Part shown: piece by piece, positions 1 to 64,000 of the stretch
Position numbering within the stretch: position 1 is the stretch's first letter
Layout: the number at the start of each line of letters is the position of its first letter
From: Candidatus Magasanikbacteria bacterium CG1_02_32_51
GTDB taxonomy: Bacteria; Patescibacteriota; Patescibacteriia; Magasanikbacterales; UBA922
Assembly: GCA_001871435.1 (NCBI GenBank)
Contig: MNVC01000019.1
Location: forward strand, 218 to 64,217
Length of the DNA: 64,000 nt
Reading direction: 5' to 3'
Notes under the pieces: generated by a model
The model's input: only the letters and a program-made list of their open reading frames with translations
The model's database searches: none
Told to the model about the DNA's origin: nothing
Translations under genes and position numbers: made by a program

Positions 1-63
1 ATTAATTCTTAACACTGTTGCGTTAGAAGTTGGGGACTACCTTATATATTATTTTTCAATTTT

Positions 64-177
64 AATGAACTACCTCGCAGCATCGTGCCCAAGGCTGATC
101 AGTCCTCTGGCTGAAGCTGACGAGGTATTAAACCTTGTCCGCCTTGCCGTGCACGCCTTGGGCTGTGGGCGGATTAA
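64..177. repeat. GC-rich structured repeat element, copy A (in the + sense upstream of ligT-like gene); 114 bp, inverted relative to copy B at 7580-7693
   Basis: Read directly. gaactacctcgcagcatcgtgcccaaggctgatcagtcctctggctgaagctgacgaggtattaaaccttgtccgccttgccgtgcacgccttgggctgtgggcggattaa is the reverse complement of 7580-7693 with 2-3 mismatches. About 60% GC in a 28% GC background. Internal helices are cctcgcagc/gctgacgagg, gcccaagg/ccttgggc and tccgcc/ggcgga. Confidence 0.85.
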
Positions 178-203
178 ACTTTGTATCTGTGTAATAAACT
201 TTT

Positions 204-767
204 ATGAAACAACGTATATTTATAGCTTTTAGAATAAAAAATGAAGAAATAATAGAAGAATTAAAAGAAATACAAACAAAATTGAAGAATCTAAACAAAA
301 AGGCTCATATCATTTGGACAAAATCAAAAGCTTTTCATATTACTTTGGAATTTTTAGGTGAGATAAATGAAGTACAATTGTCCAAAGTAAAAGAGATTGT
401 CTTGATTATTGCCAACAAATATCATGATTTTAAATTTTGGTTAAATAATTTGAGTGGATTTCCAAGTCAAACTCAGTCCAAAATAATTACCATGCATGTA
501 GAAGGGGAGAAAAGACTGGCTACTTCTCTACAAGAGGATTTAGTATTTGCTCTCAAAGAAAGTGGTTTGATAAAAGAGATCCAGCCATGGATAGCACATA
601 TTACTTTGGGACGAAATAGTGGAGAACACCAAATGCTTGGTTATGATACTATAAGTTTTGAAAAAAAAGTTTTTGAAATTAAAACAATTGAAATTATTAG
701 AAGTGATTCAAAATTTGGTGGGTCTAAGTATAGTATTTTAGAAAGTTATGACTTAAATGGTAAATAA
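204..767 (+). CDS. 2H phosphoesterase family protein (RNA 2',3'-cyclic phosphodiesterase ThpR/LigT-like)
   Basis: Two H-x-T-x motifs (HITLEFLG and HITLGR) at the spacing typical of the 2H/LigT family; 187 aa. Confidence 0.65.
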   Translation: MKQRIFIAFRIKNEEIIEELKEIQTKLKNLNKKAHIIWTKSKAFHITLEFLGEINEVQLSKVKEIVLIIANKYHDFKFWLNNLSGFPSQTQSKIITMHVEGEKRLATSLQEDLVFALKESGLIKEIQPWIAHITLGRNSGEHQMLGYDTISFEKKVFEIKTIEIIRSDSKFGGSKYSILESYDLNGK

Positions 768-1536
768 TTATATGTTTGACAGTGTCAAAATTTTGGGTAT
801 AAAAATAAGTAAACTAAACAAAAAAGAAAGTCTAGAATTGGTGTCTAACTTTTTAGTTTTGCAAGGTCAATATAAAATCTTTACCCCTAATCCAGAAATG
901 TTGGTAGATGCTAGAAAAGATAGTTATTTTCGTAAAGTATTGAACAATTCTGATCTCAATATTTGTGATGGACATGGTATTAAATTTCTTTCCAAAGAAA
1001 AAATTACTGTAATTTCTGGAGTTGATTTTATGCTAGATATTTGTAAAATAGCTGAACAAGAAAAGTATTCAATTTTTTTACTAGGTTCTGGCTCAGATAT
1101 TGTTTTAGAAAAATTACAAAAAAAATTACAAAATAGTTTTCCAAAATTAAAAATTGTTGGTTCTAATCCCGGTTTGAAAATTGATCTAAAATTAGAAGAA
1201 GACAAAGTTTCTTTAGATTTTGATAAGTCCAAAAATGAAGAAATTATAAAAAACATAAATGAGAGTAATGCCAGTATTTTATTTGTAGCTTTTGGACACA
1301 ACAAACAGGAAAAGTGGATTTATGAAAATTTGCAAAATTTACCAAAAGTAAAATTAGCTATGGGTGTTGGTGGTTCATTTGATTTTATTTCTGGTAAAAT
1401 AAAACGTGCTCCCAAATTTTTGCAAAGATTTGGATTAGAATGGTTTTATAGACTTATTATTCAGCCAAAAAGATTTATGAGAATTTTGAAAGCCACAATA
1501 ATTTTTACTTATTTTAAAATAACCAACAATAAATAA
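757..1536 (+). CDS. WecB/TagA/CpsF family glycosyltransferase (N-acetylmannosaminyltransferase-like)
   Basis: KIFTPNPEMLV, CDGHG and a C-terminal FGLEWFYRLIIQPKR motif typical of the WecG/TagA family. It carries an internal insertion of about 40 aa. Confidence 0.7.
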   Translation: MVNNYMFDSVKILGIKISKLNKKESLELVSNFLVLQGQYKIFTPNPEMLVDARKDSYFRKVLNNSDLNICDGHGIKFLSKEKITVISGVDFMLDICKIAEQEKYSIFLLGSGSDIVLEKLQKKLQNSFPKLKIVGSNPGLKIDLKLEEDKVSLDFDKSKNEEIIKNINESNASILFVAFGHNKQEKWIYENLQNLPKVKLAMGVGGSFDFISGKIKRAPKFLQRFGLEWFYRLIIQPKRFMRILKATIIFTYFKITNNK

Positions 1537-1543
1537 TAAAAAT

Positions 1544-2305
1544 ATGCTAGAAAAATCAGTCTTAAAACACTTAACCAAGCTAAAATTAAAAAAAAATCGT
1601 AAAGAAGAATTAGAATTCGTAGTAGAAGGATTAAAAGGAGTAAATGATGCTCTTACATCTGCAATGGAAGTAATACTTGTAGTAATAGACGGCAAACTAC
1701 GTGATGAAAAAGATTTTGTAGATATAATCAAAAAAGCAGAAAATAAAGGTGTTGCTGTTACTTATTGTGGTAGACAAGATATTGATAAAATAAAAGACAC
1801 TGAAACTTTTTCAGGTATTTTGGCTGTAATAGCTCAAAGAAATAGCACTTTAGATAACTTTGATGATGGTCCAATAATTTGCTTGGAGGATATCAATGAC
1901 CCTGGAAACTTGGGAACTATTATTCGTACAGCTGATTGGTTTGGCTTTAAGAATATTTTGTTGTCGTCTGATACAGTGGATGTCTATAATCCCAAAACTG
2001 TTCGTAGTACTATGGGTTCTGTTTTTCATTTAAACTTTTTTAAGACTGCTAATTTGTTTCAAACACTAGAAAAAATAAAAAAAGAGTATGAATACAAATT
2101 GTATGCATTAGATCTAAATGGTGAAGATTATAAGAAAATTAAATCAGAGAATAAGGTTGTTTATATTTTTGGTAGTGAATCACATGGTATTAGTCCAGAT
2201 ATTGAAAAAATTGTGGATAAGAGTTATACTATCCCAGGTCAAGGAAAAGCTGAATCTCTAAATGTAGCTGTTTCGGCGGCTATAATAATGTCACATCTAA
2301 GTTAA
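1544..2305 (+). CDS. TrmH/SpoU family RNA 2'-O-methyltransferase
   Basis: SPOUT C-terminal motifs (IFGSESHGIS and ESLNVAVSAAIIM) plus an N-terminal substrate-binding domain. Confidence 0.75.
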   Translation: MLEKSVLKHLTKLKLKKNRKEELEFVVEGLKGVNDALTSAMEVILVVIDGKLRDEKDFVDIIKKAENKGVAVTYCGRQDIDKIKDTETFSGILAVIAQRNSTLDNFDDGPIICLEDINDPGNLGTIIRTADWFGFKNILLSSDTVDVYNPKTVRSTMGSVFHLNFFKTANLFQTLEKIKKEYEYKLYALDLNGEDYKKIKSENKVVYIFGSESHGISPDIEKIVDKSYTIPGQGKAESLNVAVSAAIIMSHLS

Positions 2306-2309
2306 TTTT

Positions 2310-3767
2310 ATGATTAAATCTCGTTTTGCTCCAAGTCCAACTGGCTATCTTCATATTGGTAGTTTGCGTACAGCTCTTTTTGCTTATCTTTTTGCTAAGA
2401 AAAAAAATGGTCAGTTTTTGCTTCGTATTGAAGATACTGATAGAGAGCGCTTTGTGGAAGGATCTCTAAAAAATATTTTAGATTCTTTTGCTTGGGTAAA
2501 TATTGTTATTGATGAGGGTGTAATTTTAGAAAATGATAATATTATTCAAAAAGGTGAAAATGGACCGTATATTCAATCAGAAAGATTAGATATTTATCAA
2601 AAGTATATTAAAGAATTATTAGAAAAAAATAATGCTTATTATTGTTTTTGCAGTAAAGAAAGATTGGATGAAATGCGGGCTATACAAGAAGCAAATAAAC
2701 ATGCCACAGGTTATGATGGATATTGTCGTAATTTGAGTAAAGACGAAGTAGCACAAAAATTAGCAAAAAATGAAAAATTTGTTATTAGAATGAAAATGCC
2801 AGATAATGGTTTGACTGTGCTGGAAGATATGATAAGAGGAAAAGTTGAGTTTAAAAATGAACTTTTTGATGATCAAGTACTTATCAAGTCTGATGGGTTT
2901 CCAACATATCACTTTGCTGTAGTAGTAGATGATCATTTGATGGGAATTACCCATGTTATTCGAGCAGAGGAGTGGTTACCTAGTACTCCAAAGCATGTAG
3001 TGCTTTATCACATGTTTGGTTGGAAAGTACCTCAATTTGCGCACTTATCTTTGTTGATAAATGAAAAAAAACAAAAATTATCCAAAAGAAATGGTGATGT
3101 TTCTGTAGTTGATTATGTCAAAAAAGGTTATTTGCCAGAAGCTTTTGTAAATTTTATTGCCTTTTTAGGTTGGAATCCAGGAGATGATAGAGAATTTTTT
3201 AGTATGTCTGAACTAGAAAAAGAATTTGATTTTGCCAAAGTTGGTAAGGCTCCGGCAGTATTCAATTTAGAAAAATTAAATTGGTACAACAAACAATACA
3301 TCATGAAAATGTCTGCTGTTGAACTATCAGAAAGATGTAGAAGTTTTTATGCAGAAAAAAATGTTGATATTAAAGACTTTGATTTGACTAGAGTTGTAGC
3401 ATTAGAGCAGGGGAGGGCTAATACACTTTTAGAGATTGTTGAAAATACTAGTTTTATTTTTTCTGAAAATATTTACGAAGCAGATTTGTTGGTTTGGAAA
3501 AAATCAGATAAAATAAAAACCAAAGAAAATTTACAATTAACTTTGAATTTTCTGCAAGATTTTTCAGGTGTTTGGAGCAGGGAAGAGTTGGAAGTAGGTG
3601 TATTGGCTTGGATAAAGGATAAGGGTTTGGGTAATGGTGATGTTTTATGGCCGATGCGGGTTGCTTTGTCTGGTTTGAATAATTCTCCAGGACCTTTAGA
3701 AATTGCTGGTGTGCTTGGTAAAGAAAAAACTTTAGCAAGAATAAAAATAGCTGTAGATAAAATTTAG
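2310..3767 (+). CDS. gltX: glutamyl-tRNA synthetase
   Basis: Class I motifs: PSPTGYLHIGSLRTALF (HIGH region) and KLSKR (KMSKS); 485 aa. Confidence 0.9.
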   Translation: MIKSRFAPSPTGYLHIGSLRTALFAYLFAKKKNGQFLLRIEDTDRERFVEGSLKNILDSFAWVNIVIDEGVILENDNIIQKGENGPYIQSERLDIYQKYIKELLEKNNAYYCFCSKERLDEMRAIQEANKHATGYDGYCRNLSKDEVAQKLAKNEKFVIRMKMPDNGLTVLEDMIRGKVEFKNELFDDQVLIKSDGFPTYHFAVVVDDHLMGITHVIRAEEWLPSTPKHVVLYHMFGWKVPQFAHLSLLINEKKQKLSKRNGDVSVVDYVKKGYLPEAFVNFIAFLGWNPGDDREFFSMSELEKEFDFAKVGKAPAVFNLEKLNWYNKQYIMKMSAVELSERCRSFYAEKNVDIKDFDLTRVVALEQGRANTLLEIVENTSFIFSENIYEADLLVWKKSDKIKTKENLQLTLNFLQDFSGVWSREELEVGVLAWIKDKGLGNGDVLWPMRVALSGLNNSPGPLEIAGVLGKEKTLARIKIAVDKI

Positions 3768-3793
3768 AACTTTTTTGAAAAACATGCTATAAT
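3765..3793 (+). promoter_or_regulatory. extended -10 promoter (TGcTATAAT) only 9 nt before the ATG of the M23 peptidase gene; possible leaderless or near-leaderless mRNA
   Basis: TG at 3785-3786, TATAAT at 3788-3793, ATG at 3803. Confidence 0.35.
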
Positions 3794-3802
3794 AGTTTTA
3801 CT

Positions 3803-5062
3803 ATGAAAAAGCGTGTTTTTTTATTTATTTTCATTTTAATAACGGTTTCTTTGACTAACCCTTTTTTTGTTTTTACAACCACTGATACAGAACTGGCTAG
3901 TAACAAAAATGAAATAGACGATTTGAATAATCAAATAGCCCAAAAGAAAAACAAAATAGCCGAATTGGAAAAAACTATTGCTGATTATAAAGCTAAAATA
4001 GAAACAACTAGATTGGAATCGAAATCTTTATCAAATCAACTTTCTATTTTGGATAACTATATTATACAGGTTGATTTGGATATTCAGGCTACACAAGAAA
4101 AAATAGATGCTACAGGTTTAGAAATTAAAGGATTGGATTTATCTATAGCAGACAAAGAAACTACAATTGCTAAACAACAAAGATTATTATCAGGTCTTAT
4201 CAGGACTATTTATTATGAAAATAATAAAAAATATATTGAGGTAATGGCTGCTTATGCTAATTTTTCTGATTTTTATAATCGTGTTCATTATGTTCAAAGT
4301 TTAGAAGAAAATCTTGGTAAGAGTGCCAAAACTATCAGAATAGCTAAAGAAGAATTACAAACCAAAAAACAACAAAGGGAAGAACAACAGACAAGTTATC
4401 AAAATTTGAAAGTTACACTAGATAATAAGAAAAAAGATTTACAAGAACAAATCAAATTTAAAGAAGATCTTTTGTTACAAACTAAGTCTTCTGAGTCTAA
4501 ATACAATACTTTAGTACAGAATTTAAGAAATCAATATAGTCAAATCGAAAATGAAATTACTAGTTTTGAAAGTCAAGTAAGAAAGAAACTAGAAGAACAG
4601 AACAAAATTACTGAAGGTGGTAATCCACAACAAAATGGTCTCTTACCATTGTCTTGGCCGACTCAAAGTCGTTATATTACTGCTTATTTTCATGATGAAA
4701 ATTATCCATATAGAAATATCTTTGAGCATCCTGCTATTGATATTAGAGCTGCTCATGGAACCGCTATACGAGCTACGGCTTCTGGTTATATTGCTCGTGC
4801 TAGAATTTGTACTACTGCTAGTTGTTATGCTTATGTGATGATTATTCATTCTGATGGATTTTCTACTGTATATGGACATTTGAGTAATATTGTGGTGTCT
4901 GCTGATCAATTTGTAACCCGTGGAGATATAATTGGTTATTCTGGAGCCACACCAGGCACTGTTGGTGCTGGTCCATTTACTACAGGGCCTCATTTGCATT
5001 TTGAAGTTCGTAAAGATGGTATTCCTGTAAATGCATTAAACTATTTAGAAAAAGATTATTAA
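3803..5062 (+). CDS. secreted coiled-coil M23 family metallopeptidase (EnvC/NlpD-like)
   Basis: N-terminal signal/TM, a long coiled-coil region, and a C-terminal M23 domain (HxxxD-like region and HLHFEV). Confidence 0.75.
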   Translation: MKKRVFLFIFILITVSLTNPFFVFTTTDTELASNKNEIDDLNNQIAQKKNKIAELEKTIADYKAKIETTRLESKSLSNQLSILDNYIIQVDLDIQATQEKIDATGLEIKGLDLSIADKETTIAKQQRLLSGLIRTIYYENNKKYIEVMAAYANFSDFYNRVHYVQSLEENLGKSAKTIRIAKEELQTKKQQREEQQTSYQNLKVTLDNKKKDLQEQIKFKEDLLLQTKSSESKYNTLVQNLRNQYSQIENEITSFESQVRKKLEEQNKITEGGNPQQNGLLPLSWPTQSRYITAYFHDENYPYRNIFEHPAIDIRAAHGTAIRATASGYIARARICTTASCYAYVMIIHSDGFSTVYGHLSNIVVSADQFVTRGDIIGYSGATPGTVGAGPFTTGPHLHFEVRKDGIPVNALNYLEKDY

Positions 5063-5065
5063 TCT

Positions 5066-5623
5066 ATGAAATTTGATAAAAATAATTTGTTTTTTAGTGA
5101 TAATATTATTTTTTTTGATACAGAATTTACTAATATTGATAGTGAAATTGGTGAAATAATGTCTATTGGTCTTGTCAAACCAAATGGTGAAGAATTATAT
5201 CTAGAATTAGTTTATGATAATAAAACTGTTCATCCTTGGGTTACAGAAAATGTAATCCCTTTTTTGTTAGGTAACAAAATCAGTAAAGAAAAAGCTATAA
5301 AAAAAATTTGGGATTTCATTGGTAGGGGAGAAGATAAGCCTTTTCTTATGGCTTATGTCAATCAATTTGATAGTATTTATTGGTATAGACTTTTTGCTGA
5401 TCCAAAAGATCATCCAGTATTTTGGATACCAATTGATTTTGCTTCTATTTTGTTTGCTTTTGGTTTCAATCCAGAGATAATGAGGGTAGGGGACTTCTTT
5501 GATTGGTTAGATATAGATTTGCAAAAATATAAAAAACACAATGCTTTGGAAGATGCTAAAATGTTAAAAGAAGTTTATGATAAATTTAAAGAAAAAGTAT
5601 TAGTGTCGCACAATGTAGAGTAG
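5066..5623 (+). CDS. DEDDh-family 3'-5' exonuclease (oligoribonuclease/RNase T-like)
   Basis: Exo I FFDTEFT, Exo II AYVNQFD, Exo III HNALEDAKML (H-x4-D). Confidence 0.6.
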   Translation: MKFDKNNLFFSDNIIFFDTEFTNIDSEIGEIMSIGLVKPNGEELYLELVYDNKTVHPWVTENVIPFLLGNKISKEKAIKKIWDFIGRGEDKPFLMAYVNQFDSIYWYRLFADPKDHPVFWIPIDFASILFAFGFNPEIMRVGDFFDWLDIDLQKYKKHNALEDAKMLKEVYDKFKEKVLVSHNVE

Positions 5624-5643
5624 TATTTTTACCAAATTGAAAA

Positions 5644-5680
5644 AAAGAGTAAATATCTTTTCAATATTTACTCTTTTTAA
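5644..5680 (+). terminator. intrinsic terminator after the exonuclease gene
   Basis: Perfect inverted repeat aagagtaaatat / atatttactctt with an 8-nt loop, followed by a T run. Confidence 0.55.
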
Positions 5681-5693
5681 ATTAACATTTATA

Positions 5694-5770
5694 ATTTAGG
5701 AATTTAGAAATTTTCAATTTTAATTTGTCCGCCTAGGGTGGAAACAATTTTCAATTTAAAAATTTCAAAA
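5694..5770. repeat. degenerate member of the modular repeat family (AT-rich leader ttaggaatttagaaattttcaattttaat plus GC piece gtccgcctagggtggaaac)
   Basis: Shares ttaggaatttagRaatttt with 55483-55505 and ttttcaattttaat with 48-63; gtccgcc also occurs inside the 114-bp element. Confidence 0.5.
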
Positions 5771-6438
5771 TTAATTTAAATTCATAAAAATACTTACCAA
5801 TTGTTGATGTCAAAAGTGGGTATAGAACAAAGTAGGATACTCACTGCGAAAAGTTGTAGAAAAAGTCGATACTCTATACCTTTAGTTTTGAACCCACTTT
5901 TTGTGGTGTCGCAAAATATAGAGAATAGTGGCTAAACCTAGCCAAAAAGTAGGTAAGTGAAGTGGGTGTTACCTAAGCTATAAATAACCATTAAAGCTAG
6001 CTAAGATTATTATAAATAATTAGAACAATTATATATTAATATTTTTTTGAACAATTTATTAGTGGGTATATACTGTATTGTAAAAAGAATAAAGTGATGT
6101 AAATTAGATACTGAAACTAATCTTCATTTTAGTCAGAATAAGCCTTAGTGTCGCATAAGATACATTGTGCGACATTGTATCAAATAAGGTTTTTGATACT
6201 CTTTTCTATTACTCCCCTATTTTTTTCTTTTATTTTTATAAAAAAATAAACATCCAAAAAATGTTTATTTAAAAAAACAATAAATAAAAAAGTAGCAATG
6301 GTGGTTAGACAGAATTTGACGTTTAGGTTTTTTAATCCTGTCTAAACACCTCGGCGTCCCCCCCCTCTTTTGAAGGATCAAACGTACCATTCATTATCTA
6401 TTTAACTACTTTAAAAAGATCATGCCAATTATGTGTGG

Positions 6439-7485
6439 CTATTTCCAATATATTCTATCTGGGTATCTCAAATCTATGTAATTCAAAAAAATATTATTAT
6501 CTATTTTTTCTTTATATAAAGAGTTTAATTTATTTATTTGGGCAGTCACTTCCCTATCAAAACGTGTCTTGATATAAAATCCTTTGTAAGTTTTTATTGT
6601 TAGATCTTGTTTGTTATCTTCAAAGATAAAATATTTTAAAGGAATTTTTTCATTATTATCAAGTTGTTTGAACCAATTTATTAATATAATTACTTCTGCT
6701 TTATCCAAAACATTCTCATTTATATTTACCTCTTGTATATTATTTTTATCATAAATAATGGGATAATTGCCTAAATCTTTTTTTATAGTAGCAATATCTG
6801 GTTCATGCAATTTACCTACTACAATTGTGGTAGTAATACTTTCTCCAGTAATAGTGGTTGTAACTACTTTTTGAGTAATATCTTTCCACTCATAATCACT
6901 TATCTTTCGCATTATTTCTACTATCTTTCCATCTAGATCTACATAGCTATATTCTAAACCATTGTCATAGATAATAGTAGAAATTTTTTCTTGAATAATT
7001 ATAGACAATTTGTTGGGAAAACTTTTTTTGACAATAATTTTTTCAATTGGGTATCTTTCTTTTAAGACGTCTTTTATTTCATTTACATTGGAAAAAACAT
7101 AACTATTTTCTCTTATTAAACCTAATTTTTTATAATTGAGAATACCATTTATTGTTTCCAATAAATCTATTTTTTTTATTCTTTGTAATCCTTCTATTTG
7201 TATATCATTTATATTAAAGAAAGGATGAAAAACAAAGACTGAAAAAATAGTTAGAATGCTTATAATTATAATAAAAAGATTTAAATATATTAGTTTTTTA
7301 CTAGCCTTTTCATGAATAAAAGGGTTCTCTATTTCTCTACCTTGCCAAGCAAAATCGCGTCTAGTTTTTTTGGAGTTAAAAAAATAATTAAAAATTTTTT
7401 TTGTACTTTTTACTTTATTATTGAACTTTCTTTGTAATTTGTGATGGTTTATTATTTTTTTGATTGGCACAGGCTTTTTACACAA
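6439..7485 (-). CDS. ftsQ: cell division protein FtsQ/DivIB-like (POTRA domain); non-ATG (TTG) start as called
   Basis: Basic cytoplasmic N-terminus, a single TM, then a POTRA-like INDIQIEGLQRIKKIDLLETIN segment. There is no Met in the first 100 aa, so an alternative start codon is likely. Confidence 0.5.
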   Translation of the reverse strand: MCKKPVPIKKIINHHKLQRKFNNKVKSTKKIFNYFFNSKKTRRDFAWQGREIENPFIHEKASKKLIYLNLFIIIISILTIFSVFVFHPFFNINDIQIEGLQRIKKIDLLETINGILNYKKLGLIRENSYVFSNVNEIKDVLKERYPIEKIIVKKSFPNKLSIIIQEKISTIIYDNGLEYSYVDLDGKIVEIMRKISDYEWKDITQKVVTTTITGESITTTIVVGKLHEPDIATIKKDLGNYPIIYDKNNIQEVNINENVLDKAEVIILINWFKQLDNNEKIPLKYFIFEDNKQDLTIKTYKGFYIKTRFDREVTAQINKLNSLYKEKIDNNIFLNYIDLRYPDRIYWK

Positions 7486-7494
7486 TCCTGAAGC

Positions 7495-7530
7495 CGGCGA
7501 AGCACGGCGTAGGATCTTTCTTAAAGTATA
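7495..7530 (-). promoter_or_regulatory. start-codon-abutting GC hairpin motif (member 1 of 5), upstream of ftsQ
   Basis: In mRNA sense: gaucc-uacgccgugcuucgccggcuuc-aggau, immediately 5' of the start. Near-identical to 14703-14738. Confidence 0.5.
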
Positions 7531-7579
7531 TTTTTTAGTAAATTTTTGCTATGTTATAAATAATTATTTTGTTTGGCAG

Positions 7580-7693
7580 ATTAATCCGCCCACAGCCCAA
7601 GGCGTGCACGGCAAGGCGGACAAGGTTTAATTCCTCGTCAGCTTCAGCCAGAGGACTGATCAGCCTTGGGCACGATGCTGCTAGGTAGTTCAT
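7580..7693. repeat. GC-rich structured repeat element, copy B (inverted; in the sense orientation of, and upstream of, ftsQ)
   Basis: Reverse complement of 64-177 at about 98% identity. Confidence 0.85.
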
Positions 7694-7786
7694 TTATAAA
7701 TGTTTTTAAGCAGGAAACCTGTCTGCCGACAGGCAAGGATCCCTCATTCAATTTCTTCGTACCTCAGAAATTTCTTTCAGGATAAA

Positions 7787-8812
7787 TTAAAAACCACGTT
7801 TTTTGTTTCTGATAGTTTCAATAACCCAAGTAATCCAATACTTTGGTGAAATTACAAAATCTTGACAAGGTAATAAATTTTTTTGAAAACCACCAAAACC
7901 TTTTTTAAAGTGCGTAATACCTTTGAAAGGATGACTAATAGGAGCATCATTTGGTGCTATTCCCCAAAAATTGTAATACTTCATTCCCCTATTTTTGGCT
8001 TCTTGAATAGCTTTCCATTGTAAGAGATAAGAAGTTGGTATTTTTTTATCTTGATTTAATGAAGCACCATGACGATAAGCTGCAGAATTGCCATAAAAAT
8101 AAACAACTGCTGATGAGTCTAATTTGGGATTATTAGATAAATAAGCCTTTAAAACAGATACTTCGTCATCTTTTTGAAAAGCAACAAATTCTTTTTCAAC
8201 ATAAAAATTGGAAAAACGTGTAAAATTATGTTTCTTGGCTGTATAATCATGCAAAACATTGAATTCTTCCAAAGCTTTTTTATCATTAGAAAAAACAATT
8301 TTTACTTTTTCTCTAAGACATCTATTGATTAGATTACGATGATTTTTGTTCATGTTGACTAATATTTCTTCCTCACTTTTTTCTAGATCCAAAAGCCAAG
8401 TTATCTCAGCCAAAACATGAGTAGGAGATTTTCTAAAACCAATGTTTTTGTAAGTATTTCTAGTTTCTTCTGTATCATCTATAAAAGGAGAAACTCTAAT
8501 AAAATTATAATATTCTTTTTTGGCTTTCTCCTCTAAAAAATTTATAAATAATTTTAAAATGTTTTCATAATCTTTACTAATTACAGGTCCATAAGGCGCA
8601 AAAAGAAAATTACCACGTTTGGCGTGTACACTCAAAATCAAACTGCCAGCAATCAATTTATCAGATTCATATATACCTATGAGCCATTGCTTTTCATTTA
8701 TAGATTCATAAAATTCACCATACTTGTAAGACTGTGTCATAAGCACGAATTTTTGTTGTGAAAGAAATTGTTCCCATTCTTCTTTATTTTGTATTTCTTT
8801 TACTTTGTACAT
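7787..8812 (-). CDS. FemAB family peptidoglycan bridge aminoacyltransferase, paralog 2
   Basis: GNAT-like FemAB architecture; FKKGFGG motif near the C-terminus; 341 aa. Confidence 0.65.
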   Translation of the reverse strand: MYKVKEIQNKEEWEQFLSQQKFVLMTQSYKYGEFYESINEKQWLIGIYESDKLIAGSLILSVHAKRGNFLFAPYGPVISKDYENILKLFINFLEEKAKKEYYNFIRVSPFIDDTEETRNTYKNIGFRKSPTHVLAEITWLLDLEKSEEEILVNMNKNHRNLINRCLREKVKIVFSNDKKALEEFNVLHDYTAKKHNFTRFSNFYVEKEFVAFQKDDEVSVLKAYLSNNPKLDSSAVVYFYGNSAAYRHGASLNQDKKIPTSYLLQWKAIQEAKNRGMKYYNFWGIAPNDAPISHPFKGITHFKKGFGGFQKNLLPCQDFVISPKYWITWVIETIRNKKRGF

Positions 8813-8814
8813 AA

Positions 8815-9807
8815 TTATTCTTTAGTACTGTGACCAACTATGGTCCTTTTTCTTAATTTTTGAATTAGCAAAAATATTTTATATTTGAAAGGATTCAAGA
8901 TTATTTCCAAGGGTTTTGGATAACATTCCAATTTGCCATTAAATCCTGCTTTGAACTTGGCTACACCGTCTAGAGGGTGAGATTTTTTCCAAGAATAATT
9001 ATGATGGGAATTTGTATCATTACTTCCCTTCTCTGCTGGTGGAGCCATACCCCAAAAGTCATAAACTTTACAGTCTAACTTTTTGGCTAATTTTATAATT
9101 TCAAATTGATTTAGATAAGGTCCCATGAGATTACGCTGGCTATTGGAAGATGCTCCAAACAAATAATACATAGTTTCATTGTATTTGAACACAATAGCTG
9201 AAGATAAGACATCATCTTCAAAGTAAGTAGTTAACTGATAAACACTATCTAATTTTAATAATTTTTCTATATAATTTTTATCATGACTTTTGATACTGTT
9301 TCTTTCTGTAGTCATTTCATTCAATTTCCAATATTTATTTATATCTTTTTCAATTTTACAAACAACACCCTTTTTTATGGCTAAGTTTATGTTGTATCTA
9401 GTTTTGGAATGCATCTCAGCCAAAATTTCATCTTCAGTTTTTTTTAGATCCAAAAGCCATGTGCATTCTGGTTGTCTATTTTTTACTTCTTTATACATAA
9501 AATATTTTGGCATTGTATAATTCAATCTTTCTACACGCCAAAATACAAAATTATTTATTTTCAAAAATTTACTTATTTCATCTAATAATTCTTCAGAAAA
9601 AGAAACTCTAGGAATATAAATAAATTTAAACCCTAAAATATTAGAGGTTATTACACCTTGAAATTGATTTTTTACATTATCTTTAGAAATAAATTCATAC
9701 CTTATTAATTTTCTTCCTGTATCTTTCAAAAATTCACCATATTCCCACGATTGCAAAAATTCTTCTTTAGTAGTCCATTCTTCTTTTTTAAAAACTTCTT
9801 TTATCAT
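8815..9807 (-). CDS. FemAB family peptidoglycan bridge aminoacyltransferase, paralog 1
   Basis: KFKAGFNGKL motif; similar length and organisation to the downstream paralog. Confidence 0.6.
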   Translation of the reverse strand: MIKEVFKKEEWTTKEEFLQSWEYGEFLKDTGRKLIRYEFISKDNVKNQFQGVITSNILGFKFIYIPRVSFSEELLDEISKFLKINNFVFWRVERLNYTMPKYFMYKEVKNRQPECTWLLDLKKTEDEILAEMHSKTRYNINLAIKKGVVCKIEKDINKYWKLNEMTTERNSIKSHDKNYIEKLLKLDSVYQLTTYFEDDVLSSAIVFKYNETMYYLFGASSNSQRNLMGPYLNQFEIIKLAKKLDCKVYDFWGMAPPAEKGSNDTNSHHNYSWKKSHPLDGVAKFKAGFNGKLECYPKPLEIILNPFKYKIFLLIQKLRKRTIVGHSTKE

Positions 9808-11039
9808 AAATTAACATTTATTAGTTCTGCTATTTTTTTAGCTTGGTTATAAGTAATATTTTTATTTGTTGGCAAATTTACAGTCAGTTTGGCTAATTTT
9901 TCAGCATTTGGACAACTACCATTTATATAACCTGTTTTTGACATATTTATATCCTTGTCTTTTGGTGCAATTACCGAATCATACCAGTTGCCCAAAATGA
10001 TTTTATGTTTTTTGGCCATTTTTATTAGTTCTTCTGGATTTTCAACTAAAATGGTATAGCGTAAAAAAATGTTGTCATCCGATACTGATGGTTTTTGCAT
10101 TTTATTACTATCCAAAAGTTTATCATAAATATGAGCAATCTCTTGACGGTGTTTATTCATTTCGTCCAATTTGTCGAGTTGGTTCAGCAAAATTTTGGCC
10201 AAAGAGTTGGGATATTTGGCTGGATAAAATTTTAGTTTGACACAAGATTTCTCTTTTTTGTATATTATTTTACTTGTTAAACCTATTTTTTGGGCAATAG
10301 CTAAGAAAATTTTACCAAGTACGATATCATACATCATTTTTCCAATATAAAAAACTGGGAAATTAAACAGATTTTGGAGAGTTGTCCTAATGGTTGATAA
10401 AGCTAATTTTTTGTTTAGCAATAATATTTTTTCAGCCAATTTCTCATTGTTAGTAATCAGTGCCCCACCACGAGAAGAAGAGATTATTTTGTCACTGCCA
10501 AAACTAAACATTCCTATATCTCCAAAAGTACCTGTTAATTTATCATTATATTTTGTTCCCAAAGAATGGGCACAATCTTCTATGACTATCAGATTATTTT
10601 CTTTAGCAATTTGCAGTAATTTGTTCAGATTTGCTGCTTTGCCAAAAGTATGTTGGATAATTAAGATTTTTGATTTTGTTGTGATTTTCTTTTTTAAATC
10701 TTCAACTTCCATATTGAAATTGTCATCCACATCTACATAAATTGGTTTTCCTCCTGCCCAATTTATTGCATTACTGACTACTAGACAAGTATAGGCTTGG
10801 ACTAAGACTTCGTCTTCACTTTTTATACCAACAGCTTCTATAGCTTTTTGCAAAGCAGTACGTCCACTATCAAAAGTAATAACAAATTTTGCATTAAAAT
10901 AATTTTGTAACCAGCTTTCTACTTCTAGAATATTTTTACCTTTTCGCAAATAAGGCCACTTCCAAGGTAAAAATAAAAAAGATAAGGAAGTCAAGGCATC
11001 TTTTTTATAAATATTAGGATGAAAACCAGTAAAAATCAT
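9804..11039 (-). CDS. DegT/DnrJ/EryC1/StrS family PLP-dependent aminotransferase
   Basis: FSFGSDKIISSSRGGAL matches the family's lysine-containing FSFHxxK motif. Confidence 0.7.
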   Translation of the reverse strand: MIFTGFHPNIYKKDALTSLSFLFLPWKWPYLRKGKNILEVESWLQNYFNAKFVITFDSGRTALQKAIEAVGIKSEDEVLVQAYTCLVVSNAINWAGGKPIYVDVDDNFNMEVEDLKKKITTKSKILIIQHTFGKAANLNKLLQIAKENNLIVIEDCAHSLGTKYNDKLTGTFGDIGMFSFGSDKIISSSRGGALITNNEKLAEKILLLNKKLALSTIRTTLQNLFNFPVFYIGKMMYDIVLGKIFLAIAQKIGLTSKIIYKKEKSCVKLKFYPAKYPNSLAKILLNQLDKLDEMNKHRQEIAHIYDKLLDSNKMQKPSVSDDNIFLRYTILVENPEELIKMAKKHKIILGNWYDSVIAPKDKDINMSKTGYINGSCPNAEKLAKLTVNLPTNKNITYNQAKKIAELINVNL

Positions 11040-11042
11040 AAA

Positions 11043-12635
11043 TTATTTTTTTAATTCGTATCTTATTATTTCTGGTATTCTATTTTCCAATAATATAACC
11101 GATTTTGTTTTTTTGTGTTCTTTTAGATAAGTTAACAATTCCAAACTATTTGTTTTGATCATTACTTTTGTCTGATATTTAGTACCTGCACCCTTTTTCA
11201 AAGGTTCTACAAAATCTGGGGTTATAATCACTAATTCATCAGCCATAAAGGCAATCTCTCCACCAATTTGTTCGTGAATTTCATTACTAAGTTCTCCAAG
11301 TTCAATAATTCCTCTAGTTATTACAATTTTTTGATATTCATGTGAATAATTAGCCAACATATTTATAGCAACTCTAAATCCATCAGGGTTAGAATTATAA
11401 GTATCGTCTATTATGATAGACTTACCATAATTATAGATTTGTAAAGCATGCTTTGGATTTTCTACTTTTTTGACAGCTTCTCTTATTTCTTCTAAAGAGA
11501 ATCCTAAATAATTAGCTACCAAAAGAGACGGCGCTAGATTCAAAATATTGTATTCACCAAAAAGTTTTGTTTGCAATTCTATATGAATTTCTTCACCGTT
11601 TAAATTTTTTTTGAATTTAAATAAAATACCTTCTTTATTACTTTCTATGCCTTCAATTAAACAAGTTGGATTGAATTCTTCTTCAAAACCAAAAGTCATA
11701 GTTTTAGCTTTTATTTCATTCAGGAATTCTCGACAATATTTATTATCAGAATTAGTTATAGCTAGACCATTTTTTGGTAAGTATTTTAATAATTCATATT
11801 TGGCTTTTTGGATATTTTCTATTGAACCAAAGAGACTCAAATGTTGTGGACTAATTGCTGTTAGAATACCTATTTTAGGATTTACAATATTACAATGTTC
11901 AAGTAAATCTCCCACTCTATAAGCTCCCATTTCTACCACAAAAAAATCAATATCTTTGAAATTAGTTTGTAAAATAAATTTACTAATACCAAAATCAGTA
12001 TTAACATTTTTTGGAGTTTTGACAACTTTAAATTTGTAAGAGAGCAAATCTGTTAGTATTTCTTTGGTGCTAGTCTTACCATAACTCCCTGTTATGCCGA
12101 TAACAGTTAAATTTATGTATTTAGCTAATTTTTTCTTTGCTAATTTAGCAGTATAATTTTTTATAAATTGTGTAATAACATTGAAAAAATTGATTATAAT
12201 AGTAATTAAAATAAATCTTAAGAAACTAAAAACAACTACAGTCCTAGGATCTTGAGTTTTTAAGAAAAAAATAGATTCTACAAAAATTACTACAAATAAA
12301 ATTAAAATAATTTTTAAGCTAAAGACGGGTCTTTTGATTGGTTTTTTCAAAATAATTTTCAGAATTAAGTAAACAAAATCCAATATAAAAATTAATAAAA
12401 TTACCCATTTTAATACTGCTAATTTTTGATCCCAAAAAAAGATTACCAAAATAAGAGGTATTTTGTATAAAAAATCATAACGAAAGAGTATTCTCTTTCC
12501 TTCTGTGGTATGTAACAAATCTAGAAATCTATCCCAACGGTATTCCTTGAGTTGCCAAAAATAAGCAAATTGAAGATATTCATTGCTCATACTAACAAAC
12601 CAGAAGAAAACTATTGCAAAGTCTATAATTTGCAT
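11043..12635 (-). CDS. murF: UDP-MurNAc-tripeptide D-Ala-D-Ala ligase MurF with an N-terminal polytopic membrane extension of about 170 aa
   Basis: GITGSYGKTSTKE P-loop and the MurF signature IIDDTYNSNPDGF (DDSYNANP). The first 170 aa or so are hydrophobic TM helices, which is unusual for MurF. Confidence 0.7.
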   Translation of the reverse strand: MQIIDFAIVFFWFVSMSNEYLQFAYFWQLKEYRWDRFLDLLHTTEGKRILFRYDFLYKIPLILVIFFWDQKLAVLKWVILLIFILDFVYLILKIILKKPIKRPVFSLKIILILFVVIFVESIFFLKTQDPRTVVVFSFLRFILITIIINFFNVITQFIKNYTAKLAKKKLAKYINLTVIGITGSYGKTSTKEILTDLLSYKFKVVKTPKNVNTDFGISKFILQTNFKDIDFFVVEMGAYRVGDLLEHCNIVNPKIGILTAISPQHLSLFGSIENIQKAKYELLKYLPKNGLAITNSDNKYCREFLNEIKAKTMTFGFEEEFNPTCLIEGIESNKEGILFKFKKNLNGEEIHIELQTKLFGEYNILNLAPSLLVANYLGFSLEEIREAVKKVENPKHALQIYNYGKSIIIDDTYNSNPDGFRVAINMLANYSHEYQKIVITRGIIELGELSNEIHEQIGGEIAFMADELVIITPDFVEPLKKGAGTKYQTKVMIKTNSLELLTYLKEHKKTKSVILLENRIPEIIRYELKK

Positions 12636-12646
12636 ATTAAATAAAT

Positions 12647-13399
12647 TTATTTTTTAGAAAAAGAAATTATTAAATTTATCAATTCTTGTTTTTTCCAAAG
12701 GTACAGACCATGTGTACCTCCTTTTATTATTTCCAATTTTGCTCCAACAATATTTTTGGTTATTTTTTCACCATCTTTTATAGATACGTAGTCATCTTTG
12801 TCTCCCCAAACCACCAAAGTTGGGATTTTTATTTTTGGTAAAAATTCACTTACATCTTGCTTGGTAATTTTTAGAAAAATATCCTTCTTAATGCCTGTAG
12901 CTCTATTGTAGTCACCTGTCCCAGCTAACTTATAAATAACTTTACGCATAAAGTCTGCCAACTTGTCTAATACTGGTAAACTAAATACTATTTTACCACT
13001 TTTGGCAATGAATTTGAAGATTTTGTTTTTCAAACTCTCTGGTCGACGATACACAGCAGCTCCACTCAAAATAAGTTTGTCTACTATATTTTGATTATGA
13101 CCTAGTAAATAAGTAGCAATTTGACCACCAAAGCTATGTCCGAGTAAAATAGTTTGTTGATTAAATTTTTTCAAAGCAATTAGTCTATTAGTTACAAACT
13201 GTGAGTACTCCTCCACACCCCAGATTGAGCTAGGACAAGGCTCTTTGCCAAAACAAGGTAATTCTATTACTTCTACTTCAAAATCGTTTAGAGCTAAGGA
13301 AACAAAATCAGACCAAGTTTCTTTTGAGCCACTCCAACCGGGAATGATAATTAGTTTTGTTTTTTGAGGAGTTATCTCCATAATTTTGAAATTTTTCAA
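12647..13399 (-). CDS. alpha/beta hydrolase fold protein
   Basis: GHSFGG nucleophile elbow; 250 aa. Confidence 0.55.
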   Translation of the reverse strand: MKNFKIMEITPQKTKLIIIPGWSGSKETWSDFVSLALNDFEVEVIELPCFGKEPCPSSIWGVEEYSQFVTNRLIALKKFNQQTILLGHSFGGQIATYLLGHNQNIVDKLILSGAAVYRRPESLKNKIFKFIAKSGKIVFSLPVLDKLADFMRKVIYKLAGTGDYNRATGIKKDIFLKITKQDVSEFLPKIKIPTLVVWGDKDDYVSIKDGEKITKNIVGAKLEIIKGGTHGLYLWKKQELINLIISFSKK

Positions 13400-13425
13400 T
13401 ATATTACTTAATCTGTCTATTCTGC

Positions 13426-14691
13426 TTACTTTGCTTTACTAATAAATTCCTTGCCTACAAACTTCTGTAAAACTTTTGGAATTTTGATACTGCCATCAGC
13501 TTGTTGATTATTTTCTATTATGGCAATCGGGAAACGACTAAGCACTACAGCCGTGCCATTTAGGGTATGCACAAATTCGTTTTTACCTTCATCATTTCTA
13601 TATTTGATATTTAGTCTTCTTGCTTGATAGTCTGTACAATTACTGGTACTCGTAATCTCACCATAACCACCTTTAGCTTTAGCTTCAGCTTTCATAGTCA
13701 TCCAAGCTTCTAAGTCGTATTTACGAAAAGCTGGACCACCTAATTCCCCTGTTGGAGTATCAATTACGCGATAAGGAATTTCTAGGCCGTCACAAATTTC
13801 TTTTTCAATACTTAATAATTCTTGATGTAATTTTTCACTGTCTTCTGGTTTACAAAAAATAAACATTTCTAATTTGGTAAATTGATGAACACGATAAAGA
13901 CCTTTACTAGTGCGACCATAGGCCCCAGCTTCAGTACGGAAACAATGTGACATTGCTGTATATTTCTTTGGTCCATTATTCAAATCCAAAATTTCATCAG
14001 CATGAAACCCTAGCATAGTAATTTCAGCAGTCCCAACAAGACTCAAATCTTCATCAGCAAGATTATAAACTTGTTTTTCTGTCCCACGAGGATTGAAGCC
14101 AGCTCCAAGCAAGATTTCATGTTTAGCAAGATCAGGAGTTTCAATAAGATTATAACCATGTTTTTCCAAAATCTCCATACCATAATTTAGTAAGGCTTGA
14201 TTTAATTTTACCATATCATTTTTGACAAAATAAAATTTACTTCCAGAAACTTTGGCTCCACGTTCAAAGTCTACCAAATCAAGGTTTATCATCAATTCTT
14301 CATGATCTTTGGCTTCAAAATCAAAATTTGGGATAGCTCCCCTTTCTTCAATCACAACAAAATCATCTTCACCACCAATAGGACTTTTTTTGTGAGTCAT
14401 ATTTGGTACCTGAAGCATTAAGTTTAAATAACTTTCTTCAATAGTTTTCAATTCTTCTTCTAGAAATTTTATTTTCTCTCCCACTTCACGCATTTGTTTG
14501 ATTTCATCTTCACTTGGTTTACCTTTGGAGCTACTATTTCTTTTGGAACGGAGTTCTTCTGTTTCTTGCATTTTCTCTCTTTTTTGTTTATCAAAATCAA
14601 GTAGCTTATCAATATCTACTTTTACTTTTCTATTTTGACAGTTTTTTTTGACTAATTCGCTATTGTCGCGAATAAATTTTATGTCTAGCAT
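13426..14691 (-). CDS. serS: seryl-tRNA synthetase
   Basis: N-terminal coiled-coil arm and class II motif 2 (FRTEAGAYGRTSKGLYRVHQF). Confidence 0.9.
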   Translation of the reverse strand: MLDIKFIRDNSELVKKNCQNRKVKVDIDKLLDFDKQKREKMQETEELRSKRNSSSKGKPSEDEIKQMREVGEKIKFLEEELKTIEESYLNLMLQVPNMTHKKSPIGGEDDFVVIEERGAIPNFDFEAKDHEELMINLDLVDFERGAKVSGSKFYFVKNDMVKLNQALLNYGMEILEKHGYNLIETPDLAKHEILLGAGFNPRGTEKQVYNLADEDLSLVGTAEITMLGFHADEILDLNNGPKKYTAMSHCFRTEAGAYGRTSKGLYRVHQFTKLEMFIFCKPEDSEKLHQELLSIEKEICDGLEIPYRVIDTPTGELGGPAFRKYDLEAWMTMKAEAKAKGGYGEITSTSNCTDYQARRLNIKYRNDEGKNEFVHTLNGTAVVLSRFPIAIIENNQQADGSIKIPKVLQKFVGKEFISKAK

Positions 14692-14702
14692 ATAGGTTTT
14701 AT

Positions 14703-14738
14703 CATCCTGAGCCGGCGAAGCACGGCGTAGGATCTTTC
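14703..14738 (-). promoter_or_regulatory. start-codon-abutting GC hairpin motif (member 2), upstream of serS
   Basis: In mRNA sense: gauccu-acgccgugcuucgccggcuc-aggaug, 12 nt before the ATG. The 10-mer tcatcctgag recurs inverted at 14846-14855, overlapping the stop codon of the next gene. Confidence 0.5.
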
Positions 14739-14846
14739 TTAAATATATAAATGTTTTTAATTAATAAATCTGGAATTGATTCTAAAAAATGTTTTTGAAT
14801 AAATAAAAGTAATCAGGGTCTACAGATCCTTCATCGTATTCTCGAC

Positions 14847-15926
14847 TCAGGATGACATTTCATTGATAACTTCTCTTATTTCTGGTAATAAATTTATTAA
14901 AAATTCTTTGTTTTTTTCTATAAAATCATAATTTGTAAGATCATCCAAATTAACAAATTTAGTTTCCATTACCTCTGTATCATTTATTTCACCTACACTT
15001 TCTATATATTTACAAACAAAAGGTATAAGATAAACTTGATAGTTAAAATTTTTACCAGTACTCGCCACTACCTGTATTTCGTTTAGTTGTTTTATAATTT
15101 CTACTTTACAAGCTGTTTCTTCTAGAATTTCACGTTTTACATTTTCTTCTAATTTTTCACCATATTCCATACTGCCACCTGGCAATTCCCATTTACCATG
15201 AAATCTAGGATTATGAGGATCATTGCGTTTGGAGATAAGCATCTTACCTTCTTTGATAATTATTCCTACTGGTACGACAATATGTTTGTTAGAAAAATGG
15301 TCAGCCAAAAAATATTTTATTTTATTTAGAGCTATACCTCTGTGAGAAGTTGCATTTTTTTCTACAGTAGTTAATTCAGAATAAGTTTTATTCAAATCTG
15401 GTAAATAAAATATTGGATCATAACCAAAACCATTAGCGATCCTTTCTTCTTTTAAAACTTTTCCTTTTCTTTCTCCATAAGCTAAAAACAGTTCTTCTTT
15501 ATCTGGATTGTACAAAGCTGATACAGCTTTGAAACTGGCAGTTAATTTTTCTTCAGGAATGTCTTTTACTTTTTCTAGCAAAACTTTTCTTCTGTCTTCG
15601 GCATCTTTACCAATACGAGCACTAATCACTCCAGGCCAACCATCAAGAGTATCAACAAAAATCCCTCCGTCGTCTGCCAGAGACATTAGACCTGTTTTGT
15701 CAGCATAATATTTGGCTTTTAGAATGGCATTACCTTCAATAGTTTTTTCACTTTCTTCTGGTTCTTCTGGAATATTTTTCAAATCTTTTAGAGACAAAAA
15801 ATCAAAATTCAAATCATGTAAAAATTTTTTTATTTCTGTAAATTTTCCTTCATTGGTAGTAGCAATTAGAATTTGCCTTTTTTCTTCTAACATAATGGAA
15901 TTTATATATTTGGCGTAGTTTGACAA
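14847..15926 (-). CDS. fusion of non-canonical purine NTP pyrophosphatase (Ham1/RdgB) and a NUDIX hydrolase
   Basis: N-terminal ILIATTNEGKFTEIKKF and a Ham1-like body. The C-terminus carries a Nudix box (GKWELPGGSMEYGEKLEENVKREILEETA). Confidence 0.7.
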   Translation of the reverse strand: MSNYAKYINSIMLEEKRQILIATTNEGKFTEIKKFLHDLNFDFLSLKDLKNIPEEPEESEKTIEGNAILKAKYYADKTGLMSLADDGGIFVDTLDGWPGVISARIGKDAEDRRKVLLEKVKDIPEEKLTASFKAVSALYNPDKEELFLAYGERKGKVLKEERIANGFGYDPIFYLPDLNKTYSELTTVEKNATSHRGIALNKIKYFLADHFSNKHIVVPVGIIIKEGKMLISKRNDPHNPRFHGKWELPGGSMEYGEKLEENVKREILEETACKVEIIKQLNEIQVVASTGKNFNYQVYLIPFVCKYIESVGEINDTEVMETKFVNLDDLTNYDFIEKNKEFLINLLPEIREVINEMSS

Positions 15927-15960
15927 ATTTCGCTTCTCTCAATTTGTCATTCCTTATATT

Positions 15961-16380
15961 TTATAACATTTTACTTAATTTTTTTCTTATATTTCCAGAC
16001 TTGTATTGTTCTGGTTTGTAAGATTTGAGTCGAATAACTTTTGTAGTCAACTTAAATTCTTTAATTTTATTTTCTAATTTATCAATAAAATGTTGCTGAT
16101 CATAACCAAGAGCTATTATATCTGGTTTTTCTATTTTAATAACTTTATAATAATTTATTTTGTTACCAAAAATAGCTTTATCAATTAATTTCAAATTTTG
16201 TAAAAATTCTAATCTATTTTTTTCATTATGAATTAATTTTTTTTTCTTTATACTTTCAGATGTTTTATCACGTGCTACTACTACCACTAAATAGTTACCT
16301 AATTTTTTAGCTTGTCTAAAAAGATTTATATGTCCAAGATGGACAATATCAAAAGTTCCAAAAATCATTATCTTCTTCAT
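15961..16380 (-). CDS. cytidylyltransferase-like nucleotidyltransferase (TagD/RibL-like HIGH family)
   Basis: MIFGTFDIVHLGHINLF HxGH motif; 139 aa; overall similarity to glycerol-3-P cytidylyltransferase / FAD synthase RibL. Confidence 0.55.
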   Translation of the reverse strand: MKKIMIFGTFDIVHLGHINLFRQAKKLGNYLVVVVARDKTSESIKKKKLIHNEKNRLEFLQNLKLIDKAIFGNKINYYKVIKIEKPDIIALGYDQQHFIDKLENKIKEFKLTTKVIRLKSYKPEQYKSGNIRKKLSKML

Positions 16381-16394
16381 ACTTCATGCAAAAT

Positions 16395-17900
16395 TTATTT
16401 TTTCTTTTCTTTCTTATTTTTTATCTCTTCCACAACCAAAGGTTTCATCAATGGAAAAGCTGTCACTTCACGTAAAGTATGTGAACCTGTAATCAAAGCT
16501 ACAAATCTGTCTATGCCAATACCTGTACCAGTTGCTGGGGGCATACCATACTCCAAAGCCTCAACAAAATCCCAATCATTGGCCATAGCTTCATCATCAC
16601 CGCTTGCTTTGTTCTTGGTTTGATCTTCAAATCTTTTTATTTGGTCAAGAGGATCATTTAATTCAGTATAAGAATTACTCAATTCAAAGCCATTGACAAT
16701 AAGTTGAAACATTTCGGTATAGCGGGGGTCAACTGATTTTTTGGCTAAAGGTTTTAGTTCAATTGGATAATTTAAGACAAAAGTTGGCTGAATAATTTTT
16801 GGACGAGCTGATTGTTTATATAAATTGTCTAATAATTTTCCTCTCTCAGTTAAATTTTCATGGTCATAACTTTTTTCCTTCATAATCATTTTTAACTCTT
16901 CAATATCTGTATATTTGTTAATATCTATACCTGAGTATTTTAATACCGCTTCATGAAAAGTTATTCTAGGATATGGAGTTTCAAAATTTATTTTTTGTCC
17001 ATCAATTTCTACTTCTAATTTACCAATGGATTTTTCAATCACAAAAGGAATCATTTTTTCATGAAGTTTCATATTATCTTCGTAATCTGCAAAAGCCCAA
17101 TAGTATTCAAGCATCGTAAATTCTGGATTATGTTGATGATCAACACCTTCATTTCTAAAAGCCCTACCAATTTCAAATGTTTTTTCAAAACCTCCAACCA
17201 ATAATCTTTTTTGCCATAATTCACCAATGCAAATACGCAAATGTACGTCCAAATCATAAGCGTTTAAATGTGTATCAAAAGTCTTGGCCATTGCTCCAGA
17301 AGCAATAGTTTCTAAAACTGGAGTTTCTACTTCAATAAAATTTTCTGATTGTAAAAATTCACGAAGATAACGCAAAATTTTTCCTCTAACAATAATTTTT
17401 TCTTTTTCTTCTGGATTAACCAAAAAATCAAGATATCTTTTACGATAACGCATTTCTTCATCATTCAAACCATGAAATTTGTCAGGTAAAGGTAAAAGTG
17501 CTTTTGATAATATTGTCCATTTACTTACTAAAATAGAAGGTTCGCCTTTATGAGTAATAAATTTTTTACCTTCTATTTCTATGATATCCCCAGAATCTAT
17601 TTTTTTGATAAAAAGTTTATAATTTTCAATTCCTAAATCATCTTGTTTGAAAGCAATCTGCATACGTCCAGATTCATCTTGCAAATGACAAAATGTTAGT
17701 TTACCCATTTCACGTTTGGTCATAATGCGTCCAGCAACGCTAAGAAAAGTTTCTACTTCAGAATCTAAAGCTTGTTTAATAGTTTGTTTACGATTATTTT
17801 TTGCTGGAAAAGGATCAATTTCTATTTCCTCTAGTTCTTTCAATTTTTTGAGACGAATTTTGCGTTCGTCATTGATATTAAATTCAGTAGTTTGAAACAT
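16395..17900 (-). CDS. lysS: lysyl-tRNA synthetase (class II)
   Basis: N-terminal OB anticodon-binding domain; class II motifs including FRNEG and GxGIDR. Confidence 0.9.
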   Translation of the reverse strand: MFQTTEFNINDERKIRLKKLKELEEIEIDPFPAKNNRKQTIKQALDSEVETFLSVAGRIMTKREMGKLTFCHLQDESGRMQIAFKQDDLGIENYKLFIKKIDSGDIIEIEGKKFITHKGEPSILVSKWTILSKALLPLPDKFHGLNDEEMRYRKRYLDFLVNPEEKEKIIVRGKILRYLREFLQSENFIEVETPVLETIASGAMAKTFDTHLNAYDLDVHLRICIGELWQKRLLVGGFEKTFEIGRAFRNEGVDHQHNPEFTMLEYYWAFADYEDNMKLHEKMIPFVIEKSIGKLEVEIDGQKINFETPYPRITFHEAVLKYSGIDINKYTDIEELKMIMKEKSYDHENLTERGKLLDNLYKQSARPKIIQPTFVLNYPIELKPLAKKSVDPRYTEMFQLIVNGFELSNSYTELNDPLDQIKRFEDQTKNKASGDDEAMANDWDFVEALEYGMPPATGTGIGIDRFVALITGSHTLREVTAFPLMKPLVVEEIKNKKEKKK

Positions 17901-17963
17901 AGCGTTTTTACTTAAAAAGTTGCTAAATTATTGTTTAATTGTAACAGATTGTTGTTAAAATTA

Positions 17964-17988
17964 CAAATACTCCTAGAAAAGGAGTATT
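17964..17988. terminator. perfect 10-bp-stem hairpin between greA and lysS (aaatactcct-agaa-aggagtattt)
   Basis: Palindrome read directly; the flanking U/A tracts are weak. Confidence 0.35.
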
Positions 17989-18054
17989 TATGCTTAAATT
18001 AGCTTTTTTAAAATAAAATATCTTATTACTTTATAAACTTTTAACTTTTTTTAT

Positions 18055-18516
18055 CTATTTAATATCAATTATCTTATAAATCTGTATTCCTGCTGGCAAA
18101 GTAGCCTGTACTTCGTCATTTTTATTTCTACCCAAAAATGCTGAACCAAGTGGTGATTCATTAGAAATTTTTCCAGACAAAGGATCTGCCTCTTGTGCTC
18201 CAACAATAGTGTATTCTTTTTCTTTTCCATTTACTTTTACTTTGACAGTAGAGCCAATTTGGACTTTGTTACCTTTTTCTTCAGAAATAATTTCGGCATT
18301 ATTTATTAGATTATCAAGTTCTAATACTCTACTTTTGGTCCAAGACATTTCATCGCGAGCAGCATGATATTCTGCATTTTCTGACAAATCACCCATTTGT
18401 TTGGCTTCATCAATTCTTTTGGCGATTGCTATTATTTTTATTTCTTTTAATTCCTTCAATTCTTGTTTTAGAGTATTTAACTTTGATTGACTCATATATT
18501 GGATATCATCTGTCAT
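18055..18516 (-). CDS. greA: transcription elongation factor GreA
   Basis: N-terminal coiled coil and C-terminal FKBP-like domain (SNESPLGSAFLGRNKNDEV). Confidence 0.85.
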   Translation of the reverse strand: MTDDIQYMSQSKLNTLKQELKELKEIKIIAIAKRIDEAKQMGDLSENAEYHAARDEMSWTKSRVLELDNLINNAEIISEEKGNKVQIGSTVKVKVNGKEKEYTIVGAQEADPLSGKISNESPLGSAFLGRNKNDEVQATLPAGIQIYKIIDIK

Positions 18517-18549
18517 ATATTTTTATTTTTAATGATTAAAACTTTAGTG

Positions 18550-18576
18550 AAAAAAATAGAACCGCAATATGCGGAT
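18550..18576 (-). terminator. intrinsic terminator downstream of mrdA (ccgcauauugcgg followed by a U7 run in minus sense)
   Basis: Hairpin 18563-18575 followed on the minus strand by the A7 (U7) run at 18551-18557. Confidence 0.5.
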
Positions 18577-18644
18577 TTAGGTATTTATATAGTATAACAG
18601 TTTTTGTTTTAAGGTCAAGTTTTAGTCTAAAAAAATTCAAAGAA

Positions 18645-20681
18645 TTATTTTTTGTATAATGCCCACCAACGATAAAAGGCATCAGCTATTGGTTCAGCAT
18701 TTATTCCGCCTTCTCCGCCTTCTTCTATTAAAATTGTTACTACAATCTCAGGATTTTCAAAAGGAGCAAAAGAAGTAAACCAAGCATGAGTATCTTTTGT
18801 TTTACTCCATTGTGCTGTACCTGTTTTACCAGCTGATGTAAAAGGTAGTGTAGATAATCTATGACAAGAACCATAAGATACACAATCCTTCATACCAAGA
18901 CGAACAGTATTTATGTTTGCTGGATCAATAAAATTTTGATTCAACACTTCAGATTTTATGTCTGTAACTCTCCCAGTTTCTAAATTAACAATTTGCTTTA
19001 ATGTATGTGGTACATACAATGTTCCACCATTGGCAATAGTGGCTGTCATAGATGCAATTTGTAAAGGCGTTGTCAAAAAATCACCTTGGCCAATAGAATA
19101 GTTATATGTATCCCCAATATACCAAGGTTCTTTTTTGACGCGTTGCTTCCATTGTGGTGTTGGTAAAAAGCCACTTGATTCAGCTGGCAAATCAATACCT
19201 AACATTTTACCAAAGCCAAAATATTTTAGATATTCATTTATTTTATCAACTCCCAAACCAACAAAATTTCCATAGCCACCACCAATATAATAGTAAAAAG
19301 TATTTACAGACAAAGCTAAAGATTTTTGTACATTAGTCATACCATGTCCACCAACTTGCCAATCAGGAAAAAACCACTCTGCAACTCGCAATCCACCAGT
19401 ACTCAAAAAACTAGTGTTAGGATTGATTATTTTTTCTTGTAAAGCAGCTAAAGCCATAACAGGTTTTATAACTGAACCTGATGGAAAATTACCACTAATA
19501 GCTCTATTGAATAAAGGTTCGTCTGAATCATTTAAATATTTGTTATAATTATCTTTAGTTATTCCACCAGAAAAATCATTATTATCAAATCCAGGATAGC
19601 TAACTAAAGCCAAAATTTCGCCACTGCGTGGATCTAAAACTATAGCAGAAGCTCGATCTTTATTTATTTCTTGTAATTTTTGATTAACTAATTCTTCTAA
19701 TTTATTTTGTATATTTGCATCTATTGTCAAAATTAAATTGGATCCAGCAATAGGTTCCTTTTCTGCTAAGTTTTGTTGTTCTTTACCTTGAGCATTTACT
19801 TCTATTTTTTTCTCTCCATAGGTACCACGCAAATAAATTTCATAATTTTTTTCTATTCCAGTTTTCCCAATAGAATCTGAAGGAAAATATCCTTTTTTAT
19901 AATAAGTATCCAATTCTTGAGGTGACAATTTTCCTACATAACCTAAAATATGTGATAAACTATTATTGATATATTTTTGATTATCTTCAGGGTGTAAAAA
20001 ATCAGCGTTGTTAGAGGTATCATTAGTGCTAGTAGTATTTATACCTTTTTCTGTAGGATCTAAAATATACAATCTTTTACTACCAAGCTGAATACTAATA
20101 CCTGGCAAATCTGTATTAGCTATTTGTGTTTTTAAAGCTGATTCATAAGGAATATCTTCAGTAATAATAATTGAATCTTGTTGATAATCTTTATATTTTT
20201 CTATTATATCACTTATTTCTTTTTTATCTTGATCAGTAATACTTATCAATTTTTCTATAATTTTATTCAAATCTTCTTGATTTTTTGGTAAATTTTTTGG
20301 AATTACAGACAAAGAAAAATTTGGTACATTTTGAGTAAGTTGGACATTGTTTCTATCAAAGATAAAACCTCTTTCAGATGGTACTGGAATAATTTTTTGT
20401 CTATTATTCTCGGCTCGTACACGATAATTATCTCCTAATAAAATTTGTAAAAAAAATCCTCTTCCTAAAATAATAGAAAAACAAAAAACTACAAAAAGCA
20501 AAAATAAAAAAGTCTTTTTACTACCAGAAAAACTTGATCCCAAATAAGAACTGCCTGAATTATTGACTTCATTTTCAGAATTTTTTTCAGTAAATAAATT
20601 ATCTTCTGTCCAAGACAATTTGTATTTACCCTTTAGATTAATTTTTTGTTTTGGATTTATAAGATATGGATCAATTTCCAT
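18645..20681 (-). CDS. mrdA: penicillin-binding protein 2 (transpeptidase)
   Basis: SxxK (SVIKP) and KTGTA motifs; N-terminal TM; placed after mreBCD. Confidence 0.85.
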   Translation of the reverse strand: MEIDPYLINPKQKINLKGKYKLSWTEDNLFTEKNSENEVNNSGSSYLGSSFSGSKKTFLFLLFVVFCFSIILGRGFFLQILLGDNYRVRAENNRQKIIPVPSERGFIFDRNNVQLTQNVPNFSLSVIPKNLPKNQEDLNKIIEKLISITDQDKKEISDIIEKYKDYQQDSIIITEDIPYESALKTQIANTDLPGISIQLGSKRLYILDPTEKGINTTSTNDTSNNADFLHPEDNQKYINNSLSHILGYVGKLSPQELDTYYKKGYFPSDSIGKTGIEKNYEIYLRGTYGEKKIEVNAQGKEQQNLAEKEPIAGSNLILTIDANIQNKLEELVNQKLQEINKDRASAIVLDPRSGEILALVSYPGFDNNDFSGGITKDNYNKYLNDSDEPLFNRAISGNFPSGSVIKPVMALAALQEKIINPNTSFLSTGGLRVAEWFFPDWQVGGHGMTNVQKSLALSVNTFYYYIGGGYGNFVGLGVDKINEYLKYFGFGKMLGIDLPAESSGFLPTPQWKQRVKKEPWYIGDTYNYSIGQGDFLTTPLQIASMTATIANGGTLYVPHTLKQIVNLETGRVTDIKSEVLNQNFIDPANINTVRLGMKDCVSYGSCHRLSTLPFTSAGKTGTAQWSKTKDTHAWFTSFAPFENPEIVVTILIEEGGEGGINAEPIADAFYRWWALYKK

Positions 20682-20685
20682 ATTA

Positions 20686-21189
20686 TTATTTTAATATTTT
20701 AAACTTTGTAAAAAATTTATTTAATAAAAAATATAATAAAAAGGCCGTAATAGTAGTAAATAATAATTCCCAACCAAAATAAAAAAGAAAAGTTAATTTT
20801 ATTTTTGTGCCATTAAAAACTATAAAAAAAATATAAAAAATTCTAAAAAAAATAACTTCCAATGCTACCATAGTTGCCAAAGCCCAGACAGACTTATTGG
20901 TAAAGAATTCATAATATAACCAATATACCAATAAAAAACTAATTGTTAAAGAAAAAATAAAAATACCAAAATATAATTCACTATATAAATCCATTAAAAC
21001 ACCAAAAAGAAAAGCACCCCAGACAATATTCCCTGAACCATAAAGACCTAACAGTATAATCAAAAATATGATAACCAAATTTATATTTTCAAAAGGATAT
21101 GGCAATAAAAAAGAAGAATAAAGACTTAATATAAAAATAAAAATTATTAAGAAAAAATAAAAGATTATTCGTAAAATAGATTTTAACAT
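20686..21189 (-). CDS. mreD: rod shape-determining protein MreD (polytopic membrane protein)
   Basis: 167 aa, all TM helices, positioned between mreC and mrdA. Confidence 0.5.
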   Translation of the reverse strand: MLKSILRIIFYFFLIIFIFILSLYSSFLLPYPFENINLVIIFLIILLGLYGSGNIVWGAFLFGVLMDLYSELYFGIFIFSLTISFLLVYWLYYEFFTNKSVWALATMVALEVIFFRIFYIFFIVFNGTKIKLTFLFYFGWELLFTTITAFLLYFLLNKFFTKFKILK

Positions 21190-21221
21190 AGCAAAAATAA
21201 AAAATTATCAACTAACTTATT

Positions 21222-22013
21222 TTATTTTTTGTGAACAATTATTGACACCAAGTTTATATAGCTAAGATCAGCAGTTGGAGTAATTACTGCTTGTTGAAAG
21301 GGTTCATTGGGTTTTTTGTCTACAACTTCTATATTTCCAATTACTAGTCCACGAGGTATAGTATCAGAAAGGCCAGATGAAATTATAATATCTCCGGGAG
21401 TAATTACTTCATTTTGGGGAATATAATTCATACGAACTCCCAAGCCATAACCTCCTTCTACTAAGCCAATACTCCTTTCTCTATTCATAATAGTGGCACC
21501 GATAGCGCTATTATTATCATTAATAAGTCTTACCACTGACCTATTATCTTCTACTTTGATTATTTTACCTATCAAAATACCATTATTAACTACAACAGGA
21601 TCTCCTTCTTGTATTCCATCTTTATTACCTTTGTCAATCATAATGGTAGTTGCTAAAGGATTAACTGTTCTACTTAGAACTACTGCACCAACATGTTCAA
21701 AATTATTTTGAACAAAAAAGTTTAATTGTTTTTTTAATTCTAAATTTTCTTCTGTCAAAATTTGTACATTTATTTCACTTAATTGATTTTTTTCTTTTAT
21801 TTGTTCCAAAGTATTTATATCATCAGTTGTCAATGGTTGTTCTGTTTTTTTAAAATATAATTTTATTTTATTAATTGGTTTCAAACTCCAATCTACTATA
21901 AAGATAAGTGGTTTTTCAACAAAATCTAGCCAATGAAAATAATTAAATCCAACCACAAAAATAATCACAAAAAAAATAGTAAAAAATGTAGCTGTTTTAC
22001 TTTTGGTAACCAT
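21222..22013 (-). CDS. mreC: rod shape-determining protein MreC
   Basis: N-terminal TM and coiled coil, with C-terminal beta domains (GLVIG, GDIIISSG). Confidence 0.75.
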   Translation of the reverse strand: MVTKSKTATFFTIFFVIIFVVGFNYFHWLDFVEKPLIFIVDWSLKPINKIKLYFKKTEQPLTTDDINTLEQIKEKNQLSEINVQILTEENLELKKQLNFFVQNNFEHVGAVVLSRTVNPLATTIMIDKGNKDGIQEGDPVVVNNGILIGKIIKVEDNRSVVRLINDNNSAIGATIMNRERSIGLVEGGYGLGVRMNYIPQNEVITPGDIIISSGLSDTIPRGLVIGNIEVVDKKPNEPFQQAVITPTADLSYINLVSIIVHKK

Positions 22014-22023
22014 AAATCAAAAA

Positions 22024-23070
22024 TTATCTTTTTTGTTTAGCAGAAGGTAAAGCAATACTTCTTAGAAGTTCTTCTTCTTCCAACAAAATACCAGCACCAC
22101 GGACGGTAGTGGTAAGTGGATCATCAGCAATTCTAACAGAAATTTCTGTAGCTTGAGAAATTATTTTATCAATTCCACGCAACAATGAACCACCACCAAC
22201 CAACAATAATCCTCTTTCATGAATATCAGAAATTAGTTCTGGTGGAGTAGTTTCTAAGGTCATTTTAATATGGTCAACTATAGTTTTTACACTTCTAGCC
22301 AAAGCTTCGCGTATTTGTTCATCATTTATCAAAATTTCTTTTGGCAGTCCTGTCATAACATCTCTTCCTTTCATATGAAATTCTATTACTTCTGTACTAG
22401 GTAAAGCTGAACCTACTTTCAATTTTATTTGTTCAGCATGACTTTCACCGACCAACAAATTAAAAACTTCTCTAGCATATTGAATAATATTTCTATTCAT
22501 TTCGTCACCAGCTATCTGGGTAGATTTCCAAGTAACTACGCCACTTAAGGACAAAACAGCTATTTCAGTACTACCAGCACCAATATCCACTACCATATTG
22601 CCTACAGCCTCTTGAATAGGCATACGAGCACCAATAGCAGCTGCCATAGGTCCTTGAACAATAATAACTTCTTTTGCACCAGCTGACATAGTAGCATCCT
22701 CTACGGCCTTTATTTCTACTTCTGTCACATCCAATGGAACAATAATAACCACCCGGGGACGATTAGAAATAGAAAAACCATCTTTTTGAACTTTATCAAT
22801 AAAATATTTAAGCATTTTCTCTGTAACTTCGTAATCAGAAATCACCCCAGCTGTCAGAGGTTTGGTTACTTGGATATGAGCTGGAGTTTTACCAAGCATT
22901 TGTTTAGCTTCTTGCCCTACAGCCAAAATTTGTTCTGTTTTAGTGTTGATAGCTACCACTGATGGTTCATCTATCACAATACCTTTTTCAGGAGTATAAA
23001 CTAAAGTATTAGCTGTTCCCAAATCAATAGCAACATCTTTACCAATTTTTCGAAAAAAATTTTTAAACAT
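22024..23070 (-). CDS. mreB: rod shape-determining protein MreB
   Basis: Actin-fold motifs DLGTANTLVY and VDIGAGSTEIAV. Confidence 0.9.
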   Translation of the reverse strand: MFKNFFRKIGKDVAIDLGTANTLVYTPEKGIVIDEPSVVAINTKTEQILAVGQEAKQMLGKTPAHIQVTKPLTAGVISDYEVTEKMLKYFIDKVQKDGFSISNRPRVVIIVPLDVTEVEIKAVEDATMSAGAKEVIIVQGPMAAAIGARMPIQEAVGNMVVDIGAGSTEIAVLSLSGVVTWKSTQIAGDEMNRNIIQYAREVFNLLVGESHAEQIKLKVGSALPSTEVIEFHMKGRDVMTGLPKEILINDEQIREALARSVKTIVDHIKMTLETTPPELISDIHERGLLLVGGGSLLRGIDKIISQATEISVRIADDPLTTTVRGAGILLEEEELLRSIALPSAKQKR

Positions 23071-23177
23071 ATTTTCATTAAAACACTAGAACATAAAAAC
23101 TTTAAAACAATTTTGAACAAAATATCAAATTATTATCTCAACGTATCTCTTTATCTTCATTTATTAAGTATTTTTTA

Positions 23178-24413
23178 CTATTTTAACAATTCATCAATTG
23201 AGATAATTTTTGCTTCAGATTCTGTACGTTTTTTTATTTCCACACTTTCATTTGCTAAAGTCTTTGGACTTATAATGTAACGAGTAGGCATACCAATTAA
23301 ATCACTATCAGCAAATTTTTCACCAGGTCTGACGCCAATTCTATCATCGTACAAAACTTCTTTACCTTGTAATTTCAATCTTTCATAGAGATTATCAACT
23401 TTTTTGATATCAGCTTCATCAGTACAAAGAGAAACAAGATGAATTTGAAAAGGAGAAATACTTTCTGGCCAAATTATACCTTTGTCATCAGCAAGAGCTT
23501 CTACCACAGTACCTATCAAACGACTAAGACCTATCCCATAGCAACCCATCAAAATAGTATGTTTTTGACCTTTTTCATCTGTGAAAGAAAGATCAAAAGG
23601 TTCTGAATACTTTGTTTTTAAATCAAAAATATTACCAACTTCAATAGAATGACTTTCAATTAATTTTTCTTTTTTAAGACCTAAACTCTCTAATACTTCG
23701 TCATTAAAAACTTCTTTGTTGATTGCAATATTTTTTTCTTTGTCAATATAAATTGTATCTTCGCCAGCTGGTGTAACAGTTTGAAATTCATGTGAGTATT
23801 TTGAAAAAGTTCCACCAGAAGCAAAAGTCATGTAAGTCATATCACCAATACCAACTCTTTGAAAAATACTTTTATAAACATCTTTCATTTTTTCATAAAA
23901 ATTTTCAAAATCCTTTTGTGATGTGTGAAATGAATACATATCTTTCATAATAAATTCCCTTCCTCGCAAAATACCAGATTTGGCACGGAGTTCCATTCTA
24001 AATTTATTTTGAATTTGATAGACAGCTACTGGAAAATCTTTGTAAGAAGAAGCATAATTTCTCAAAATAGGTACAACTATTTCTTCGTGAGTTGGACCAA
24101 GTGCAACTTCTCTTTTGGATGAGTCACTAACTTTGTACAAATCGTCCATTGAATTCCATCTGCCAGTTTTTTCCCAATTTTCTTTTGGTTGAAATGAAGA
24201 CATTAAAATTTCTTGACCACCAACATTATCCATTTCTTTCCTAATTATATTTTCAACTTTTTTTAAAACACGCAAACCCAAAGGCAAATAACTATAAACA
24301 CCCGCCATCTCTTTATTTATAAAGCCTGCCCGAATAAGTAATTTGGCATTTTTGGAGACTTCGTCAGCAGGAGCTTCTTTTTTTGTTTTAGTAAATAATT
24401 GTGATTGACGCAT
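23178..24413 (-). CDS. proS: prolyl-tRNA synthetase, short form without the INS editing domain
   Basis: N-terminal QLFTKTKKEAPADEVSKNAKLLIRAGFI is the typical bacterial ProS start. At 411 aa it is too short to include the insertion domain. Confidence 0.75.
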   Translation of the reverse strand: MRQSQLFTKTKKEAPADEVSKNAKLLIRAGFINKEMAGVYSYLPLGLRVLKKVENIIRKEMDNVGGQEILMSSFQPKENWEKTGRWNSMDDLYKVSDSSKREVALGPTHEEIVVPILRNYASSYKDFPVAVYQIQNKFRMELRAKSGILRGREFIMKDMYSFHTSQKDFENFYEKMKDVYKSIFQRVGIGDMTYMTFASGGTFSKYSHEFQTVTPAGEDTIYIDKEKNIAINKEVFNDEVLESLGLKKEKLIESHSIEVGNIFDLKTKYSEPFDLSFTDEKGQKHTILMGCYGIGLSRLIGTVVEALADDKGIIWPESISPFQIHLVSLCTDEADIKKVDNLYERLKLQGKEVLYDDRIGVRPGEKFADSDLIGMPTRYIISPKTLANESVEIKKRTESEAKIISIDELLK

Positions 24414-24424
24414 ATATTTATATT

Positions 24425-24446
24425 GAGCGAAGCGAAATATCTTTCC
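24425..24446 (-). promoter_or_regulatory. start-codon-abutting GC hairpin motif (member 3), upstream of proS
   Basis: In mRNA sense: ggaaagauauuucgcuucgcucaauau, 12 nt before the ATG. Confidence 0.45.
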
Positions 24447-24597
24447 TATTGATTACATTATCAATGTTTCAAACTCGCTTCTATTAAATAATAATTTAAA
24501 TTAATTTCTAGCTACTAACAATATTGTGTGAGTTAATATTTTTTAAAGAATTTTATCTTAAGAAAGATTCCTCACTGTACTTCGTCGGTTCAGAATA

Positions 24598-24984
24598 TTA
24601 TGTCGACTTATATTTAACAGATATATTGAAGGAAACAATAAGAACAAAAATAATAAGTAACAAACTAGCAGTTATCACATTTAGATAATTTTGACCTTGC
24701 AAAAATAAAGCTAAAATTATAAATAATGACAAAAACATTGATTGTCGAAAACTTACTTCTACATAACGAAACATGGGCAAATTCTTGTCCCCAAATAATT
24801 TGTAAAAAAAGAAGAACATAATAGATAGTGTGCCCATAACAGATAAAAATAGACTTCCATAAAAAAAGGCAAAACCTGAAATAGGAGTTGCAAAAGGATC
24901 AACATTGCTAATCACAAAAAACCACGATAACCAACAAAGTATTGTGGCAAAGAACATTGTAGCGATATATTGACGAAGATTCAT
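24598..24984 (-). CDS. small membrane protein (hypothetical)
   Basis: 128 aa with three predicted TM helices. Confidence 0.35.
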   Translation of the reverse strand: MNLRQYIATMFFATILCWLSWFFVISNVDPFATPISGFAFFYGSLFLSVMGTLSIMFFFFYKLFGDKNLPMFRYVEVSFRQSMFLSLFIILALFLQGQNYLNVITASLLLIIFVLIVSFNISVKYKST

Positions 24985-25080
24985 AAAAATAGGTCTATAT
25001 AAGCATAAACACAGCTTTTGAAAGCTATGTTTATTCTACACTATTTTAGAAGCATTGGCAAGCTATTTTTTTTGGCTAAA

Positions 25081-25380
25081 TTACACCAAATATCTAATCC
25101 TATCTACTTCATTTCTACCTAATTTTTTGTTTAATTTTTCAACAATTTGTGTTTGATTTAGTCTAATCTCCTGAGCCATAGCTGAACTAGCACAACTAAT
25201 AGTCAAAGTACGATTTTTGATAAAAAGTGGGTTGACATTCAAAGCAAGTTCTTCACCAAACATATTTGACAAGACAACTTTGGCTTCTTCAACTACTTGA
25301 GAATCCTCCAATTGTTTTTTGAGTGGTCCACTTTGAATGAACTTATTACTTAGTGTGTCTCCAAGGGAGGAAAAGGACAT
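25081..25380 (-). CDS. DUF721/DciA-like small protein (possible replicative helicase-loader-related)
   Basis: About 100 aa; pattern A-x-P-x(n)-TLTISCASSAMAQEI...VEKLNKKLG...RIRY resembles DUF721 family members. Confidence 0.35.
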   Translation of the reverse strand: MSFSSLGDTLSNKFIQSGPLKKQLEDSQVVEEAKVVLSNMFGEELALNVNPLFIKNRTLTISCASSAMAQEIRLNQTQIVEKLNKKLGRNEVDRIRYLV

Positions 25381-25521
25381 AATTTCTTGATATAAAATAA
25401 ATGAAGATAAAGAGATACAATAGAGCTAAACATAAAAAACCAAATCTCTATTTATCTCAATCTTATTTCTTTTTCTTTATCTTACCACGTTTGCATTTAA
25501 ATTCAAAATAATCTTAAAAAA

Positions 25522-26040
25522 TCAAACAACGTAAACATAGACACCATCACCTTGTTTGTGTATTGGCCAATCCCCTAGTTTGAAAGCATTAGAAACTATT
25601 AAACTACCTGGTTTCATTTCTTTTTTTATTTTTTTGGCTAATTTGTTCATTCTGTGGGGAATAAAGTACATTGTCAAAATATCTATATCTTTCAAATCAT
25701 AATCCCAAAAATTAGCATTAATTATTTTAGCATTTTTTAATTTATTTTTCTTTATTAGTATCTTGCTCCAAAGACAGAGAAGTGGATTTATTTCTATACC
25801 AATAGTCTGAAAACCTTGACGAGCAAGACTCAAGACTATTCTACCATCACCAGAACCAAGTTCTAATACTGTACTTGTTTTTGGTTTGTCTATCATACTC
25901 AACATTTTAATAATTTGTTTTTTAGTTGTGGGTACAAAAGGGGCAGCACTAATTGTAGCAAATGCCATGTATAACAAAAAAAATAATAAAATTAGCAAAA
26001 TTACCAACCAAAAAATTAAAATAAAAATTTTTATAATCAT
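25522..26040 (-). CDS. membrane-anchored class I SAM-dependent methyltransferase
   Basis: N-terminal TM followed by motif I VLELGSGDGRIV. Confidence 0.55.
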   Translation of the reverse strand: MIIKIFILIFWLVILLILLFFLLYMAFATISAAPFVPTTKKQIIKMLSMIDKPKTSTVLELGSGDGRIVLSLARQGFQTIGIEINPLLCLWSKILIKKNKLKNAKIINANFWDYDLKDIDILTMYFIPHRMNKLAKKIKKEMKPGSLIVSNAFKLGDWPIHKQGDGVYVYVV

Positions 26041-28988
26041 AATTGTCTAAATTCACAAATTTCTTTAAAATCACAATACTGACAAATGTGTTTATTTGGA
26101 GTAGCTTTAAAATCTCCTTTTTGAATATGCTCCATTGCGTCAAAAAGTTTTGCTTCCAATTTTTCTTTATCTTTGTCAGTGCCCACAAAAGACATCAATT
26201 TATTTTCGTTTAAGTAAAAGAAAGTAAGTTTCTCAATTTTTCCCAGATTTTGATATTGAGGTAGAGTCTCCACAGCAATTTGATAAATAAGTAATTGTTG
26301 TTTGTCGTCAATTGTTAATTTATCTTTTGGTTGACCAGTCTTATAATCAATAATTTCCAATTTGTTATCTTTCATTTGATCAATTCTATCTATTCTACCT
26401 TTAACAAAGTACTCACCTATTTTAATTTTAAATCCTCCTTCAAGAGAAACTGGAATTGTCCAATTGTCTTTTTGCGATTTGTAAAATTCTTTTAGTAGTT
26501 CTTCACCTTTGGCAAAATATTCTTCTCTCTGATTTTTATTTCTATACCAATCTCCTATCCATTTAGTTTTATAAAGTGCAAGTAATTCTTCTTGACTTGG
26601 TACTTTTATTTTATCATCTTTTTTCTTTTCAACAGTTTTAGTTTCAAAAAGAGAAATTTGTGTGGCACTATTTAAGTCTTGAACTTTTTCGTAAAAAGCC
26701 TGTAAAGTTCCATGGATAGTATTTCCAAAACTAAAATGTGGGCTACCTTTACTAGGTAAATTCAAAACATAAGCCAGTTTATATTGATAAGGACATTTTT
26801 GATAAGTACTAATACGAGAATAAGAAAATACTTTTGGTGGAATATATTCTATTTCTTCTGAATTTAGATCTACTTGAATATTTAGTTTTCTTATTTCTTG
26901 CATCAAGGTTTGTTCTTTTTCTCCCAGACTTTTTTCTTTATTATCAAAATTAAGTTCAGCTAAAAAGCGACTAATTTTTTTGGCTCTAGTACCTCCGTAG
27001 CTATTGGCACTAGTAAGGAATAATCTCTGTTTAGCACGAGTGACAGCAACATAAAAAAGGCGACGTTCCTCTTGATAATGTAAGTCATTGCTTTCCAAAA
27101 ATTTTTCTCTTATTAGTTCATCTGGTAGTGGTATTCCTTCACTTTTTCTTCTGGTTGGAAATCTTTCTTCTACCATATTTACTATAAAAACATTTTTATA
27201 TTCCAAACCTTTTGACCCATGAACAGTAATAATATTGACAGAATCTGGTGTATCTTTGATTTGATTTATTTTACCACCATCTCCAGATTCAATAATAAAT
27301 TCATAATTTTCAACAAACCCAGCTACATGAGATCCTGGGACATTTTCTTCGTAAGTTCTTATTAAATCAAAAAATTGTTTCAAGTGATAAATTTGTCTAA
27401 TAACATTTTTATTTCCCTTATTTTCTTCAGTAGTAAGATAGGATAAGTAACCAATACTTTCCATAAATTGATAAAGTATAGTTGTTGGTTTTTCAAATTT
27501 ACTTTGTTTTATTCCTTCATGACAAGCACTTAATAATTTATCAGCAACAATAACAGCTTTATCAGACAAAAAAAACTCACGAGATCTTTTGAGTATTTCG
27601 TAATAAGGTGTACTTTTTCTCTTGGCAGTACTTGTCACTTTTTGTAAATCATTTTGGCTAAATTCTAAAAATGGCATTTTGAGTAAACGAAAAAAAGCTT
27701 TGTCATCATAAATGTCTGTCAGAAGTGTGAGAAAATTGAAAGAATCAATCACAATGTCTTGACGATAGAGCCCTGCCGAAGCCAAATATTCAAAAGGAAT
27801 GCCAAAACTTTCCAAGGCATTACTAAATGGTTCAACATGTGAATTTGCTCTAACCAAAATTGCAAAATCATTCCAATTACAATCTTTGTCAATCTCTTTT
27901 ATTTCCACAATTTTATTTATTACTCCGACTACTTCTTCATCAATAGTTTCATAGTGCAAATGATCTATTTCAGCATGTAAATCTTTTAGATTACTTTTTA
28001 ATCTTTTACTAATCTTTATTTTTTCTTCCAAGCGATGGGGATTATTGTTTTTAATAGATTTGTAAGCTAAATCTAATATTTCTTGTCCTGAGCGGTAGTT
28101 GTCTGTAAGTACAATATTTTTGGCTTCTGGATAATCTGTTTTGAAATTCATGATAATAGCAACATTAGAACCACGAAAAGAATAAATAGCTTGGTCATCA
28201 TCCCCTACTACAGTCAGTTTATTTTCTTGCCCAGCCAATAATTTTATTAGCTGATATTGTGCCCAGTTTACATCTTGAAATTCATCAACCATAATATAAT
28301 GAAATCTTTTTTGTAATTTTTTGAGGATATTTGGTCGATCTTGCAAAAGTTTCACGGCATAAAAAATAATATCACCAAAGTCTAAGGCTTCATTATCTAA
28401 CAATAGTTTTTGATATTTGTGATAAGCATCAGCAAGCTCTATCAGTCTATTTTTTTCTTGTCTTTCAGCATCGTCTTTGTCTAGTATTAAGCCTTCAACA
28501 TAATCTAAATAATTTTGTGGAGTAATAAGTTCATCTTTGGCTTTGGAAAAATGCGTGAGTAACTCATGAATATAACGATTGGGACTACCCATTGGTCGAT
28601 AATAATCAAAAGCAAATTCATAAATATGTTCACGCAAAAGTAACCAAGCATCAGTCTCAGTGAGAAGACGAAAATTAGTAGGCAGACCAATCTCTAGTCC
28701 ATATTCTTCCAACACTTTTTGACAAAAGCTATGAAAAGTAGAAATTTGCATCTCAGTATAAGGTGTTTCTATAAGACTATCCACTCTGTCTTGCATTTCT
28801 TCAGCAGCTTTGTCGGTAAATGTCAGTGCCAAGATTTCTTCTGGCAAGGCTAATTTTTTTTCTACAATATAAGCAATTTTCTCAGTAATCACAGTCGTCT
28901 TACCAGTTCCTGCTCCAGCAATAATCAACAAATTACCATCATTATATTCAACAGCTTCTTTTTGGATTTTGTTCAATTGTTTTGACAT
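26037..28988 (-). CDS. UvrD/PcrA-like superfamily 1 helicase fused to a C-terminal PD-(D/E)xK nuclease with a Cys cluster (AddA/AddB- or Cas4-like)
   Basis: Walker A IIAGAGTGKTTV and helicase motifs in the N-terminal 650 aa. The C-terminus has RIDRIDQ...EIIDYKTG (PD-(D/E)xK) and a CxxC...CQYCDFKEIC cysteine cluster. Confidence 0.75.
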   Translation of the reverse strand: MSKQLNKIQKEAVEYNDGNLLIIAGAGTGKTTVITEKIAYIVEKKLALPEEILALTFTDKAAEEMQDRVDSLIETPYTEMQISTFHSFCQKVLEEYGLEIGLPTNFRLLTETDAWLLLREHIYEFAFDYYRPMGSPNRYIHELLTHFSKAKDELITPQNYLDYVEGLILDKDDAERQEKNRLIELADAYHKYQKLLLDNEALDFGDIIFYAVKLLQDRPNILKKLQKRFHYIMVDEFQDVNWAQYQLIKLLAGQENKLTVVGDDDQAIYSFRGSNVAIIMNFKTDYPEAKNIVLTDNYRSGQEILDLAYKSIKNNNPHRLEEKIKISKRLKSNLKDLHAEIDHLHYETIDEEVVGVINKIVEIKEIDKDCNWNDFAILVRANSHVEPFSNALESFGIPFEYLASAGLYRQDIVIDSFNFLTLLTDIYDDKAFFRLLKMPFLEFSQNDLQKVTSTAKRKSTPYYEILKRSREFFLSDKAVIVADKLLSACHEGIKQSKFEKPTTILYQFMESIGYLSYLTTEENKGNKNVIRQIYHLKQFFDLIRTYEENVPGSHVAGFVENYEFIIESGDGGKINQIKDTPDSVNIITVHGSKGLEYKNVFIVNMVEERFPTRRKSEGIPLPDELIREKFLESNDLHYQEERRLFYVAVTRAKQRLFLTSANSYGGTRAKKISRFLAELNFDNKEKSLGEKEQTLMQEIRKLNIQVDLNSEEIEYIPPKVFSYSRISTYQKCPYQYKLAYVLNLPSKGSPHFSFGNTIHGTLQAFYEKVQDLNSATQISLFETKTVEKKKDDKIKVPSQEELLALYKTKWIGDWYRNKNQREEYFAKGEELLKEFYKSQKDNWTIPVSLEGGFKIKIGEYFVKGRIDRIDQMKDNKLEIIDYKTGQPKDKLTIDDKQQLLIYQIAVETLPQYQNLGKIEKLTFFYLNENKLMSFVGTDKDKEKLEAKLFDAMEHIQKGDFKATPNKHICQYCDFKEICEFRQL

Positions 28989-29095
28989 AGATTTATTTAA
29001 TCTTTAAAAGATATTACTATCTTACTACATAATTACATAAAAAACAAAATCTCCCTAAATAAGAGAGATTTGTTCAGTATTCAATAAATAAAATG

Positions 29096-30844
29096 TCAAA
29101 CCATAAATCCACCAACTTGGATATTCCACAAATTACTATAAACTCCTTTTTTATTTTTTAATAGTTCTCTGTGTTTGCCTTGTTCAATAATTCTACCACT
29201 ATTTATTACTAAGATTCTATCTGAATGCATAATAGTAGAAAGTCTATGGGCAATGATAATTACAGTTTTACCTTTCATTAGATTTTCCAAAGCTTCCTTT
29301 ATCAATTTTTCTGATCTTGAATCAAGACTAGAAGTTGCTTCATCTAATATAAGAATTGAAGAATTCTTGAGTATTGCCCTAGCAATTGCAACTCTTTGTC
29401 TTTCACCACCAGAAAGCTTAATTCCTCTTTCACCAACAAAAGTTTCATAACCTTCTGGAGCATCAATTATAAAATCATGAGCATTGGCCAATTTGGCTGC
29501 TTCCACAACTTCTACATCTGTTGCGTCCGGTTTGGCATAGCGAATATTTTCCATAATACTTCTGTGAAAAAGAATTGGATCTTGTGGTACAAGACTAATA
29601 TTATCCCAGAGACTTTCTTGAGTTATTTTAGCAATATTTTGTCCATCAACCAAAATTTTACCACCAGAGACGTCATGCTGACGTAATAATAATTTTATAA
29701 TTGTTGACTTCCCTGCTCCTGAAGGTCCTACCAAAGCTATCTTTTCATTTGGTTTTATAGCCAAATTCATTTTGTTGACTACTTCTCTAGTTTTGTTGTA
29801 AGCAAAACTAACATTAATAAATTCTATTTTACCTTGAGTTACTTGTAATTTTTTAGCATTTTTTACATCTTTTATTTCAAAAGGGGTGTCAAAAATTTCG
29901 GTCATTTCTTCAGCATCAGCCAGTGATTCATAAAAATCACGAATAATACGACCAAAACTCCAAAGTTTTTGAATAATCATTATTAAGTAAGATTGAATAA
30001 GAATAAAATCTCCAATAGTCAATTGACCCTGTGACCAAAGTTTTACAGTATAAAGCATAATAACCAGCTCTAAAATTACCATCAAAAACCACTGAAAACT
30101 TTCAAAAACAGAGCCCAAATTCCAAGAAAATTTTCTCATCTTGGTAAGTTCTTCTGTCTTGTTAGCAAAACCAATACATTCTCTATTATAACCAACCAAT
30201 AGCTTTACATTTGCGTTGTTGGTTACAGAATCTGCCAAAAAAGCTGTTGTTTCTGAATCAAGTTGACTTCTTTTATAATCATATTTCAATTTGTATCTAC
30301 TAAAAATATAATTGGAAATCATAAAGAAAAATACCCAAACAAAAACTATAATTGCTAAAAACTTGTTTCGAAAAGCAAGAACAACACAAATTAGAGTAAT
30401 ATTCAAAATGATTGGTATAAAATCCCAGACTATTCTATCAGAAATTCTATCAAAAGCTTGATAAAATCTATTTACTTTTTTGACAAGAGAGCCAACAAAA
30501 TTATTGTTGAAAAAAGAAAATGAATGTTTTTGTAAATTTACAAAACAAGTATTAGCCAAATCTCTCAACATATTGGCTGAAAATCGTATATAAACAAATT
30601 GCATGATACGTATAAAAAACCAATGCACCAGATTGATTCCTAAAATGATAAATAAAGTAGTGTATAGTATTTCTACTGCAGGATTGGTAGTAATCAAATC
30701 AAAAAACTTTTTATACCAGTAAGGCGCAATTACTGCAAAAATGTCTCCTATCAAAAGAGACACAAACACAACAATAAGACTCCATTTATACTTTATGGCG
30801 TGTTTTAGAAAAATTTTCAAAGTTAATTTTGTGTTGTACTTCAT
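29096..30844 (-). CDS. ABC exporter, fused transmembrane and ATPase domains (MsbA-like)
   Basis: Six N-terminal TM helices; Walker A GPSGAGKST; signature LSGGERQRVAIARA; Walker B ILILDEATS. Confidence 0.85.
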   Translation of the reverse strand: MKYNTKLTLKIFLKHAIKYKWSLIVVFVSLLIGDIFAVIAPYWYKKFFDLITTNPAVEILYTTLFIILGINLVHWFFIRIMQFVYIRFSANMLRDLANTCFVNLQKHSFSFFNNNFVGSLVKKVNRFYQAFDRISDRIVWDFIPIILNITLICVVLAFRNKFLAIIVFVWVFFFMISNYIFSRYKLKYDYKRSQLDSETTAFLADSVTNNANVKLLVGYNRECIGFANKTEELTKMRKFSWNLGSVFESFQWFLMVILELVIMLYTVKLWSQGQLTIGDFILIQSYLIMIIQKLWSFGRIIRDFYESLADAEEMTEIFDTPFEIKDVKNAKKLQVTQGKIEFINVSFAYNKTREVVNKMNLAIKPNEKIALVGPSGAGKSTIIKLLLRQHDVSGGKILVDGQNIAKITQESLWDNISLVPQDPILFHRSIMENIRYAKPDATDVEVVEAAKLANAHDFIIDAPEGYETFVGERGIKLSGGERQRVAIARAILKNSSILILDEATSSLDSRSEKLIKEALENLMKGKTVIIIAHRLSTIMHSDRILVINSGRIIEQGKHRELLKNKKGVYSNLWNIQVGGFMV

Positions 30845-31169
30845 AGTATAAATTATGTTGATTTGAACCTATCTTGTAAGCAAAATACCCGCCTTATTGA
30901 CGGGACACTATACAATATAAGACGTAAAATTAGCCAAAATGTTACAGTAGAGTCTTATTTAACTATTTTTTAGGATAAAAAATATGATAAAATTGTCTAA
31001 TTTTTCAAACATAATATCTCTTTGTCATCACCTAAATATTCTATTTAGAAATATAAGATAAAAACAAAAATAATCTCAAACAAAATTTTTATTGAAAAAA
31101 TAAAAACTTTGGTTGAGTGGGAAGGCATTTTCTCCTTTGTAAATGCTTATTCCCAACCCCCCTTGTTGT

Positions 31170-31571
31170 TCAGTTCTTAGACACAGGCTTGTACGAGGAG
31201 TGATGATGGACGATTTTCCACTCATCCTCAGCCATTCTCTTGGCAAGGAAAGTGAAGCGAGCTTCTACAACCAGTTGTCCATCGTGGGTGGAAAAATCGT
31301 AGAACCCAGCGAGGAGAACAATCTCTTCACCAAACTCCTGAACGACCAATTCTCTAATAATTCCTCGCGGACTACTAGGCATGAAGTCCTCCTGGAAGTA
31401 CTCCAAGGCACCACTCACACCCCTCTTGAGATCACCCGACATAGTTGGTAGAAAAGTGGCATCATCCGCGTACAACGCGGCGATGACATTTGGTTCATCA
31501 CTATGTAAGGCCTCAAGCCATTTATCTAGGTACTTGTGCATTTTGCCACCTTTCTCAGAAGTAAATACCAA
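31170..31571 (-). CDS. NTF2-like/SnoaL-like small protein (DUF4440 or SgcJ/EcaC-type) on a GC-rich foreign-looking cassette
   Basis: 133 aa; about 50% GC coding sequence against a 28% GC genome; fold assigned from its pattern of hydrophobic and acidic residues. Confidence 0.5.
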   Translation of the reverse strand: MVFTSEKGGKMHKYLDKWLEALHSDEPNVIAALYADDATFLPTMSGDLKRGVSGALEYFQEDFMPSSPRGIIRELVVQEFGEEIVLLAGFYDFSTHDGQLVVEARFTFLAKRMAEDEWKIVHHHSSYKPVSKN

Positions 31572-31604
31572 GGATGGATTCCTTGAAAATTTCTGAGCAT
31601 GCGC

Positions 31605-31636
31605 ATTAGAATAATACTATAGCAATCCACTGTCAA
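31605..31636 (-). promoter_or_regulatory. near-consensus sigma70-type promoter (TTGACA-N17-TATTCT / N14-TATTAT) carried on the GC-rich cassette
   Basis: Minus-sense ttgacagtggattgctatagtattattct, about 35 nt upstream of the cassette gene's ATG. Confidence 0.4.
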
Positions 31637-31760
31637 CCACCAAACCCTTGACAAAGTAAAATTTAATGTTCTATTTTAAATTCATCTAGTACTAATGATG
31701 AAGTGTAATAAAAAACACTAATTTTTAAAAAATAGTGTTTTATATATAAACAATTTGAAT

Positions 31761-33329
31761 TTATAAATCATTTCCAGTATATGACAAATTAAAACTTTTA
31801 TTAATCAAAGGAAAATCAGGCACCACATTATGAACCCCTGCATGTCCAAGTAAAGACCAATTTATAAAGGAAGGATCACGTGGTGCGACTCTCTCAATAA
31901 TACCATCAGCATCTGTAGTAACAAAATAAAGTATCTCTCCACGCCAACCCTCGACTACACTTATAGCAACAGCATTTTTTTTGAACGGAGAAATATTTTT
32001 TGCACAAATAAGTCCATCGGGTAATATTTTTAGAGCGTCTTTAATAATTTTTATTGATGCATAGACTTCTTTGATGCGAACATAAAATCTAGCATATGCA
32101 TCCCCACTTTGTTCGATTGCAATTTTATCAAGTTCCAATTCATCATAAGCCGCATAAGGGAAATCAACTCGCGCGTCATCAGTGATACCAACTGCTTTTG
32201 CGACAATCCCTGTTGCACTATGTTCTATGATAGTCTCTAGTGACAATTCACCAGTACCTTTGAGACGATTTAGGAGTGATGAACTATTTTCAGCAATATG
32301 AATAATTTCATTAAAATCTTTTAGTATAGAAGTAAGCTCTTCGGATAATTTTTCCTTTTCTCTATTTTCTATGTCCTTGGAGATTCCACCACAAACATTG
32401 ATTCCACGCAAGAACCTGTTTCCTGTCAACCGCTCATTGATTTGCATAATCATTTCTCGTAACCGTGCGCTGTGTGCACCACCAAAATTAAATCCAGTAT
32501 CAAGCATCATGGCACCAATGTCGCCAAAATGATTGGCTAATCGTTCAAGTTCCGCATATATAACACGCAAATAAGTAGCTCGTTTCGGTGGTATGGTGTC
32601 TGATAGTTGTTCTAGAGCCTGACAAAATGCCAATGAATGACTAAATGAACTGTCTCCAGAGATTTTTTCAGAAAGACGGATTTTTTCATTAAGTGCCAAA
32701 GTTTCAAATAATTTTTCACTGCCTTTATGGGTAAATCCAAGACGAGATTCAAGTAAAACTATTTCTTCACCCGCAACGCTAAATCGAAAATGACCAGGTT
32801 CAATAATGCCGGCATGGATTGGACCAACTGGAATTTCATATATTCCTTCACCATCAACTTTTTGAAATTGATATGTTCCGCTTGCTTCTTGTGGTCTGTT
32901 ATTCCAATCAAAATCCTTTCGGAGTGGATAAATATCTGTTGGCCAATTCTCATGAAGAATAATCCCTCGTGAATCCTGATGACCAACTGGATCTAGTCCA
33001 AAAAATGTTTTGATTTTTCTTTCATAATTCCAGGCATTATGAATAAGAGGCGAAAGTGATGGAAATTGTTCAGTATTTTTTAATTCAATAAATGGGATAA
33101 TAAATCCATGTTCGTGAGGTATCCCAAAGACATACCAGATCTTAAAACATCCATTTTCTTTTCTCTCATCAGTTGCCGTAATGAATTTAAGTTGAAGATT
33201 TTTATTATTTCGTAAGTCAGAAGCGAATGCAAGTATATTGGAAACAGAAACTTCAAAAATAACAACATTTTCATAAATAGTTAATTTTTCCTTTCCAGAA
33301 AAATATTGTTTTATTTTTTCTATGTTCAT
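31761..33329 (-). CDS. fused NuoC-NuoD-like / group 4 [NiFe]-hydrogenase large-subunit homolog lacking all Ni-Fe-ligating cysteines
   Basis: PVGPIHAGIIEPGHFRF and LGFTHKGSEKLFE match large-subunit motifs. The N-terminal L1 position reads KISGDSSFSHSLAF (canonical RxCGxCxxxH) and the C-terminal reads RDPSFINWS (canonical DPCxxCxxH). Confidence 0.7.
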   Translation of the reverse strand: MNIEKIKQYFSGKEKLTIYENVVIFEVSVSNILAFASDLRNNKNLQLKFITATDERKENGCFKIWYVFGIPHEHGFIIPFIELKNTEQFPSLSPLIHNAWNYERKIKTFFGLDPVGHQDSRGIILHENWPTDIYPLRKDFDWNNRPQEASGTYQFQKVDGEGIYEIPVGPIHAGIIEPGHFRFSVAGEEIVLLESRLGFTHKGSEKLFETLALNEKIRLSEKISGDSSFSHSLAFCQALEQLSDTIPPKRATYLRVIYAELERLANHFGDIGAMMLDTGFNFGGAHSARLREMIMQINERLTGNRFLRGINVCGGISKDIENREKEKLSEELTSILKDFNEIIHIAENSSSLLNRLKGTGELSLETIIEHSATGIVAKAVGITDDARVDFPYAAYDELELDKIAIEQSGDAYARFYVRIKEVYASIKIIKDALKILPDGLICAKNISPFKKNAVAISVVEGWRGEILYFVTTDADGIIERVAPRDPSFINWSLLGHAGVHNVVPDFPLINKSFNLSYTGNDL

Positions 33330-33330
33330 A

Positions 33331-34776
33331 TTACTTATAGTATAAAGTGGCGTTATGGATTAATACCTGCAAAAATGGTGGCTGATAAAAACTCAAAACT
33401 AACACCAGAATAAGAAGTATTAGAGGAGGAAGAATGAGCCAAATACTTTCTTTTTCTTGTTTCATTTCAGACGGTTTTTCTCCAAAAACCATAGCAGAAG
33501 CGTGTTTAAAAAATCCAATAAAAACAATAGCAGTAAGCAAAATTGCCGTAATGCCAATGACTGGATGTGTAGTAATTCCGGCAGAAAAAGTAAACAATTT
33601 AGTAAGAAATATCCCAAAAGGCGGTGCGCCGGTAATAGCAAAAAATCCAATCAAAAATAATATACTGGTTATTGGTAATGCCTTGAGTGCACCTTTGACA
33701 TTAGCAATTTTTGCTGAATGATATTTGAGTAAAAAATTTCCTGACAAGAAAAAGAGAGCAGATTTAGTTAAAGAATGATAAATAGTATGAAGGATAGCTG
33801 CCATGACACCTAGCCCGCCAAACCCAAATCCAAGCGCAATAATTCCCATGTTTTCAATACTTGAATAGGCAAGCAAACGCTTGTAACTTTTTTGACTAAG
33901 AATAATGAGAGCGGAGATTAGAATTGAAAATGTACCAAAAACAATAAGCAAAGTCTGAGAAAAAGATTGACCAATCACAGAGTCAGTAATAATTTTAAAT
34001 TTTAAGACAATAACAAGTGCGACATTAAGTAATACTCCAGACAAAAGTGCGCTGATTGGTGCTGGGGCTTTGCTATGGGCATCAGGTAACCAGGTATGCA
34101 TCGGAGCAAGTCCAACTTTCGTTCCATAACCAATCAACACAAAAACAAAAGCTATTTTGGCAAGTAAGGGATCCATATGAATGGCATTTGTGGTGAGCAT
34201 ATGCCAACTAATAAACCCATTTCCAAGTGAGGGATCAATAGAAGTAAAATACAAAAGTGTACCAAAAAATCCCAACAGTAAACCGATAGAATTGATAATC
34301 AAGTATTTCCAAGCTGCCTCCATGGCTGAAGATTTGTTATAAAAACTAATAAGAAAAGCAGTGGAAAGTGTGGTTGCTTCAATAGCAATCCATGCAAAAA
34401 TTGGACTACTTGATGAAATAGCTAGAAACATTGCCCCTAAGAACAGATTAAGTAAAGTAAAATACTGTTTGACGCGGGTAAATCCGATAATATTATTAGC
34501 GGTTTCTTTTCTCAAATAAGGAATGGAATAAGCGACTGTGGCAAACCCGACACAGGAAATAATCAGCATCAATAAAGCACCAAGTGCATCAACGGAAAAA
34601 AATGCAAATGGAGAATAGTCTCCCGAGAGAGCAACCTTGAAAGCAACCACAAATGACTCTATAAGTGCAACTGCTGAGGCACTAATTGAAACACATTCAA
34701 CAGTAATACGATGTTTTGCTAGAATTGCGATCAAAGATGCGATCACTAATGATGAAATGATAATAATAAATTCCAT
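33331..34776 (-). CDS. NuoM/NuoN/MrpD-like proton-pumping antiporter subunit
   Basis: About 14 TM helices in a complex I antiporter-like pattern. Confidence 0.65.
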   Translation of the reverse strand: MEFIIIISSLVIASLIAILAKHRITVECVSISASAVALIESFVVAFKVALSGDYSPFAFFSVDALGALLMLIISCVGFATVAYSIPYLRKETANNIIGFTRVKQYFTLLNLFLGAMFLAISSSSPIFAWIAIEATTLSTAFLISFYNKSSAMEAAWKYLIINSIGLLLGFFGTLLYFTSIDPSLGNGFISWHMLTTNAIHMDPLLAKIAFVFVLIGYGTKVGLAPMHTWLPDAHSKAPAPISALLSGVLLNVALVIVLKFKIITDSVIGQSFSQTLLIVFGTFSILISALIILSQKSYKRLLAYSSIENMGIIALGFGFGGLGVMAAILHTIYHSLTKSALFFLSGNFLLKYHSAKIANVKGALKALPITSILFLIGFFAITGAPPFGIFLTKLFTFSAGITTHPVIGITAILLTAIVFIGFFKHASAMVFGEKPSEMKQEKESIWLILPPLILLILVLVLSFYQPPFLQVLIHNATLYYK

Positions 34777-34780
34777 AGTA

Positions 34781-35428
34781 TTAGTCTTTTAAATGTTTCA
34801 TGGTGCTGGTATCAAGCGATCCAAAATGTCGATAAATCATGGAAATAAAGACAGTAGAAATCACCAACCAAATAAAAATATCAAATATAATGCCAAATTG
34901 AAGCATAGGTGATTGTTCGAGGCCGGCAAAAATTGCAAAGGCAACGATACTATTTTCTAGAGAAAGAATTCCAACAGCTTGTGAAAGAGCGTCTTTACGG
35001 TTGATGACCAAGAAAAGAGAAATAAAAATTGCTGAAAGCGCAAGTGATAATAAGGCTTGATGAGCCGGAATAATATTCGTGAGAGATAAGAATTTTTGAG
35101 AGTGCGCAATGGCGGTAAATCCAGCAAGAACGATGAGTGTGAGTGGCAAATTCAAATAAGTACTTACTGAAAATGTTAATTTATGTTTTTGAATCAACCT
35201 GAAAAAAAATACTGACGCCAAAATAACTTTGATAACCAGTGTCACTAAAACTACAAAAAGAAGAAAAAAGCTATTTGTTTCTAAAAAAGAAGTAAACAAT
35301 ATCAATGTGATAATCAAAGATTGAATACTATACGCAATAACAGCTCCAAAATTTTTCTTTGCGAGATGCAAATAAAAAATAGATAAAAATAATATCCCAA
35401 GTAGAAACTGTAAGAAAAATATGTTCAT
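34781..35428 (-). CDS. HyfE-like small membrane subunit (NuoK-like repeats)
   Basis: 215 aa, multi-TM; GILSLENSIVAFAIFAGLE resembles NuoK/HyfE. Confidence 0.4.
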   Translation of the reverse strand: MNIFFLQFLLGILFLSIFYLHLAKKNFGAVIAYSIQSLIITLILFTSFLETNSFFLLFVVLVTLVIKVILASVFFFRLIQKHKLTFSVSTYLNLPLTLIVLAGFTAIAHSQKFLSLTNIIPAHQALLSLALSAIFISLFLVINRKDALSQAVGILSLENSIVAFAIFAGLEQSPMLQFGIIFDIFIWLVISTVFISMIYRHFGSLDTSTMKHLKD

Positions 35429-36390
35429 AGTATTTGCATTTGAATAAGACCGATTGCTAGTGCGCTCAAAATAAGAGAAGTAATTAATAAGTCAGGCAAT
35501 CTAAAAAATCTAAACTTGGCCATAGTAGATTCAATAATTCCGACTATAGCGCACAAAATAAATATTTTTATAAGAAGAATAATAATACCTATAACAATCG
35601 CTTGTGTATCAACACTATGGGCGATACCATAAGGGAAAAACAAATTTGCTCCTAAGGCTGCAAAAATAAAAAATTTATTGGCCGCCGCCCATTCCATTAA
35701 CGCCAATCTTTTACCTGAATATTCCAAAATCATCGCTTCATGAATCATAGTTAATTCTAAATGAGTCGCTGGATTATCAAAAGGGAATCTTCCTGTTTCA
35801 GCAAGTAACACAATAAAAAATCCAATAAAGGCTAATATCGTAGACAAAAAGAATTGAGTACTTAGTAACATTCCAGCGTTTGAAATTACAAAAAGATTAG
35901 TGGTGCCAATACTGAGCGCAGTCGTAAAAAGAGCTAGAATAAGACCTCCTTCAGCCAGCGCTGAAATAGTCATTTCTCGACTAGAGCCAAATCCACCAAA
36001 CGCGCTTCCTGTGTCCATGCCCGCAAGTGCTAGAAAAAATGTACCCAATGCAAGCGTATAGACAACGACTAAGAGATCACCAGTTAGTGTATTTTTTAAA
36101 AAAGAAGCAAAAAGTGGAATACTTGCTCCAATAACAATAGTGGTAGCAAAAATAATAAATGGCGCAAAACGAAAGACCCATGACGCGTCAGTACTTATTA
36201 CTTCATCTTTATGCAAAAGTTTCCATATGTCTTTGTATGGTTGAAAAATACTTGCTCCAACACGATTTTGAAGTTTCGCTTTTATTTTTTTTATGATGCC
36301 CATACACAATGGCGATAGTGCTGGCACACAGATGAGTTGTAATATCCAAATAAAAATCATCATATAGTTATTACGATAAAAATAGAGCAA
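35425..36390 (-). CDS. NuoH/HycD-like membrane subunit
   Basis: KAKLQNRVGASIFQPYKDIWKLLHKDE matches the NuoH N-terminal signature. Confidence 0.7.
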   Translation of the reverse strand: MLYFYRNNYMMIFIWILQLICVPALSPLCMGIIKKIKAKLQNRVGASIFQPYKDIWKLLHKDEVISTDASWVFRFAPFIIFATTIVIGASIPLFASFLKNTLTGDLLVVVYTLALGTFFLALAGMDTGSAFGGFGSSREMTISALAEGGLILALFTTALSIGTTNLFVISNAGMLLSTQFFLSTILAFIGFFIVLLAETGRFPFDNPATHLELTMIHEAMILEYSGKRLALMEWAAANKFFIFAALGANLFFPYGIAHSVDTQAIVIGIIILLIKIFILCAIVGIIESTMAKFRFFRLPDLLITSLILSALAIGLIQMQIL

Positions 36391-38416
36391 TTGCTACCGC
36401 GATTAAGATATAGAAAACATACATATTGATACTCCCACTTTGGATCGCTTTGGCACGCACTGATAGTGTGGTAATAAATTTATTGAGTGGTAGATAAAAA
36501 TATAATCGATAAATATCTCGTGTACGCAGTGTCACAGTTCTAGATTTTGGAAAATATCTTATTTTGGAATCACGATATTCAATTTCATTTTGAATACTTG
36601 GCCGAAGGATACCCGCAAAAATAAGAATAATTGAACGAGCAAACCCAGTAGCAGTAATTTCCATACGCGGTGTAAGATTAGTGCCACAGTCCCATGTCGC
36701 ACCGATTTTAGTTTTTTGATTTCTATTGATAACAAATTTGACGAGTAGTACGACAATGAACAGTGCAAGAATAAGGAAAACAATCAGTGCTAGAGCAGAG
36801 ACCGATCCAAAATTATTTGGTGCAATAAAATTAATTTTGGAAGATAAAATAGGTGGCAATGAAATATTGCGAAATACAGTGAGATGGGTACCAATATTTA
36901 TAAATAAAGATCCTAAATATCCTGAAAATATACCAAACAAAAGACAGCATAATGCTAGAGCTCCCATTCCTATAAGTTGTGAAAGTGAGGATTCTTTTGC
37001 ATGAGCTACTTCTGTGCTTCTTGGACGAGCCAAAAATGTCGCACCAAAAGCTTTTACAAAACAAGCTAAAGCAAGTCCACCCGTTATGGCCAGAGCGCCG
37101 GTTGCTAATACAAAAGTAGATTTTACAAGTATATTGACAGATGTCATTCCTTGTAAAAGTGTTTGAAAAGTCAACCACTCACTAAAAAAACCATTGAATG
37201 GTGGCAAGGCTGATATTGCCATAGAACCAACAAGAAAAAAGAATGCTGTTTGAGGCATATATTTAATCAATCCACCATATGCTTCCATGTTGCGTGTATG
37301 TGTTTGGTTGATAACTGATCCGGCACTCAAAAACAACAAGGACTTAAAGGTTGCATGATTGAGGGTGTGAAAAAGAGCAGCCCCAAGACCAAAAAGCGCA
37401 AGTAGTGTGTTACCAAGTGATATAAAAACAAGTGCACTACCAAACCCCAATAAAATAATTCCGATATTTTCAATACTATGATAGGCCAAAAGTTTTTTTA
37501 TATCGTGTTCAGTAAGCGCGTAGAGAACTCCAAGTAAAGCTGATAATGAACCAATAATCAGAATAGTAATTCCCCACCATAAAGGGATTGGTTGGAGTAT
37601 ATCCAAAAAAAGTCTAATCATCATATAAATTCCAGTTTTTATCATTACTCCAGACATAAGCGCTGAGACATGCGAAGGAGCTGCTGGATGAGCTACTGGA
37701 AGCCAAATATGAAATGGAATAATACCAGCTTTAGTTCCAAATCCAATAAGGGCTAAGATAAAGATAGTATTTTTGATAAATACAGGAATAGCAACGGCTT
37801 GGGCTTGGATTGATTCAAAATCAAAAGAGTTTGTAAATTTATACATGAGCAAAAATGCTAAGATTATAAAGGCGGTACCCACATGTGTCATAACGAGGTA
37901 GAGAAATCCTGCCTTGGTATTATTCACATCATTATGATCATACACAACGAGAAAATATGATGCGATAGACATTATTTCCCATGCAATCAAAAAGAAAAGT
38001 CCGTTTGAAGCTGTTACTACCATGAGCATACCTATGATGAATAAATGATAAAAAAATCCAAGTGCACTAATGCTATATTTTTTATAATAATGTTTGATAT
38101 ATCCAATTCCGTATAATGAACAAAAAAGAGTAATAAGAGAAATCACAAAAATAAAAAAGGCAGACAGCTGATCAATATGGAACGAAAAAGAAAGAAGCGG
38201 AAAAACTGATGAATAAGCCACAAAAGATAAATTACCAGTAAAAAAAGCACTTATCGAAAAAAATATTCCCCACAAAGAACCGATGATTGCAAAGAAACTC
38301 TGCCATCCATTTGCCAATTCGTCTTTTTTTCTAAAAAACAAAGATCCAATTGCTCCCAAAGAATACAGCAAAAGTAATAAAAAAAATCCTGACTCAGTTG
38401 TTAAAAGGTTTACCAT
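36371..38416 (-). CDS. NuoL/HyfB-like antiporter subunit (long)
   Basis: 681 aa with about 16-18 TM helices; MrpA/NuoL-type. Confidence 0.65.
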   Translation of the reverse strand: MVNLLTTESGFFLLLLLYSLGAIGSLFFRKKDELANGWQSFFAIIGSLWGIFFSISAFFTGNLSFVAYSSVFPLLSFSFHIDQLSAFFIFVISLITLFCSLYGIGYIKHYYKKYSISALGFFYHLFIIGMLMVVTASNGLFFLIAWEIMSIASYFLVVYDHNDVNNTKAGFLYLVMTHVGTAFIILAFLLMYKFTNSFDFESIQAQAVAIPVFIKNTIFILALIGFGTKAGIIPFHIWLPVAHPAAPSHVSALMSGVMIKTGIYMMIRLFLDILQPIPLWWGITILIIGSLSALLGVLYALTEHDIKKLLAYHSIENIGIILLGFGSALVFISLGNTLLALFGLGAALFHTLNHATFKSLLFLSAGSVINQTHTRNMEAYGGLIKYMPQTAFFFLVGSMAISALPPFNGFFSEWLTFQTLLQGMTSVNILVKSTFVLATGALAITGGLALACFVKAFGATFLARPRSTEVAHAKESSLSQLIGMGALALCCLLFGIFSGYLGSLFINIGTHLTVFRNISLPPILSSKINFIAPNNFGSVSALALIVFLILALFIVVLLVKFVINRNQKTKIGATWDCGTNLTPRMEITATGFARSIILIFAGILRPSIQNEIEYRDSKIRYFPKSRTVTLRTRDIYRLYFYLPLNKFITTLSVRAKAIQSGSINMYVFYILIAVAIALFLS

Positions 38417-38417
38417 A

Positions 38418-38960
38418 TTATTTTAATTTTGTTTGTTTGCTATCCACCGTCTCAAGAATATTAAGAAGACCATAGAGAATCATTTTTGGTGATGGTGGAT
38501 CTCCAGGGATGCAATAGTTCACGGGCACTACAGTCTCAACTCCATCTAATACTGCATATGAACCCTTATATATACCACCATTTATTGCATCATCACCGAC
38601 TGCGACGACAATTTTTGGATCAGGTGTTGCCTCATAGGCACTTTGTACAGCTTTCGCCATATTTCGTGTCATTGGTCCAGTTATCAAAAGCATATCAGCA
38701 TGTCTTGGTGAGGCAACAAAATGAATACCAAAACGTTCAATATCATAAAAACTATTGGACAATGCAACCATTTCTTGTTCGCACGCGTTATCAGATCCAG
38801 CATCAATCTGTCTAATAGCTAAAGATCCTTTAAATAACTTCTTTACTTTATCTTGTATTTTTTCACCAATTTCAATAAAATCCATTGATATAAAATCCTT
38901 TTTAGATAAGGAAATTACATTATTGGGTGTTTTAAATATTTTTAAAAAAAATTTAAACAT
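38418..38960 (-). CDS. NuoB/HycG-like small-subunit homolog retaining at most 2 of the 4 [4Fe-4S]-ligating cysteines
   Basis: ASPRHADMLLITGPMT is the NuoB signature. Canonical CCxxE reads NACEQE, GxCxxxGG reads GDDAINGG (no Cys), and CPP reads CIPGDPP. Confidence 0.7.
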   Translation of the reverse strand: MFKFFLKIFKTPNNVISLSKKDFISMDFIEIGEKIQDKVKKLFKGSLAIRQIDAGSDNACEQEMVALSNSFYDIERFGIHFVASPRHADMLLITGPMTRNMAKAVQSAYEATPDPKIVVAVGDDAINGGIYKGSYAVLDGVETVVPVNYCIPGDPPSPKMILYGLLNILETVDSKQTKLK

Positions 38961-39161
38961 ATAAATAAATTTATCTTTTTAATTCCGGTAAAACTAGAGA
39001 ATAATAAACCATGTCTTTTTATAAAAAATTAACTTATTTAAAGATATTTAAATTATATAATATGACATATTTTCTCACTAAACTCAATAAATGTCAATAT
39101 TAAGATATACATGCTAAAAACCTATTATTATAATCAAAAAAAATAGTTTTTATATTTATAT

Positions 39162-39584
39162 TTATTTTAATTTTCTGTATTTGTTACCAACTCTTATTCT
39201 ATTCATCTCTTTATCAATAAGAGCTTGAAGTCTAGCAAAGTCAACATCTTCACCAGCCTTAGCTTTGATCATTTCCTCTTCAGCTCTCTTGCGAGCTTCC
39301 TGTGCACGTTCAACATCAATAGTGTCAGCTCTTTCTACTTTATCAGCCAAGACAACTATTTTATTTTCATCTTGTATTTCCAAGAATCCACCCGCTACAG
39401 CATAAGGATGTTCACCATCTTTATCAATAATTTTCAATTCTCCAACAGCCAAAACAGAAACCATAGGGATATGACTGGGTAATACTGTAATCTCTCCGCT
39501 AGTTGTTGGAATACTAACTTGGTATATTTCATTTTCATATACCAATCTTTCTGGAGTAACTATTTTGAAATTGATCATAATCAA
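39162..39584 (-). CDS. atpC: F1 ATP synthase epsilon subunit
   Basis: Beta-sandwich N-terminus (KIVTPERLVYE...VSIPTTSGEITVLPSHIP) plus a helical C-terminus; position after atpD. Confidence 0.8.
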   Translation of the reverse strand: MIMINFKIVTPERLVYENEIYQVSIPTTSGEITVLPSHIPMVSVLAVGELKIIDKDGEHPYAVAGGFLEIQDENKIVVLADKVERADTIDVERAQEARKRAEEEMIKAKAGEDVDFARLQALIDKEMNRIRVGNKYRKLK

Positions 39585-39598
39585 AACTTAGGATACTT

Positions 39599-41026
<1,428 letters not shown>

Positions 41027-41056
41027 TTAAGTTTATTTATTAATTTAGATAATAAA

Positions 41057-42022
41057 TTAACCCAAAGTTGCAGCTCCACCAGCAATTTCAGCAATTTCTT
41101 GGGTAATACCTGCTTGTCTAGTTTTATTATAAGTAAGATTTAATTCTTTTATCATATCACTAGCTGAATCCCCGGCATTTTTCATAGCCATCATACGAGC
41201 ACTATGTTCACTAGCTGAACTTTCCAAAAGTGATTGATAAATTTGCATTTCAACTAATCTTGGTAAAATTGTTTTCAATACTTCTTTTTTACTTGGTTCA
41301 AATAGATATTCACTTATTTTTTCTTGTGGTTCCTTACTCAAAGTTCTATTAAGCAAATTTTCATTTTTACCAAGGCCACTAATTGTCTTCTCCAAGTCAA
41401 ATTCAGAAATTGGTAATACTTGTCTTATTTTAGCTTCTTGAGAAACTACTGAACGATAATCTGTATAAGCCACTACGACTTTATCATATTTTTTTGTTTT
41501 GTAATCTTCTATTACTATTTGAGTAGCTACCAAGACATCTTCTAATTGAGGTTTATCAGAAATACTATTGAAAGAAGCAATTAAATTATAACCATTCTTT
41601 TTACAAAAATCTGCACCTTTACGACCAATACCAATCACATCGATTTCTACATGTTCACTTGGTTGAGTATGTTTGTTATGAGCACGTTGAAAACTAATAT
41701 TTCTAGGATTTTTTAATTGGATTGCAGTTTTTTTGATAATATTAGAGTTAAAACTTCCGCACAAACCACGATTGGAAGTAATAAGAATTACCAACATTCT
41801 TTTTACTTGTCTTATTTCCAGCAAAGGTATTCCTTCTTTTTCAGTTTTTGATAAATTTATGAGCAAATCCCAAGCAATAGTAGCATAAATTCTAGTATCC
41901 AAAGCAGCTGAAACTGCTTTACGCATTTTTGCAGCTGAAACCATTTCCATAGCCTTGGTTATTTTTTTGGTGTTGGAAACTGATTTTATTCTAGTTTTGA
42001 TTACTTTTCCAGAAACTGCCAT
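41057..42022 (-). CDS. atpG: F1 ATP synthase gamma subunit
   Basis: Conserved N- and C-terminal helices (MAVSGKVIKTRIKSV...AGGAATLG); operon position. Confidence 0.85.
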   Translation of the reverse strand: MAVSGKVIKTRIKSVSNTKKITKAMEMVSAAKMRKAVSAALDTRIYATIAWDLLINLSKTEKEGIPLLEIRQVKRMLVILITSNRGLCGSFNSNIIKKTAIQLKNPRNISFQRAHNKHTQPSEHVEIDVIGIGRKGADFCKKNGYNLIASFNSISDKPQLEDVLVATQIVIEDYKTKKYDKVVVAYTDYRSVVSQEAKIRQVLPISEFDLEKTISGLGKNENLLNRTLSKEPQEKISEYLFEPSKKEVLKTILPRLVEMQIYQSLLESSASEHSARMMAMKNAGDSASDMIKELNLTYNKTRQAGITQEIAEIAGGAATLG

Positions 42023-42054
42023 AATATTATTTTACAAAAAAGTTAAATTAGTAT

Positions 42055-42132
42055 GGATACGAAATACGAAAGGTACAAAATTACGAAAGTATTCCGCAAT
42101 TCGTATGTTCGTAAATTTCGTATTTCGTATCC
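42055..42132. repeat. nested palindromic array of a 7-mer (atacgaa / ttcgtat) in the atpA-atpG spacer
   Basis: ggatacgaaatacgaaa ... tttcgtatttcgtatcc form a perfect 17-bp inverted repeat, with inner ttacgaa / ttcgtat copies. Confidence 0.6.
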
Positions 42133-42142
42133 CTTGTATCAT

Positions 42143-43636
42143 TTATTTTATTTTAACAAAATCCTCACAAGCTTCTTTCAAATCTGCAATAATATTATCA
42201 TCCCACTCCCCTTTTCTAATTTTTCCTAACAATGATTGTCTACTAACTTTTACAAAATCCAAAAACTTTTTTTCCATTTCAGTCATATCTACAATAGCAA
42301 CATCATCAAAATAGCCATTGTCTACAGCAAAGATAGCAACTACTTGATCTTCTATTTCCATTGGACTATATTGTGGTTGTTTCATAAGTTCTACTACACG
42401 AGCACCTCTATCCAATTGTTTTTTTGTTTCTACATCAAGATCACTGGCAAATTGAGCAAAAGCTTCAAGTTCACGATATTGTGCCAAAGCCAACTTGATT
42501 TTTCCAGAAACTTTTTTCATTGGTTTGGTTTGAGCTGCCCCACCAACACGAGAGACTGAAATACCAATATTTAAAGCTGGGCGAATACCTTTGTAAAACA
42601 AATCAGTCTCTAGGAAAATTTGACCATCAGTAATTGAAATTACATTGGTAGGAATATAAGCAGTTACATCCCCTGCTTGTGTTTCAATAATAGGCAAAGC
42701 AGTGATAGATCCACCACCGTGTTCTTTGTTAAGATTACAAGCACGTTCCAAAAGACGGGAGTGAAGATAAAAAACATCTCCAGGATAAGCTTCACGACCT
42801 GGTGGACGTCTAAGAAGAAGTGAAATTTCACGATAAGCCCAAGCTTGTTTAGTAAGATCATCATAGACAATAAGTACATCTTGACCTTTGTCAGCAAAAT
42901 ATTCAGCCATAGATACTCCAGCATAAGGAGCAATAAAAGACATAGCAGCAGGATCAGAAGCGCCAGCCACTATGATGGTAGTATATTCCATAGCCCCATT
43001 TTCTTCCAACTTTGCTACAAGACGAGCTACTTTTGATTCTTTTTGTCCAATAGCAACGTAGATACATTTCATGTTTTTGCCTTTTTGATTGATAATAGCA
43101 TCAATAGCAATTGCAGTTTTACCAGTTTGACGATCACCAATAATAAGTTCACGTTGTCCACGACCAATTGGAATCATGGCATCAATAGCTTTGATACCAG
43201 TTTGGACTGGCTCAGACACCGGTTGACGACTCATCACGCCAGGAGCAACTTTTTCTACAGGATAAAAATCTTTGGTATTCACTTCACCTTTGCCATCAAT
43301 AGGCTGACCTAAAGCATTTAATACTCTACCTATTACTTGTTCACCTACTGGTACTGACAAAATTCTTCCTGTTCTTTTTACAGTGTCACCCTCTTTTATT
43401 TTTTCATAATCACCCAAAATCATAACACCTACAGTTTCTTCTTCCAAATTCAAAGCTACACCCATAATACCACCTGGAAATTCCAGCATTTCTTGAGATT
43501 GACACTTAGTCAAACCATTTATGCGTGCAATACCATCCCCTACTTCAATAACATTACCAACTTCTTCTACTTCCACAGTTTTTTGAAAAGCAGAAATATG
43601 TTTCTTTAGTTCTTCGATTACTTGATTTGTAGACAT
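42143..43636 (-). CDS. atpA: F1 ATP synthase alpha subunit
   Basis: [10 protein letters not shown]-loop; 497 aa. Confidence 0.95.
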
Positions 43637-43649
43637 ATATTTTTCGATA

Positions 43650-43680
43650 ATCTTGAGCGGAGTGAAAGATCTGTAGACCC
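43650..43680 (-). promoter_or_regulatory. start-codon-abutting GC hairpin motif (member 4), upstream of atpA
   Basis: In mRNA sense: gggucuacagaucuuucacuccgcucaagau, 13 nt before the ATG. gggtctacagatc also occurs at 14816-14829 and, as a variant, at the window end. Confidence 0.45.
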
Positions 43681-43751
43681 TTCGAACGCTTCTTTTTATT
43701 TAAATGTTTTAATTTATTTAATAAATAGAAATAATACATTATTAACTCCAT

Positions 43752-44138
43752 TTATGTAGTTAAACTTTTCTTCAAATTAATCAACTGCATTCTCACACTT
43801 GCATCCAAAATTCTATCTTCCAATTTGACTCTTACCCCACCAATCAGACTTTCATCTATTTTTTCCACAGCTTCAACTTGCTTGGCAAAAGATTCTTTTA
43901 TTTTTTCTACAATATCTTTGTCAAGTTTTCTAGCGGATGTAATTTCTATTTCAATTATTCCTTGTTTTTTCTTAGCAATTTTTTCAAATTCTACAATAAT
44001 ATTGTTACCTTGTTTTAATCTTCTATTTTTTGATAAAAATTTTACAAAAGCCTCTAGTGTTGTATCAAGATCTTTTTCAACCAAACCAATCGTCAATTCA
44101 TATAAGGCTTCTGCAAATTGTCTATTAGAAATTTTCAT
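43752..44138 (-). CDS. atpH: F1 ATP synthase delta (OSCP) subunit, short form
   Basis: 128 aa; its position between atpF and atpA, plus helical N-terminal domain (AEALYELTIG). Confidence 0.55.
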   Translation of the reverse strand: MKISNRQFAEALYELTIGLVEKDLDTTLEAFVKFLSKNRRLKQGNNIIVEFEKIAKKKQGIIEIEITSARKLDKDIVEKIKESFAKQVEAVEKIDESLIGGVRVKLEDRILDASVRMQLINLKKSLTT

Positions 44139-44148
44139 ATATTTATGT

Positions 44149-44177
44149 CATCCCGAGAGAAGCGAGGGATCTTTCCC
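44149..44177 (-). promoter_or_regulatory. start-codon-abutting GC hairpin motif (member 5), upstream of atpH
   Basis: In mRNA sense: gggaaagaucccucgcuucucucgggaugac, 10 nt before the ATG. Confidence 0.45.
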
Positions 44178-44234
44178 AGCAATGTCTCAGTCTAAATAAT
44201 TAAACTTTCAATTGATTCTAAAAGTCGTTTAAAA

Positions 44235-44783
44235 TTATTTCTTTAACTCTTTCAGACTATCTTCTATTATTTTTTTATCAATTTTGCCATCCATTTTTTC
44301 ATTTAAGATTTTTTCTAACACAGAAACAATAAGAGTAGCTGATTCTTGTCTAATTTCTTCCATCATTTGTACTTTTTCTGTCTGAATACTTTTTTTGGCT
44401 TGAGTTACAATAGCCTCTACATCAGTTTTGGCTTTATTTTTCATATCTTCACCAAGTTGTTTACCTTCACTATGAGCTTTTTCAATGACTTTATTAGCTT
44501 CACCTTTGGCTTCTTTCAATTTGTCTTGATATTCTTTTTCACCCAAAGCAAGATTTGTTTCAATTTCTTTGGCATTATCTATACTTTCATCAATCATTTT
44601 TTTACGTTCTTCCAATTTCTTGGTCAATGGTTTCAAAATCAAAAACCAAAGAATAATAGCCACAATTATAAAATTGACAAGTTGAAATACAAACAATTGA
44701 GTATTAAGACCCAAAGATGCTGGCAAACTTTCTTCGTTAATAATAGCTTGATTTTGAGTATTTAGTACATTTATTTCAGCCAT
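44235..44783 (-). CDS. atpF: Fo ATP synthase subunit b
   Basis: Single N-terminal TM followed by a long charged helix (EERKKMIDESIDNAKE...). Confidence 0.7.
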   Translation of the reverse strand: MAEINVLNTQNQAIINEESLPASLGLNTQLFVFQLVNFIIVAIILWFLILKPLTKKLEERKKMIDESIDNAKEIETNLALGEKEYQDKLKEAKGEANKVIEKAHSEGKQLGEDMKNKAKTDVEAIVTQAKKSIQTEKVQMMEEIRQESATLIVSVLEKILNEKMDGKIDKKIIEDSLKELKK

Positions 44784-44856
44784 ATTTTATTTTAATATTT
44801 TTTAAAAAATAAACTTCTAAAACCAAACCTGCTAAACAGATTTGGTAAATAGCAAT

Positions 44857-45108
<252 letters not shown>

Positions 45109-45225
45109 CTATTTTGACGACTGGAGTTGATTTTTTAAGTCGTAAAGTAAGCATCTTTTAATTATTAAGTGATCTTTCGATCTTTTGAACTTCAAATTAT
45201 TGAAATCCATCAAGATTAAAACATC

Positions 45226-46023
45226 TTAATTTTGATGACTCTCTTCCTCACCATGTGGTACAGAGGTAGCTACAGTCAAATATACTAAAGTAAGCATAGA
45301 AAATACTGCTGCTTGTATTACACCAACCAGTAATTCCAACAACATAAATGGCGCAGGAACAATAGCAACTACTAGAGCAGAAATCACTGAAATCAAAACT
45401 TCACCAGCAAAAATATTACCAAAAAGACGAAGAGAAAGTGAAATAACTTTGGCAATTTCAGAAATTATTTCTAATAAACCAACACCAAATTCAATAATGG
45501 CTGTGAGTACGGCCATTGGACCTTTTTTGAAACTTTTGAAAACATTTTTGATTTGAACAAATTTTCCTAAATGGGTAAATATACCAATAGTAGCAAAAGC
45601 ATAAAGATGAGAGCCAATTACTGATATAAGAGCCATAACCAAAGTAAGATTGAGATCAGTGTTGGCAGGACGAAGTAACATATTTTCGCCAATATGAATG
45701 CTTCCAGTACCTGGCAAAAGACCCAACCAATTTGATAACAAAATAAAAAAGAAAATAGCACCAACAATAGGCAAAAATCTAATAGTCTTTTTATGATCTC
45801 CAGTAACTTGATCAAAATATCCCAAAATCAATTCCAAAAAAAATTCACAAGCATTTTGTAATTTTCCTGGTTTCAATTTTACACTTCTTTTTATAGAGAT
45901 TCCCAAAATCAAAAAAATAATAATAGCAATCCACACATTTATTACAGTATTTGTAACAGCAAGATTACCAATGTGAAATATTGTCTCTGGGGCAAGTGTA
46001 GGAATGTGAATTTCTCCGGACAT
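45226..46023 (-). CDS. atpB: Fo ATP synthase subunit a
   Basis: Five or six TM helices; C-terminal LSLRLFGNIFAGE contains the conserved Arg. Confidence 0.8.
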   Translation of the reverse strand: MSGEIHIPTLAPETIFHIGNLAVTNTVINVWIAIIIFLILGISIKRSVKLKPGKLQNACEFFLELILGYFDQVTGDHKKTIRFLPIVGAIFFFILLSNWLGLLPGTGSIHIGENMLLRPANTDLNLTLVMALISVIGSHLYAFATIGIFTHLGKFVQIKNVFKSFKKGPMAVLTAIIEFGVGLLEIISEIAKVISLSLRLFGNIFAGEVLISVISALVVAIVPAPFMLLELLVGVIQAAVFSMLTLVYLTVATSVPHGEEESHQN

Positions 46024-46103
46024 AAAGATTATTTGTTTTGAAAATTCTTTGTAATTTTTTGTATTATTTTTCCAAAACGAGCCAACTGTCTAAGGACTAC
46101 AGA

Positions 46104-46436
46104 CTACTTTTTTTCTCTGTTGTCTGTTGACTGTTGTCTGTCGTCAAGTTTTTTATACTCTTCTCCAAATTGTTTTGCTTTTTTGTAAATCATCTTACCA
46201 GACAAAAGAGTTGCCAAGAAAAAAGCTGAAATCGTAAACCAAGGAGCATAACCATATTTATCTTCAAGCCACTGACCAATTAACACAAATACTACAATTG
46301 GTACAGCAATTATTGCCCCAAAGTCACCAATGATTCTCAATCCTAACATGATATATTGTCTATCTTTAGGATCCTCTGGTAAAAGTGACATAAAGTTATA
46401 AAGAATAATAGTTTGAAAAACGGTGCTATTATACAA
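46104..46436 (-). CDS. AtpZ/AtpI-like small membrane protein (ATP synthase gene 1)
   Basis: 110 aa with two TM helices, at the head of the atp operon. Confidence 0.4.
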   Translation of the reverse strand: MYNSTVFQTIILYNFMSLLPEDPKDRQYIMLGLRIIGDFGAIIAVPIVVFVLIGQWLEDKYGYAPWFTISAFFLATLLSGKMIYKKAKQFGEEYKKLDDRQQSTDNREKK

Positions 46437-46639
46437 GTTTTTCCTTATTTAGTCAATTATCCAACAAAATTTCTGTGTATAATAATGTATAAACAAAATA
46501 CACCAAAAATTAACACGCGAAAAGTTTATCATAAGTAAACCCTCTGTCAATCATAGTACTCTTGACAAACGGTTTAATGTCTGATGAAAAAATACCTTTA
46601 TAGTGTACAATTTTAGGATATTTGGCTAAGTAAACAGTA

Positions 46640-46700
46640 AATAGTAATTAGTAAAAAGATTTCAATAACAAGTTCTATTTACTATTGTCTATTTACTAAT
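46640..46700. promoter_or_regulatory. 13-bp inverted repeat (agtaattagtaaa / tttactaattact) upstream of the atp operon; candidate operator
   Basis: Read directly in the 260-bp region 5' of atpZ (minus sense). Confidence 0.3.
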
Positions 46701-47548
46701 TACTTCACTTTAATCTTATCAAAAAGTCTCAAACTATTTCCCCAGGCTAGTTTTTGTGTTTCTGTGATTGATATTTTTTTGATATTAGCAATTTTATCTA
46801 TCACTTCCTCTACCATCCAGGGTTCACACCTCTTACCACGATATTTTTGTGGTGCTAAATAAGGGGCGTCAGTTTCAACCAAAAATCTATCCAGTGGAAC
46901 CTTACTAACAACTTCCCAAAGATCTTCTTGAATTTTTGGTTCAGTTTTCTTGATTGGAAAAGTAATAATACCAGTAAAACCAAGATTAAGCCCAAATTCT
47001 AAATATTTACTAGCAGAAGACCAGTCACCACTAAAACAATGTACAACACCTCTAATTGGCTTTGATAGAGTCTCTAATACTTCTATAAGCTCTTTATGAG
47101 CATTACGCACATGAATTACCAATGGTAAATTGTATTTTTGAGCAAAATTATACTGTGCCAAAAATACTTTTTTTTGTTTTGATAAAATTTCTTCTACAGC
47201 TCTATCTTTTGGTATATGGAACAAATCCATACCACATTCCCCCACGGCGATTACTCTATTAGATTTTGCTAACTCAGCAAAGTATTCTTCATCAAAATTT
47301 TCTTCACGAGAGACAAATGATGACTCTTCTTCATCTACATGAGTTGGAAATAGATGTATTGGGTGAATACCAATGGATGCAAAAACATTATCATGACTTT
47401 CGGCCAATTCAACTGCCTTTTTACTTGTATCTTTTTGGGTACCTATAGCGTGTAGAAAGATATTCTTTTTCTTACAAAGTTTTAAAACTTTCGCACGCTC
47501 TTCATCAAAACCTTTGAATTGTATATGGCAATGGGAATCTAAAATCAT
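46700..47548 (-). CDS. tatD: TatD family metal-dependent hydrolase/DNase
   Basis: ILDSHCHIQF, GECGMD and VVHCFSG motifs. Confidence 0.8.
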   Translation of the reverse strand: MILDSHCHIQFKGFDEERAKVLKLCKKKNIFLHAIGTQKDTSKKAVELAESHDNVFASIGIHPIHLFPTHVDEEESSFVSREENFDEEYFAELAKSNRVIAVGECGMDLFHIPKDRAVEEILSKQKKVFLAQYNFAQKYNLPLVIHVRNAHKELIEVLETLSKPIRGVVHCFSGDWSSASKYLEFGLNLGFTGIITFPIKKTEPKIQEDLWEVVSKVPLDRFLVETDAPYLAPQKYRGKRCEPWMVEEVIDKIANIKKISITETQKLAWGNSLRLFDKIKVK

Positions 47549-47551
47549 ATT

Positions 47552-48088
47552 TTATTTGATTACATTTTCTACATAATCTACTGTGGAATGCAAAAGTTGT
47601 AAAGCTTGAGGCAAAAGAGGTAAAAAAATAGAAGCAATACTACTCAAGATTGGAGCTAATGTTGAATGTGCCAAACCCGTCATTACTTTTTCAGAAAGTG
47701 GAATTCTCTCCACAAAATAAACAAAAAGGCCAACACTCAAGATTCCTTCTATTAGACCAAATCCTAAACCAAACAGATGATTGAAAGTTTTTACAAAAGG
47801 AATAATAGATACTATCTTAAAAATTTTATCAACAAACCAAAATAAAACACCAATAGCACTAGTAATGATAAAAAAGGCTATTATAAACATTAAAACTTTA
47901 CTTGTATTGGCATGCCAACCAGTAAAAGATGAAAGCCAATTTGCCAAATCCTGATAATATCTACCAGCAAGATAAACACCCAAAAAAGTACCAACAAGAG
48001 AACCAAAGGCTCTAACAAATCCAGTCCAAAAACCATAAATGCCAAAACCACCAATAATTATAAGTAAAATAATGTCAGTAATATGCAT
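47552..48088 (-). CDS. cvpA: CvpA family membrane protein
   Basis: Four TM helices and an N-terminal DIILLIIIGGFGIYGFWTGF typical of CvpA. Confidence 0.55.
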   Translation of the reverse strand: MHITDIILLIIIGGFGIYGFWTGFVRAFGSLVGTFLGVYLAGRYYQDLANWLSSFTGWHANTSKVLMFIIAFFIITSAIGVLFWFVDKIFKIVSIIPFVKTFNHLFGLGFGLIEGILSVGLFVYFVERIPLSEKVMTGLAHSTLAPILSSIASIFLPLLPQALQLLHSTVDYVENVIK

Positions 48089-48142
48089 ACAAAAGCAATA
48101 ATATAATAATTATATTTTACTATAAAAATAGTAAAAAGTAAA

Positions 48143-48336
48143 CAAAAAAAGCCCCTATGGGGCAATTATATTGAAGATGTGAGTGGACAGGCACGATCTT
48201 CAAAAAAATTACTCAACGTGGAAAGCCTATAAGGAGGTAACGGCACATCGCGTCAAGGTGTCTTCGAGAAGCCTCAGATCCAAGTTTTCCACACACACAT
48301 GGATACTGAGTTTTTCGCACCTGCCACACTCACAAA
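48143..48336 (-). ncRNA. candidate rod-like sRNA (6S-like) with its own promoter and intrinsic terminator
   Basis: The minus-strand transcript starts near gugagugUGGCAGG (48333) and closes with CCUGUCCAcucac. Internal helices UGGAAAA/UUUCCA and GAAAAACUCA/UGAGuaaUUUUUU give a long irregular hairpin, ending in gccccauaggggc plus a U8 run (48143-48163). TTGACA at 48363-48368 in minus sense. GC enriched. The only overlapping ORF (48183-48437, +) looks spurious. Confidence 0.35.
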
Positions 48337-48433
48337 TAGAGTATTGCACTTTTTCAAGCCTTTGTCAAGTATCTAAACAAATAAAATTACCCTTAGTTAA
48401 GGCAATTTTATTTATTAATTTAAAAAAAATATC

Positions 48434-49963
48434 CTAAATAATATGTTTTTCCAACCTTACAAACAATATTTCAGCTTTTTTGATTTCATTTCCTTCTTTT
48501 AACAACCCCCAATTCTTTTTTTCTGCCAAATTATTTTCTATTTCCAAATTTAATTGAGCCAATATTTTCTTTGCTGTTTCTGGAATTATAGGTACAAGAG
48601 ATAGAGCCAAATGTCTAAGACCTTCCACAAGTTGATAAAGTAAAACAGAAATATTTTCACCAGTCTTTACTTTTGCCCAAGGTTTTTCTTCTGAAATTTT
48701 TACATCAATTTTTGAAACCAAAGAATTGATATTTTTTATTACTTCTTCAAAATCAAATTTTGCAAAGGCAATATCATAATCAACCCAAAACTTTGCTGTT
48801 TCAAAAATATCTTCAGCAACTTTTGGAATTTTATTTTCATTATATTTTTCTATCATGGTTAGTATTCTGGAAGTCAAATTACCAATACCATTTACCAAAT
48901 GGGCAGTATAAAAATCTTCAAAACGAGAGATACTAAAATCTCCATCTTTAGTAGACGAGACAGCCCCAAGTAGATAGTAACGTACAGCATCAGTACCATA
49001 CTTCTCCACTACATCTTTTGGATCTACCACATTACCAATTGATTTACTCATTTTTTCACCCTCAACAGTAAGATAACCATGAATAAATTCTAGAGTTGGC
49101 AGACTTAATCCAGCTGAAATTAACATTGCTGGCCAATATAACACATGAAATTTACCAATACCCTTACCAATTACATGCACAACTTCCCTGTCTTTTTGAT
49201 CTTTTTGCTCCCAATATTTACTAAACAAACTTTCGTCAGCACTACCGAAATTAAGACCTGTAATATAATTTGACAAAGCATCTACCCAAACATACATAAT
49301 CTGATTTTCATCACCTGGAACTTTTACACCCCAATTATGTGCACGCTCTGCACTACGAGAAATACTGAAATCTTCTAATCCCCTATCAATGAAAGCTAAC
49401 CATTCGTTCTTACGAAATTCTGGAGTAATTTTTATAATATTCTTTTCTACCAATTCTTTCAATTTTTCTTGATAGTTGGAAAGTTTGAAAAACCAATTTT
49501 CCTCTTCCACTATTTCTGGTTCAGTTTTGTGTTCTGAGCACTTACCATTTTCTAGCTCATCTTCCTTGTAAAAAGCTTCACAACCAACACAATAAAGACC
49601 TTTATATTTTTTCTTTTCCAAATCTTCTGCCTTAAAATTTGTCCATAATTTTTGAGCACCAATGAAATGTCTCTTTTCTGTGGTACGAATGAAATCATCA
49701 AAGGAAATATTCAAAATATCTTTAAAATCATAAAAAGTTTTGTAGTATTCATCTACAAATTGTTGTACATTTTGACCAAGTTTTTCTGCGGCCTGAACAT
49801 TTTTCAAAGAATTTTCATCAGTCCCCGTCAGAAAAAAAACATCTTTTCCAAGCAACCTCTGATAACGTGCCATCGCATCGGTTTGGACATATTCCAAGGC
49901 ATGACCAACATGTGGTTTACCATTAACATAAGGAATAGCTGTTGAAATGTAATATTTATTCAT
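48434..49963 (-). CDS. metG: methionyl-tRNA synthetase, short form without the C-terminal EMAPII-like domain
   Basis: ISTAIPYVNGKPHVGHALE (HIGH region) and KMSKS (EGEKMSKSIGN); zinc knuckle CVGCEAFY...CSEHK. Confidence 0.9.
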   Translation of the reverse strand: MNKYYISTAIPYVNGKPHVGHALEYVQTDAMARYQRLLGKDVFFLTGTDENSLKNVQAAEKLGQNVQQFVDEYYKTFYDFKDILNISFDDFIRTTEKRHFIGAQKLWTNFKAEDLEKKKYKGLYCVGCEAFYKEDELENGKCSEHKTEPEIVEEENWFFKLSNYQEKLKELVEKNIIKITPEFRKNEWLAFIDRGLEDFSISRSAERAHNWGVKVPGDENQIMYVWVDALSNYITGLNFGSADESLFSKYWEQKDQKDREVVHVIGKGIGKFHVLYWPAMLISAGLSLPTLEFIHGYLTVEGEKMSKSIGNVVDPKDVVEKYGTDAVRYYLLGAVSSTKDGDFSISRFEDFYTAHLVNGIGNLTSRILTMIEKYNENKIPKVAEDIFETAKFWVDYDIAFAKFDFEEVIKNINSLVSKIDVKISEEKPWAKVKTGENISVLLYQLVEGLRHLALSLVPIIPETAKKILAQLNLEIENNLAEKKNWGLLKEGNEIKKAEILFVRLEKHII

Positions 49964-49981
49964 AATATTTAATTAAATGCT

Positions 49982-50659
49982 TTATTTACTAATAACAATC
50001 ACAAATTCTCCTTTATCTTTGACCTGCATATCACCGAGTCCGCCGACAGTTCCGCGATAAATAGTTTCAAATTTTTTGGTAAGTTCACGACATAGACAAA
50101 TTTTGGTTTCAGGATTCAAAAACTCTTGCATACTAATAATAGCTTTAAGAATTCTATGATTTGACTCATAAAAGGCTGTAGTATATTCTAAATCTTTCAA
50201 ATTACTAAAAAAAGCTTGACGGCCCTTTTTTTGGGGAGGAAAGCCAAGAAAAACAAACTTATCAGTAGGAAACCCAGAAATTGAAAGGGCTGTAACCACA
50301 GCACTGACGCCAGGAATTGGTACAACACTTATTTGTTCATTACTACTCAAAATTTCAAATATCAACCTATTTCCTGGATCAGAGATTCCTGGAGTACCAG
50401 CATCAGAAACAAGAGCTAAATTTTTTCCTTCTTCCAATAATTTTTTAATTTCCAAAACTTTTTTATCATCACTATGCTGATGATAACTAATTGTTTTAGT
50501 TTCAATAGAATAGTGATTGAGAAGTTTCTGAGTTACTCTAGTATCCTCACATAACACAAAATCAACACTTTTCAAAGTTTCTAAAGCGCGAAAAGTAAAA
50601 TCACCCAAATTCCCAATAGGTGTAGCTACAATATATAATTTTCCAAAATTATCATTCAT
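49982..50659 (-). CDS. rsmI: 16S rRNA (cytidine1402-2'-O)-methyltransferase RsmI
   Basis: LYIVATPIGNLGDFTFRALETLKSVDFVLCEDTR N-terminus of the tetrapyrrole-methylase fold. Confidence 0.8.
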   Translation of the reverse strand: MNDNFGKLYIVATPIGNLGDFTFRALETLKSVDFVLCEDTRVTQKLLNHYSIETKTISYHQHSDDKKVLEIKKLLEEGKNLALVSDAGTPGISDPGNRLIFEILSSNEQISVVPIPGVSAVVTALSISGFPTDKFVFLGFPPQKKGRQAFFSNLKDLEYTTAFYESNHRILKAIISMQEFLNPETKICLCRELTKKFETIYRGTVGGLGDMQVKDKGEFVIVISK

Positions 50660-50786
50660 AAACTTACAAATAGTGGCTTTATTATAACAAAAAGGGCTAA
50701 AAAAGCAACAATCACAAAAAATAGAAGATTTTTTCTGTTTTTTATGATATAATTTAAAAACTTAAACAAGACTAACTATTTTCTTT

Positions 50787-52193
50787 ATGAAAAATACTTT
50801 AACTTATTTAGCTATAATTGTACTACTTCTACCACAAGTTTCTTTAGCTACAAGTTTCAACCCAAACAATATTATTAATGATGAGATTTTACAAAACAAA
50901 GATGCTATGGATCTTTTTGATATACAAGCTTTTTTGCAAGAAAAGAATAGTTCCTTGGCAAATTTTGTGACAGAATTTCAAGATGGGACAAATAGAAAAG
51001 CCTCTTACATAATATACAACTCAGCCCAACAATATAATATAAATCCAAAATATTTATTAGTTAAACTACAAAAAGAACAAAGTCTAGTTACAGAAACAAA
51101 TCCTAGTCAAAAACAGTTAGATTGGGCAACAGGCTTTGGTGTTTGCGATGCCTGTAGCAAAGATGACTTAGACATACAAGATTACAAAGGTTTTAACAAC
51201 CAAGTAGAAAGTGCCGCAGCAGTAATGAGAAGCTACTACAACAAAGTAAACACCCAAACTTGGATAAAAAAAGCAGGCCAAACTTACAATATAGATGGTG
51301 AAAATATAACACCAATGAACAATGCCACCGCCTTTTTATATACTTACACCCCACATTTACATGGCAATGAAAATTTTTGGACTATCTGGCAAGCTTGGTT
51401 TGTACAAAGTTACCCGGATGGCACCTTAGCAAAAACTAAAGATGATGCAACTATTTATTTGATCCAAGATGGTAAAAAAAGAAAAATTTCTAATATGACT
51501 TCTTTAATTACCCGCTTTAATCCTAAATTAATCATAACAATTCCTCAAACAGAAATTAATAAATTAGAATATGGTAATGAAATAAAATTACCAAATTATG
51601 CTATTGTAAAAGATGGTTTAGATTATTATTTATTAGATAATGAATACAAAAGAAAATTTACTAATTATGATGTAGTAAAACAAATTGGTTATAACCCAGA
51701 TGAAATTATTGACGTAACTAATTCTGATTTATCAGATTACACATTGGGAAAACCAATTACTCTAGAAGAAAAAAATATCACAGGTAGAGTGGTTAAATTA
51801 AAAACAGGAGATAGTCTATACTATATAAAAGGAAATACTTACTCCCCTATTCTAGACGAAAATACTGCCAAAATAAACTTTCCAAATCTAAAAATTGAAG
51901 ATGTAGAGGCAAATGAATTCTCTAATTTAACTAGTATAGACCCAATCATACCAAAAGATGGACATTTGATTGGTATACAAGGTAATCCAAATATTTATGT
52001 TATGGAAAATGGCAAAAAAAGACATATCATAGATGAAAAAACTTTTGATACTTATGGTTACAACTGGAGTAATATAGTCTGGATAGACTTCTTTGCTGGA
52101 TTAATAATTCCTAATGGAGAACCCTTGTATTTAATAGAACAAATTGATAATTTAGATACAGTTACTACCACAAGTAGCACAACAAATCTATAA
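50787..52193 (+). CDS. secreted hypothetical protein (signal peptide; possible cell-wall-associated)
   Basis: N-terminal signal peptide; no confident domain match. YNINPKYLLVKLQKEQSL weakly resembles lytic-transglycosylase-like segments. Confidence 0.35.
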   Translation: MKNTLTYLAIIVLLLPQVSLATSFNPNNIINDEILQNKDAMDLFDIQAFLQEKNSSLANFVTEFQDGTNRKASYIIYNSAQQYNINPKYLLVKLQKEQSLVTETNPSQKQLDWATGFGVCDACSKDDLDIQDYKGFNNQVESAAAVMRSYYNKVNTQTWIKKAGQTYNIDGENITPMNNATAFLYTYTPHLHGNENFWTIWQAWFVQSYPDGTLAKTKDDATIYLIQDGKKRKISNMTSLITRFNPKLIITIPQTEINKLEYGNEIKLPNYAIVKDGLDYYLLDNEYKRKFTNYDVVKQIGYNPDEIIDVTNSDLSDYTLGKPITLEEKNITGRVVKLKTGDSLYYIKGNTYSPILDENTAKINFPNLKIEDVEANEFSNLTSIDPIIPKDGHLIGIQGNPNIYVMENGKKRHIIDEKTFDTYGYNWSNIVWIDFFAGLIIPNGEPLYLIEQIDNLDTVTTTSSTTNL

Positions 52194-52202
52194 TTTAATT
52201 AT

Positions 52203-52994
52203 ATGCCAGTAGTATTTGCAACCATTACACCACATCCACCAATTTTAATAGAAGGCATTGGTAAAGGTAAAAAAAGTATTATCAATAAAACAGTAAATTC
52301 ACTTATTAAAATTGAAGAAGATTTATATATTAGTAAACCTGATGTTATTGTGGTGATTTCTCCACATAGTGATATTTTTGATAATGTTTTTTCTGTCAAT
52401 TTATGCGAAAATTTTGTTTCTAATTATGAAAAATTTGGAGATTTTTCTACTCAAAATTCCTGGACAGGAGAAATCATCTTGCCCTATATCCTAAAAGAAA
52501 AAGCTTATGAAAGAAATATACCAGTTCAACTTTTGACTGAACACAAATTAGATCATGGTACTTCAATACCTTTGGTGACCCTTGCCTCACATTTACAAAA
52601 TATAAAAATCTTACCAATTGGCAATGCCAACTTAGAGCCAAAATCACAATTGGAATTTGGACAATTATTATATGACATTTTTTCTAATTCTGAAAAACGT
52701 ATAGCCATAGTGGCTTCGGCTGATTTATCTCATTCTCTTAATAACAACTCACCAGCTGGCTTTCATAAAGCTGGCCAAGAATTTGATGAAAAAATAATAG
52801 AATTATTAGAAGCACACAATACTGTTGGTATTACCCAAATAGATAGTAAAATTATAAAAGATTCCAACCAATGTGGTTATAATTCTATATTAATTTTACT
52901 TGGCTGTCTCAAAAATATAAATTATACTTTCAAAAATTTATCCTATGAAACTGTGTTAGGCGTTGGTTACCTAACTGGTGAATTTATATTTTGA
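52203..52994 (+). CDS. class III extradiol dioxygenase subunit B-like / Memo-like protein (LigB/DODA superfamily)
   Basis: ITPHPPIL, VISPHSD and ASADLSHSL motifs match metal-binding regions of the superfamily. Confidence 0.45.
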   Translation: MPVVFATITPHPPILIEGIGKGKKSIINKTVNSLIKIEEDLYISKPDVIVVISPHSDIFDNVFSVNLCENFVSNYEKFGDFSTQNSWTGEIILPYILKEKAYERNIPVQLLTEHKLDHGTSIPLVTLASHLQNIKILPIGNANLEPKSQLEFGQLLYDIFSNSEKRIAIVASADLSHSLNNNSPAGFHKAGQEFDEKIIELLEAHNTVGITQIDSKIIKDSNQCGYNSILILLGCLKNINYTFKNLSYETVLGVGYLTGEFIF

Positions 52995-54879
52995 TGTGAT
53001 TTTAAAAATAATACCTCTTACTAGACTACCTAGAGCTTTTTCTACTTTTGATTATCAAATAAACGAAGAATTGAAAACTTCAGTAGAAATTGGTCAATTG
53101 GTAAAAATTTCTTTCCGCAATAAAGAAATCTTTGGGGTTATTTTTGATATTGAAAAAAATTCAGAAAATGAAAAACTAAAATGTCTTATAGAAATAGTAA
53201 ATGAAATACCAATACTAAACAAAAAACAATTACATCTTTATATACAGCTAGCTGAAATATATTTAGTCTCTCCTTCAACTTTTTTGAAGATGGCTTTGTG
53301 CCCTTTACAAAAAAGAAAATTAAAAAAAATGATATTAAAAAAAGAAAAACCAAATATCAAAAAAGAAAAACCAAACCAAGAATACTATCTTTATAATTCA
53401 GAACACGAGCATAAAAAATTATACAAAAATCTAAAAAAAACAACTTTAATTATTGTACCAGAAATCTGGAAAATAGAAGAAATAAAAAAATATTTACCAC
53501 AAAAATTACAAACAAAAGTTGTCACTTGGTATGCCGAATTGAGTAATAAAGAAAAATTTGAAAATTGGTTACAAATAAAAAAAGAAGAAGAAACTATTGT
53601 TATAGGCACTAGAAATGCTCTTTTTTTACCCTTCAACAATTTGGACAAAGTGATTATAGATTATGAACATGATGAAAATCTAAAAAGCTGGGACAGTAGC
53701 CCAAAATTTCAAAGCAAAGATATTGCAAAATTTTTACAAAAATTATATTCTTGTGATTTAATATTTAGTAGTTTTTCTCCTAGTTTTGAAAAATATTATG
53801 AGATAAGTAAGGGAACAATTAAAATAAATAAAAAAATGACAAAAGACAGATTGCTTTTTAAAAGAAAAAAAATAAATGAAAAAAACTTACCAATTATTAT
53901 AAATTTCACAAATAAAGATTTTTTTAAAAACAAAAATATCTTTTCTTTAGAATTAGAAGATAAGATAAAAAACTCAAAAGAAGATGTTTTTATATACCTA
54001 AATAGAAAAGGTTATGCTACTAGTGTTACTTGTATGAATTGCAACTTTGTAGAGTCTGACCCCCTTACAGGGTTGCCATTAATTTACAAAAAAGAACAAA
54101 ACATACTCTATTCACCTTATAACAATTTTATCAAACCATTATCTGCTACTTGTCCAAAATGCAATAGTGAATTAACTAAAATGTATGGCTATGGTACAGA
54201 GTTGGTAGAATCTGAACTTAAAAAATTACTAAATACAAACACTAATCACAATATTATTAACATTGACAAAAATACTGACTTATCAAAGTTTTCTGAAGAT
54301 AAACAAAATATTATAATTGGAACAATCGCCGCTTTCAAATCTATAAATTGGATGAAAACTGAACTTATTGTTTTCTTAGATATAGACCGACAACTAGCTA
54401 TACCAGAATATTTATCAACAGAAAACATTTGGCACAACATACAAGAAGTAGAATATTATAGAAGAACAGATAGTAAATTCTATATTCAATCCAACAAAGC
54501 TGAACATACTATTTTCAAATCTCTAGGTGAAAAAGATAGGATATATAGGACAGACCTGAACAATAGACAGAAACTTGGTTTATTTCCTTACAAATATATA
54601 GTAAAATACTACTATGGTGGTGACAACGAAGGACAAAGCAAATTCCAAATAGAACAGACTATCAAGAATCTAAATTTAGCATTGACAAAAATCTCAAATA
54701 ATGTTACTATTCTTGGTCCTTATGAGATGCAACCAAAATATTTTAGAAGAAAATATTGGTACAGTTTTGCCATTAAAATTGCTGAAAAAAATCCCTTTCT
54801 AGTTATAAGACAAATAAATCAATTTATACCAGGTAACCATAAAATAGATCCTAACCCAATTAGTTTGCTTTCACCTTAA
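52978..54879 (+). CDS. priA: PriA (primosomal protein N') homolog with degenerate helicase ATPase motifs (Walker A absent; DEEH reads DYEH)
   Basis: N-terminal 3'-binding domain IPLTRLPRAFSTFDY (E. coli PLPRTFDY); LIIVPEIWKIEE; TIVIGTRNALFLPFNNLDKVIIDYEHDENLKSW (E. coli [32 protein letters not shown]); zinc-binding CMNCN...CPKCN. The position where GSGKT is expected reads YNSEHEHKK. Followed by def and fmt, as in the conserved priA-def-fmt order. Confidence 0.6.
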   Translation: MNLYFDVILKIIPLTRLPRAFSTFDYQINEELKTSVEIGQLVKISFRNKEIFGVIFDIEKNSENEKLKCLIEIVNEIPILNKKQLHLYIQLAEIYLVSPSTFLKMALCPLQKRKLKKMILKKEKPNIKKEKPNQEYYLYNSEHEHKKLYKNLKKTTLIIVPEIWKIEEIKKYLPQKLQTKVVTWYAELSNKEKFENWLQIKKEEETIVIGTRNALFLPFNNLDKVIIDYEHDENLKSWDSSPKFQSKDIAKFLQKLYSCDLIFSSFSPSFEKYYEISKGTIKINKKMTKDRLLFKRKKINEKNLPIIINFTNKDFFKNKNIFSLELEDKIKNSKEDVFIYLNRKGYATSVTCMNCNFVESDPLTGLPLIYKKEQNILYSPYNNFIKPLSATCPKCNSELTKMYGYGTELVESELKKLLNTNTNHNIINIDKNTDLSKFSEDKQNIIIGTIAAFKSINWMKTELIVFLDIDRQLAIPEYLSTENIWHNIQEVEYYRRTDSKFYIQSNKAEHTIFKSLGEKDRIYRTDLNNRQKLGLFPYKYIVKYYYGGDNEGQSKFQIEQTIKNLNLALTKISNNVTILGPYEMQPKYFRRKYWYSFAIKIAEKNPFLVIRQINQFIPGNHKIDPNPISLLSP

Positions 54880-54985
54880 AATAAAATAACAAAAAAAACG
54901 GGATGACAAAATGAGCGAAGGCGAATTTTGTTACTACGTTGTAACAAATTTCACTTCGTTCAATTTGTCAATCCAAAATAATAAT

Positions 54986-55483
54986 ATGTTAGAAGTAATA
55001 ACAATTCCCAATGAAAATCTAAGAAAAAAATCTATAGAAGTAGACCTTAATTTTGTTCGCTCTAGTGAAGCCCAAAAACTTTTTGATGATATGATAATTA
55101 CCATGTACAAAGATGATGGTATAGGTTTGGCTGCTCCTCAAGTTAGCAAAAATATTCGTGTTTGTATTATTGGTAAAGAAGCACTAAAACAAGATAAATA
55201 TAATACTTTGGACAATAACCAAGATTTGGTTTTGATAAATCCAAACTGGCAAAAAATAAATAAAAAAACTTATACAGATTTGGAAGGTTGTCTGTCAGTA
55301 CCAAAAACTTATGGAAAAGTAAAACGCTACAGACAAATAAATGTAGAAGCTTTGAACAGAAACGGCGAAAAAATAAAATTTGAAGCCAACAATTTTTTTG
55401 CTCGAGTTATTCAACATGAAGTTGATCATCTTGATGGAATTTTATTTATTGACAAAGCGACGGGGGTCTATGAAATTGAATAA
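54986..55483 (+). CDS. def: peptide deformylase
   Basis: GIGLAAPQV, EGCLS and QHEVDHLDG motifs. Start placed at the internal Met (MLEVITIPN); the longer ORF from 54911 is probably a 5' over-extension. Confidence 0.85.
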   Translation: MLEVITIPNENLRKKSIEVDLNFVRSSEAQKLFDDMIITMYKDDGIGLAAPQVSKNIRVCIIGKEALKQDKYNTLDNNQDLVLINPNWQKINKKTYTDLEGCLSVPKTYGKVKRYRQINVEALNRNGEKIKFEANNFFARVIQHEVDHLDGILFIDKATGVYEIE

Positions 55484-55566
55484 AAAATTAGGAATTTAGG
55501 AATTTTAAAAAGCTATCTTTAAATACTTTAAAAATGAACTACCTCGCAGCAAGCTGACGAGGTATC
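55483..55566. repeat. AT-rich leader repeat plus the 30-nt mini version of the 114-bp element (gaactacctcgcagca|agctgacgaggtat) in the def-fmt spacer
   Basis: ttaggaatttaggaatttt matches 5694-5712. The mini element equals positions 1-16 plus about 48-63 of the 114-bp element, forming the hairpin uaccucg/cgaggua. Confidence 0.7.
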
Positions 55567-55718
55567 CAGCGGAAGATATTTATTATATTGAGAAACTCAA
55601 CGTTTCTCAAACTCTTCCTTATATGGAAACCTCGAGGCAAGCCTCTAGGAATACAATGATTAAATCATTCAAAAATTGTTTTAAAATTCCTAAATTTAAA
55701 ATTCAAAATTATATATCT

Positions 55719-56639
55719 ATGCAGAAAACAAAAATTATCTTCTTCGGTACTCACCAATTCGCAACTAAAATATTATCTGGACTAATAGACAGTCCTCTTT
55801 TTGAAATAAAAAAAGTCATTACCCAACCAGACAAACCAGTTGGGCGTAAACAAATTTTACAAAAATCTCCAGTCAAACTTCTAGCTGAAGAAAATAATTT
55901 AGAAATAGATCAACCAGATAGTTTAAAAAACTATGAACTATTGGCTAATGGCTCTGAACTATTCATCGTTGCCCAATATGGACTTCTCATTCCAGAAAAT
56001 ATCTTGAATATTCCCAAATTTGGCACAATAAACGTTCACACTTCTCTACTACCAAAATATCGAGGTGCTTCGCCAATACAATCAGCTATCTTAAATGGTG
56101 ACACAAAAACAGGAATAACTATTATGCTCATGGACAAAGGCATGGATTCTGGACCAATTTTAAGCCAAAAAGAAATAGATATTGAAAATGCTGAGACTTA
56201 CTTAGAACTTGACGCTAGAATGGCAAATATTAGCTCACAGCTACTGCTCAGTACCATACCAAAATATTTAGATAAAACAATTGTTCCCCAAAATCAAGAT
56301 GAGACACAGGTAACTCTTTGCAAAAAACTTAGTCGTGATGATGGTAAGATAGACTGGAAAAATTCATCCAAACAAATCTATAATCAATATCGAGCTTTCA
56401 CACCTTGGCCAGGTGTTTGGACAATGTGGAATGATAAAAGAATAAAATTACTAAAAATAAAAATAAGTGAAGAAAAACTAGCAACAGGGCTAGTCCAAAT
56501 AGAACAAGACAAGATTTATGTGGGAACAAATGATTTTGCACTTGAAATAACTAAACTTCAAATTGAAGGAAAACCAGTTATAGAAAGTAAGGTATTTTTG
56601 AATGGTTACAAAAATATAGACAAAGTAAAATTATTATAA
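55719..56639 (+). CDS. fmt: methionyl-tRNA formyltransferase
   Basis: KIIFFGTHQFA and the HTSLLPKYRGASPIQ formyltransferase core. Start placed at the internal Met (MQKTKIIFFGT); the ORF from 55623 is likely a 5' over-extension. Confidence 0.85.
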   Translation: MQKTKIIFFGTHQFATKILSGLIDSPLFEIKKVITQPDKPVGRKQILQKSPVKLLAEENNLEIDQPDSLKNYELLANGSELFIVAQYGLLIPENILNIPKFGTINVHTSLLPKYRGASPIQSAILNGDTKTGITIMLMDKGMDSGPILSQKEIDIENAETYLELDARMANISSQLLLSTIPKYLDKTIVPQNQDETQVTLCKKLSRDDGKIDWKNSSKQIYNQYRAFTPWPGVWTMWNDKRIKLLKIKISEEKLATGLVQIEQDKIYVGTNDFALEITKLQIEGKPVIESKVFLNGYKNIDKVKLL

Positions 56640-56651
56640 ATTTACAATTTT

Positions 56652-58145
56652 ATGTTAAATTTAAAACTTAATAAAGAAGCTATTTTTATAAACTGGCAGT
56701 CTATTTTTCTTTTAGGTACTTTTATAATTTTGAGAGTACTTTCTTTTTTTATTAGGACTAACGACATACTTCAAACTACAATAATTTTTTCTTTGTTTAT
56801 AACCATGGGGGTATTCTTTTTCAAAAATCCGACCTATGCCTTTATGTTATTACTCACAGAATTATTTCTTGGTGGCTCCGGAAACTTATTTAGCTTTTTT
56901 GGGTTATCCATTAGAACAACACTAATTTTAGTTTTCATGTTTTTATGGATATGCTACGCTCTTTATCATAAAAATTTACGCTTATTATACATTCCACACA
57001 AATTTTTTTATGTTTTACCACTCATAATGATACTAACGTTTTTTTCTTTTACAAATGCTTTATTACACCAACACAATTTTGCAGATATCATAAAAGATCT
57101 TATACCTTATACTTATTTTATACTTTTTTTACCAGCCTACCATCTATTTAATAAACAAAAACTTCAGGAATATTTCATACGTCTTATTGGAGTCTATGTT
57201 ATAGGCTCTGCACTTTTTTCTCTTTTTACCTTTGTTTTGTTTGTATCTAGGATATCATTAATTCAAGGTGCTTATTACAAATGGTATCGAGATATTGTTA
57301 ATGGAAAAATCACTTTTATAACAGATTTTTTTTATAGAATTGTTACACCAGAACACTTACTCATACCATTGATAATGATCATCATTGTAGCTTTACTAAT
57401 GCGCCAAGAAAAACACAATCACTGGTGGCGTTTGATGTTTGTTTTGTTAGCCATTACTCTTATACTAAATTTTTCTCGTGCTTACTTTTTGGGTTTTTTT
57501 GTGGGCATGGCATTTCTTATATACAAACATAACATAAAAAAATGGCTTTTTGTTTCTATTTGGTCAATAGCGATTTTGAGTATTACTTTTACAAGTATTA
57601 ATTTTATAGCTAGTCAAGGTCGTAGTTTTGGCTTAGAAATTGCTGGAGTGCGTATTGGTAGTCTTATCAAACCAATGTCTGAAACAAGTAGCTATACTAG
57701 AACAATGTTACTAGAGCCAATTTTCAAACAAATAAAAGAAGCTCCTCTACTTGGGCATGGTATAGGAAGTTCTATCACATACTACAATTCTCTAAGTCAT
57801 GATTATACAACAACCACTCAGTACGATTGGGGATATTTTGAAATGTTAGCTGAACTAGGTGTTATTGGGACGTTAGTTTATTTATTCATCATTGCAATTC
57901 TCATCATTGAAATTATCAAAAAAATACGTCTTGTAAATAACTATCATGATATATATGTAGGACTTTTAGGCTCAATTATTGCTCTACTAGTAATTAACAT
58001 AACTACCCCTGTTCTTTTTCATGTAATCGGCATCTTATTTATCACTTTAGTAATGACTTTTATGGCACAACCTTTGACTACTTTTGATAATATAGTTTTA
58101 ACTCTATATAAAATTTTTAACAAAATGAAAAAAACTATTACTTAG
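56652..58145 (+). CDS. O-antigen ligase (Wzy_C)-like polytopic membrane protein
   Basis: About 12 TM helices and a central LNFSRAYFLGFFVG motif. Confidence 0.45.
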   Translation: MLNLKLNKEAIFINWQSIFLLGTFIILRVLSFFIRTNDILQTTIIFSLFITMGVFFFKNPTYAFMLLLTELFLGGSGNLFSFFGLSIRTTLILVFMFLWICYALYHKNLRLLYIPHKFFYVLPLIMILTFFSFTNALLHQHNFADIIKDLIPYTYFILFLPAYHLFNKQKLQEYFIRLIGVYVIGSALFSLFTFVLFVSRISLIQGAYYKWYRDIVNGKITFITDFFYRIVTPEHLLIPLIMIIIVALLMRQEKHNHWWRLMFVLLAITLILNFSRAYFLGFFVGMAFLIYKHNIKKWLFVSIWSIAILSITFTSINFIASQGRSFGLEIAGVRIGSLIKPMSETSSYTRTMLLEPIFKQIKEAPLLGHGIGSSITYYNSLSHDYTTTTQYDWGYFEMLAELGVIGTLVYLFIIAILIIEIIKKIRLVNNYHDIYVGLLGSIIALLVINITTPVLFHVIGILFITLVMTFMAQPLTTFDNIVLTLYKIFNKMKKTIT

Positions 58146-58167
58146 CTAGAATTAAAAAAGAAGCAAC

Positions 58168-58884
58168 CTATGCTTCTTTTTTTAAATTATGTTTCTCTGT
58201 AATTATTTCTTTAGCTTTTTTATACTTCCCCACCTTTCCTTTCCACCATGGCAGATAACTCCATGGTTTTTTGTAAGCAAATTTTGGTAACCAATCGCTT
58301 ATTCCCCCATTAGAAATAATAGTAAACAAACATTCATCCAACCAATAACCTTTTTTACCCTGTTCAACCATTGTCAACCACAAATCCCAATCTTGAAAAC
58401 GTTTCAACTTTTCATCAAACATAGGGAAATCTTTTTTTCTAATTAAAGAGCTAGTATGAATAAAATTATTTTTCTGTAATTGAATCGGTGAAAATTCTTG
58501 AGCCAACATTTTTTTCTTTCCCAAATTGAAACTACTATAAACAAAACAAACGTCTTTTTGACTTTCCAAAATTTCTGACATTTTGGTCAACATATTTTTG
58601 TCAGCTTCAATATCAGCATCCCAAAATATCACATATTCACCTTTTGATTCTGTAAAACCTCTATTGCGAGCAGCCGGAGCACCTTTATTTTCTTCTCTAT
58701 ACCATCTTATTTTAGGATTATTGAAAATTGAAAATTGAAAATTGAAAATTGGTGGCGTACTACCATCATCAACTACAATAATTTCTGTATTTTCATAATT
58801 TTGTTTGGTAGCTGACAAAAGAGACTTCTCAAAAATCTCGGCACGATTATAAACTGGTATGATTATACTAATAAGTTTATTCAT
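58168..58884 (-). CDS. family 2 glycosyltransferase containing an in-frame heptanucleotide tandem repeat
   Basis: IIIPVYNRAEIFE...VDDGSTP (GT-A DxD region) and WDADIE. (attgaaa)x4.6 at 58720-58751 encodes IFNFQFSIFN. Confidence 0.75.
   Translation of the reverse strand: MNKLISIIIPVYNRAEIFEKSLLSATKQNYENTEIIVVDDGSTPPIFNFQFSIFNNPKIRWYREENKGAPAARNRGFTESKGEYVIFWDADIEADKNMLTKMSEILESQKDVCFVYSSFNLGKKKMLAQEFSPIQLQKNNFIHTSSLIRKKDFPMFDEKLKRFQDWDLWLTMVEQGKKGYWLDECLFTIISNGGISDWLPKFAYKKPWSYLPWWKGKVGKYKKAKEIITEKHNLKKEA
58720..58751. repeat. perfect 7-bp tandem repeat (attgaaa)x4 plus a partial copy inside the GT2 coding sequence; candidate slipped-strand phase-variation tract
   Basis: Read directly. The unit length is not a multiple of 3, so one-unit changes shift the frame. 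Confidence 0.8.
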
Positions 58885-58897
58885 AACTTTACAAACC

Positions 58898-60268
58898 TTA
58901 TGAACTTTTAACTTTCAAACTGTCCCTGACAATTTGTCTATCATCCCAAAAAATCATTTTTCCTCCAGTTATACACATAGCTTGTTCACTTCCCTTTCCT
59001 GTTAGCAAAATCAAATCCCCTACTTTGGCTATTTCTACAGCTTTACCAATAGCTTCTTTTCTATCTAATATTTCAAACAAATTTTCATTCAATTTTTTAC
59101 CAGCCTTTTGAGCAAATTCAGAAACTTCTTTGATAATAGACAATGGATTTTCATCATAAGGATCTTCGTCAGTTACAATGAAAATATCAGCCTTTTGGGC
59201 AATCATCTCTCCTATTACTTTACGACGAGATTTATCACGGCCACCACCAGTAGAACCACAGACATGAATTATTCTTCCTGTTGGTTTTAACAAATCAACA
59301 ACTTTGTATAATTTAGTAAGAGCCACTGGTTCAAAGGCATAATCAACTATTACATCAAAGCCTTTGCCTTTTGCTTCTAAAATAAATTCATTTCTTCCTG
59401 GAACATTTTTGAAAACACTAACAGTTTTTTCAATTACTTCCCAGAAAATATTTAATTCACGAGCTACTGTAATAGCACCAACAATATTATAAATATTATG
59501 TTCACCATACATTGGTGCCATAAATTTGTGATTTTCAATTTCAAAATGTAATCCATCTTTATCCACTCGAACATCACTAAACAAAAATTTGTCTGTTATA
59601 TTTTCTAAATAATCTTTTTCTTGTTTACTACCAAACACTATTTTTTTTGCAAAATTGAATTGCAAAAATTCTGGAGAATATTGGCTATTACAATTGACGA
59701 TTGCTGTTTTTCCAGCGAAGACTGGTTCGCCTAGGACGGAGTTCATTGATAATTTATTACCTAACTTTTTAACACTACACTCGGAAACGTATTCAAAAAT
59801 ATCCAATTTAGCTTTTTTATAATTTTCGAAACTACCGTGAGATTCAATATGCTCAGGATACAAATTAGTCAAAACTATCATATCATAATTGATGAAGCTA
59901 TGACGGTACTGTAAACGACCCTCAGAAGTAGTCTCAACAATTGCTACATCACATTTCTTATCTACCATTTCACGTAAATATTTTTGAATTTGCATACGAC
60001 CAAGCATGGTCATCTTCTGATCATTTAATTTTTCTTCTCCTGCAACATAAAAATCAATAGTGGATAATGAACCTACACGCAAACCAGCACTTTCCAAAAG
60101 CTGTCTCAACAGATATACAGTTGTAGATTTTCCACTAGTACCAGTAATTCCAATAACCAATAATTCTTGGGAAGGATTCTTGTATACAAAGGCTCCAAAC
60201 CAAGCAAAAAATAAATGTCTAAGATTTAAAAACTTTTTTGGAAATATTTTTTTTATTATTTTTTTCAT
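58898..60268 (-). CDS. Mur ligase family protein, MurE-like
   Basis: IGITGTSGKSTTV P-loop and VIVDYAFEP (DYAHTP-like); the C-terminal TDEDPYDENP sits where MurE has DNPR. N-terminal hydrophobic segment. Confidence 0.6.
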   Translation of the reverse strand: MKKIIKKIFPKKFLNLRHLFFAWFGAFVYKNPSQELLVIGITGTSGKSTTVYLLRQLLESAGLRVGSLSTIDFYVAGEEKLNDQKMTMLGRMQIQKYLREMVDKKCDVAIVETTSEGRLQYRHSFINYDMIVLTNLYPEHIESHGSFENYKKAKLDIFEYVSECSVKKLGNKLSMNSVLGEPVFAGKTAIVNCNSQYSPEFLQFNFAKKIVFGSKQEKDYLENITDKFLFSDVRVDKDGLHFEIENHKFMAPMYGEHNIYNIVGAITVARELNIFWEVIEKTVSVFKNVPGRNEFILEAKGKGFDVIVDYAFEPVALTKLYKVVDLLKPTGRIIHVCGSTGGGRDKSRRKVIGEMIAQKADIFIVTDEDPYDENPLSIIKEVSEFAQKAGKKLNENLFEILDRKEAIGKAVEIAKVGDLILLTGKGSEQAMCITGGKMIFWDDRQIVRDSLKVKSS

Positions 60269-60320
60269 ACTATCTCTCTATCAACAAAAAACTGTTTTAT
60301 TTATCTTAATACACAGTTTT

Positions 60321-60348
60321 TTGATATTAATAAAAAACGTGATACAAT
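60321..60348 (+). promoter_or_regulatory. sigma70-like promoter TTGATA-N16-TACAAT driving the GC-rich ncRNA candidate
   Basis: ttgata at 60321-60326 and tacaat at 60343-60348. Confidence 0.45.
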
Positions 60349-60349
60349 A

Positions 60350-60585
60350 GATGTGCTGGAGTAGTTCTGGAGGGGTTCTACAATCTTCAACCAGTCTGTT
60401 GGAGGCCGGTACAAAGTGCAGAGATATATGCGACTTGCCTGTTATTCCTAACTGACAAAGGAGGTGGAGGGCAAGTTTGGCTCCCAGTTAATGACGCTTA
60501 TCTACGTCGGAGCCGGATAGGTCAAAGTTTGGGAAGACTTAGACCTTGATGTCATATTCTCTGCACTCTTCTTCCCACCATTTTA
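60350..60585 (+). ncRNA. candidate structured ncRNA of about 230 nt, class undetermined
   Basis: About 48% GC island in a 325-bp ORF-free gap. Long-range helix gugcagaga (60413-60421) / ucucugcac (60559-60567). ggaggccgg and ggagccggauagg motifs. The 3' end reads cccacca. Confidence 0.3.
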
Positions 60586-60592
60586 TTTGAAA

Positions 60593-61171
60593 TTATTTAG
60601 ACTCATTCAAACTAAGTTCATAAACTACTTTTTCAATCTTTTGAGCAGCCATTTTGGCTTGATCAAACTTGTTACGCAAATAACTGGTGAGATTAAATTC
60701 TATAAGTTCTCCTGTGATTTCTTGTGCCATGTTAGTACATTGTTTTACTTTTTTCATATCTTTCTGCGTAGCTGACTTGATAGCATAACGATACAATTCT
60801 CCAGGTACATCACAAAGTCCACCAATATAGCTACGTTCTGGAATTGTTATATCTGCAATTTTTCCTATTTTTCCAGTAGTCAAAAATTGATAAAACAAAT
60901 TAGCTTCAACATACTCTTCAAGACCAGCTTTGAAAGAACCTTCTTCTTCAACTTCTCTATATTTATAATATTTCTTCAAAAGATTTTCCAATAATTTTTT
61001 ACTATTAAGCAATTTCTCTTCAGCTTCCTTCATATTGTCCCTGTGCATGGCAAAAATAGCCCTTTTGGCATTGTACAAGGCGTCATCTGATGATTTTATT
61101 ACTTCTCTTCTTACCTCAGCATACTGAAGCAAATTTTTTTTTATACTATTCAAATATTTTTTGTCCATCAT
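60593..61171 (-). CDS. translin-family-like protein (hypothetical)
   Basis: All-helical 192 aa; YIGGLCDVPGELYRYAI resembles the translin GEL-containing signature. Confidence 0.35.
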   Translation of the reverse strand: MMDKKYLNSIKKNLLQYAEVRREVIKSSDDALYNAKRAIFAMHRDNMKEAEEKLLNSKKLLENLLKKYYKYREVEEEGSFKAGLEEYVEANLFYQFLTTGKIGKIADITIPERSYIGGLCDVPGELYRYAIKSATQKDMKKVKQCTNMAQEITGELIEFNLTSYLRNKFDQAKMAAQKIEKVVYELSLNESK

Positions 61172-61362
61172 AATTTCTAATTAAAATAAGTTAAATTAGC
61201 CTGAATAAATAATAATGGATAAATCTAAATTAAAGACTATTATTCACTAAGACATTATGTTATAATATCCCCGTAATATTTTCCGAGAAAAGTCACAGAA
61301 TAAGTCTTGACTTTTTTACTAAGGTATTATATCATATAAAACGTAATTTTCAACCTAAACAT

Positions 61363-61426
61363 GGTCCGGTAGCTCAAACAGGTAGATCCGTCGGCTGACG
61401 GACTATTAAGCTAAATGGTCGTTTGT
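61363..61426 (+). pseudogene. degenerate partial duplicate of the downstream tRNA-Lys, with an inserted GC tetraloop hairpin and no T-arm
   Basis: ggtccggtagctca and ttaagctaa.tggtcg are shared with the tRNA. The intervening stretch carries the hairpin ccgtc-ggct-gacgg. No GTTCGAA box. Confidence 0.4.
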
Positions 61427-61448
61427 AAAAAAATAAAATTAAAAACAT

Positions 61449-61521
61449 GGTCCGGTAGCTCAGCTGGTAGAGCAGTAGCCTTTTAAGCTAACGGTCGTGG
61501 GTTCGAACCCCACCCGGATCA
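61449..61521 (+). tRNA. tRNA-Lys (anticodon UUU)
   Basis: Folded by hand: acceptor GGUCCGG/CCGGAUC, D-arm GCUC-AGCUGGUA-GAGC, anticodon loop CUUUUAA, T-arm GUGGG-UUCGAAC-CCCAC, discriminator A. CCA is not encoded. Confidence 0.8.
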
Positions 61522-61645
61522 CAAAAAGAAACGTCCTTTAAAAAAGGATGTTTTATTTTGATAATTATTTACAATAACAACAGTTTGTCTTAATTTAGCT
61601 ATTTTGATATAATTAGATAGTCAAAAGTCCTTAAAGACAAAAAAT

Positions 61646-62275
61646 ATGATTGATATCAAAAAAGGTATTTATAAACACTACAAAGGCAAAGAATACAAGG
61701 TTTTGGGAATTGCCAAACTTGAAGAGACACTAGAAGATCTAGTACTTTATAAACCTTTGTATGAACAAAGTTTGTGTGATTATTGGGTTAGACCAATTAC
61801 CAATTTTTTGGAAGAAGTAGAAATAGATGGTAAAAAAATACCTAGATTTGAATTTGTTTCTGAAAAAATAGAAAGACCAAAAGTAGGTGTTGGCGTAATC
61901 ATAATAAAAGACGGAAAAGTTTTGCTTGGAAAAAGAATAGGTGCACATGGAGAAAATACATTTGCTTTTCCAGGTGGACATTTGGAATTTAATGAAAGCT
62001 GGGAAGATTGCGCCAAAAGAGAAACAACAGAAGAGGCTGGTATTGAAATTAATAACATAAGATTTTTTACAACAACAAATGATATTTTTGAAAAAGAAAA
62101 TAAACACTACAATACTATTTTTGTTTTAGCTGACTATATCTCTGGAAAACCTGAAGTAAAAGAACCTCACAAATGTCTTGGCTGGGATTGGTACAATTGG
62201 GACAATTTACCAACACCACTTTTCAAAACAATTGAAAATTTATTAAAAACAGGACTCAATCCTTTAAAAAAATAA
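61646..62275 (+). CDS. DUF1653-NUDIX hydrolase fusion protein
   Basis: N-terminal GIYKHYKGKEYKVLG...YWVRP (DUF1653-like). C-terminal Nudix box GGHLEFNESWEDCAKRETTEEAGI. Confidence 0.6.
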   Translation: MIDIKKGIYKHYKGKEYKVLGIAKLEETLEDLVLYKPLYEQSLCDYWVRPITNFLEEVEIDGKKIPRFEFVSEKIERPKVGVGVIIIKDGKVLLGKRIGAHGENTFAFPGGHLEFNESWEDCAKRETTEEAGIEINNIRFFTTTNDIFEKENKHYNTIFVLADYISGKPEVKEPHKCLGWDWYNWDNLPTPLFKTIENLLKTGLNPLKK

Positions 62276-62363
62276 AACAATTCAAAAATAAAAAAAACGG
62301 CTTCTCAGAAACCGTTTTTATTTTCAACTTAATCTGCTTATTCTGCTTACTTTGCTTAATCTG

Positions 62364-63155
62364 CTAGTTAAGATATTGTTGAATCATTTGTTCTACTTGA
62401 GCAAAAGGATATGCACCGTTGATAGCAGTCTTTTCACCATTTGGCCCAATCAAGACTGAATAAGGAGTGCCTTGTCCACCAGCAGCTTGACCATCTGCTT
62501 CGTCAGCTTGAATTTTTGAAGCAAAATCTTTGTTATTAAAACAAGTATTGAATTTAGTTAAATTTAGACCTACTTGCGTAGCAAATTTTGGTAACAAGGT
62601 TAAATCAAGACTATTGTTAGAATTGGTTGTCTTATAAAGTAAATCTGTATATTCCCAAAATTTACCTTGAGCACCAGCACATTCAAGAGCATTGGCTTCA
62701 GTACGGGCTTGACTATGTAAACCATCAAGAGGCATATTACGATATATCCAACGAACATTATCGCTATATTTTTCTATAACTTGCAACATTGTTTCATGAA
62801 ATCTTTTACAGAAAGGACATTCAGGATCAGAAAATTCTATAATAGTGATTTTTGCATCCTTATTTCCTCTAATATGATCAGTCTTTGTATCAACTGCTTT
62901 GACATTAATATTAGTTGGAGCACCATTATTAACATCAACCTTATTATTGTCATCAGTATTATTGGCAACAACAGTATTATCTTTGTTACCATTATTAGAC
63001 AAAGATCCTATATTTCCGCCTTTCAAAAAAAGACCCAATAAAATAAAAAATCCTATTGTACAAAGAAGCATAACACCACCAACCAAACCAAATAAAAAGG
63101 TTTGTTGCGGATTCATTACTTCAAAAATACTTTTTTGTGTTTTTTGTTCTTCCAT
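62364..63155 (-). CDS. membrane-anchored DsbA-like thiol:disulfide oxidoreductase
   Basis: N-terminal TM; thioredoxin-fold CPFC active site (FSDPECPFCKRF). Confidence 0.7.
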   Translation of the reverse strand: MEEQKTQKSIFEVMNPQQTFLFGLVGGVMLLCTIGFFILLGLFLKGGNIGSLSNNGNKDNTVVANNTDDNNKVDVNNGAPTNINVKAVDTKTDHIRGNKDAKITIIEFSDPECPFCKRFHETMLQVIEKYSDNVRWIYRNMPLDGLHSQARTEANALECAGAQGKFWEYTDLLYKTTNSNNSLDLTLLPKFATQVGLNLTKFNTCFNNKDFASKIQADEADGQAAGGQGTPYSVLIGPNGEKTAINGAYPFAQVEQMIQQYLN

Positions 63156-63326
63156 ATTTTGTTATAAGTTAAATAATAAATAAAATATAATTTTAAACTT
63201 TACTTAGTATAGCATACCACAAATAAATATACAACTGTGGAAACAATATTATTTTTACATGTTGACTAGAAGAAAATAATATAGTACCATAAAAGTATTA
63301 ATTTAGTAATAATAACTTGTCAACAT

Positions 63327-63911
63327 ATGGAAGAAATAACTTATCGTCCAAATCTGATTGGACAAACTGTACCTGACATGGAACTGGAAGCCTATAGCAA
63401 CAATGACATTGTCAAAATTAACCCAAGTAAAATGGGTGGAAAATGGTCTGTACTATTCTTTTATCCAGCTGATTTCACTTTTGTCTGTCCAACAGAGCTA
63501 GAAGACATGGCTGAAAATTATGAAACATTTAAATCTCTCAATACTGAAGTTTTGAGTATTAGTACTGACACTGTTTTTGTTCACAAAGCCTGGCATGATC
63601 ATTCTGAAGCTATCAAAAAAGTAAACTACCCGATGCTAGCCGATCCTACGACCAAATTATCCAAACTTCTTGGCGTTTACTTAGCAGAAGAAGGCCTTGA
63701 TTTACGTGCTACTTTTATTGTTGATCCAAAAGGTGTAATAAAATCTTATGAAATCAATGACAATAGTATTGGTAGAAACTCTGAAGAACTAATCAGAAAA
63801 CTACAAGCAGCCCAATTCGTAGCCGAGCATGGTGATAAGGTTTGTCCAGCAAAGTGGAAACCAGGAGCAGATACTTTGACACCAGGACTTGATTTAGTTG
63901 GAAAGATTTAA
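63327..63911 (+). CDS. ahpC: 2-Cys peroxiredoxin (AhpC/Prx1 type)
   Basis: FTFVCPTEL peroxidatic Cys motif and C-terminal resolving Cys (VCPAKWKPG). Confidence 0.9.
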   Translation: MEEITYRPNLIGQTVPDMELEAYSNNDIVKINPSKMGGKWSVLFFYPADFTFVCPTELEDMAENYETFKSLNTEVLSISTDTVFVHKAWHDHSEAIKKVNYPMLADPTTKLSKLLGVYLAEEGLDLRATFIVDPKGVIKSYEINDNSIGRNSEELIRKLQAAQFVAEHGDKVCPAKWKPGADTLTPGLDLVGKI

Positions 63912-63929
63912 AAAGACTAACCTATTGTT

Positions 63930-64000
63930 CTCCCCATATTAGGGGGAGTTAGAGGGGGTCCATCTTTGAGTAAAACGTTTTATTTTACTACAGACCCCTC
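63930..64000 (+). terminator. hairpin ctcccc-(g)atatta-ggggag after ahpC, then a second GC helix gagggggtc...gacccctc (a short-repeat family member)
   Basis: Inverted repeats read directly. The U-tract is weak, so terminator function is uncertain. ctacagaccc resembles the gggtctacagatc motif at 14816 and 43667. Confidence 0.35.

Follow-up and report, generated by a model that had tools for sequence, protein, structure and literature searches.

The GC-rich hairpin repeats of the window, by which we mean the whole 64-kb stretch analysed from Candidatus Magasanikbacteria bacterium CG1_02_32_51, belong to a known class of mobile DNA and are not a new regulatory RNA. With high probability their origin is a very compact insertion sequence of the IS200 group (IS200/IS605 family, Y1 HUH transposase TnpA), of which they form the subterminal palindromes and the window copies are gene-less derivatives. 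The repeats, to which a first-pass annotation had drawn attention, are real, occurring far above chance and at or within a few bases of where they had been placed; matches to GAACTACCTCGCAGCA with at most one mismatch were found three times in the window (at 67, at 7676 on the minus strand and at 55536) against 0.13 expected. Family A is represented in the window by three copies, one with two hairpins and two fused, with no inverted doublets. At 133 nt and 115 nt the elements have no coding capacity and retain the ends alone. As in the gene-less elements known as palindrome-associated transposable elements (PATEs), terminal inverted repeats and target-site duplication are absent and the tips are asymmetric, and the flanks of the three copies have no direct repeat in common. 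The two-hairpin copy is made up as follows:

55533 to 55665, plus strand: complete gene-less two-hairpin IS200-type element, PATE-like, 133 nt, with covariance-model matches to both ends.
AATGAACTA: right-end tip of this element.
55540 to 55564: right-end hairpin, the 'mini' form of the first-pass annotation.
Between the hairpins: spacer of 64 nt, holding an unrelated hairpin at 55588-55610.
55630 to 55649: left-end hairpin, followed by GGAATACAAT and then by the left-end tip GATTAAAT (55658-55665).

Covariance model R2, for the right end and built from other genomes only with no window sequence, matched 55533-55566 with 62.3 bits (E 2.4e-12), and the left-end model R1, whose 23 input sequences include that of the window itself, matched 55631-55657. 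The element lies antisense to the expected position of tnpA, and could be aligned over its full length (alignment A5) with elements of Magasanikiibacteriota, Planctomycetota, KSB1 and Desulfobacterota. Folded as single-stranded DNA it reaches -21.4 kcal/mol (z -4.2), and its tips lie 9 nt from the right and 16 nt from the left hairpin. Base pairing is under selection, as had been proposed earlier: pairing in the left-end hairpin amounts to 94.9% over 23 elements of many phyla, and 17 changes are double (compensatory), a level reached by 0 of 500 shuffles. The 'mini' lies at 55536-55565 exactly as described and is identical to the right-end hairpin of the 540-bp insertion sequence; its reading as a lone derivative overlooked the second, left-end hairpin and tip at 55630-55665, with which it belongs to a complete 133-nt element.

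Species-representative genomes were scanned with a 16-mer of which 15 bases were specified. About half of the 119 stretches returned were chance matches in coding sequence (for instance in a conserved ...WNYLAAW... gene) and were removed by hairpin context, giving about 45 elements in more than 30 genomes and about 10 phyla, with hosts that include KSB1, Bacteroidota, Planctomycetota, Desulfobacterota, Omnitrophota, Patescibacteria and a MAG labelled archaeon. The common architecture is aatGAACTA-hairpin-TATC...hairpin-GGGGAATTAAACC...GATTAAA. In L074 a frameshifted Y1_Tnp ORF (Pfam, E 3.4e-33) lies between the two hairpins, and intact 148-aa TnpA genes (P0042, P0014, P0104) are flanked by the same ends. 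The whole insertion sequence measures 540 bp, and one was found at five or more different sites, the flanks diverging exactly at CTAATCTC... and ...GGTAGTTCATT; intact copies (L122-L129, and with them L074) carry the same hairpins and tips as the window elements, the right tip 9 nt 3' and the left tip about 25 nt 5' of its hairpin. The first-pass annotation had argued against a transposase-end function, a claim that has to be given up, since intact copies carry the 148-aa Y1 transposase between these same two hairpins. Insertion sequences with an intact Y1 transposase gene were found in Bacteroidota, Cyanobacteria and Piscirickettsia, and plasmids of Kovacikia and Piscirickettsia carry the same type, in which the stems covary and the tips are conserved. 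Elements of this class are expected to insert 3' of a defined tetra- or pentanucleotide, which would adjoin the left end; flanks compared within multi-copy sets (L124-L129; Pirellulales L051-L112) revealed a T-rich preference only, the boundary being ambiguous by 1-5 nt. The 540-bp sequence had no match in the phage collection, and a full-text literature search for the hairpin sequence returned irrelevant primer matches only. Several TnpA homologues carry the automatic JGI name 'REP element-mobilizing transposase RayT'.

The hairpins could also be conceived as REP/REPIN-type repeats serviced by a domesticated single-copy RAYT, and not as derivatives of a true insertion sequence. The fused copies, single hairpins with a conserved tail, are indeed REP-like, no transposase is located nearby, and the RayT label would agree. 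However, the TnpA of other genomes' elements, on which class was tested, scored 25.5 and 22.4 bits with the NCBIfam RAYT model REP_Tyr_transpos (cut-off 80), and 134 bits with transpos_IS200 (cut-off 55). It is moreover multi-copy, lying on 10 contigs, with different flanks in at least five of the six places examined and with contigs that break inside the insertion sequence. The two ends are asymmetric and IS-like, GTAG is found 3' of the stem on the tnpA-sense strand, not 5' of it as in REPs, and there are no inverted doublets and only three copies in 64 kb, with none in 661 kb of relatives, which is not the picture of a REP family. We consider this explanation improbable and retain the IS200-type one.

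The two copies that had been termed 'full' were resolved as fused single-hairpin derivatives:

64 to 178, plus strand: 'full' copy 1, fused single-hairpin derivative, 115 nt.
64 to 81: right-end tip and 5' arm of copy 1.
83 to 114: loop insert of copy 1, a nested double mini-hairpin of 32 nt.
116 to 134: 3' arm of copy 1 and left-end flank GAGGTATTAAACC.
137 to 174: left-end tip hairpin of copy 1, GTCCGCC...GGCGGAT, carrying a 21-nt nested insert.
172 to 178: left tip of copy 1, GATTAAA.
7580 to 7694, minus strand: 'full' copy 2, nested as copy 1, with 3 substitutions and both flanks different.

Aligned over 117 nt (64-180 on the plus strand, 7578-7694 on the minus strand), the two are 97% complementary, and since they have the nested inserts in common while their flanks differ, the nested form itself was copied. 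The right boundary of copy 1 is backed by comparison with L134/L137 upstream of ligT, and in a near-identical strain whose upstream flank is known (L001) this copy lies between divergent genes. The first-pass annotation had derived the 'mini' from the longer form by deletion of its interior. The 'mini' is, however, the canonical form in about 10 phyla, and thus it is the 'full' copies that carry loop insertions; the long form arose by insertion of small palindromes in both loops and the 'mini' did not arise by deletion. Short fused forms devoid of nested inserts were found in L009, L045, L083 and L084. The fused form combines the 5' arm of the right end with the 3' arm of the left end into one hairpin between both tips.

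Orthologous sites in close relatives revealed insertion polymorphism. The def-fmt spacer is 232 nt long in the window against 5-13 nt in L173 and L176, the femAB-ftsQ spacer 300 nt against 6-44 nt in L130, L133, L136 and L137, and the atpG-atpD spacers of L179, L180, L181 and L182 lack the palindrome described below and have other inserts; the relatives' spacers at all three places are without the window elements. No right-end match was found in 661 kb of syntenic Magasanikbacteria DNA. The distribution is patchy, as for mobile elements, and absence from orthologous spacers is the pattern of mobile DNA and not of a conserved cis-regulatory RNA.

These data also bear on the RNA role favoured by the first-pass annotation, in which the hairpins would be structured cis-regulatory or processed RNAs under selection for binding a protein or RNase. 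All three family-A copies are co-oriented with the downstream gene, judging from sequence and ORF map, their folds are stabler than those of shuffles (z about -2.8 to -4.2), and compensatory change keeps the stems. A DNA hairpin recognised by TnpA would, however, be expected to covary just as much, the same sequences form the ends of transposase-bearing insertion sequences beside unrelated genes in other phyla, and in Rfam 15 only tRNA-Lys reached the gathering score, with nothing credible at E<=10 over 5600-7800 or at E<=1 over the seven canonical-element loci. An RNA function is therefore very unlikely. A hammerhead ribozyme, suggested by a CUGACGAG box, was rejected because most family members have GCTGCGAGG without the A. 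Least credible are ordinary intrinsic terminators or mRNA-stabilising hairpins, alike since only GC-rich stems are stable at 30% GC: the repeats do lie in intergenic spacers, some between co-directional genes, and a terminator-like call falls on the plus strand of the palindrome at 40995, but that strand is the non-transcribed one, the terminator scan calls no family-A hairpin and none has a T-tract, the 34-nt identity to elements of other phyla cannot be convergence, and copy 1 stands between divergent genes in L001.

If the window elements follow the TnpA mechanism established for the IS family, as we infer, TnpA dimers would bind both hairpins on single-stranded DNA, cut at the tips and excise a single-stranded circle, which would be pasted beside a short target motif with no target duplication. 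Gene-less copies would depend on TnpA supplied in trans, and the 'full' and 'mini' forms would differ through other small palindromes inserted into single-stranded hairpin loops. Against this, the fused copies have one hairpin and the canonical mechanism uses two, and the 32-nt loop insert might block TnpA binding. PATEs, and the lack of terminal inverted repeats and target duplication in the family, have been described (PMC7290912, PMC10055086). By tblastn, no Y1 transposase gene was detected in the 64-kb window, nor in CPR loci totalling about 0.77 Mb, mostly from Magasanikbacteria relatives, and for this reason the window copies may be fossils. A 148-aa antisense ORF in the def-fmt spacer of L175 was considered as TnpA; it has no Pfam match and no tblastn similarity and is therefore a different repeated gene. 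With a replication terminus at about 6 kb, as GC skew and a dif-like site suggest, two of the three copies would have their tnpA-sense strand on the leading-strand template, opposite to the strand bias of the IS200/IS605 family; three copies are too few to test such a bias.

The AT-rich 'leaders' are not part of the hairpin family. They form the arms of another, AT-rich palindromic repeat, within which two of the GC-rich cores lie:

55486 to 55510, plus strand: left arm of the AT-rich palindromic repeat (AATTAGGAATTTAGGAATTTTAAAA), enclosing the 55533-55665 element.
55679 to 55703, minus strand: right arm of the same repeat.
5693 to 5772, plus strand: second AT-rich palindromic repeat, with arms at 5701-5723 and 5750-5772, enclosing a solo mini-hairpin.

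The first pair of arms forms a 25-nt inverted repeat of 88% identity, the arm motif occurs four times against 0.58 expected, and a core-less copy of the repeat is present in L001 (437-572). TTAGGAATTTAGRAATTTT was found at 5696-5714 and 55488-55506, with an inverted copy at 55683-55701, and TTTTCAATTTTAAT at 53-66 and 5711-5724. The AT-rich motifs reported earlier are thus real, their positions being a few bases off, but each is common to two sites only, and copy 2 and the palindrome have neither, so that they do not flank all members as had been held. The GC-rich units were probably inserted into the centre of an unrelated AT-rich palindrome.

Smaller pieces of the system, which the first-pass annotation had correctly seen as related modules (a gtccgcc piece at 5727-5745 and a perfect palindrome), contain a 15-16-nt mini-hairpin, TCNGCC-N3-GGCNGA, found solo, doubled, nested and also in frame within genes of relatives:

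5724 to 5742, plus strand: solo mini-hairpin TTTGTCCGCCTAGGGTGGA, a homologue of the hairpin at the element's left-end tip.
40995 to 41024, no strand assigned: perfect 30-bp palindrome of two head-to-head mini-hairpins (TCAGCC-AGA-GGCTGA and TCAGCC-TCT-GGCTGA), in the atpG-atpD spacer.

The occurrences of this module were the least expected part of the analysis. The solo copy, which matches the left-end hairpin CTTGTCCGCCTTGGGCGGA of L041, is present in the window and in L131/L132, and L133 is exactly without it, with no target duplication (alignment A2). The palindrome folds with a z of -7.8; over its 3' two-thirds it agrees with the interior of the 'full' copies at 21 of 22 positions with one indel, and that interior in its entirety is a diverged version of the palindrome. 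Comparable doublets were found in L134 (10499), L146 (17448) and L138 (1335), and in-frame inserts in a DegT gene of L143 (about 37 aa added) and a SpoU gene of L138 (10 aa added). The palindrome and the solo piece are doubled and single copies of one module. Solo mini-hairpins of 19-30 nt lack both tips, and IS200-type transposition is therefore no obvious explanation for them. We tentatively suggest, as a possibility that the odds do not favour, that the mini-hairpin is itself an independent insertional unit that spreads in Magasanikbacteria and other groundwater phyla, preferring single-stranded hairpin loops (IS200-type ends, AT-rich palindromes, other mini-hairpins), doubling into perfect 30-bp palindromes and tolerated in frame in essential genes. 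If so, its spread could be driven by a Y1 transposase in trans or by template-switching repair, and it would, taken with the fused single-hairpin elements, trace how an IS200 transposon can turn into REP-like and RPE-like genome furniture in ultra-small CPR genomes.

Two further hairpin families occur in the window:

7483 to 7518, minus strand: family B hairpin (GATCCTACGCCGTGCTTCGCCGGCTTCAGGAT), a distinct family, in the same spacer as 'full' copy 2.
14701 to 14736 and 24558 to 24596: other family B copies.
7718 to 7786, plus strand: hairpin C (CCTGTCTGCCGACAGG) with an adjoining degenerate B-like hairpin (GGATCCCTC...TTTCAGGAT).

A family B hairpin is the sole insert in the orthologous spacer of L130, and the C and B composite was found again in L131, L132 and L136 as well as in an Omnitrophota MAG (L083), there next to a family-A element. 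An ATCCT direct repeat around the 7.5-kb insert, considered as a target duplication, is better read as two B-type hairpins. The count of six or more sites given earlier holds only if the distinct families B (7483, 14701, 24558) and C (7718) are included; the family as listed has five.

A tempting reading as a new structured RNA thus gives way to a testable mobile-DNA explanation. CPR bacteria are usually described as poor in mobile elements; here a single tiny IS200 lineage, its end hairpins almost unchanged, is spread over about 10 phyla, CPR bacteria included. The stages captured (the two-hairpin element without a gene, its fused one-hairpin counterpart, mini-palindromes both nested and solo, and in-frame inserts in genes of relatives) inform the origin of REP-like and RPE-like repeats. 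In practice, the elements show where insertions concentrate and where assemblies break in CPR metagenome bins.

Among known systems, PATEs are gene-less IS200/IS605 derivatives described in Haloquadratum, Halanaerobium and Geobacillus (PMC3119063, PMC7290912, PMC10055086). The window family resembles them in keeping only two subterminal hairpin ends, with no terminal inverted repeats or target duplication, and in having ends that match a TnpA-bearing insertion sequence, with mobilisation presumed to occur in trans. It differs in stemming from a 540-bp tnpA-only IS200 and not from an IS605 carrying tnpB or omegaRNA, in its fused one-hairpin form and the palindromes nested in its loops, and in that no cognate TnpA was seen in the Magasanikbacteria lineage (the 64-kb window and about 0.77 Mb of CPR loci).

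REP/BIME elements of proteobacteria are short, species-specific, GC-rich extragenic hairpins tied to a Y1 HUH enzyme (RAYT), and insertion of other elements (IS1397/ISKpn1) into their loops is known. Mosaic clusters of hairpin types in one spacer, as at 7483-7786, are a likeness; in contrast, the enzyme of the window family is of the IS200 class, its copy number is low and its ends are conserved across phyla. Rickettsia palindromic elements (RPEs), of 100-150 bp, are likewise palindromic repeats of a reduced AT-rich genome that can sit in frame in protein genes, whereas the inserts in Magasanikbacteria relatives measure 30-100 nt and are related to IS200 ends; we know of no transposase relative for RPEs. 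The GC clusters of yeast mitochondrial DNA are strain-polymorphic, sometimes nested and sometimes within genes. They belong to another domain of life, differ in sequence and have, to our knowledge, no link to a Y1 transposase, yet they too are short GC-rich palindromes scattered in very AT-rich spacers.

The window, about 30% GC, encodes a GluRS identical to OIO19533.1 of Candidatus Magasanikbacteria bacterium CG1_02_32_51 and contains the repeat sequences cited in the first-pass annotation, including two 117-nt full copies, a perfect palindrome and a gtccgcc hairpin, and the 16-mer GAACTACCTCGCAGCA occurs in it three times against 0.13 expected. The AT-rich motifs were also present, a few bases away from where they had been placed (5696/55488 and 53/5711 are the actual positions). 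The GC-rich features are as follows.

64-180 (+): full copy 1, 117 nt
7578-7694 (-): full copy 2, 117 nt, 97% complementary to copy 1
55533-55665: complete gene-less element (right tip and hairpin, 64-nt spacer, left hairpin, left tip)
40995-41024: perfect 30-bp palindrome
5727-5745: gtccgcc hairpin
7483-7518, 14701-14736 and 24558-24596: hairpin family B (GATCCTACGCCGTGCTTCGCCGGCTTCAGGAT)
7718-7786: hairpin family C (CCTGYCTGCCGRCAGG)

A scan of one genome per species was performed with GAACTACCTNGCAGCA, a pattern too short to be specific, many of its matches being chance occurrences in coding sequence. About 45 of the matches, in more than 30 genomes (KSB1, Bacteroidota, Planctomycetota, Desulfobacterota, Omnitrophota, Patescibacteria and others), were found to be the same element, with the following common architecture.

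Part 1: aatGAACTA
Part 2: 9-11-bp hairpin CCTCGCAGC-AA-GCTGCGAGG, then TATC
Part 3: variable spacer
Part 4: second hairpin CGNNGC-AA-GCNNCG, then GGGGAATTAAACC
Part 5: short variable stretch, then GATTAAA

The 30-nt mini hairpin of the window (55536-55565) displayed 100% identity to this cross-genome consensus and scored 62.3 bits (E 2.4e-12) with a covariance model of other genomes only. Base pairing was assessed in 23 left-end hairpins, which lie outside the constraint of the search pattern; 94.9% of cells were paired and 17 cells were double changes, neither value being reached in any of 500 shuffles, and slid controls were 24-51% paired. These statistics confirm the earlier view that the hairpin structure is selected, and the reader of that structure is most simply TnpA, a Y1 HUH transposase, acting on single-stranded DNA. 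There may be a co-opted RNA or terminator role, but the data are explained without it; the hairpin elements had no match in Rfam and no terminator-like call was obtained on the transcribed strand.

The first-pass annotation had argued against a transposase-end function, wrongly, as the same hairpins bracket a Y1 transposase gene elsewhere. Beyond the first hairpin, several loci have the 3' end of an antisense ORF, the product of which ends in ...YVKxQGxEKEY..LF*, and at locus L074 a frameshifted gene is bracketed by both hairpins, its reconstruction matching Pfam Y1_Tnp (E 3.4e-33). Homologues are 148-aa IS200/IS605 transposases, and in their contigs the gene is always enclosed by a left end, ...CTAATCTCTCTGGGGTTAGTTCCCCGAAGCTCTGCTTCG, and a right end, TACCTCGTCAGCTCTGCTGCGAGGTAGTTCATT. 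One identical IS was found at at least five sites with flanks that diverge exactly at both tips, the complete IS being only 540 bp long, and plasmids of Kovacikia (Cyanobacteria) and of Piscirickettsia have related copies in which the tips are conserved and the stems covary. With NCBIfam, TnpA scored 134 bits as IS200; identity as a RAYT was rejected, the score of 25 bits falling well below the cut-off (80). The tips of the IS lie about 25 nt (left) and 9 nt (right) from the hairpins, distances that match those of IS608. Subterminal end hairpins with a guide sequence at the hairpin base are traits of this IS family, which lacks terminal inverted repeats and target duplications (PMC7290912, PMC10055086).

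The + orientation of the element in the window is antisense to tnpA. Only the first hairpin of the 55533-55665 element had been noticed previously; its left hairpin is CCTCGAGGC-AA-GCCTCTAGG, with compensatory changes, followed by GGAATACAAT and the left tip GATTAAAT. Both full copies are a fused form, in which the right-end 5' arm is paired with a left-end-type 3' arm (GAGGAATTAAACC), and short versions of this form occur in other phyla (L009, L045, L083 and L084). Two loops of the window copies hold inserts, one of 32 nt in the fused hairpin and one of 21 nt in the left-tip hairpin GTCCGCC..GGCGGAT. The same left-tip hairpin is found both plain and expanded in another Magasanikiibacteriota MAG (L041), and the first-hairpin loop of a Patescibacteria MAG (L078) carries a different palindrome at the same place. 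Together with the short fusions elsewhere, these forms indicate that the short state is canonical and that the long form arose by nested insertion; the proposal that the mini hairpin was a deletion derivative of the full copies thus had the direction reversed. The nested inserts are common to both full copies and the flanks are not, so that copying involved the already nested form.

The window and its near-identical contig L001 (GCA_002322575.1), otherwise identical, cease to match 22 nt upstream of full copy 1 (window 1-41, L001 4625-4665), a sign of either a rearrangement between strains or a break in the assembly at the element. Window 34-42 is GGACTACCT, a partial echo of the element's GAACTACCT. 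At L001 4530-4570 a CIRCE-like inverted repeat, TTAGCACTC-N9-GAGTG-A-GTGATAA, lies upstream of a clpB-like gene, the orthologous leader of which has a conserved TCCGCCCAAGGCGGA hairpin in relatives.

The pieces were rightly described as modular. Variants of a mini-hairpin module, TCNGCC-N3-GGCNGA, are found in the 40995 palindrome (TCAGCC-AGA-GGCTGA then TCAGCC-TCT-GGCTGA), the full-copy loop insert, the left-tip hairpin and a solo piece at 5724. A looser module pattern, which missed the left-tip hairpins and the solo piece, gave five window matches against 0.005 expected from composition-preserving shuffles, two of the five being the halves of the palindrome and a third one half of the insert in the copy-1 loop. 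In relatives the module was found singly, in head-to-head doublets (L134, L146, L138) or nested in another hairpin (L180). In L138 a perfect 30-nt double mini-hairpin palindrome, TCCGCCCAAGGCGGATCCGCCTTGGGCGGA (1335-1364), lies inside a SpoU-type methyltransferase gene (834-1628) and, compared with window 1544-2305, adds 10 aa in frame, SAQGGSALGG. A GC-rich element resembling the IS hairpins (L143 17700-17800) lies inside a DegT-type aminotransferase gene (ORF 17398-18771(-)), forming an in-frame insert of about 37 aa relative to window 9804-11039. The module units may be mobilised by a Y1 enzyme or may be products of template switching.

A comparison with syntenic relatives (GluRS 82-38% identical) revealed empty sites. 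Between femAB and ftsQ the window has 300 nt versus 6-44 nt in L130, L133, L136 and L137, the spacer of L130 containing hairpin B only, and between def and fmt it has 232 nt, L173 and L176 having 5-13 nt. L131 and L132 share the 19-nt hairpin of 5724-5742 with the window, and in L133 it is precisely missing, without duplication; the 40995 palindrome is missing from the atpG-atpD spacer of four relatives, where other inserts sit. No right-end match was found in 661 kb of syntenic relatives, and neither the window nor 0.77 Mb of CPR loci encodes a Y1 transposase. Such a patchy distribution is as would be expected for a past or present invader. A repeated 148-aa ORF (L175 10621-11067(-) and 19626-20072(+), the same in L174) had no Pfam match. 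It fills the def-fmt spacer of L175, a 79%-identical relative, where the window has the gene-less element, and this spacer is therefore a recurrent insertion hot spot.

The AT-rich motif AATTTAGGAATTTT is found at four places where 0.58 would be expected, forming 23-25-nt inverted repeats around the 55.5-kb element and around the 5.7-kb solo hairpin. The same palindrome is found at L001 437-572 without a GC-rich core. Thus the AT-rich segments are not leaders of the GC-rich units, as had been thought, and instead form a separate palindromic repeat with GC-rich units inserted in its centre.

A probable dif (Xer) site, GTGTCGCATAA-GATACA-TTGTGCGACAT (11-6-11, inverted arms), was observed at window 6148-6175. 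Gene orientation converges on it (+ genes to 5623, - genes from 6439) and cumulative GC skew peaks there, so this is probably the replication terminus. Even in relatives with GluRS only ~62-66% identical, the site forms the core of the spacer and is 90-100% conserved. Further dif-like half or pseudo sites at 5603-5625, overlapping the 3' end of ORF 5066-5623, and 5905-5930 (AGTGTCGCACAATGTAGAG, GGTGTCGCAAAATATAGAG) may be scars of Xer-integrated elements. Window 5760-6410, most of an 815-nt gene-free stretch between ORF 5066-5623 and ftsQ, has 75-82% nucleotide identity in syntenic relatives (L130, L134, L136 and others), with no Rfam match and no convincing ORF, and could represent an unannotated RNA or other terminus-region features.

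Hairpins B and C occur together in the 7.5-kb spacer, and the C+B composite is found again in the relatives L131, L132 and L136 as well as beside an IS-hairpin element in an Omnitrophota MAG (L083), where CCTGCCTGCCGGCAGGCAGG is identical. Such recurrence suggests that modules of this sort belong to a broader cross-phylum pool. In the atpA-atpG spacer (window 42023-42142), TACGAAAT repeats make up a long imperfect hairpin (GGATACGAAATACGAAA...TTTCGTATTTCGTATCC), which L180 also has, with a nested TCCGCCTTTGGCGGA mini-hairpin, and which L179 lacks. In L179 to L181 the atpG-atpD spacer is taken up by a related TACGAAT hairpin.

The feature of the window is thus a gene-less derivative of IS200/IS605, an element of a known kind. 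Less ordinary are the conservation of its ends across phyla, the fusion into one hairpin, the nested palindromes and the in-frame inserts in relatives.

Follow-up and report, generated by a model that had tools for sequence, protein, structure and literature searches.

Near-identical GC-rich repeats in a Candidatus Magasanikbacteria genome: probable non-autonomous miniature transposons derived from the IS200 group of insertion sequences

The repeat pair and its setting

The stretch of Candidatus Magasanikbacteria DNA analysed here (64 kb, hereafter the window) carries near its start one arm of an inverted repeat, which a search of the window for repeats placed at 64–180 and 7578–7694 (117 nt, 97% complementary). 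Base-by-base comparison set the reverse-complement identity at 64–178 versus 7580–7694 (AATGAAC...GGATTAA), with two mismatches, at position 76 (C vs A) and position 126 (T vs A), and with flanks unrelated to each other. The 19-nt start of the repeat, AATGAACTACCTCGCAGCA, has three real matches in the window at up to three mismatches, compared with none in 100 window shuffles. An earlier sequence-only reading of this DNA had described such a pair with two to three mismatches, lying beside LigT-like and ftsQ genes and folding into several named helices, and in these respects it was accurate: the flanking genes encode a LigT-like protein and an FtsQ-type POTRA protein, and the helices are present in the folds. 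Its GC contents need correcting, from 60% to 55% in the copies and from the 28% given for the genome to 30.8% in the window, and it counted two copies only, overlooking a third related copy at 55533–55658. Mis-assembly, which it had considered fatal to its proposal, is contradicted by the identical arrangement of copies 1 and 2 in two further assemblies (GCA_002322575.1 and ERZ909571), so the pair is no assembly artefact.

Anatomy of copies 1 and 2

Read on the opposite strand, each copy runs from TTAAT through a small CCGCC/GGCGG hairpin, TTTAAT and a hairpin CCTCG..CGAGG to TAGTTCATT. Copy 1 is a 109-nt miniature element (64–172, minus strand), differing from copy 2 only at the two positions given above; its top strand in the orientation of the transposase gene tnpA is the minus strand, and its boundary was taken from the empty site of copy 3. 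Copy 2, also 109 nt (7586–7694), has the plus strand as its top strand and lies between the FemAB and FtsQ genes.

The right-end terminus of copy 1, a putative transposon-encoded cleavage motif, occupies 64–72 on the minus strand (plus strand AATGAACTA, top strand TAGTTCATT). Every full-length insertion sequence (IS) of the family terminates in GGTAGTTCATT, directly after the tnpA stop codon and the right-end (RE) hairpin, and a T follows TTCAT in 44/44 of the elements listed. The AT-rich leader aatgaactacct, formerly thought to precede the repeat, in fact lies within it and is the reverse complement of the conserved IS200-group right terminus. Next comes a transposase-type imperfect palindrome (73–125, minus strand), seen in the folds, whose arms lie at 73–81 (CCTCGCAGC) and 116–125 (GCTGACGAGG, with one base bulged) and whose loop, CTTG in other members, is enlarged by 34 nt (82–115). 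An IS that recurs with an identical TnpA in several different flanking contexts has this hairpin, CCTCGTCAGCTTGCTGCGAGG, at each of its two ends.

A left-end guide-like segment (126–137, minus strand; top strand CAAGGTTTAATA) lies 5' of the hairpin foot and matches the conserved left-end (LE) core TTARTWCC. It is followed by a small GC-rich hairpin, TCCGCC...GGCGG(A) (138–172, minus strand), which belongs to the left-end leader and whose loop is enlarged by ~21–24 nt and contains the cgtgcacg palindrome; its unexpanded counterpart, CCGCCnnnGGCGG, was found in five other loci (L326, L255, L085, L313 and L113), and a homologous expanded form lies at 2857–2900 of L113. Outside the mobile unit, the adjacent target motif ATTAA (top strand TTAAT) lies at 173–177 on the minus strand for copy 1, and TTAAT at 7581–7585 on the plus strand for copy 2. 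Both copies have a single transposase-type hairpin with a small left-end leader hairpin, not two transposase-type hairpins, and both lack the TTGATA guide usual before the right-end hairpin. The same element minus the loop expansions is carried by L326. This single fused hairpin with expanded loops, in the form that was duplicated, is the sole mildly unusual feature of the system.

An insertion polymorphism at copy 3, and collinear relatives

Copy 3 (55533–55658, minus strand), between def and fmt, is 126 nt long and represents the miniature element in complete form, with both hairpins: right-end hairpin CCTCGCAGCAAGCTGACGAGG and left-end hairpin CCTCGAGGCAAGCCTCTAGG. Beside it lies the target motif ATTAA (55659–55663, minus strand; top strand TTAAT), which is present in the empty allele too. 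The near-identical strains L376 and L377 lack copy 3, their flanks being 100% identical to the window, and comparison of the filled and empty alleles reveals 126 extra nucleotides directly 3' of TTTAAT, with zero target duplication. Copy 3 is thus an insertion polymorphism exactly 3' of TTAAT, the signature of the IS200/IS605 family, and TTAAT adjoins copies 1 and 2 as well.

The close relatives are also without copies 1 and 2, with gene order unchanged, and the element is missing from their orthologous sites. In L367 the FemAB–FtsQ spacer measures 50 nt and lacks copy 2, which lies within a 263-nt stretch (7516–7778) missing from that relative and larger than the 109-nt element; in L364 the spacer is occupied by a different element. 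No empty allele of copy 1 or copy 2 itself was found among the relatives compared. This shared gene order means that no inversion has happened, and it bears on the suggestion that the pair might act as a switch, flipping the 7.4 kb ligT-to-exonuclease segment by recombination. Arms of ~115 bp, 98% identical, inverted and 7.4 kb apart make such an event physically possible, and a change in the sign of the GC skew and a point of gene convergence both fall between them. However, the orientation is the same in three assemblies, L367 retains equal gene order and orientation without either copy, no recombinase lies nearby, and transposition already accounts for the repeats, making a switch scarcely credible.

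Kinship with transposase-carrying elements

Many phyla harbour elements of ~650 bp in which a Y1 transposase lies between these same two ends. An IS200-type TnpA ORF of about 148–162 codons was present in 11 of the 12 metagenomic loci examined, stopping 13–15 nt (24 nt at a single locus) short of ...GATACCTCGTCAGCT(C/T)TGCTGCGAGGTAGTTCATT, and a TCTAATCTCTnnGGGGTTAGTTCCCCG-hairpin precedes the ORF in those loci with enough upstream sequence. The two ORFs that were scanned both matched Pfam Y1_Tnp (E=3.4e-36 and 2.2e-34), and on plasmid pREB3 of Acaryochloris marina a gene annotated as “IS200/IS605 family transposase” is followed by this right end too, ...GCAGCGGGGTAGTTCATT. The window copies have in common with the tnpA-bearing loci L249–L360, L369 and L370–375 the right end ...CCTCG..CGAGGTAGTTCATT, the left-end core TTARTWCC and the hairpin; the ends of the window copies are homologous to those of tnpA-carrying elements. 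The earlier suggestion of recent duplication or mobility was correct.

Gene-less relatives fill the interval. Miniatures with two hairpins were found in KSB1, Omnitrophota, Bacteroidota, Desulfobacterota, Planctomycetia and Magasanikbacteria, and single-hairpin miniatures in eight loci (L015, L119, L254, L255, L264, L314, L326 and L358) from several unrelated hosts. A graded series connects tnpA-bearing elements to the window copies, with L326 equivalent to copies 1 and 2 minus their two loop expansions.

The 109–126 nt elements contain no ORF and no TnpA lies between their ends, which excludes an autonomous IS200/IS605 member. Neither was tnpA found in the 64 kb window, where the best tblastn match of two TnpA probes reached E=0.065, so that a resident mobilising transposase can only be inferred; close TnpA homologues do occur in other CPR bacteria (Microgenomates and Jorgensenbacteria). 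The earlier statement that no transposase is associated thus holds for the window and fails for the family, a Y1 transposase gene being present in its full-length members.

The possibility that these are REP/REPIN-type repeats, kept by a single-copy domesticated RAYT (TnpA-REP) and not derived from an IS, was weighed against the same data. The window repeats are indeed short, palindromic, extragenic and rich in GC, the hairpin foot is adjoined by a GTAG-like tag (GGTAG), some JGI records title related transposases “REP element-mobilizing transposase RayT”, and further small GC hairpins (GATCCT..AGGAT) recur in the window. Yet the related tnpA genes are bracketed by both ends in compact, multi-copy units of ~650 bp, with many contigs of 650–1000 bp; such units, with an identical protein in several contexts, behave as an IS does, unlike a lone domesticated gene. 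Within each element the hairpins are direct repeats, whereas REPIN hairpins are inverted, and the site of insertion, as for IS200/IS605, lies 3' of an invariant pentanucleotide. An origin of the REP/REPIN type is accordingly considered very unlikely.

Guide–target pairing, hairpin upkeep and the RNA leader proposal

In IS608, cleavage sites pair with a guide located 5' of the hairpin foot (PMC3201880). Within the present family, guide TTAA occurs with a TTAAT flank in 17 cases against 2, and guide TTAG with CTAAT in 13 against 1, plus one ATAAT, these being counts of related sequences and not of independent events. In the right-end fold of L370, the (A)TGA that lies 5' of the foot shows complementarity to TCA(TT). 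The covariation of guide and target matches the IS608 rule. Compensatory changes also preserve the left-end hairpin, pair 3 being AT in 21 sequences, CG in 7 and TA in 2, and pair 4 AT in 24, TA in 7 and CG in 1.

The sequence-only reading had entertained strong selection on a 5'-leader structure: a cis-regulatory, riboswitch-like element co-transcribed with the downstream gene, its near-identity maintained by selection on the fold. The sequence does fold better as RNA than shuffles do (z = -2.9 and -3.4), some hairpin variants (L082 and L097) carry changes that are G-U-compatible on the leader strand, and all three window copies lie upstream of, and codirectional with, the next gene, although with n=3 this is not significant. 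The common orientation that had been claimed stands for the window and not for the family: across 27 members with a nearby downstream gene, 16 had the same and 11 the opposite orientation, a lack of preference that the earlier reading had itself counted as evidence against its proposal. Rfam yielded no matching family, whether at the gathering score or at E<=10, no promoter or terminator signals were found at the copies, and the downstream genes (ligT, ftsQ and fmt) are unrelated. Furthermore, orthologous sites in relatives, even in a near-identical strain, are without the element; the main hairpin closes better on the opposite strand, where U-G replaces a C-A mismatch and the loop is CUUG; and the ends belong to tnpA-bearing elements. 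The leader proposal is already largely refuted, and is regarded as extremely unlikely. Copies lie near gene starts because insertion was into AT-rich intergenic TTAAT sites, not because of any leader function.

Identity, proposed mechanism and significance

Copies 1, 2 and 3 are, with high confidence, non-autonomous miniature derivatives of an IS200-group IS of the IS200/IS605 family, resembling PATEs (palindrome-associated transposable elements). This makes the repeats selfish DNA of an ordinary kind, not regulatory leader RNA, and their GC-rich helices are best read as subterminal hairpins for the Y1 (HUH) transposase TnpA acting on single-stranded DNA, hairpins that in this lineage also have enlarged loops. 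The elements would have been excised and pasted in as single strands (“peel and paste”) by a TnpA whose gene lies elsewhere, in the genome or in the population, and the target would be selected when TTAA pairs with the TTAA guide that lies 5' of the hairpin foot. A two-hairpin element may have lost its interior by deletion between its similar, directly repeated hairpins, giving the single-hairpin form, in which loop expansions and one further round of copying would have produced copies 1 and 2.

If that form is still transposed, and has not spread through duplication of another kind, one hairpin would serve both ends of an element that a Y1 transposase can cut out and insert, a reading judged unlikely. 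Such a single-hairpin substrate geometry is not described for IS608-type transpososomes, and the single-hairpin miniatures in unrelated hosts would in that case represent a minimal class of their own among single-strand transposons, at ~60 nt. More generally, single-hairpin derivatives pose the question of what constitutes a minimal TnpA substrate.

These results serve mainly as a correction, in that GC-rich, well-folding, near-identical intergenic repeats of AT-rich CPR genomes can mimic novel structured RNAs, and here are transposon ends. They provide a signature for a widespread IS200 subgroup (target TTAAT or CTAAT, terminus GGTAGTTCATT), and the strain-level insertion polymorphism is direct evidence that single-strand transposons have recently been active in a Candidatus Magasanikbacteria population. 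They carry a warning too, as elements of this subgroup break assemblies: contigs break at or within the element, one (L362) beginning inside it, and many family matches lie at contig ends.

Comparison with known systems

The IS200 group of the IS200/IS605 family (tnpA-only, with ends of the IS200 and IS608 type) provides the immediate frame of reference. Like its members, the window copies have subterminal imperfect palindromes (two hairpins in copy 3, one of transposase type in copies 1 and 2) and in no case terminal inverted repeats; they insert 3' of a short invariant motif, TTAAT in this instance, and leave the target unduplicated (PMC3201880; PMC5027513), and their cleavage motif has its complement in a guide 5' of the hairpin foot. 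The window copies differ in being gene-less, whereas full-length relatives with exactly these ends encode Y1_Tnp, and in residing in a CPR bacterium with a small genome. Two hairpins are expected, and are used by the IS608 transpososome (PMC3201880), but copies 1 and 2 have one fused hairpin, with loops enlarged by ~24 and 34 nt.

REP/REPIN sequences and their RAYTs (PMC3116915, PMC3333891) share with the window copies GC-rich extragenic hairpins handled by Y1 HUH enzymes; here, however, the enzyme is encoded by an IS that is itself mobile and multi-copy, the hairpins form direct and not inverted pairs, and left and right termini are defined. Classical bacterial MITEs (Correia, RUP, ERIC) are likewise small, non-coding, intergenic, multi-copy and IS-derived, but the window elements have neither terminal inverted repeats nor target-site duplication. 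Assignment to a classical MITE was rejected on these grounds, the termini CCGCC.../CATTG... and ...TTCATT not being mutual inverted repeats, and the copy 3 junction showing no duplication.

The closest published term is PATE, a name introduced in Haloquadratum (PMC3119063) for IS200/IS605 derivatives devoid of genes, which have been seen in Geobacillus too (PMC10055086). PATEs and the window elements are alike short and gene-less, with IS200/IS605 left and right ends, TAM/TEM-type boundary motifs and presumed mobilisation in trans. Published PATEs derive mostly from IS1341/TnpB-type elements, often with omega-RNA sequence, whereas those of the window stem from a tnpA-only IS and, at 109–126 nt, are far below the size of an omega-RNA scaffold (compare the ~400-nt non-coding tail in L104). 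The elements of Candidatus Magasanikbacteria belong to a known kind, that of non-autonomous, PATE/MITE-like derivatives of IS200/IS605.

The inverted pair and its family

The two inverted repeats at the start of the window are copies of a non-autonomous element of the IS200/IS605 family, similar to the palindrome-associated transposable elements (PATEs) and MITEs. A repeat search of the window returned arms at 64–180 and 7578–7694 (117 nt, 97% complementary), and base-by-base comparison over 64–178 found identity at all but two positions (76 and 126), with unrelated sequence outside; the copies have a GC content of 55%, against 30.8% for the window. This bears out the near-identical inverted arms described by the sequence-only reading. 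The pair is not an assembly artefact, because both copies are present in the same arrangement in GCA_002322575.1 (contig DCOZ01000010.1) and in an ENA assembly of SRR1534154. The gtgcac palindrome inside the element is also the point at which one Logan contig breaks.

A third occurrence of the repeat’s initial 19 nt lies at 55533, and this copy 3 (55533–55658, minus strand, 126 nt) is a complete two-hairpin miniature, the main hairpin of which has a 4-nt loop where copies 1 (64–172, minus strand) and 2 (7586–7694, plus strand) have a 34-nt insert. An HMM of the element ends found only these three copies in the window. A scan of public genomes with a 14-nt pattern gave 240 loci, mostly chance matches, from which filtering recovered 16 genuine relatives, hosted by Magasanikbacteria, KSB1, Omnitrophota, Planctomycetia, Desulfobacterota, Bacteroidota and Erysipelotrichaceae. 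Their consensus, in the orientation of the sequence-only reading, is AATGAACTA-CCTCGCAGCAAGCTACGAGG-TATC-(variable)-CGCAGCAAGCTGCGGGG-AATTAA, often continuing into a small GC hairpin and then GATTAA.

Non-coding members of the family fall into two classes according to the distance from the core of the left end (LE) to that of the right end (RE): two-hairpin miniatures with 55–72 nt between cores, and single-hairpin miniatures with 16–19 nt. One single-hairpin locus, L326 (TTAAT-CCGCCCAAGGCGG-ACAAGGTTTAAT-TCCTCGTAGCTTGCTGCGAGG-TAGTTCATT), corresponds to copies 1 and 2 minus both loop expansions. A single hairpin is what would be expected to remain after a deletion between two similar, directly repeated hairpins. 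Expansions in the loops of the same hairpins are also found in the Magasanikbacteria copies L113 2857–2985 and L273, and in a further locus, L085; GC-rich inserts have been gained repeatedly by hairpin loops, at these loci and at 82–115 and 144–167 of the window. In the window copies the RE hairpin loop contains a copy of a small CCGCC/GGCGG-type hairpin, as it does, independently, in L085. The two loop expansions of the window are mutually complementary (GCCCAAGGC and GCCTTGGGC; gcccaagg/ccttgggc).

Ends shared with tnpA-bearing elements

In several matches at contig ends, the ‘leader and first helix’ of the sequence-only reading gave way to the C-terminal end of a small protein, in reverse complement. 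Metagenomes were scanned with the reverse-complement pattern, and 11 of the 12 loci examined that had a long upstream ORF proved to be compact units in the order LE, ORF, stop codon, RE. Where upstream sequence is present the left end is TCTAATCTCTnnGGGGTTAGTTCCCCG-hairpin, the ORF runs for about 148–162 codons to its stop codon, and the right end is GATACCTCGTCAGCT(C/T)TGCTGCGAGGTAGTTCATT. Two of the ORFs were scanned, and both matched the Y1 (HUH) transposase family, Y1_Tnp (PF01797; E=3.4e-36 and 2.2e-34). The Acaryochloris marina plasmid pREB3 carries an element, annotated as ‘IS200/IS605 family transposase’, that shares this layout and terminus and whose hairpin shows compensatory changes. 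As this right end is shared with tnpA-bearing units, the motif previously read as aatgaactacct is the conserved right terminus AGGTAGTTCATT seen backwards, and the transposon’s own orientation is the opposite of that assumed.

At E<=1e-30 the transposase family, a large one, comprises 4516 proteins, CPR members (Microgenomates and Jorgensenbacteria) among them, and most copies are on contigs of 650–1000 bp. One IS with an identical TnpA (L370–L375) was found in several different flanking contexts; its left and right hairpins are identical, and both are exactly the hairpin of the window, CCTCGTCAGCTTGCTGCGAGG. The motif preceding this IS is TT(C/T)AT rather than TTAAT, pointing to a subgroup whose target motif differs. 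The same RE also closes a unit in an Erysipelotrichaceae MAG (L104 148–2280), in which the gene for a 571-aa TnpB-related protein precedes ~400 nt of non-coding sequence. The protein has no Pfam match, and matches TnpB/Cas12f RuvC models (TIGR01766 at 34 bits, the cut-off being 32; guided_TnpB, E=3e-9); the unit has the appearance of an unusually large TnpB-type cargo that employs the end of this IS200 subgroup.

That no transposase accompanies the copies, as first noted, holds for the 64-kb window, in which tblastn found neither tnpA nor a TnpB-like protein, so the copies would have been mobilised in trans.

Mobility and target recognition

Mobility and the insertion rule are proven by an empty site: in two assemblies of one near-identical strain (L376 and L377) the def-fmt flanks are 100% identical to the window, minus the 126 nt at 55533–55658. 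On the top strand, that of the transposon in tnpA orientation, the insertion begins directly after TTTAAT and ends TTCATT, with zero duplication. TTAAT also adjoins copies 1 and 2, whose expected empty-allele junctions on this strand are ...TTAAT|AAAATTG... and ...TTAAT|TATAAATG..., respectively. Across the family, the base in the flanking motif co-varies with a guide-like tetranucleotide 5′ of the left hairpin foot, TTAA occurring with TTAAT (17:2) and TTAG with CTAAT (13:1). At the right end, (A)TGA lies before the foot and complements the TCA of the terminus; compensatory substitutions maintain the left hairpin. When GC skew was compared, the orientations of the three copies were not uniform relative to a single inferred fork direction, and no conclusion is drawn from this.

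The skew changes from +0.24 to -0.11 at about 5000–7000, where plus- and minus-strand gene blocks converge. The interval 5624–6438 has no ORF of >44 codons, yet is mostly alignable to relatives at ~75–80% identity; the region may be terminus-like, or hold an unannotated small gene or RNA.

Orthologous sites

The sequence-only reading had placed the copies as structured elements in 5′ leaders, with selection on an RNA structure as one option, and had noted that such repeats could mediate inversion of the segment between them. At the related locus L367, whose FtsQ is 78% identical, a spacer of 50 nt separates FemAB from FtsQ, and neither ligT nor copy 1 is present, which places copy 1 at a synteny break; in L364 and L365 (FtsQ 81% identical) a different inverted-repeat element occupies the spacer. 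Being missing from relatives, the copies are recent rather than conserved leaders. Empty sites of copies 1 and 2 were also sought, and the relatives’ indels exceed the size of the element, making exact junctions unreadable. Inversion finds no support either, the FemAB-to-wecG gene order being collinear with a copy-free relative and identical in three assemblies.

From position 42 on, the GCA_002322575.1 locus (L361) matches the window at 100% identity, and before that point the two are unrelated; a rearrangement or indel breakpoint therefore lies ~21 nt outside copy 1. Relative to L367, the window has 263 extra nt at 7516–7778, of which the miniature element accounts for only 109, leaving ~150 nt; a direct ATCCT repeat bounds the block, which contains another GC hairpin (CCTGTCGGCAGACAGG, about 7722–7737). 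The different inverted-repeat element (GGATACGAAATACGAAA...TTTCGTATTTCGTATCC) is also present in the window at 42055–42132, and its positions in L364 (4761–4870) and L365 (8861–8970) are the site of copy 2 in the window. The FemAB-FtsQ spacer appears to be an insertion hot spot of small mobile elements. A GC-rich stretch of 34 nt, with the hairpin GATCCTACGCCGTGCTTCGCCGGC..AGGAT, is repeated exactly at 7492–7525 and 14710–14743, just upstream of ftsQ and of serS, and its hairpin makes up the entire FemAB-FtsQ spacer of L367. In some family members (L248, L253, L261 and L280) the left-end leader is made of similar hairpins, GATCCT...AGGATC; the repeated hairpin could be either an independent REP-like unit or one module of these elements.

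RNA, coding and signal readings

No Rfam family matched the element, either at gathering score across the whole window and 12 related loci or at E<=10 on the copies; the matches overall were one tRNA, a group I intron (RF00028, 59 bits) at 3709–4111 of L113, a related Magasanikbacteria contig (JBAYUH010000009.1), and noise. Inspection by eye found no hammerhead or other self-cleaving core, Rfam being the only formal test. A reading of the element as a small ORF (55 and 52 codons) was rejected: in copy 3 the frame meets a TGA after 7 codons, and in family variants it is broken. A promoter and terminator scan gave counts at shuffle level and nothing at the copies, and the terminal sequences returned only chance primer matches in the literature. 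The proposed constant orientation towards the following gene does not extend to the family: of 43 non-redundant miniatures, 16 were co-oriented with, and 11 opposed to, the nearest downstream ORF within 400 nt.

Relation to known elements

The residual oddity lies in the duplicated form, represented by copies 1 and 2: its one hairpin is a fusion, its large loop expansions are complementary to each other, and it was nevertheless copied to a second locus. A Y1 transposase might be able to handle such a geometry. The arrangement of guide and cleavage motif is the same as that established for IS608, in which guide sequences lying 5′ of each hairpin recognise the cleavage sites (PMC3201880). It likewise corresponds to the TAM and TEM motifs of Geobacillus elements, which also include gene-less, PATE-like copies (PMC10055086). 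PATEs were first named in PMC3119063.

What the first reader, a model, noticed from the sequence alone, without database searches (positions are those of the whole stretch)
7495..44177. Conserved GC hairpin motif placed immediately 5' of the start codon of five genes (ftsQ, serS, proS, atpA, atpH)
All five sites are listed in mRNA sense, with the start codon following within about 1-13 nt. The ftsQ site reads gaucc-uacgccgugcuucgccggcuuc-aggau. The serS site reads gauccu-acgccgugcuucgccggcuc-aggaug. The proS site reads gauauu-ucgcuucgcuca-auau. The atpA site reads aucuu-ucacuccgcuc-aagau. The atpH site reads gauccc-ucgcuucucuc-gggaug. The stems co-vary (atcct/aggat, atccc/gggat, atatt/aatat, atctt/aagat) while the loop keeps a CGCUUCGC-like core and a GGAAAGAUC 5' flank. 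The stems differ in sequence yet always form a 5-6 bp helix next to the initiation codon, which is the signature of a functional RNA structure. The motif could occlude the ribosome-binding region or act as a site for RNase or an RNA-binding protein. Two aaRS genes and two ATP synthase genes share it.
Basis: seen in the sequence. Interest (0 to 1): 0.7.

Follow-up and report, generated by a model that had tools for sequence, protein, structure and literature searches.

The report
REP-like hairpin repeats near start codons
The five hairpins are real, but they are copies of a short palindromic DNA repeat (a REP-like element) scattered through this and many other bacterial genomes; in this small-genome bacterium the copies tend to sit just before start codons, and they are probably not a dedicated translational switch.

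Summary
All five hairpins exist as described, on the minus strand, 6-14 nt before the start codons of ftsQ, serS, proS, atpA and atpH. They are far beyond chance. The window (a Candidatus Magasanikbacteria contig, a Shine-Dalgarno-less CPR bacterium) holds at least nine copies. Three are in the opposite orientation: one supplies the stop codon of rdgB, and one pairs with a forward copy to form a 72-nt palindrome before def. A metagenome scan found the same 27-nt unit, AG-ATYYY-TCGCTNCGCTC-RRRAT-GACA, in over 120 contigs with GC 0.28-0.70. In those contigs 136 of 137 stems are perfectly Watson-Crick, and the unit occurs as singles, inverted dimers and tandem arrays beside unrelated housekeeping genes, with no start-codon bias. 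On the opposite strand it reads TGTC-AT..GA-GCGNAGC-GA..AT, which is a tagged palindrome carrying the extra-stable d(GCGNAGC) mini-hairpin. This resembles the CGTC/TGTC-tagged REP superfamily. Close relatives lack the serS copy, whereas the atpA and atpH copies persist in 6 of 7 relatives with compensatory stem changes. The start-codon proximity is real in this genome (6 of 9 copies, P about 2e-6) but specific to this lineage. My verdict is a REP-like dispersed repeat, with a few copies possibly co-opted. I found no evidence for a regulon-wide RNA switch.

The parts
7481..7517 (-). Long-loop copy before ftsQ: AG ATCCT acgccgtgcttcgccggcttc AGGAT TGTG. An inner stem GCCG/CGGC supports the apical GCTTCGC. 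It lies 14 nt before the likely GTG start at 7470.
   Evidence: near-identical to the serS copy
14700..14735 (-). Long-loop copy before serS, 12 nt before the ATG at 14691. The tag reads GATA.
   Evidence: (R2 21.5 bits). Orthologous copies in L001 and L004 carry compensatory changes; the copy is absent in L002, L003 and L008.
14816..14857 (+). Copy in the opposite orientation to the genes (GGGTCTAC AG ATCCT tcatcgtattctcgactc AGGAT GACA). It lies on the 3' end of rdgB-NUDIX and supplies the codons ..SS and the TGA stop.
   Evidence: R2 26.9 bits. L001 has the empty site GAAA|TGTAGAC, and the 33-nt insert is flanked by an ACA repeat.
15921..15953 (+). ACAAATT-stem subfamily copy (TGACAAATT tcgcttctctc AATTTGTCA TTCC) in the rdgB 5' region, reversed relative to the gene, 28 nt before the ATG at 15892.
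   Evidence: L001 and L008 have the same copy plus a forward partner that the window has lost.
24416..24442 (-). Short copy before proS: AG ATATT tcgcttcgctc AATAT, 6 nt before the ATG at 24413.
   Evidence: R2 23 bits; orthologous copy in L004
43646..43680 (-). Short copy before atpA with the 5' flank GGGTCTAC, which is a remnant of an inverted partner: AG ATCTT tcactccgctc AAGAT. It lies 13 nt before the ATG at 43636.
   Evidence: Conserved in 6 of 7 relatives, with the stem varying between ATCTT/AAGAT and ATTTC/GAAAT.
44146..44172 (-). Short copy before atpH: AG ATCCC tcgcttctctc GGGAT GACA, 11 nt before the ATG at 44138. It is an almost perfect match to the cross-phylum consensus.
   Evidence: R2 45 bits, E 3e-9; present in 6 of 7 relatives
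54900..54931 (-). Reversed copy (read on the plus strand: GGGATGACAAAAT gagcgaaggcga ATTTTGT). It is the left half of a 72-nt palindrome before def.
   Evidence: R1 32 bits on the minus strand; the pair folds at -36.7 kcal/mol
54944..54974 (+). Forward ACAAATT-stem copy (ACAAATT tcacttcgttc AATTTGT CAATCC), 17 nt before the real def start at 54986.
   Evidence: (the Pfam match starts at residue 26 of the long ORF)
14745..14785 (-). Longer shared upstream modules TTAGAATCAATT (14774-14785) and AAAACATTTATAT (14745-14757). They recur before the atp copies (44210-44221 and 43698-43710), so the repeated unit in this clade extends beyond the hairpin.

Best explanation
The five hairpins are copies of a short, dispersed palindromic DNA repeat of the REP type, a miniature and probably non-autonomous repeated element. 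They are not a purpose-built translational operator. The unit is about 27 nt, or 36-42 nt with an extended inner stem: AG-AT YYY-TC-(N C TNC G N')-TC-RRR AT-GACA. Read on the other strand it is TGTC-AT RRR'-GA-GCGNAGC-GA-YYY' AT-CT. That is a 4-nt tag followed by a palindrome whose first two pairs are A-T and T-A, two tandem G.A mismatches, and the d(GCGNAGC) mini-hairpin at the tip.

What is shown: the element is multi-copy and confined to intergenic DNA, except where it clips a stop codon. It occurs in both orientations, as single units, inverted dimers that fold into long hairpins, and tandem arrays. It is gained or lost between close relatives. The same unit occurs in contigs of very different base composition next to unrelated housekeeping genes.

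What is inferred: it spreads and is maintained at the DNA level as a single-stranded hairpin, either through a HUH/Y1-type enzyme or another unidentified activity, or through template switching that keeps the arms complementary. Where a copy lands in a 5' leader or an intercistronic spacer it is co-transcribed and forms a weaker RNA hairpin 6-17 nt before the start codon. In this Magasanikbacteria clade the copies are biased towards that position, and the two atp copies are old and conserved. A minority of copies have therefore probably been co-opted, for example as intercistronic mRNA boundary or stability elements. That co-option is a secondary use and is not proven.
For: There are nine copies in 64 kb, three of them reversed, and all are intergenic or clip a stop codon. 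One copy provides the rdgB stop codon, and L001 has the empty site. The def copies in the window and the rdgB copies in L001 and L008 form inverted pairs. The serS copy is present in the window, L001, L004, L006 and L016, but absent in L002, L003 and L008 (83-85% SerS identity) and in the other Magasanik loci.

It gave 137 matches in 120 loci with GC 0.28-0.70, and 136 of 137 have fully complementary YYY/RRR arms although the pattern did not require this. The unconstrained inner pair is G-C 107, A-T 21, C-G 6 and non-Watson-Crick 3. The unconstrained 3' tag is C in 126 of 130 and A in 115 of 130. Inverted dimers fold at -45 to -89 kcal/mol and tandem arrays occur. The 148 neighbouring ORFs fall into 156 Pfam families, none recurring more than three times, and no transposase recurs. 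There is no start-codon association globally. Model R2, built only from metagenome copies, recovers the window copies and gives only two weak hits (E 0.46 and 0.84) in the 24 spirochaete control loci.

GCGNAGC is the extraordinarily stable mini-hairpin DNA, and its RNA counterpart is much weaker (PMC13037366). CGTC/TGTC-tagged REPs have A-T first pairs, unpaired tails, dimers and no linked transposase, and REPs are known to supply stop codons (PMC3733652). No SD signal was found upstream of 855 ORFs. The window contains no transposase.
Against: In this genome the placement is clearly non-random: 6 of 9 copies lie within 21 nt upstream of a start and face it (P about 2e-6). Classical REPs sit near the 3' ends of genes. 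The atpA and atpH copies are retained at the same position and orientation in 6 of 7 relatives down to 67% AtpH identity, with compensatory stem changes, inside an otherwise conserved spacer. That looks like purifying selection on those copies. No mobilising enzyme was identified. Mobility is inferred from presence/absence and one empty site, not observed directly. The breadth across phyla is inferred from GC range, two plasmid hits (Phocaeicola and Calothrix) and the Magasanik loci, not from a taxonomic census. The stem and loop geometry does not match the four published CGTC families exactly.
Confidence: 0.75

Rival explanations
1. This is a dedicated cis-regulatory RNA hairpin. The structure forms in the mRNA leader next to the start codon and controls initiation, either by occluding the ribosome landing site or as a site for an RNase or RNA-binding protein, and so coordinates serS, proS, ftsQ and the atp genes.
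For: The sense-orientation copies lie 6-17 nt before ten different genes in the window and its relatives. The positional bias has P about 2e-6. The atpA and atpH copies are conserved, with compensatory stem changes and a conserved loop. Head-to-head copies in divergent spacers of L006 each face a gene.
Against: Three of nine window copies are antisense to the adjacent gene or sit on a stop codon. The serS copy is absent in relatives with 83-85% SerS identity, and the rdgB site changes orientation between relatives. Only 2 of 5 aaRS genes and 2 of 9 atp genes carry it. The same unit is found in unrelated genomes with no link to start codons. G-U pairs are virtually absent. The mRNA-sense hairpins of proS and atpA are predicted at only -0.9 and -1.8 kcal/mol, no better than shuffles, and the more stable fold is on the other strand.
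Confidence: 0.12
2. This is a mobile promoter or leader cassette. The repeated unit is a longer module of about 70-110 nt (TTAGAATCAATT ... AAAACATTTAWAT ... TTAAGAAAG + hairpin) that carries a promoter or transcription start and has been copied in front of unrelated genes. On this view the hairpin is the 5' end of the resulting mRNA and protects it from decay.
For: Exact 12- and 13-mers are shared between the serS, atpH and atpA spacers. The ftsQ and serS copies are alike over about 70 nt. A TAnnnT hexamer lies about 7 nt before the AG of most TTAAGAAAG-type copies, seen by direct reading. This would explain the orientation towards genes and the short distance to the start.
Against: The promoter scan finds nothing beyond shuffled expectation. 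The atpH and atpA copies are inside an operon. The TTAAGAAAG tail also occurs on a reversed copy at a gene's 3' end (L212). The global family has no conserved 5' flank.
Confidence: 0.1
3. This is a split ribosome-binding site. The purine-rich flank (AGGAAAG, GGGAAAG or AAGAAAG) would be a Shine-Dalgarno element that the hairpin brings close to the start codon, as in phage T4 gene 38.
For: A purine-rich flank lies 5' of the stem in 4 of 5 sites, and AGAAAGG would pair with a canonical ...CCUUUCU 16S tail. That pairing rests on my own knowledge.
Against: GGAGG-type words are not enriched upstream of 855 ORFs of this clade. The anti-SD is reported lost in about half of Parcubacteria (PMC9297842). 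The atpA, def and global copies lack the flank. The flank is also part of reversed copies.
Confidence: 0.03
4. This is a double-stranded DNA operator for a dimeric transcription factor that defines a regulon.
For: The architecture is palindromic, and the copies lie near promoter regions.
Against: The arms vary freely while the asymmetric centre and the one-sided GACA tag are conserved, which is the opposite of an operator. Copies also occur at 3' ends, in tandem arrays, and beside unrelated genes in many genomes.
Confidence: 0.03

Closest known systems
CGTC/TGTC-tagged REP superfamily (Di Nocera, De Gregorio & Rocco 2013, PMC3733652). By that paper it includes Neisseria dRS3 repeats and Rickettsia RPE-4 and RPE-6.
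   Same: Both are short extragenic palindromes present in many copies. Both have a 4-nt tag at one end: here TGTC in 88% and CGTC in 9% of 130 copies, and the paper states that CGTC is often TGTC. In both, the first two stem pairs are A-T and T-A, there is a short unpaired tail at the other end, copies are frequently inverted dimers that fold into larger hairpins, no transposase is linked, some copies overlap gene ends, and the family occurs in several phyla. From my own knowledge, the ATTCC...GGAAT arms of many copies recall dRS3 (ATTCCC-N8-GGGAAT).
   Different: The published families have 8-9 contiguous pairs, 4-5 nt loops and a CCA tail. This unit has 5 pairs, a 2x2 mismatch (G.A/A.G on the tag strand), 2 pairs, a 3-nt GNA loop and a CT tail. 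The published dimers are mostly head-to-head, whereas both arrangements occur here. Published REPs lie mostly just after genes, whereas in this genome most copies lie just before start codons. The family has not been reported from CPR bacteria in the papers I could search.
REPIN-RAYT systems (REP doublets mobilised by a single-copy Y1 transposase; PMC3337134 and the RAREFAN preprint listed)
   Same: Both show inverted doublets separated by a short spacer that fold into long hairpins, with singletons that look like decayed doublets. The GGGTCTAC flank of the atpA copy is a remnant of an inverted partner.
   Different: There is no GTAG tag. No RAYT gene was found in the window or next to 120 metagenome copies. 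REPIN families are lineage-specific and vertically inherited, whereas this unit is nearly identical across contigs of GC 0.28-0.70.
Mini-hairpin DNA d(GCGNAGC) (Hirao and co-workers; review PMC13037366)
   Same: The tip of the element on the tag strand is exactly GCGNAGC in 101 of 137 metagenome copies, and N takes all four bases. The variants keep the C-G closing pair and the GNA loop.
   Different: The mini-hairpin is a physical-chemistry motif known from phage single-strand origins. It is not a repeat family. Here it is embedded in a longer palindrome. The window copies before genes carry its complement in the mRNA.
E. coli REP/BIME effects on mRNA (stabilisation of upstream cistrons; ribosome stalling when close to a stop codon), as summarised in PMC12306157
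   Same: This is a plausible secondary effect of co-transcribed copies inside operons such as atpF-atpH-atpA, and of the copy on the rdgB stop codon.
   Different: The known effects act on the upstream gene from a 3' position. Most copies here are 65-80 nt from the upstream stop and 6-17 nt from the next start. This was not tested.

Membership tests
CGTC/TGTC-tagged REP superfamily | Conserved unpaired 4-nt tag (CGTC, often TGTC) at one end of the palindrome | tested here: met
   In positions the search pattern did not constrain, the 3' flank is C in 126 of 130 copies, followed by A in 115 and G in 12. On the other strand that reads TGTC or CGTC. Among the window copies, atpH, the rdgB-stop copy and the def and rdgB5 copies carry it; serS has GATA; proS, atpA and ftsQ have degenerate tags.
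CGTC/TGTC-tagged REP superfamily | [quoted passage not shown] | tested here: inconclusive
   Seven of the nine window copies (found without this constraint) and the copies in relatives start AT...AT. In the metagenome set these positions were fixed by my pattern, so they carry no weight there. The ACAAATT-stem subfamily does not follow the rule.
CGTC/TGTC-tagged REP superfamily | Stem of 8-9 pairs, loop of 4-5 nt, tail fitting CCA | tested here: not met
   The arms are 9 nt but include two non-Watson-Crick positions (5 pairs + GA/GA + 2 pairs). The loop is 3 nt and the tail is CT-N. This would have to be a further family, not one of the four published.
CGTC/TGTC-tagged REP superfamily | Multi-copy, extragenic, often in inverted dimers, no linked transposase | tested here: met
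   Nine copies in 64 kb; dimers and arrays; no recurrent transposase among 148 neighbouring ORFs or among the window ORFs.
CGTC/TGTC-tagged REP superfamily | Preferential location downstream of ORFs (unidirectional or convergent spacers, close to 3' ends) | tested here: not met
   In the window, 6 of 9 copies are start-proximal and only one is at a 3' end. In the metagenome set the placement is mixed.
REPIN-RAYT system | A single-copy RAYT (Y1 transposase) gene flanked by the repeats, and a GTAG tag | tested here: not met
   There is no Y1_Tnp hit in the window or near the metagenome copies, and the tag is TGTC. The rest of the source genome could not be searched, so a distant RAYT is not excluded.
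Cis-regulatory leader RNA | Fixed orientation and position relative to the regulated genes, conserved across orthologues | tested here: inconclusive
   Met for atpA and atpH (6 of 7 relatives). Not met for serS (absent in L002, L003 and L008), rdgB (orientation varies), or the family at large.
Cis-regulatory leader RNA | RNA-type covariation (G-U tolerated) and a fold more stable than composition predicts in the transcribed sense | tested here: not met
   There is 1 wobble among 411 arm pairs and 1 among 137 inner pairs. In the mRNA sense, z-scores are 0.03 to -0.98 for the three short window copies and -2.75 for the long serS copy that was folded.
Any Rfam family | Match to a curated covariance model | tested here: not met
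   The window and 28 loci gave only tRNA at gathering score. Below threshold there were only generic long-hairpin (miRNA precursor) matches to the dimers.

The most novel reading that the evidence does not exclude
In this Shine-Dalgarno-less CPR lineage, a REP-type hairpin may have been domesticated as a start-codon-proximal element. On this reading the copies 6-17 nt before atpH, atpA, serS, proS, ftsQ and def, of which the two atp copies are conserved across relatives with compensatory changes, would set the expression of internal cistrons and housekeeping genes, for example as a 5' boundary or stability hairpin or a ribosome landing aid. The underlying family would be an undescribed cross-phylum REP superfamily built on the d(GCGNAGC) mini-hairpin, with an unknown mobilising activity.
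Probability: 0.2. Interest if true: 0.65.

Novelty: new member of a known kind. Interest (0 to 1): 0.4.

Why it matters
The result replaces an attractive riboregulator reading with a more ordinary one, a REP-like repeat, and it shows how covarying stems with a conserved loop can arise from a DNA palindrome family. It still leaves three points worth a specialist's attention. First, CPR genomes of about 1 Mb are usually considered repeat-poor, yet this one carries about one copy per 7 kb. Second, the same 27-nt unit, with the extra-stable GCGNAGC DNA mini-hairpin at its tip, recurs almost unchanged in contigs of very different composition, which calls for a common mobilising or maintaining activity that is not known for CGTC-type REPs. 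Third, in this clade the copies sit just before start codons rather than after genes, and the atp copies are conserved, which offers a testable case of repeat co-option in an organism that initiates translation without Shine-Dalgarno pairing.

Tried and rejected
- **Rfam:** I scanned the window at gathering score and the regions around the sites at E up to 10, and also 28 metagenome loci. Nothing relevant turned up.
- **Shine-Dalgarno readings:** Both SD sequestration by the GGGAT/AGGAT arm and a hairpin-bridged SD are rejected. SD words are not enriched in 855 upstream regions, and the AT-only stems of proS, atpA and def cannot fit either idea.
- **Mini-uORF:** The ATG of the ATGACA tag could in principle open a mini-uORF (ATG ACA TAA before atpH). 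The frames and lengths are inconsistent between copies and the global 3' flank is not conserved, so I rejected it as a general feature.
- **Motif look-alikes, judged by reading the sequences and from what I know of these motifs:**
  - K-turn or box C/D resemblance of GAUGA: the flanks give G.G and A.A, not sheared G.A.
  - CsrA GGA site: the GGA is in the stem and is not conserved.
  - Hammerhead core: no match.
  - attC: no RYYYAAC/GTTRRRY.
- **Promoter scans:** Scans around three sites gave nothing beyond shuffles.
- **Literature searches:** Searches with the DNA strings and with the peptides the repeat would encode found nothing relevant. A search on CPR plus palindromes also found nothing.
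- **Viral contigs:** A loose pattern gave only chance matches.
- **Source contig look-up:** An exact look-up of the SerS protein failed. The source was later identified through AtpH.
- **Plasmid collection:** Only two single copies were found.
- **Crude ORF-context table:** For high-GC metagenome contigs this was too noisy to use directly. I replaced it with a two-sided control.

Full report
**Observation.** The five sites are in the sequence as quoted, all on the minus strand. The ftsQ and serS copies share the stem ATCCT/AGGAT and the same 21-22 nt loop (ACGCCGTGCTTCGCCGGCT(T)C). That 19-mer occurs twice against zero expected. The proS, atpA and atpH copies have 5-bp stems of different sequence (ATATT, ATCTT, ATCCC) around an 11-nt loop TCRCTYCKYTC. 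Pfam confirms FtsQ, SerS, ProS, AtpA and AtpH. The stem ends 6-14 nt before the start codon. For ftsQ this assumes the GTG at 7470, which aligns with the ATG of the orthologue in L004.

A loop-plus-stem search and a covariance model built from it (R1) found further copies.
- A forward copy lies 17 nt before the true def start at 54986. The Pfam match begins at residue 26 of the long ORF.
- A reversed copy directly upstream of that one pairs with it to form a 72-nt palindrome.
- A reversed copy lies in the rdgB 5' region (15921-15953).
- A reversed copy at 14816-14857 lies on the 3' end of rdgB-NUDIX.

This gives nine copies in 64 kb, six facing a start codon and three not.

**Organism and translation context.**
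- A GTDB scan with SerS places the window in Candidatus Magasanikbacteria (Patescibacteria/CPR).
- AtpH is 100% identical to a protein of Candidatus Magasanikbacteria bacterium CG_4_10_14_0_8_um_filter, on a 65,267-nt contig.
- Upstream of 855 ORFs of this clade, GGAGG-type words are not enriched; only A/T-rich words are.
- A published survey reports loss of the anti-SD motif in about half of Parcubacteria (PMC9297842). There is thus no ribosome-binding sequence for a hairpin to occlude or to bridge.

**Relatives.**
- serS: the element is present upstream in the window, L001 (92% SerS identity), L004 (84%), L006 (73%) and L016 (68%). It is absent in L002, L003 and L008 (83-85%) and in the remaining Magasanik-like loci. 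Where it is present, the differences are largely compensatory. The inner stem GCCG/CGGC becomes GCTG/CAGC in L001. In L004 the outer pair T-A becomes C-G, the inner G-C becomes T-A, and the apical G-C becomes C-G.
- rdgB: the site upstream of the gene holds a reversed copy only in the window. It holds a reversed plus a forward copy in L001 and L008, a reversed plus a standard forward copy in L004, a forward copy in L006, and nothing in L002.
- rdgB stop codon: the window and L004 read GAA ATG TCA TCC TGA ... GGATC TGTAGAC, whereas L001 reads GAA ATG TAG AC. A 33-nt unit (GATCCT...AGGATGACA on its own strand), flanked by an ACA repeat, is present or absent and supplies two codons and the stop.
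- Taken together, these are the behaviours of an inserted repeat.
- atp operon: these copies are stable. In six further atp operons fetched through AtpH homologues, the atpA copy is present in every one that retains an intergenic spacer, so 6 of 7 operons counting the window. It keeps the same GGGTCTACAG flank and the same distance to the ATG. Its stem is either ATCTT/AAGAT or ATTTC/GAAAT, which amounts to two compensatory double changes. Only L211 lacks it, because its spacer is just 10 nt. The atpH copy is likewise present in 6 of 7 operons. It is a dimer with other stems in L211 and is absent in L214.

**The family is not specific to this lineage.**
- Only positions the pattern did not fix count as evidence. 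The three Y/R arm pairs are all Watson-Crick in 136 of 137 matches, against a chance of 1 in 8. The inner pair is G-C 107, A-T 21, C-G 6 and other 3. The next two bases after the pattern are C (126 of 130) and A (115 of 130), and nothing further out is conserved.
- Copies occur as inverted dimers in both arrangements, which fold into long near-perfect hairpins, and as tandem arrays with periods of 33 to 88 nt.
- The 148 ORFs nearest to copies fall into 156 Pfam families of ordinary metabolism, and no family recurs more than three times.
- With at least 400 nt on both sides, 12 of 90 copies have a long ORF starting within 25 nt on the tag side, against 9 of 90 on the other side. Globally there is no association with start codons and no orientation preference.
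- A model built only from these metagenome copies (R2) recovers the window's atpH copy at 45 bits, the rdgB-stop copy at 27, proS at 23, serS at 21.5 and atpA at 19. It gives only two weak hits (E 0.46 and 0.84) in the 24 spirochaete control loci searched.
- Two single copies occur on plasmids of Phocaeicola and Calothrix.

**Anatomy and strand asymmetry.** In the orientation that faces the genes, the unit is AG | AT YYY | TC | N C | T N C | G N' | TC | RRR AT | GACA. That is a 5-bp stem, a 2x2 pyrimidine mismatch, two pairs and a triloop. On the complementary strand the same unit reads TGTC | AT... | GA | GCGNAGC | GA | ...AT | CT. The mismatch becomes a tandem G.A/A.G, and the tip is exactly d(GCGNAGC) in 101 of 137 copies, with N taking all four bases. 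GCGNAGC is the "mini-hairpin DNA" known for extraordinary thermal stability, while its RNA counterpart is much less stable (PMC13037366). The long-loop ftsQ and serS copies carry the same tip on an extra 4-bp stem.

Nearest-neighbour folding does not include the special stability of this loop. It predicts only -0.9 (proS), -1.8 (atpA) and -5.6 (atpH) kcal/mol for the mRNA-sense RNA, no better than shuffles, and about -14 for the long serS form that was folded. In the RNA folds the opposite strand is more stable in every case, by 0.9-2.7 kcal/mol. In the DNA folds the two strands differ by at most 0.4 kcal/mol. Wobble pairs are almost absent: 1 in 411 arm pairs and 1 in 137 inner pairs. Strict Watson-Crick complementarity on both strands is what a DNA palindrome shows, whether through selection for a DNA hairpin, young copies, or arm correction by template switching. 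It is unusual for a functional RNA helix.

**Comparison with what is known.** Di Nocera et al. (PMC3733652) describe two REP superfamilies. The CGTC-tagged one has these features:
- a terminal CGTC that is often TGTC;
- stems that begin with complementary A-T residues in the first two positions;
- a short unpaired tail;
- frequent inverted dimers;
- no associated transposase;
- members in several phyla, including Neisseria dRS3 and Rickettsia RPE-4 and RPE-6.

The paper also notes that REP termini can supply stop codons. The present unit shares the tag, the A-T start, the dimers, the lack of a linked transposase and the stop-codon behaviour. It differs in stem and loop geometry (5 + GA/GA + 2 pairs with a 3-nt loop, against 8-9 pairs with a 4-5 nt loop), in the tail (CT against CCA) and, in this genome, in its placement. 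I therefore file it as REP-like and nearest to that superfamily, as a further family rather than one of the four described. It is not a GTAG/RAYT REPIN, since it has no GTAG and no RAYT was seen, although only the window and the flanks of the metagenome copies could be searched. No Rfam family matches.

**The start-codon bias.** I modelled a 31-nt unit dropped at random, in either orientation, into the window's intergenic DNA. The chance of ending within 21 nt upstream of a start that it faces is 0.056. Six of nine copies do so (P about 2e-6). The bias is therefore real here, and it extends to relatives, where ten different genes have such a copy. Part of the explanation is that the repeated unit in this clade is longer than the hairpin.
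- The TT(T/C)TTAAGAAAG tail is shared by at least ten copies.
- The ftsQ and serS copies are alike over about 70 nt.
- Exact words TTAGAATCAATT and AAAACATTTAWAT recur in the serS, atpH and atpA spacers.

Whole leader modules seem to have been copied. The data do not settle whether this reflects target preference, a promoter-bearing cassette or selection. Promoter scans were uninformative.

**No regulon.** The window encodes five aminoacyl-tRNA synthetases (gltX, serS, lysS, proS, metG) and nine atp genes. Only two of each carry the element.

**Mechanism I commit to.** The element is a REP-type DNA repeat, maintained and spread at the DNA level as a hairpin on the TGTC strand. This is inferred from the strand asymmetry, the strict complementarity, the dimers, the empty site and the cross-genome distribution. 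Copies that lie in leaders are transcribed as a weak hairpin just upstream of the start. Most are probably neutral passengers, tolerated in the few long spacers of a compact genome. The atpH and atpA copies, conserved with compensatory changes inside a conserved spacer, are the best candidates for co-option as intercistronic mRNA elements, which is inferred and not tested. I put about 0.75 on the repeat reading, about 0.12 on a dedicated RNA switch as the primary nature of the element, and about 0.1 on a mobile leader or promoter cassette.

**Limits.**
- The conservation of AGAT, TC...TC and ATGA in the metagenome set was imposed by the pattern.
- The phylum breadth is inferred from base composition and a few named records.
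- ORF calls in high-GC contigs are crude.
- Mobility is inferred from comparisons, not observed.
- The rest of the source genome could not be read.

Noticed in passing
window 138-173 (+) and 7585-7620 (-): A second, unrelated GC-rich palindromic repeat (TCCGCCTTGCCGTGCACGCCTTGGGCTGTGGGCGGA, stem TCCGCC/GGCGGA) occurs twice. One copy lies about 30 nt before the LigT-like gene and the other lies in the femAB-ftsQ spacer. L008 has a shorter version. This suggests more than one hairpin repeat family in this genome.
   Followed up: partly
window 40996-41023: A perfect 28-nt palindrome CAGCCAGAGGCTGATCAGCCTCTGGCTG (predicted -25.8 kcal/mol) lies in the atpG-atpD spacer, about 20 nt before the atpD start. 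It is not related to the repeat studied.
   Followed up: no
window 45117-45143 (-) and 44823-44845 (-); L209-L214: Two other hairpins in the atp operon are conserved in all relatives examined. ACGACTT..AGTCGT lies before atpE (c subunit) and CCAAATCTG..CAGGTTTGG lies after it. The atp spacers of this clade are unusually long and structured.
   Followed up: partly
window, all upstream regions; 855 ORFs of Magasanik loci: There is no Shine-Dalgarno signal. Upstream regions are enriched only in A/T-rich words such as ATTAA, TAAAT and TTAAG. TATAAT-like -10 boxes are visible before several genes.
   Followed up: partly
window 5624-6438: Gene orientation and GC skew both switch here. Genes converge on an 815-nt spacer, and the plus strand is G-rich to the left and C-rich to the right. 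This could be a replication terminus, or simply a coding-strand purine bias.
   Followed up: no
window 60593-61171 (-): A Translin-family protein (PF01997, E 3e-21) is encoded here. From my own knowledge, Translin is a single-stranded DNA/RNA-binding family that is mostly eukaryotic and archaeal and unusual in bacteria.
   Followed up: no
window 31761-38960 (-): A complex-I-like or membrane-hydrogenase-like gene cluster lies here, comprising a fused 30K/49K subunit, NuoH-like, two antiporter-like subunits and a 20K subunit. Its GC content (0.35) is higher than the rest of the window. This is notable for a CPR genome.
   Followed up: no
window 43752-44138 (-): AtpH (delta) is only 128 aa and matches only positions 55-172 of the OSCP profile, so it lacks the usual N-terminal part. 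The same length is seen in all relatives.
   Followed up: no
L094 400-660; L119; L195: In some metagenome contigs the repeat forms tandem arrays, for example a 33-nt period in L094. Read in frame, these would encode 11-residue peptide repeats and are likely to be miscalled as genes.
   Followed up: no
window 24985-25521 and 30845-31760: Two long spacers (537 and 916 nt) have no ORF of 100 aa or more and no Rfam match.
   Followed up: no

Follow-up and report, generated by a model that had tools for sequence, protein, structure and literature searches.

MurF is the last cytoplasmic enzyme of cell-wall synthesis, and the canonical enzyme (E. coli 1GG4, A. baumannii 4QF5 and T. maritima 3ZL8) comprises a soluble uridine-binding domain 1 of about 85-115 aa, a central ATPase domain and a C-terminal domain. 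The Mur-ligase-family poly-gamma-glutamate synthetase PgsB/CapB has neither domain 1 nor the MurF C-terminal motif; it carries a single N-terminal hydrophobic anchor and polymerises glutamate in a membrane complex with its partners PgsC/A. Among the FemAB transferases, the Weissella FemX-like enzymes without a coiled-coil act on the UDP-linked pentapeptide, and tandem paralogue pairs are typical of two-residue bridge systems. MurT, of the MurT/GatD lipid II amidotransferase, also has no uridine-binding N-terminal domain and acts at the membrane on lipid-linked precursors, lipid II offering no uridine for domain 1 to bind (PMC6085368).

The window analysed here, a 64,000-nucleotide stretch of the genome of Candidatus Magasanikbacteria CG1_02_32_51, encodes a Mur ligase of another design. 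The gene at 11043-12635 (minus strand) is a single ORF of 530 aa in which a membrane domain is followed by Mur ligase central and C-terminal domains; it is assigned as MurF from its intact motifs and its best matches, which are MurF proteins, with a predicted D-Ala-D-Ala-adding activity, and is referred to below as TM-MurF. Comparison with canonical MurF reveals that the central ATPase and C-terminal domains are common to both, including the P-loop, the Glu and His that bind Mg, the lysine equivalent to the one carbamylated in other Mur ligases and the DDxYNxNP motif, and that TM-MurF orthologues occur in the dcw murF position and next to Ddl. The major difference is that domain 1 is absent and that TM-MurF has instead a 165-aa five-helix domain with motifs of its own; additionally, it has a near-constant alpha/beta hydrolase neighbour and scores below the TIGR01143 cut-off. 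Like MurT, TM-MurF is a Mur-ligase homologue at the membrane without the uridine-binding domain, whereas MurT is a soluble or peripheral protein that amidates D-Glu together with its glutaminase partner GatD and lacks the active-site His that TM-MurF retains together with the MurF motifs. No MurT model is present among the 23 NCBIfam matches of TM-MurF, and no glutaminase (GatD) gene is present in any TM-MurF locus examined. PgsB/CapB and TM-MurF are both domain-1-less and N-terminally membrane-anchored, through one anchor and five helices, respectively.

TM-MurF lies in a tightly packed run of minus-strand genes that opens with serS, encoding seryl-tRNA synthetase (13426-14691; Pfam Seryl_tRNA_N and tRNA-synt_2b). 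This is followed by an alpha/beta-fold serine hydrolase predicted to be cytoplasmic (12647-13399; Abhydrolase_1/Hydrolase_4), TM-MurF, a DegT-like PLP enzyme of 411 aa (9804-11039), FemAB paralogue 1 of 330 aa (8815-9807) and the FemX-like FemAB paralogue 2 of 341 aa (7787-8812), downstream of which an FtsQ-like POTRA division protein is encoded on the same strand (6439-7485; POTRA_1). The gaps are 26 nt between serS and the hydrolase gene, 11 nt between the latter and murF, and 3 nt between murF and degT; degT and the first femAB overlap by 4 nt, the two femAB genes are 2 nt apart, and ~300 nt separate them from ftsQ. This spacing from serS to the second femAB is compatible with a single transcription unit, and no convincing internal terminator was found in the run, in agreement with the co-transcription proposed in a preliminary description of this DNA. 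The four ORFs between 7787 and 12635 and their common strand given there are confirmed, as is the position of serS upstream in the same orientation, which recurs in most CPR loci as a correlation only; its gene list of murF, degT and two femAB stands, except that the hydrolase gene between serS and murF was omitted.

The first ~165 aa of TM-MurF (12141-12635, minus strand) are hydrophobic and conserved, and the AlphaFold2 model (pLDDT 92.2, pTM 0.85) shows a bundle of helices, one of which (aa 130-171) extends into the ligase. The numbers of K+R per loop of this domain are 0 / 6.5 / 0.1 / 3.4 / 0.7 / 3.4, which, with the model, fits five helices in an N-out, C-in topology; the membrane helices described previously are thus retained, but their number is five and not six. 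The predicted topology places both conserved motifs of the domain in the cytoplasm. Motif 1, WQLKEYRWDR (aa 27-36; 12528-12557), is located behind helix 1, and its residues W27, Q28, L29, K30, Y32, R33, D35 and R36 are invariant or at least 90% conserved (n=117), with Q-L-x-x-Y at the aligned position in non-CPR relatives. Motif 2, KKPIKRPVFSLK (aa 97-108; 12312-12347), is basic and located ahead of helix 4; P103 is invariant and K108 is at least 90% conserved, and the non-CPR consensus is KKPLVYTxRxKR.

A profile search reveals that the membrane domain is conserved and confined to the MurF fusion. Alignments to 120 homologues span at least 96% of the query, their P-loops lying near residue 180, and the membrane domains of CPR and non-CPR proteins are homologous (hhalign probability 96.5%, E 1e-9, 159 columns). 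The possibility that a separate membrane-protein gene was wrongly joined to murF, or that the hydrophobicity is compositional noise of AT-rich DNA, is suggested by the genomic GC of 28-30%, which enriches codons for Ile, Phe, Leu and Lys. However, the reading frame is continuous, without a stop; the full length is kept in more than 100 homologues at 44-87% identity, including those of the GC-richer Poribacteria and Chloroflexota, and nearly all profile matches are proteins of 500-570 aa; specific residues of the membrane domain are invariant; and the model is confident for one chain. Such an artefact is considered refuted, and TM-MurF is the genuine fusion and integral membrane protein that had been proposed. 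The same description had the helices precede a complete canonical ligase, which does not agree with the alignments: TIGR01143 matches from model position 62 of 418, and PDB MurF sequences align only from query residue ~161-178. Judged by these alignments, the membrane domain takes the place of the UDP-binding domain 1 and is not added before a complete MurF. Neither a Pfam model, a solved fold nor a paper describing this membrane domain was found, and MurF with a membrane domain in place of domain 1 is a design unreported so far.

The ligase core matches Mur_ligase_M (PF08245; aa 181-373, E 3e-39) and Mur_ligase_C (aa 406-505), the latter (PF02875) at 27.0 bits, just below the cut-off of 28.4 that the orthologues pass. 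TIGR01143 is the top NCBIfam match, and its score of 248.4 bits falls below the trusted cut-off of 288.6 because the N-terminal part is missing. The top PDB matches by sequence and by fold are MurF structures, the fold match covering ~380 columns of the ligase part only, and source annotations label TM-MurF as the MurF (K01929) of the carrier genomes. The ligase motifs noted earlier are intact. In the P-loop, GITGSYGKTSTK (aa 180-191; 12063-12098), residues G180, T182, G183, S184, K187 and K191 are invariant in the 117-sequence alignment; GSYGKT, E235, H265 and K279 are invariant or almost so in homologues. The MurF-type C-terminal-domain motif DDTYNSNP (aa 410-417; 11385-11408) aligns to DDTYNASP in Thermotoga maritima MurF, and its residues N414, N416 and P417 are conserved.

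The same architecture is found in CPR lineages, in cultured Clostridia/Tissierellia, in Poribacteria and in Chloroflexota, and, across 80 loci of several phyla, the hydrolase gene is nearly always directly upstream, often overlapping murF. The hydrolase has a GHSFGG elbow, its Ser-Asp-His triad (S89, D202 and H230) is conserved in 75-76 of 76 orthologues, and its PDB relatives are generic esterases only. In Poribacteria the gene order is MraW-FtsI-MurE-hydrolase-TM-MurF-Ddl-MraY-MurD-MurG-MurC, in which TM-MurF occupies the murF position of the dcw cluster. The order hydrolase-TM-MurF-Ddl is found in Clostridia/Tissierellia, among them Gottschalkia acidurici 9a, whose genome is complete, and in Clostridia this trio lies amid glycolysis and housekeeping genes outside the dcw cluster. 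In Chloroflexota, MraY and Ddl are downstream, and outside CPR the gene downstream of TM-MurF is Ddl in nearly all loci. In CPR, a DegT-like enzyme and a FemX-like transferase follow, and then FtsQ (conserved downstream of femAB in many loci) or MraY-MurG; in two genomes (loci L048 and L083), degT and femAB lie between murF and mraY. The linkage of the ligase with DegT-like and FemAB genes that had been noticed in the window is conserved in ~30 CPR species-level genomes. The suggestion that the membrane anchor is tied to these two genes does not hold, as TM-MurF is flanked by the hydrolase and Ddl, without either of them, in Clostridia, Poribacteria and Chloroflexota; the anchor is therefore not explained by DegT/FemAB.

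The identities proposed for the DegT-like enzyme and the two tandem FemAB proteins are supported by scores above the Pfam cut-offs and by conservation of the catalytic Lys of each. The DegT-like enzyme matches PF01041 (224 bits against a cut-off of 19.8, E 4e-66), and K184, present in 28 of 28 sequences, corresponds in the alignment to the lysine that binds PLP in perosamine synthetase. It shares the PLP fold-type I large domain and the catalytic Lys and Asp with the DegT/DnrJ/EryC1 aminotransferases (perosamine synthetase 3BN1, PseC, LegC and PglE), whereas it scores below every NCBIfam equivalog cut-off (160-163 bits against 420 for the PseC/LegC/WecE-type models) and has a ~40-aa hydrophobic insertion (about aa 205-280), which replaces the usual segment following the PLP lysine and is conserved in all CPR orthologues. 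Additionally, the enzyme has no dehydratase or oxidoreductase partner nearby, no keto-sugar-forming enzyme was found in the cluster or among the annotated ORFs of the window, and no 4,6-dehydratase among these ORFs or the called genes of related loci with Pfam tables. The aminosugar-modified precursor suggested in the preliminary description is a hypothesis that these neighbourhoods do not support. By sequence, it is a divergent, CPR-specific subfamily. Both FemAB proteins exceed the PF02388 cut-off of 24, at 89.8 bits (E 2e-25) and 94.4 bits (E 9e-27), share 28% identity and contain the catalytic FK motif, as FKAGF at aa 285 in paralogue 1 and FKKGF at aa 302 in paralogue 2, where F302-K303-x-G-F-G is invariant in 29 of 29 sequences. 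They resemble Weissella viridescens FemX, MurM/MurN and BppA1/A2 in their FemAB fold of ~335 aa, the FK motif and the lack of a coiled-coil insertion, and aa 6-289 of paralogue 2 align to Weissella FemX; however, they reach only about 29-60 bits with FemX models (59.8 and 40.2 with the equivalog NF047883, UDP-MurNAc-pentapeptide-lysine N6-alanyltransferase) against a cut-off of 500. No characterised Fem system is known to be coupled to a DegT-like PLP enzyme, whereas femAB of the window is translationally coupled to one. Paralogue 2 is kept across CPR in ~30 loci, and paralogue 1 is a lineage-restricted extra copy of some Magasanikbacteria only, with orthologues downstream of degT only in loci L001-L006 and one weak upstream match in locus L027.

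The explanation that we favour overall, with somewhat better than even confidence, is that TM-MurF serves as the housekeeping MurF, embedded in the membrane and partnered by the hydrolase, and that the DegT and FemAB enzymes of CPR modify the precursor. From the observed architecture, conservation, synteny and catalytic motifs, we infer substrate, partner function and branch identity as follows. The five-helix domain would replace soluble domain 1 and keep the ATP-dependent ligase core at the membrane, on its cytoplasmic side. There, the sugar-diphosphate end of the MurNAc-tripeptide would probably be bound by WQLKEYRxDR and the basic RRP/KKP loop in place of domain 1, and the pentapeptide product would be made beside MraY. 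The cytoplasmic Ser-Asp-His hydrolase would be an obligate partner, possibly for editing or accessory hydrolysis. In CPR, the DegT-like enzyme and one FemX-like aminoacyl-tRNA-dependent transferase (two here) most likely modify a nucleotide- or lipid-linked precursor; these CPR-specific genes probably branch or otherwise modify it, and the modification may consist of one or two residues attached as a branch to the amine of position 3. The neighbourhood evidence for the housekeeping role is drawn from the orthologue loci, the neighbours in the window being degT, femAB and ftsQ.

It is also possible, at a rather low probability, that TM-MurF acts on lipid-linked substrates: MraY would first load undecaprenyl phosphate with phospho-MurNAc carrying the tripeptide or a shorter peptide, lipid I/II would then receive D-Ala-D-Ala from TM-MurF while the membrane domain binds its undecaprenyl-diphosphate anchor, and the domain-1-less MurE of Magasanikbacteria may act likewise. 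The uridine-binding domain 1 is missing from both TM-MurF and the MurE-like protein, and its loss, which in MurT is tied to lipid-linked substrates, favours this scheme; MurT, which uses no soluble UDP precursor, is the one Mur-ligase homologue that has been characterised as acting on lipid I/II (PMC6085368). The conserved basic cytoplasmic loop of the membrane domain is suited to a diphosphate, and MraY adjoins in Poribacteria, Chloroflexota and some CPR. However, Poribacteria with TM-MurF have a canonical MurE including the N-terminal domain (PF01225 match), and UDP-MurNAc-tripeptide is therefore produced in them; the MurE-like protein lacks a membrane segment; and the UDP-linked substrate of the coiled-coil-free FemX-like enzymes also argues against the scheme. 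It is doubtful that the last stem-peptide additions follow transfer to the lipid carrier, with TM-MurF ligating D-Ala-D-Ala onto undecaprenyl-diphosphate-MurNAc-tripeptide and not onto the UDP precursor, and the MurE of Magasanikbacteria perhaps doing the same. If true, the textbook order of peptidoglycan synthesis would be changed in CPR, many Clostridia, Poribacteria and Chloroflexota, and the partner serine hydrolase would be a new component of that pathway.

The location of the clostridial trio outside the dcw cluster and the TIGR01143 score under the cut-off would also suit a specialised paralogue that, with the hydrolase, ligates another dipeptide or amino acid to a membrane-associated acceptor, e.g. 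during recycling, in remodelling of the resistance type or for a secondary polymer, and a second, canonical MurF may be encoded elsewhere in Magasanikbacteria or Clostridia. This rival is improbable, as TM-MurF fills the murF slot of the poribacterial dcw cluster with no other murF between murE and mraY, Ddl adjoins almost everywhere outside CPR (ddl-murF adjacency being the normal arrangement in Firmicutes), it retains the MurF-specific motif and the catalytic residues, and the protein is annotated as the MurF of its carrier genomes. Less credible still is a replacement of Ddl in CPR by the DegT-like enzyme and FemAB, which would provide or attach the C-terminal stem residues using PLP and aminoacyl-tRNA in place of ATP-grasp D-Ala-D-Ala synthesis. 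The two genes sit where Ddl sits in nearly all non-CPR loci, serS is linked upstream, and none of ~35 CPR loci (+/-10 kb), two murE loci and the 64-kb window yielded a Ddl, but absence from ~20-kb windows says little for genomes of 0.6-1.2 Mb, and ddl is expected to be present elsewhere in CPR genomes. Furthermore, FemAB enzymes move L-amino acids or glycine to amines, the DegT family consists of sugar aminotransferases, some CPR loci (L025, L026 and L042) have FemAB without DegT, and the MurF C-terminal domain looks alike in CPR and non-CPR proteins.

The MurE-like ligase is encoded at a separate locus of the window (58898-60268, minus strand) and, as TM-MurF, is without domain 1. Both late Mur ligases of this genome are thus without the UDP-binding domain, and none of 120 MurE-like homologues (417-551 aa, nearly all 417-472 aa) has a PF01225 domain. 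The protein scores 290 bits with TIGR01085, above the cut-off of 257.3, with an alignment only from model position 74. Its N-terminus, MKKIIKKIFPKKF, is a short, basic, amphipathic stretch and not a membrane helix, which corrects the hydrophobic segment previously ascribed to it.

The 530-aa Mur ligase encoded at 11043-12635 (TM-MurF) belongs to a run of genes on the minus strand of the window, whose GC content is approximately 30%. The run begins with serS (13426-14691), followed after 26 nt by an alpha/beta hydrolase gene (12647-13399) and after a further 11 nt by the TM-MurF gene, from which a DegT-like gene (9804-11039) is separated by 3 nt. The latter overlaps FemAB paralogue 1 (8815-9807) by 4 nt, FemAB paralogue 2 (7787-8812) starts after a 2-nt gap, and a gene for an FtsQ-like POTRA protein (6439-7485) lies approximately 300 nt downstream of the femAB pair. 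These gene assignments are upheld by Pfam and NCBIfam. The best hit to TM-MurF, at 100% identity, is a protein of Candidatus Magasanikbacteria bacterium CG1_02_32_51, which belongs to the candidate phyla radiation (CPR, Patescibacteria). Consensus scans yielded no convincing candidate for a terminator within the run, which, together with the order and spacing of the genes, makes it plausible that serS through the second femAB form one transcription unit.

By textbook, Mur ligases are soluble cytoplasmic enzymes, and they are antibiotic targets of long standing. In TM-MurF, Pfam places Mur_ligase_M at aa 181-373 and Mur_ligase_C at aa 406-505, and the top NCBIfam model is murF (TIGR01143) with 248 bits, under its cut-off of 288.6. 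The P-loop (aa 180-191) and the MurF-type DDTYNSNP motif are present and conserved, as are the Mg-binding Glu and His and the lysine at the position that is carbamylated in other Mur ligases. When the AlphaFold2 model is used as a Foldseek query, MurF structures rank first, with approximately 380 columns aligned. The conserved motifs and the MurF matches in PDB and Foldseek indicate, at the level of sequence and model, that the catalytic core is a MurF core. The preliminary description had placed the transmembrane region in front of a canonical ligase; however, the TIGR01143 alignment begins only at model position 62, and the alignments with the PDB MurFs of Thermotoga, Acinetobacter, E. coli, Pseudomonas and S. 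pneumoniae start at query residues 161-178. The canonical UDP-binding domain 1 is thus absent, rather than sitting behind an added segment.

The hydropathy profile of the N-terminal region contains four strong peaks and one weaker peak. The AlphaFold2 model of TM-MurF, built from a 117-sequence alignment (pLDDT 92.2, pTM 0.85), has helices at residues 3-29, 58-67, 72-95, 107-127 and 130-171 in this region, the last of which runs unbroken from the membrane domain into the ligase; the membrane domain modelled alone gives the same result. The mean K+R count over 30 sequences alternates along the chain from the N-terminus (0, 6.5, 0.1, 3.4, 0.7 and 3.4), which fits a predicted topology in which the N-terminus lies outside, five helices span the membrane and the ligase is inside. 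This is one helix fewer than the six previously proposed, but the proposal that this MurF is a membrane protein is borne out by hydropathy, the model, the K+R topology and conservation across phyla. In the predicted topology, motif 1 (WQLKEYRxDR, after helix 1) and motif 2 (a basic RRP loop before helix 4) would fall on the cytoplasmic face. The membrane domains from CPR and non-CPR bacteria have diverged too far for a simple HMM, but a profile-profile comparison matches them with a probability of 96.5% (E 1e-9, 159 columns) and with the Q-L-x-x-Y and [KR][KR]P motifs in register, which indicates from their sequences that the two are homologous. An upstream ORF mis-joined to murF, a possibility that the preliminary description itself had raised against its claim, is ruled out, as is a compositional artefact, by the continuous ORF, the homologues, the AlphaFold2 model and the profile matches. 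Additionally, in a marine Patescibacteria locus (L054, 9818-11191) MurF is shortened to 457 aa and has lost most of the hydrophobic segments while retaining a Q-x-E-E-Y motif and the upstream hydrolase; its membrane domain may be a degenerate or an intermediate form.

A scan that took a single genome per species returned at least 585 relatives of TM-MurF, and ORFs were called in the best 80 of these loci and searched with the window proteins and with dcw-cluster proteins. In nearly every one of the best 80 loci, the long MurF is immediately preceded by an orthologue of the hydrolase gene, often with an overlap. Among the same loci, a hydrophobic N-terminus of approximately 180 aa is also found outside CPR, in Clostridia, Poribacteria and Chloroflexota, and the gene that follows TM-MurF outside CPR is Ddl. 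Further non-CPR carriers are Bacilli-like and Erysipelotrichaceae genome bins and the isolate Sporosalibacterium faouarense, in which a second alpha/beta hydrolase after Ddl (L049, 12443-13195) extends the order to hydrolase-TM-MurF-Ddl-hydrolase. A further search identified versions of 540-555 aa, annotated as MurF, in cultured Gottschalkia, Caloranaerobacter, Caldisalinibacter and Thermohalobacter as well as Proteiniborus, Anaerosalibacter, Tepidimicrobium and others, and the complete genome of Gottschalkia acidurici 9a, CP003326, has the order hydrolase-TM-MurF-Ddl. The order in CPR is (serS)-hydrolase-TM-MurF-DegT-FemAB-(FtsQ), in loci labelled Magasanikbacteria, Staskawiczbacteria, Yanofskybacteria, Nealsonbacteria, Woesebacteria, Peribacteria and others; two of the fetched loci (L048 and L083) have the order MurC-hydrolase-TM-MurF-DegT-FemAB-MraY-MurG. 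TM-MurF is constantly partnered by the hydrolase and, outside CPR, also by Ddl; in CPR, the position that Ddl holds elsewhere is taken by the added DegT and FemAB genes, which are specific to CPR. Since TM-MurF occurs without DegT and FemAB in several phyla, the membrane form is not tied to these genes. Several genome bins (L008, L010, L083, L045, L050 and others) show CPR-type or Clostridia-type synteny around the gene but bear the labels 'uncultured Gammaproteobacteria', 'Muribaculaceae' or 'Bacteroides', and one cluster is labelled Bathyarchaeia; these taxonomic labels are probably unreliable.

The partner is a serine hydrolase and retains the residues Ser89, Asp202 and His230 in 75-76 of 76 sequences. 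Comparison with solved relatives to assign its role gave only generic esterase and haloperoxidase matches, and neither this subfamily nor the membrane domain has a Pfam model or a solved relative of its own.

FemAB paralogue 2 is the copy conserved across CPR, and paralogue 1, which is 28% identical to it, is present only in some Magasanikbacteria. Both are FemX-like in length, without the coiled-coil insertion, and both retain the F-K motif. The DegT-like protein retains the PLP lysine and contains a conserved hydrophobic insertion of approximately 40 aa, and it scores far under every NCBIfam equivalog cut-off. No keto-sugar-forming enzyme is present among the annotated window ORFs or the called genes of related loci with Pfam tables, and where extra genes separate degT from femAB, as they do in some CPR loci, these look heterogeneous by eye from the ORF translations, with no consistent member. 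The most economical reading of these sequences is that the FemAB proteins would produce a branched stem peptide, with one residue in most CPR and two here; the linkage of serS to the run is suggestive only. CPR cell walls are chemically uncharacterised, and from the murF-degT-femAB-(mraY/ftsQ) order a stem peptide that is branched or modified in some other way is predicted, with specific genes as candidates.

We lean, with some reserve, towards a membrane-embedded housekeeping MurF as the explanation of TM-MurF. The membrane domain would anchor the ligase beside MraY, its cytoplasmic motifs may hold the substrate by its sugar-diphosphate end in place of domain 1, and the hydrolase may act as an accessory or editing partner. 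In Poribacteria, where the order is MraW-FtsI-MurE-hydrolase-TM-MurF-Ddl-MraY-MurD-MurG-MurC, TM-MurF occupies the murF slot of the dcw cluster, and that it is instead a specialised paralogue appears unlikely. A replacement of Ddl by DegT/FemAB in CPR is very unlikely.

The main rival is that the substrate of TM-MurF is lipid-linked, which is possible but clearly less probable than the housekeeping enzyme. Some weight is lent to it by the MurE-like ligase of the same genome (58898-60268), which scores above the murE model cut-off and also lacks the N-terminal UDP-binding domain, a loss conserved among 120 homologues whose lengths nearly all fall within 417-472 aa. However, the MurE encoded in the Poribacteria TM-MurF locus retains a normal N-terminal domain. 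The N-terminus of the MurE-like ligase, previously described as hydrophobic, is a short basic, amphipathic stretch.

These proteins are already in public databases, annotated merely as MurF or 'Mur ligase family protein'. A full-text literature search turned up no account of a MurF embedded in the membrane, of the membrane domain or of the pairing with the hydrolase, and the architecture goes unmentioned in a dedicated survey of natural Mur fusions (PMC10214165). A MurF that is an integral membrane protein without the UDP-binding domain, in several phyla including cultured Clostridia/Tissierellia, is likely to surprise peptidoglycan specialists, and it raises the questions of how the substrate is recognized without domain 1, whether the D-Ala-D-Ala step takes place on a lipid-linked intermediate and what the hydrolase partner does, all of which can be approached with carriers that are in culture, Gottschalkia acidurici and Tepidimicrobium among them.

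Proteins of the translin family (PF01997) are known mainly from eukaryotes and archaea. A gene for such a protein lies directly upstream of murE in the window (60593-61171) and in both related Magasanikbacteria loci examined (L087, 9306-9884; L088, 9259-9828), and a family-2 glycosyltransferase gene comes next after the MurE-like ligase here and in L087. The 324-nt intergenic region between the translin-like gene and murE (60269-60592, minus strand) has a core of approximately 47% GC against a background of approximately 30% and a predicted RNA fold of -92.5 kcal/mol (z = -5.4 versus shuffles). It matches no Rfam family, either at the gathering threshold or at E<=1, and has no blastn match within the fetched loci; it may be either a murE leader or a structured RNA that is not yet classified.

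Elsewhere in the window, a 468-aa ORF at 50787-52193 has no Pfam or NCBIfam match, and an ORF of similar size without a Pfam match occupies the same place beside a LigB/Memo-like gene in L087. A fusion of Ham1 (non-canonical NTP pyrophosphatase) and NUDIX is encoded upstream of serS (14847-15926) and also in related loci. The region 31761-38960 encodes a module like complex I or a group-4 [NiFe] hydrogenase, with a fused 30-kDa and 49-kDa subunit, two antiporter-like subunits, and NuoH-like and NuoB-like subunits, and is adjoined by an F-type ATP synthase. Such a module is seemingly unexpected in a CPR genome; its GC content is 0.35-0.36 versus approximately 0.30 elsewhere, and it could be horizontally acquired.
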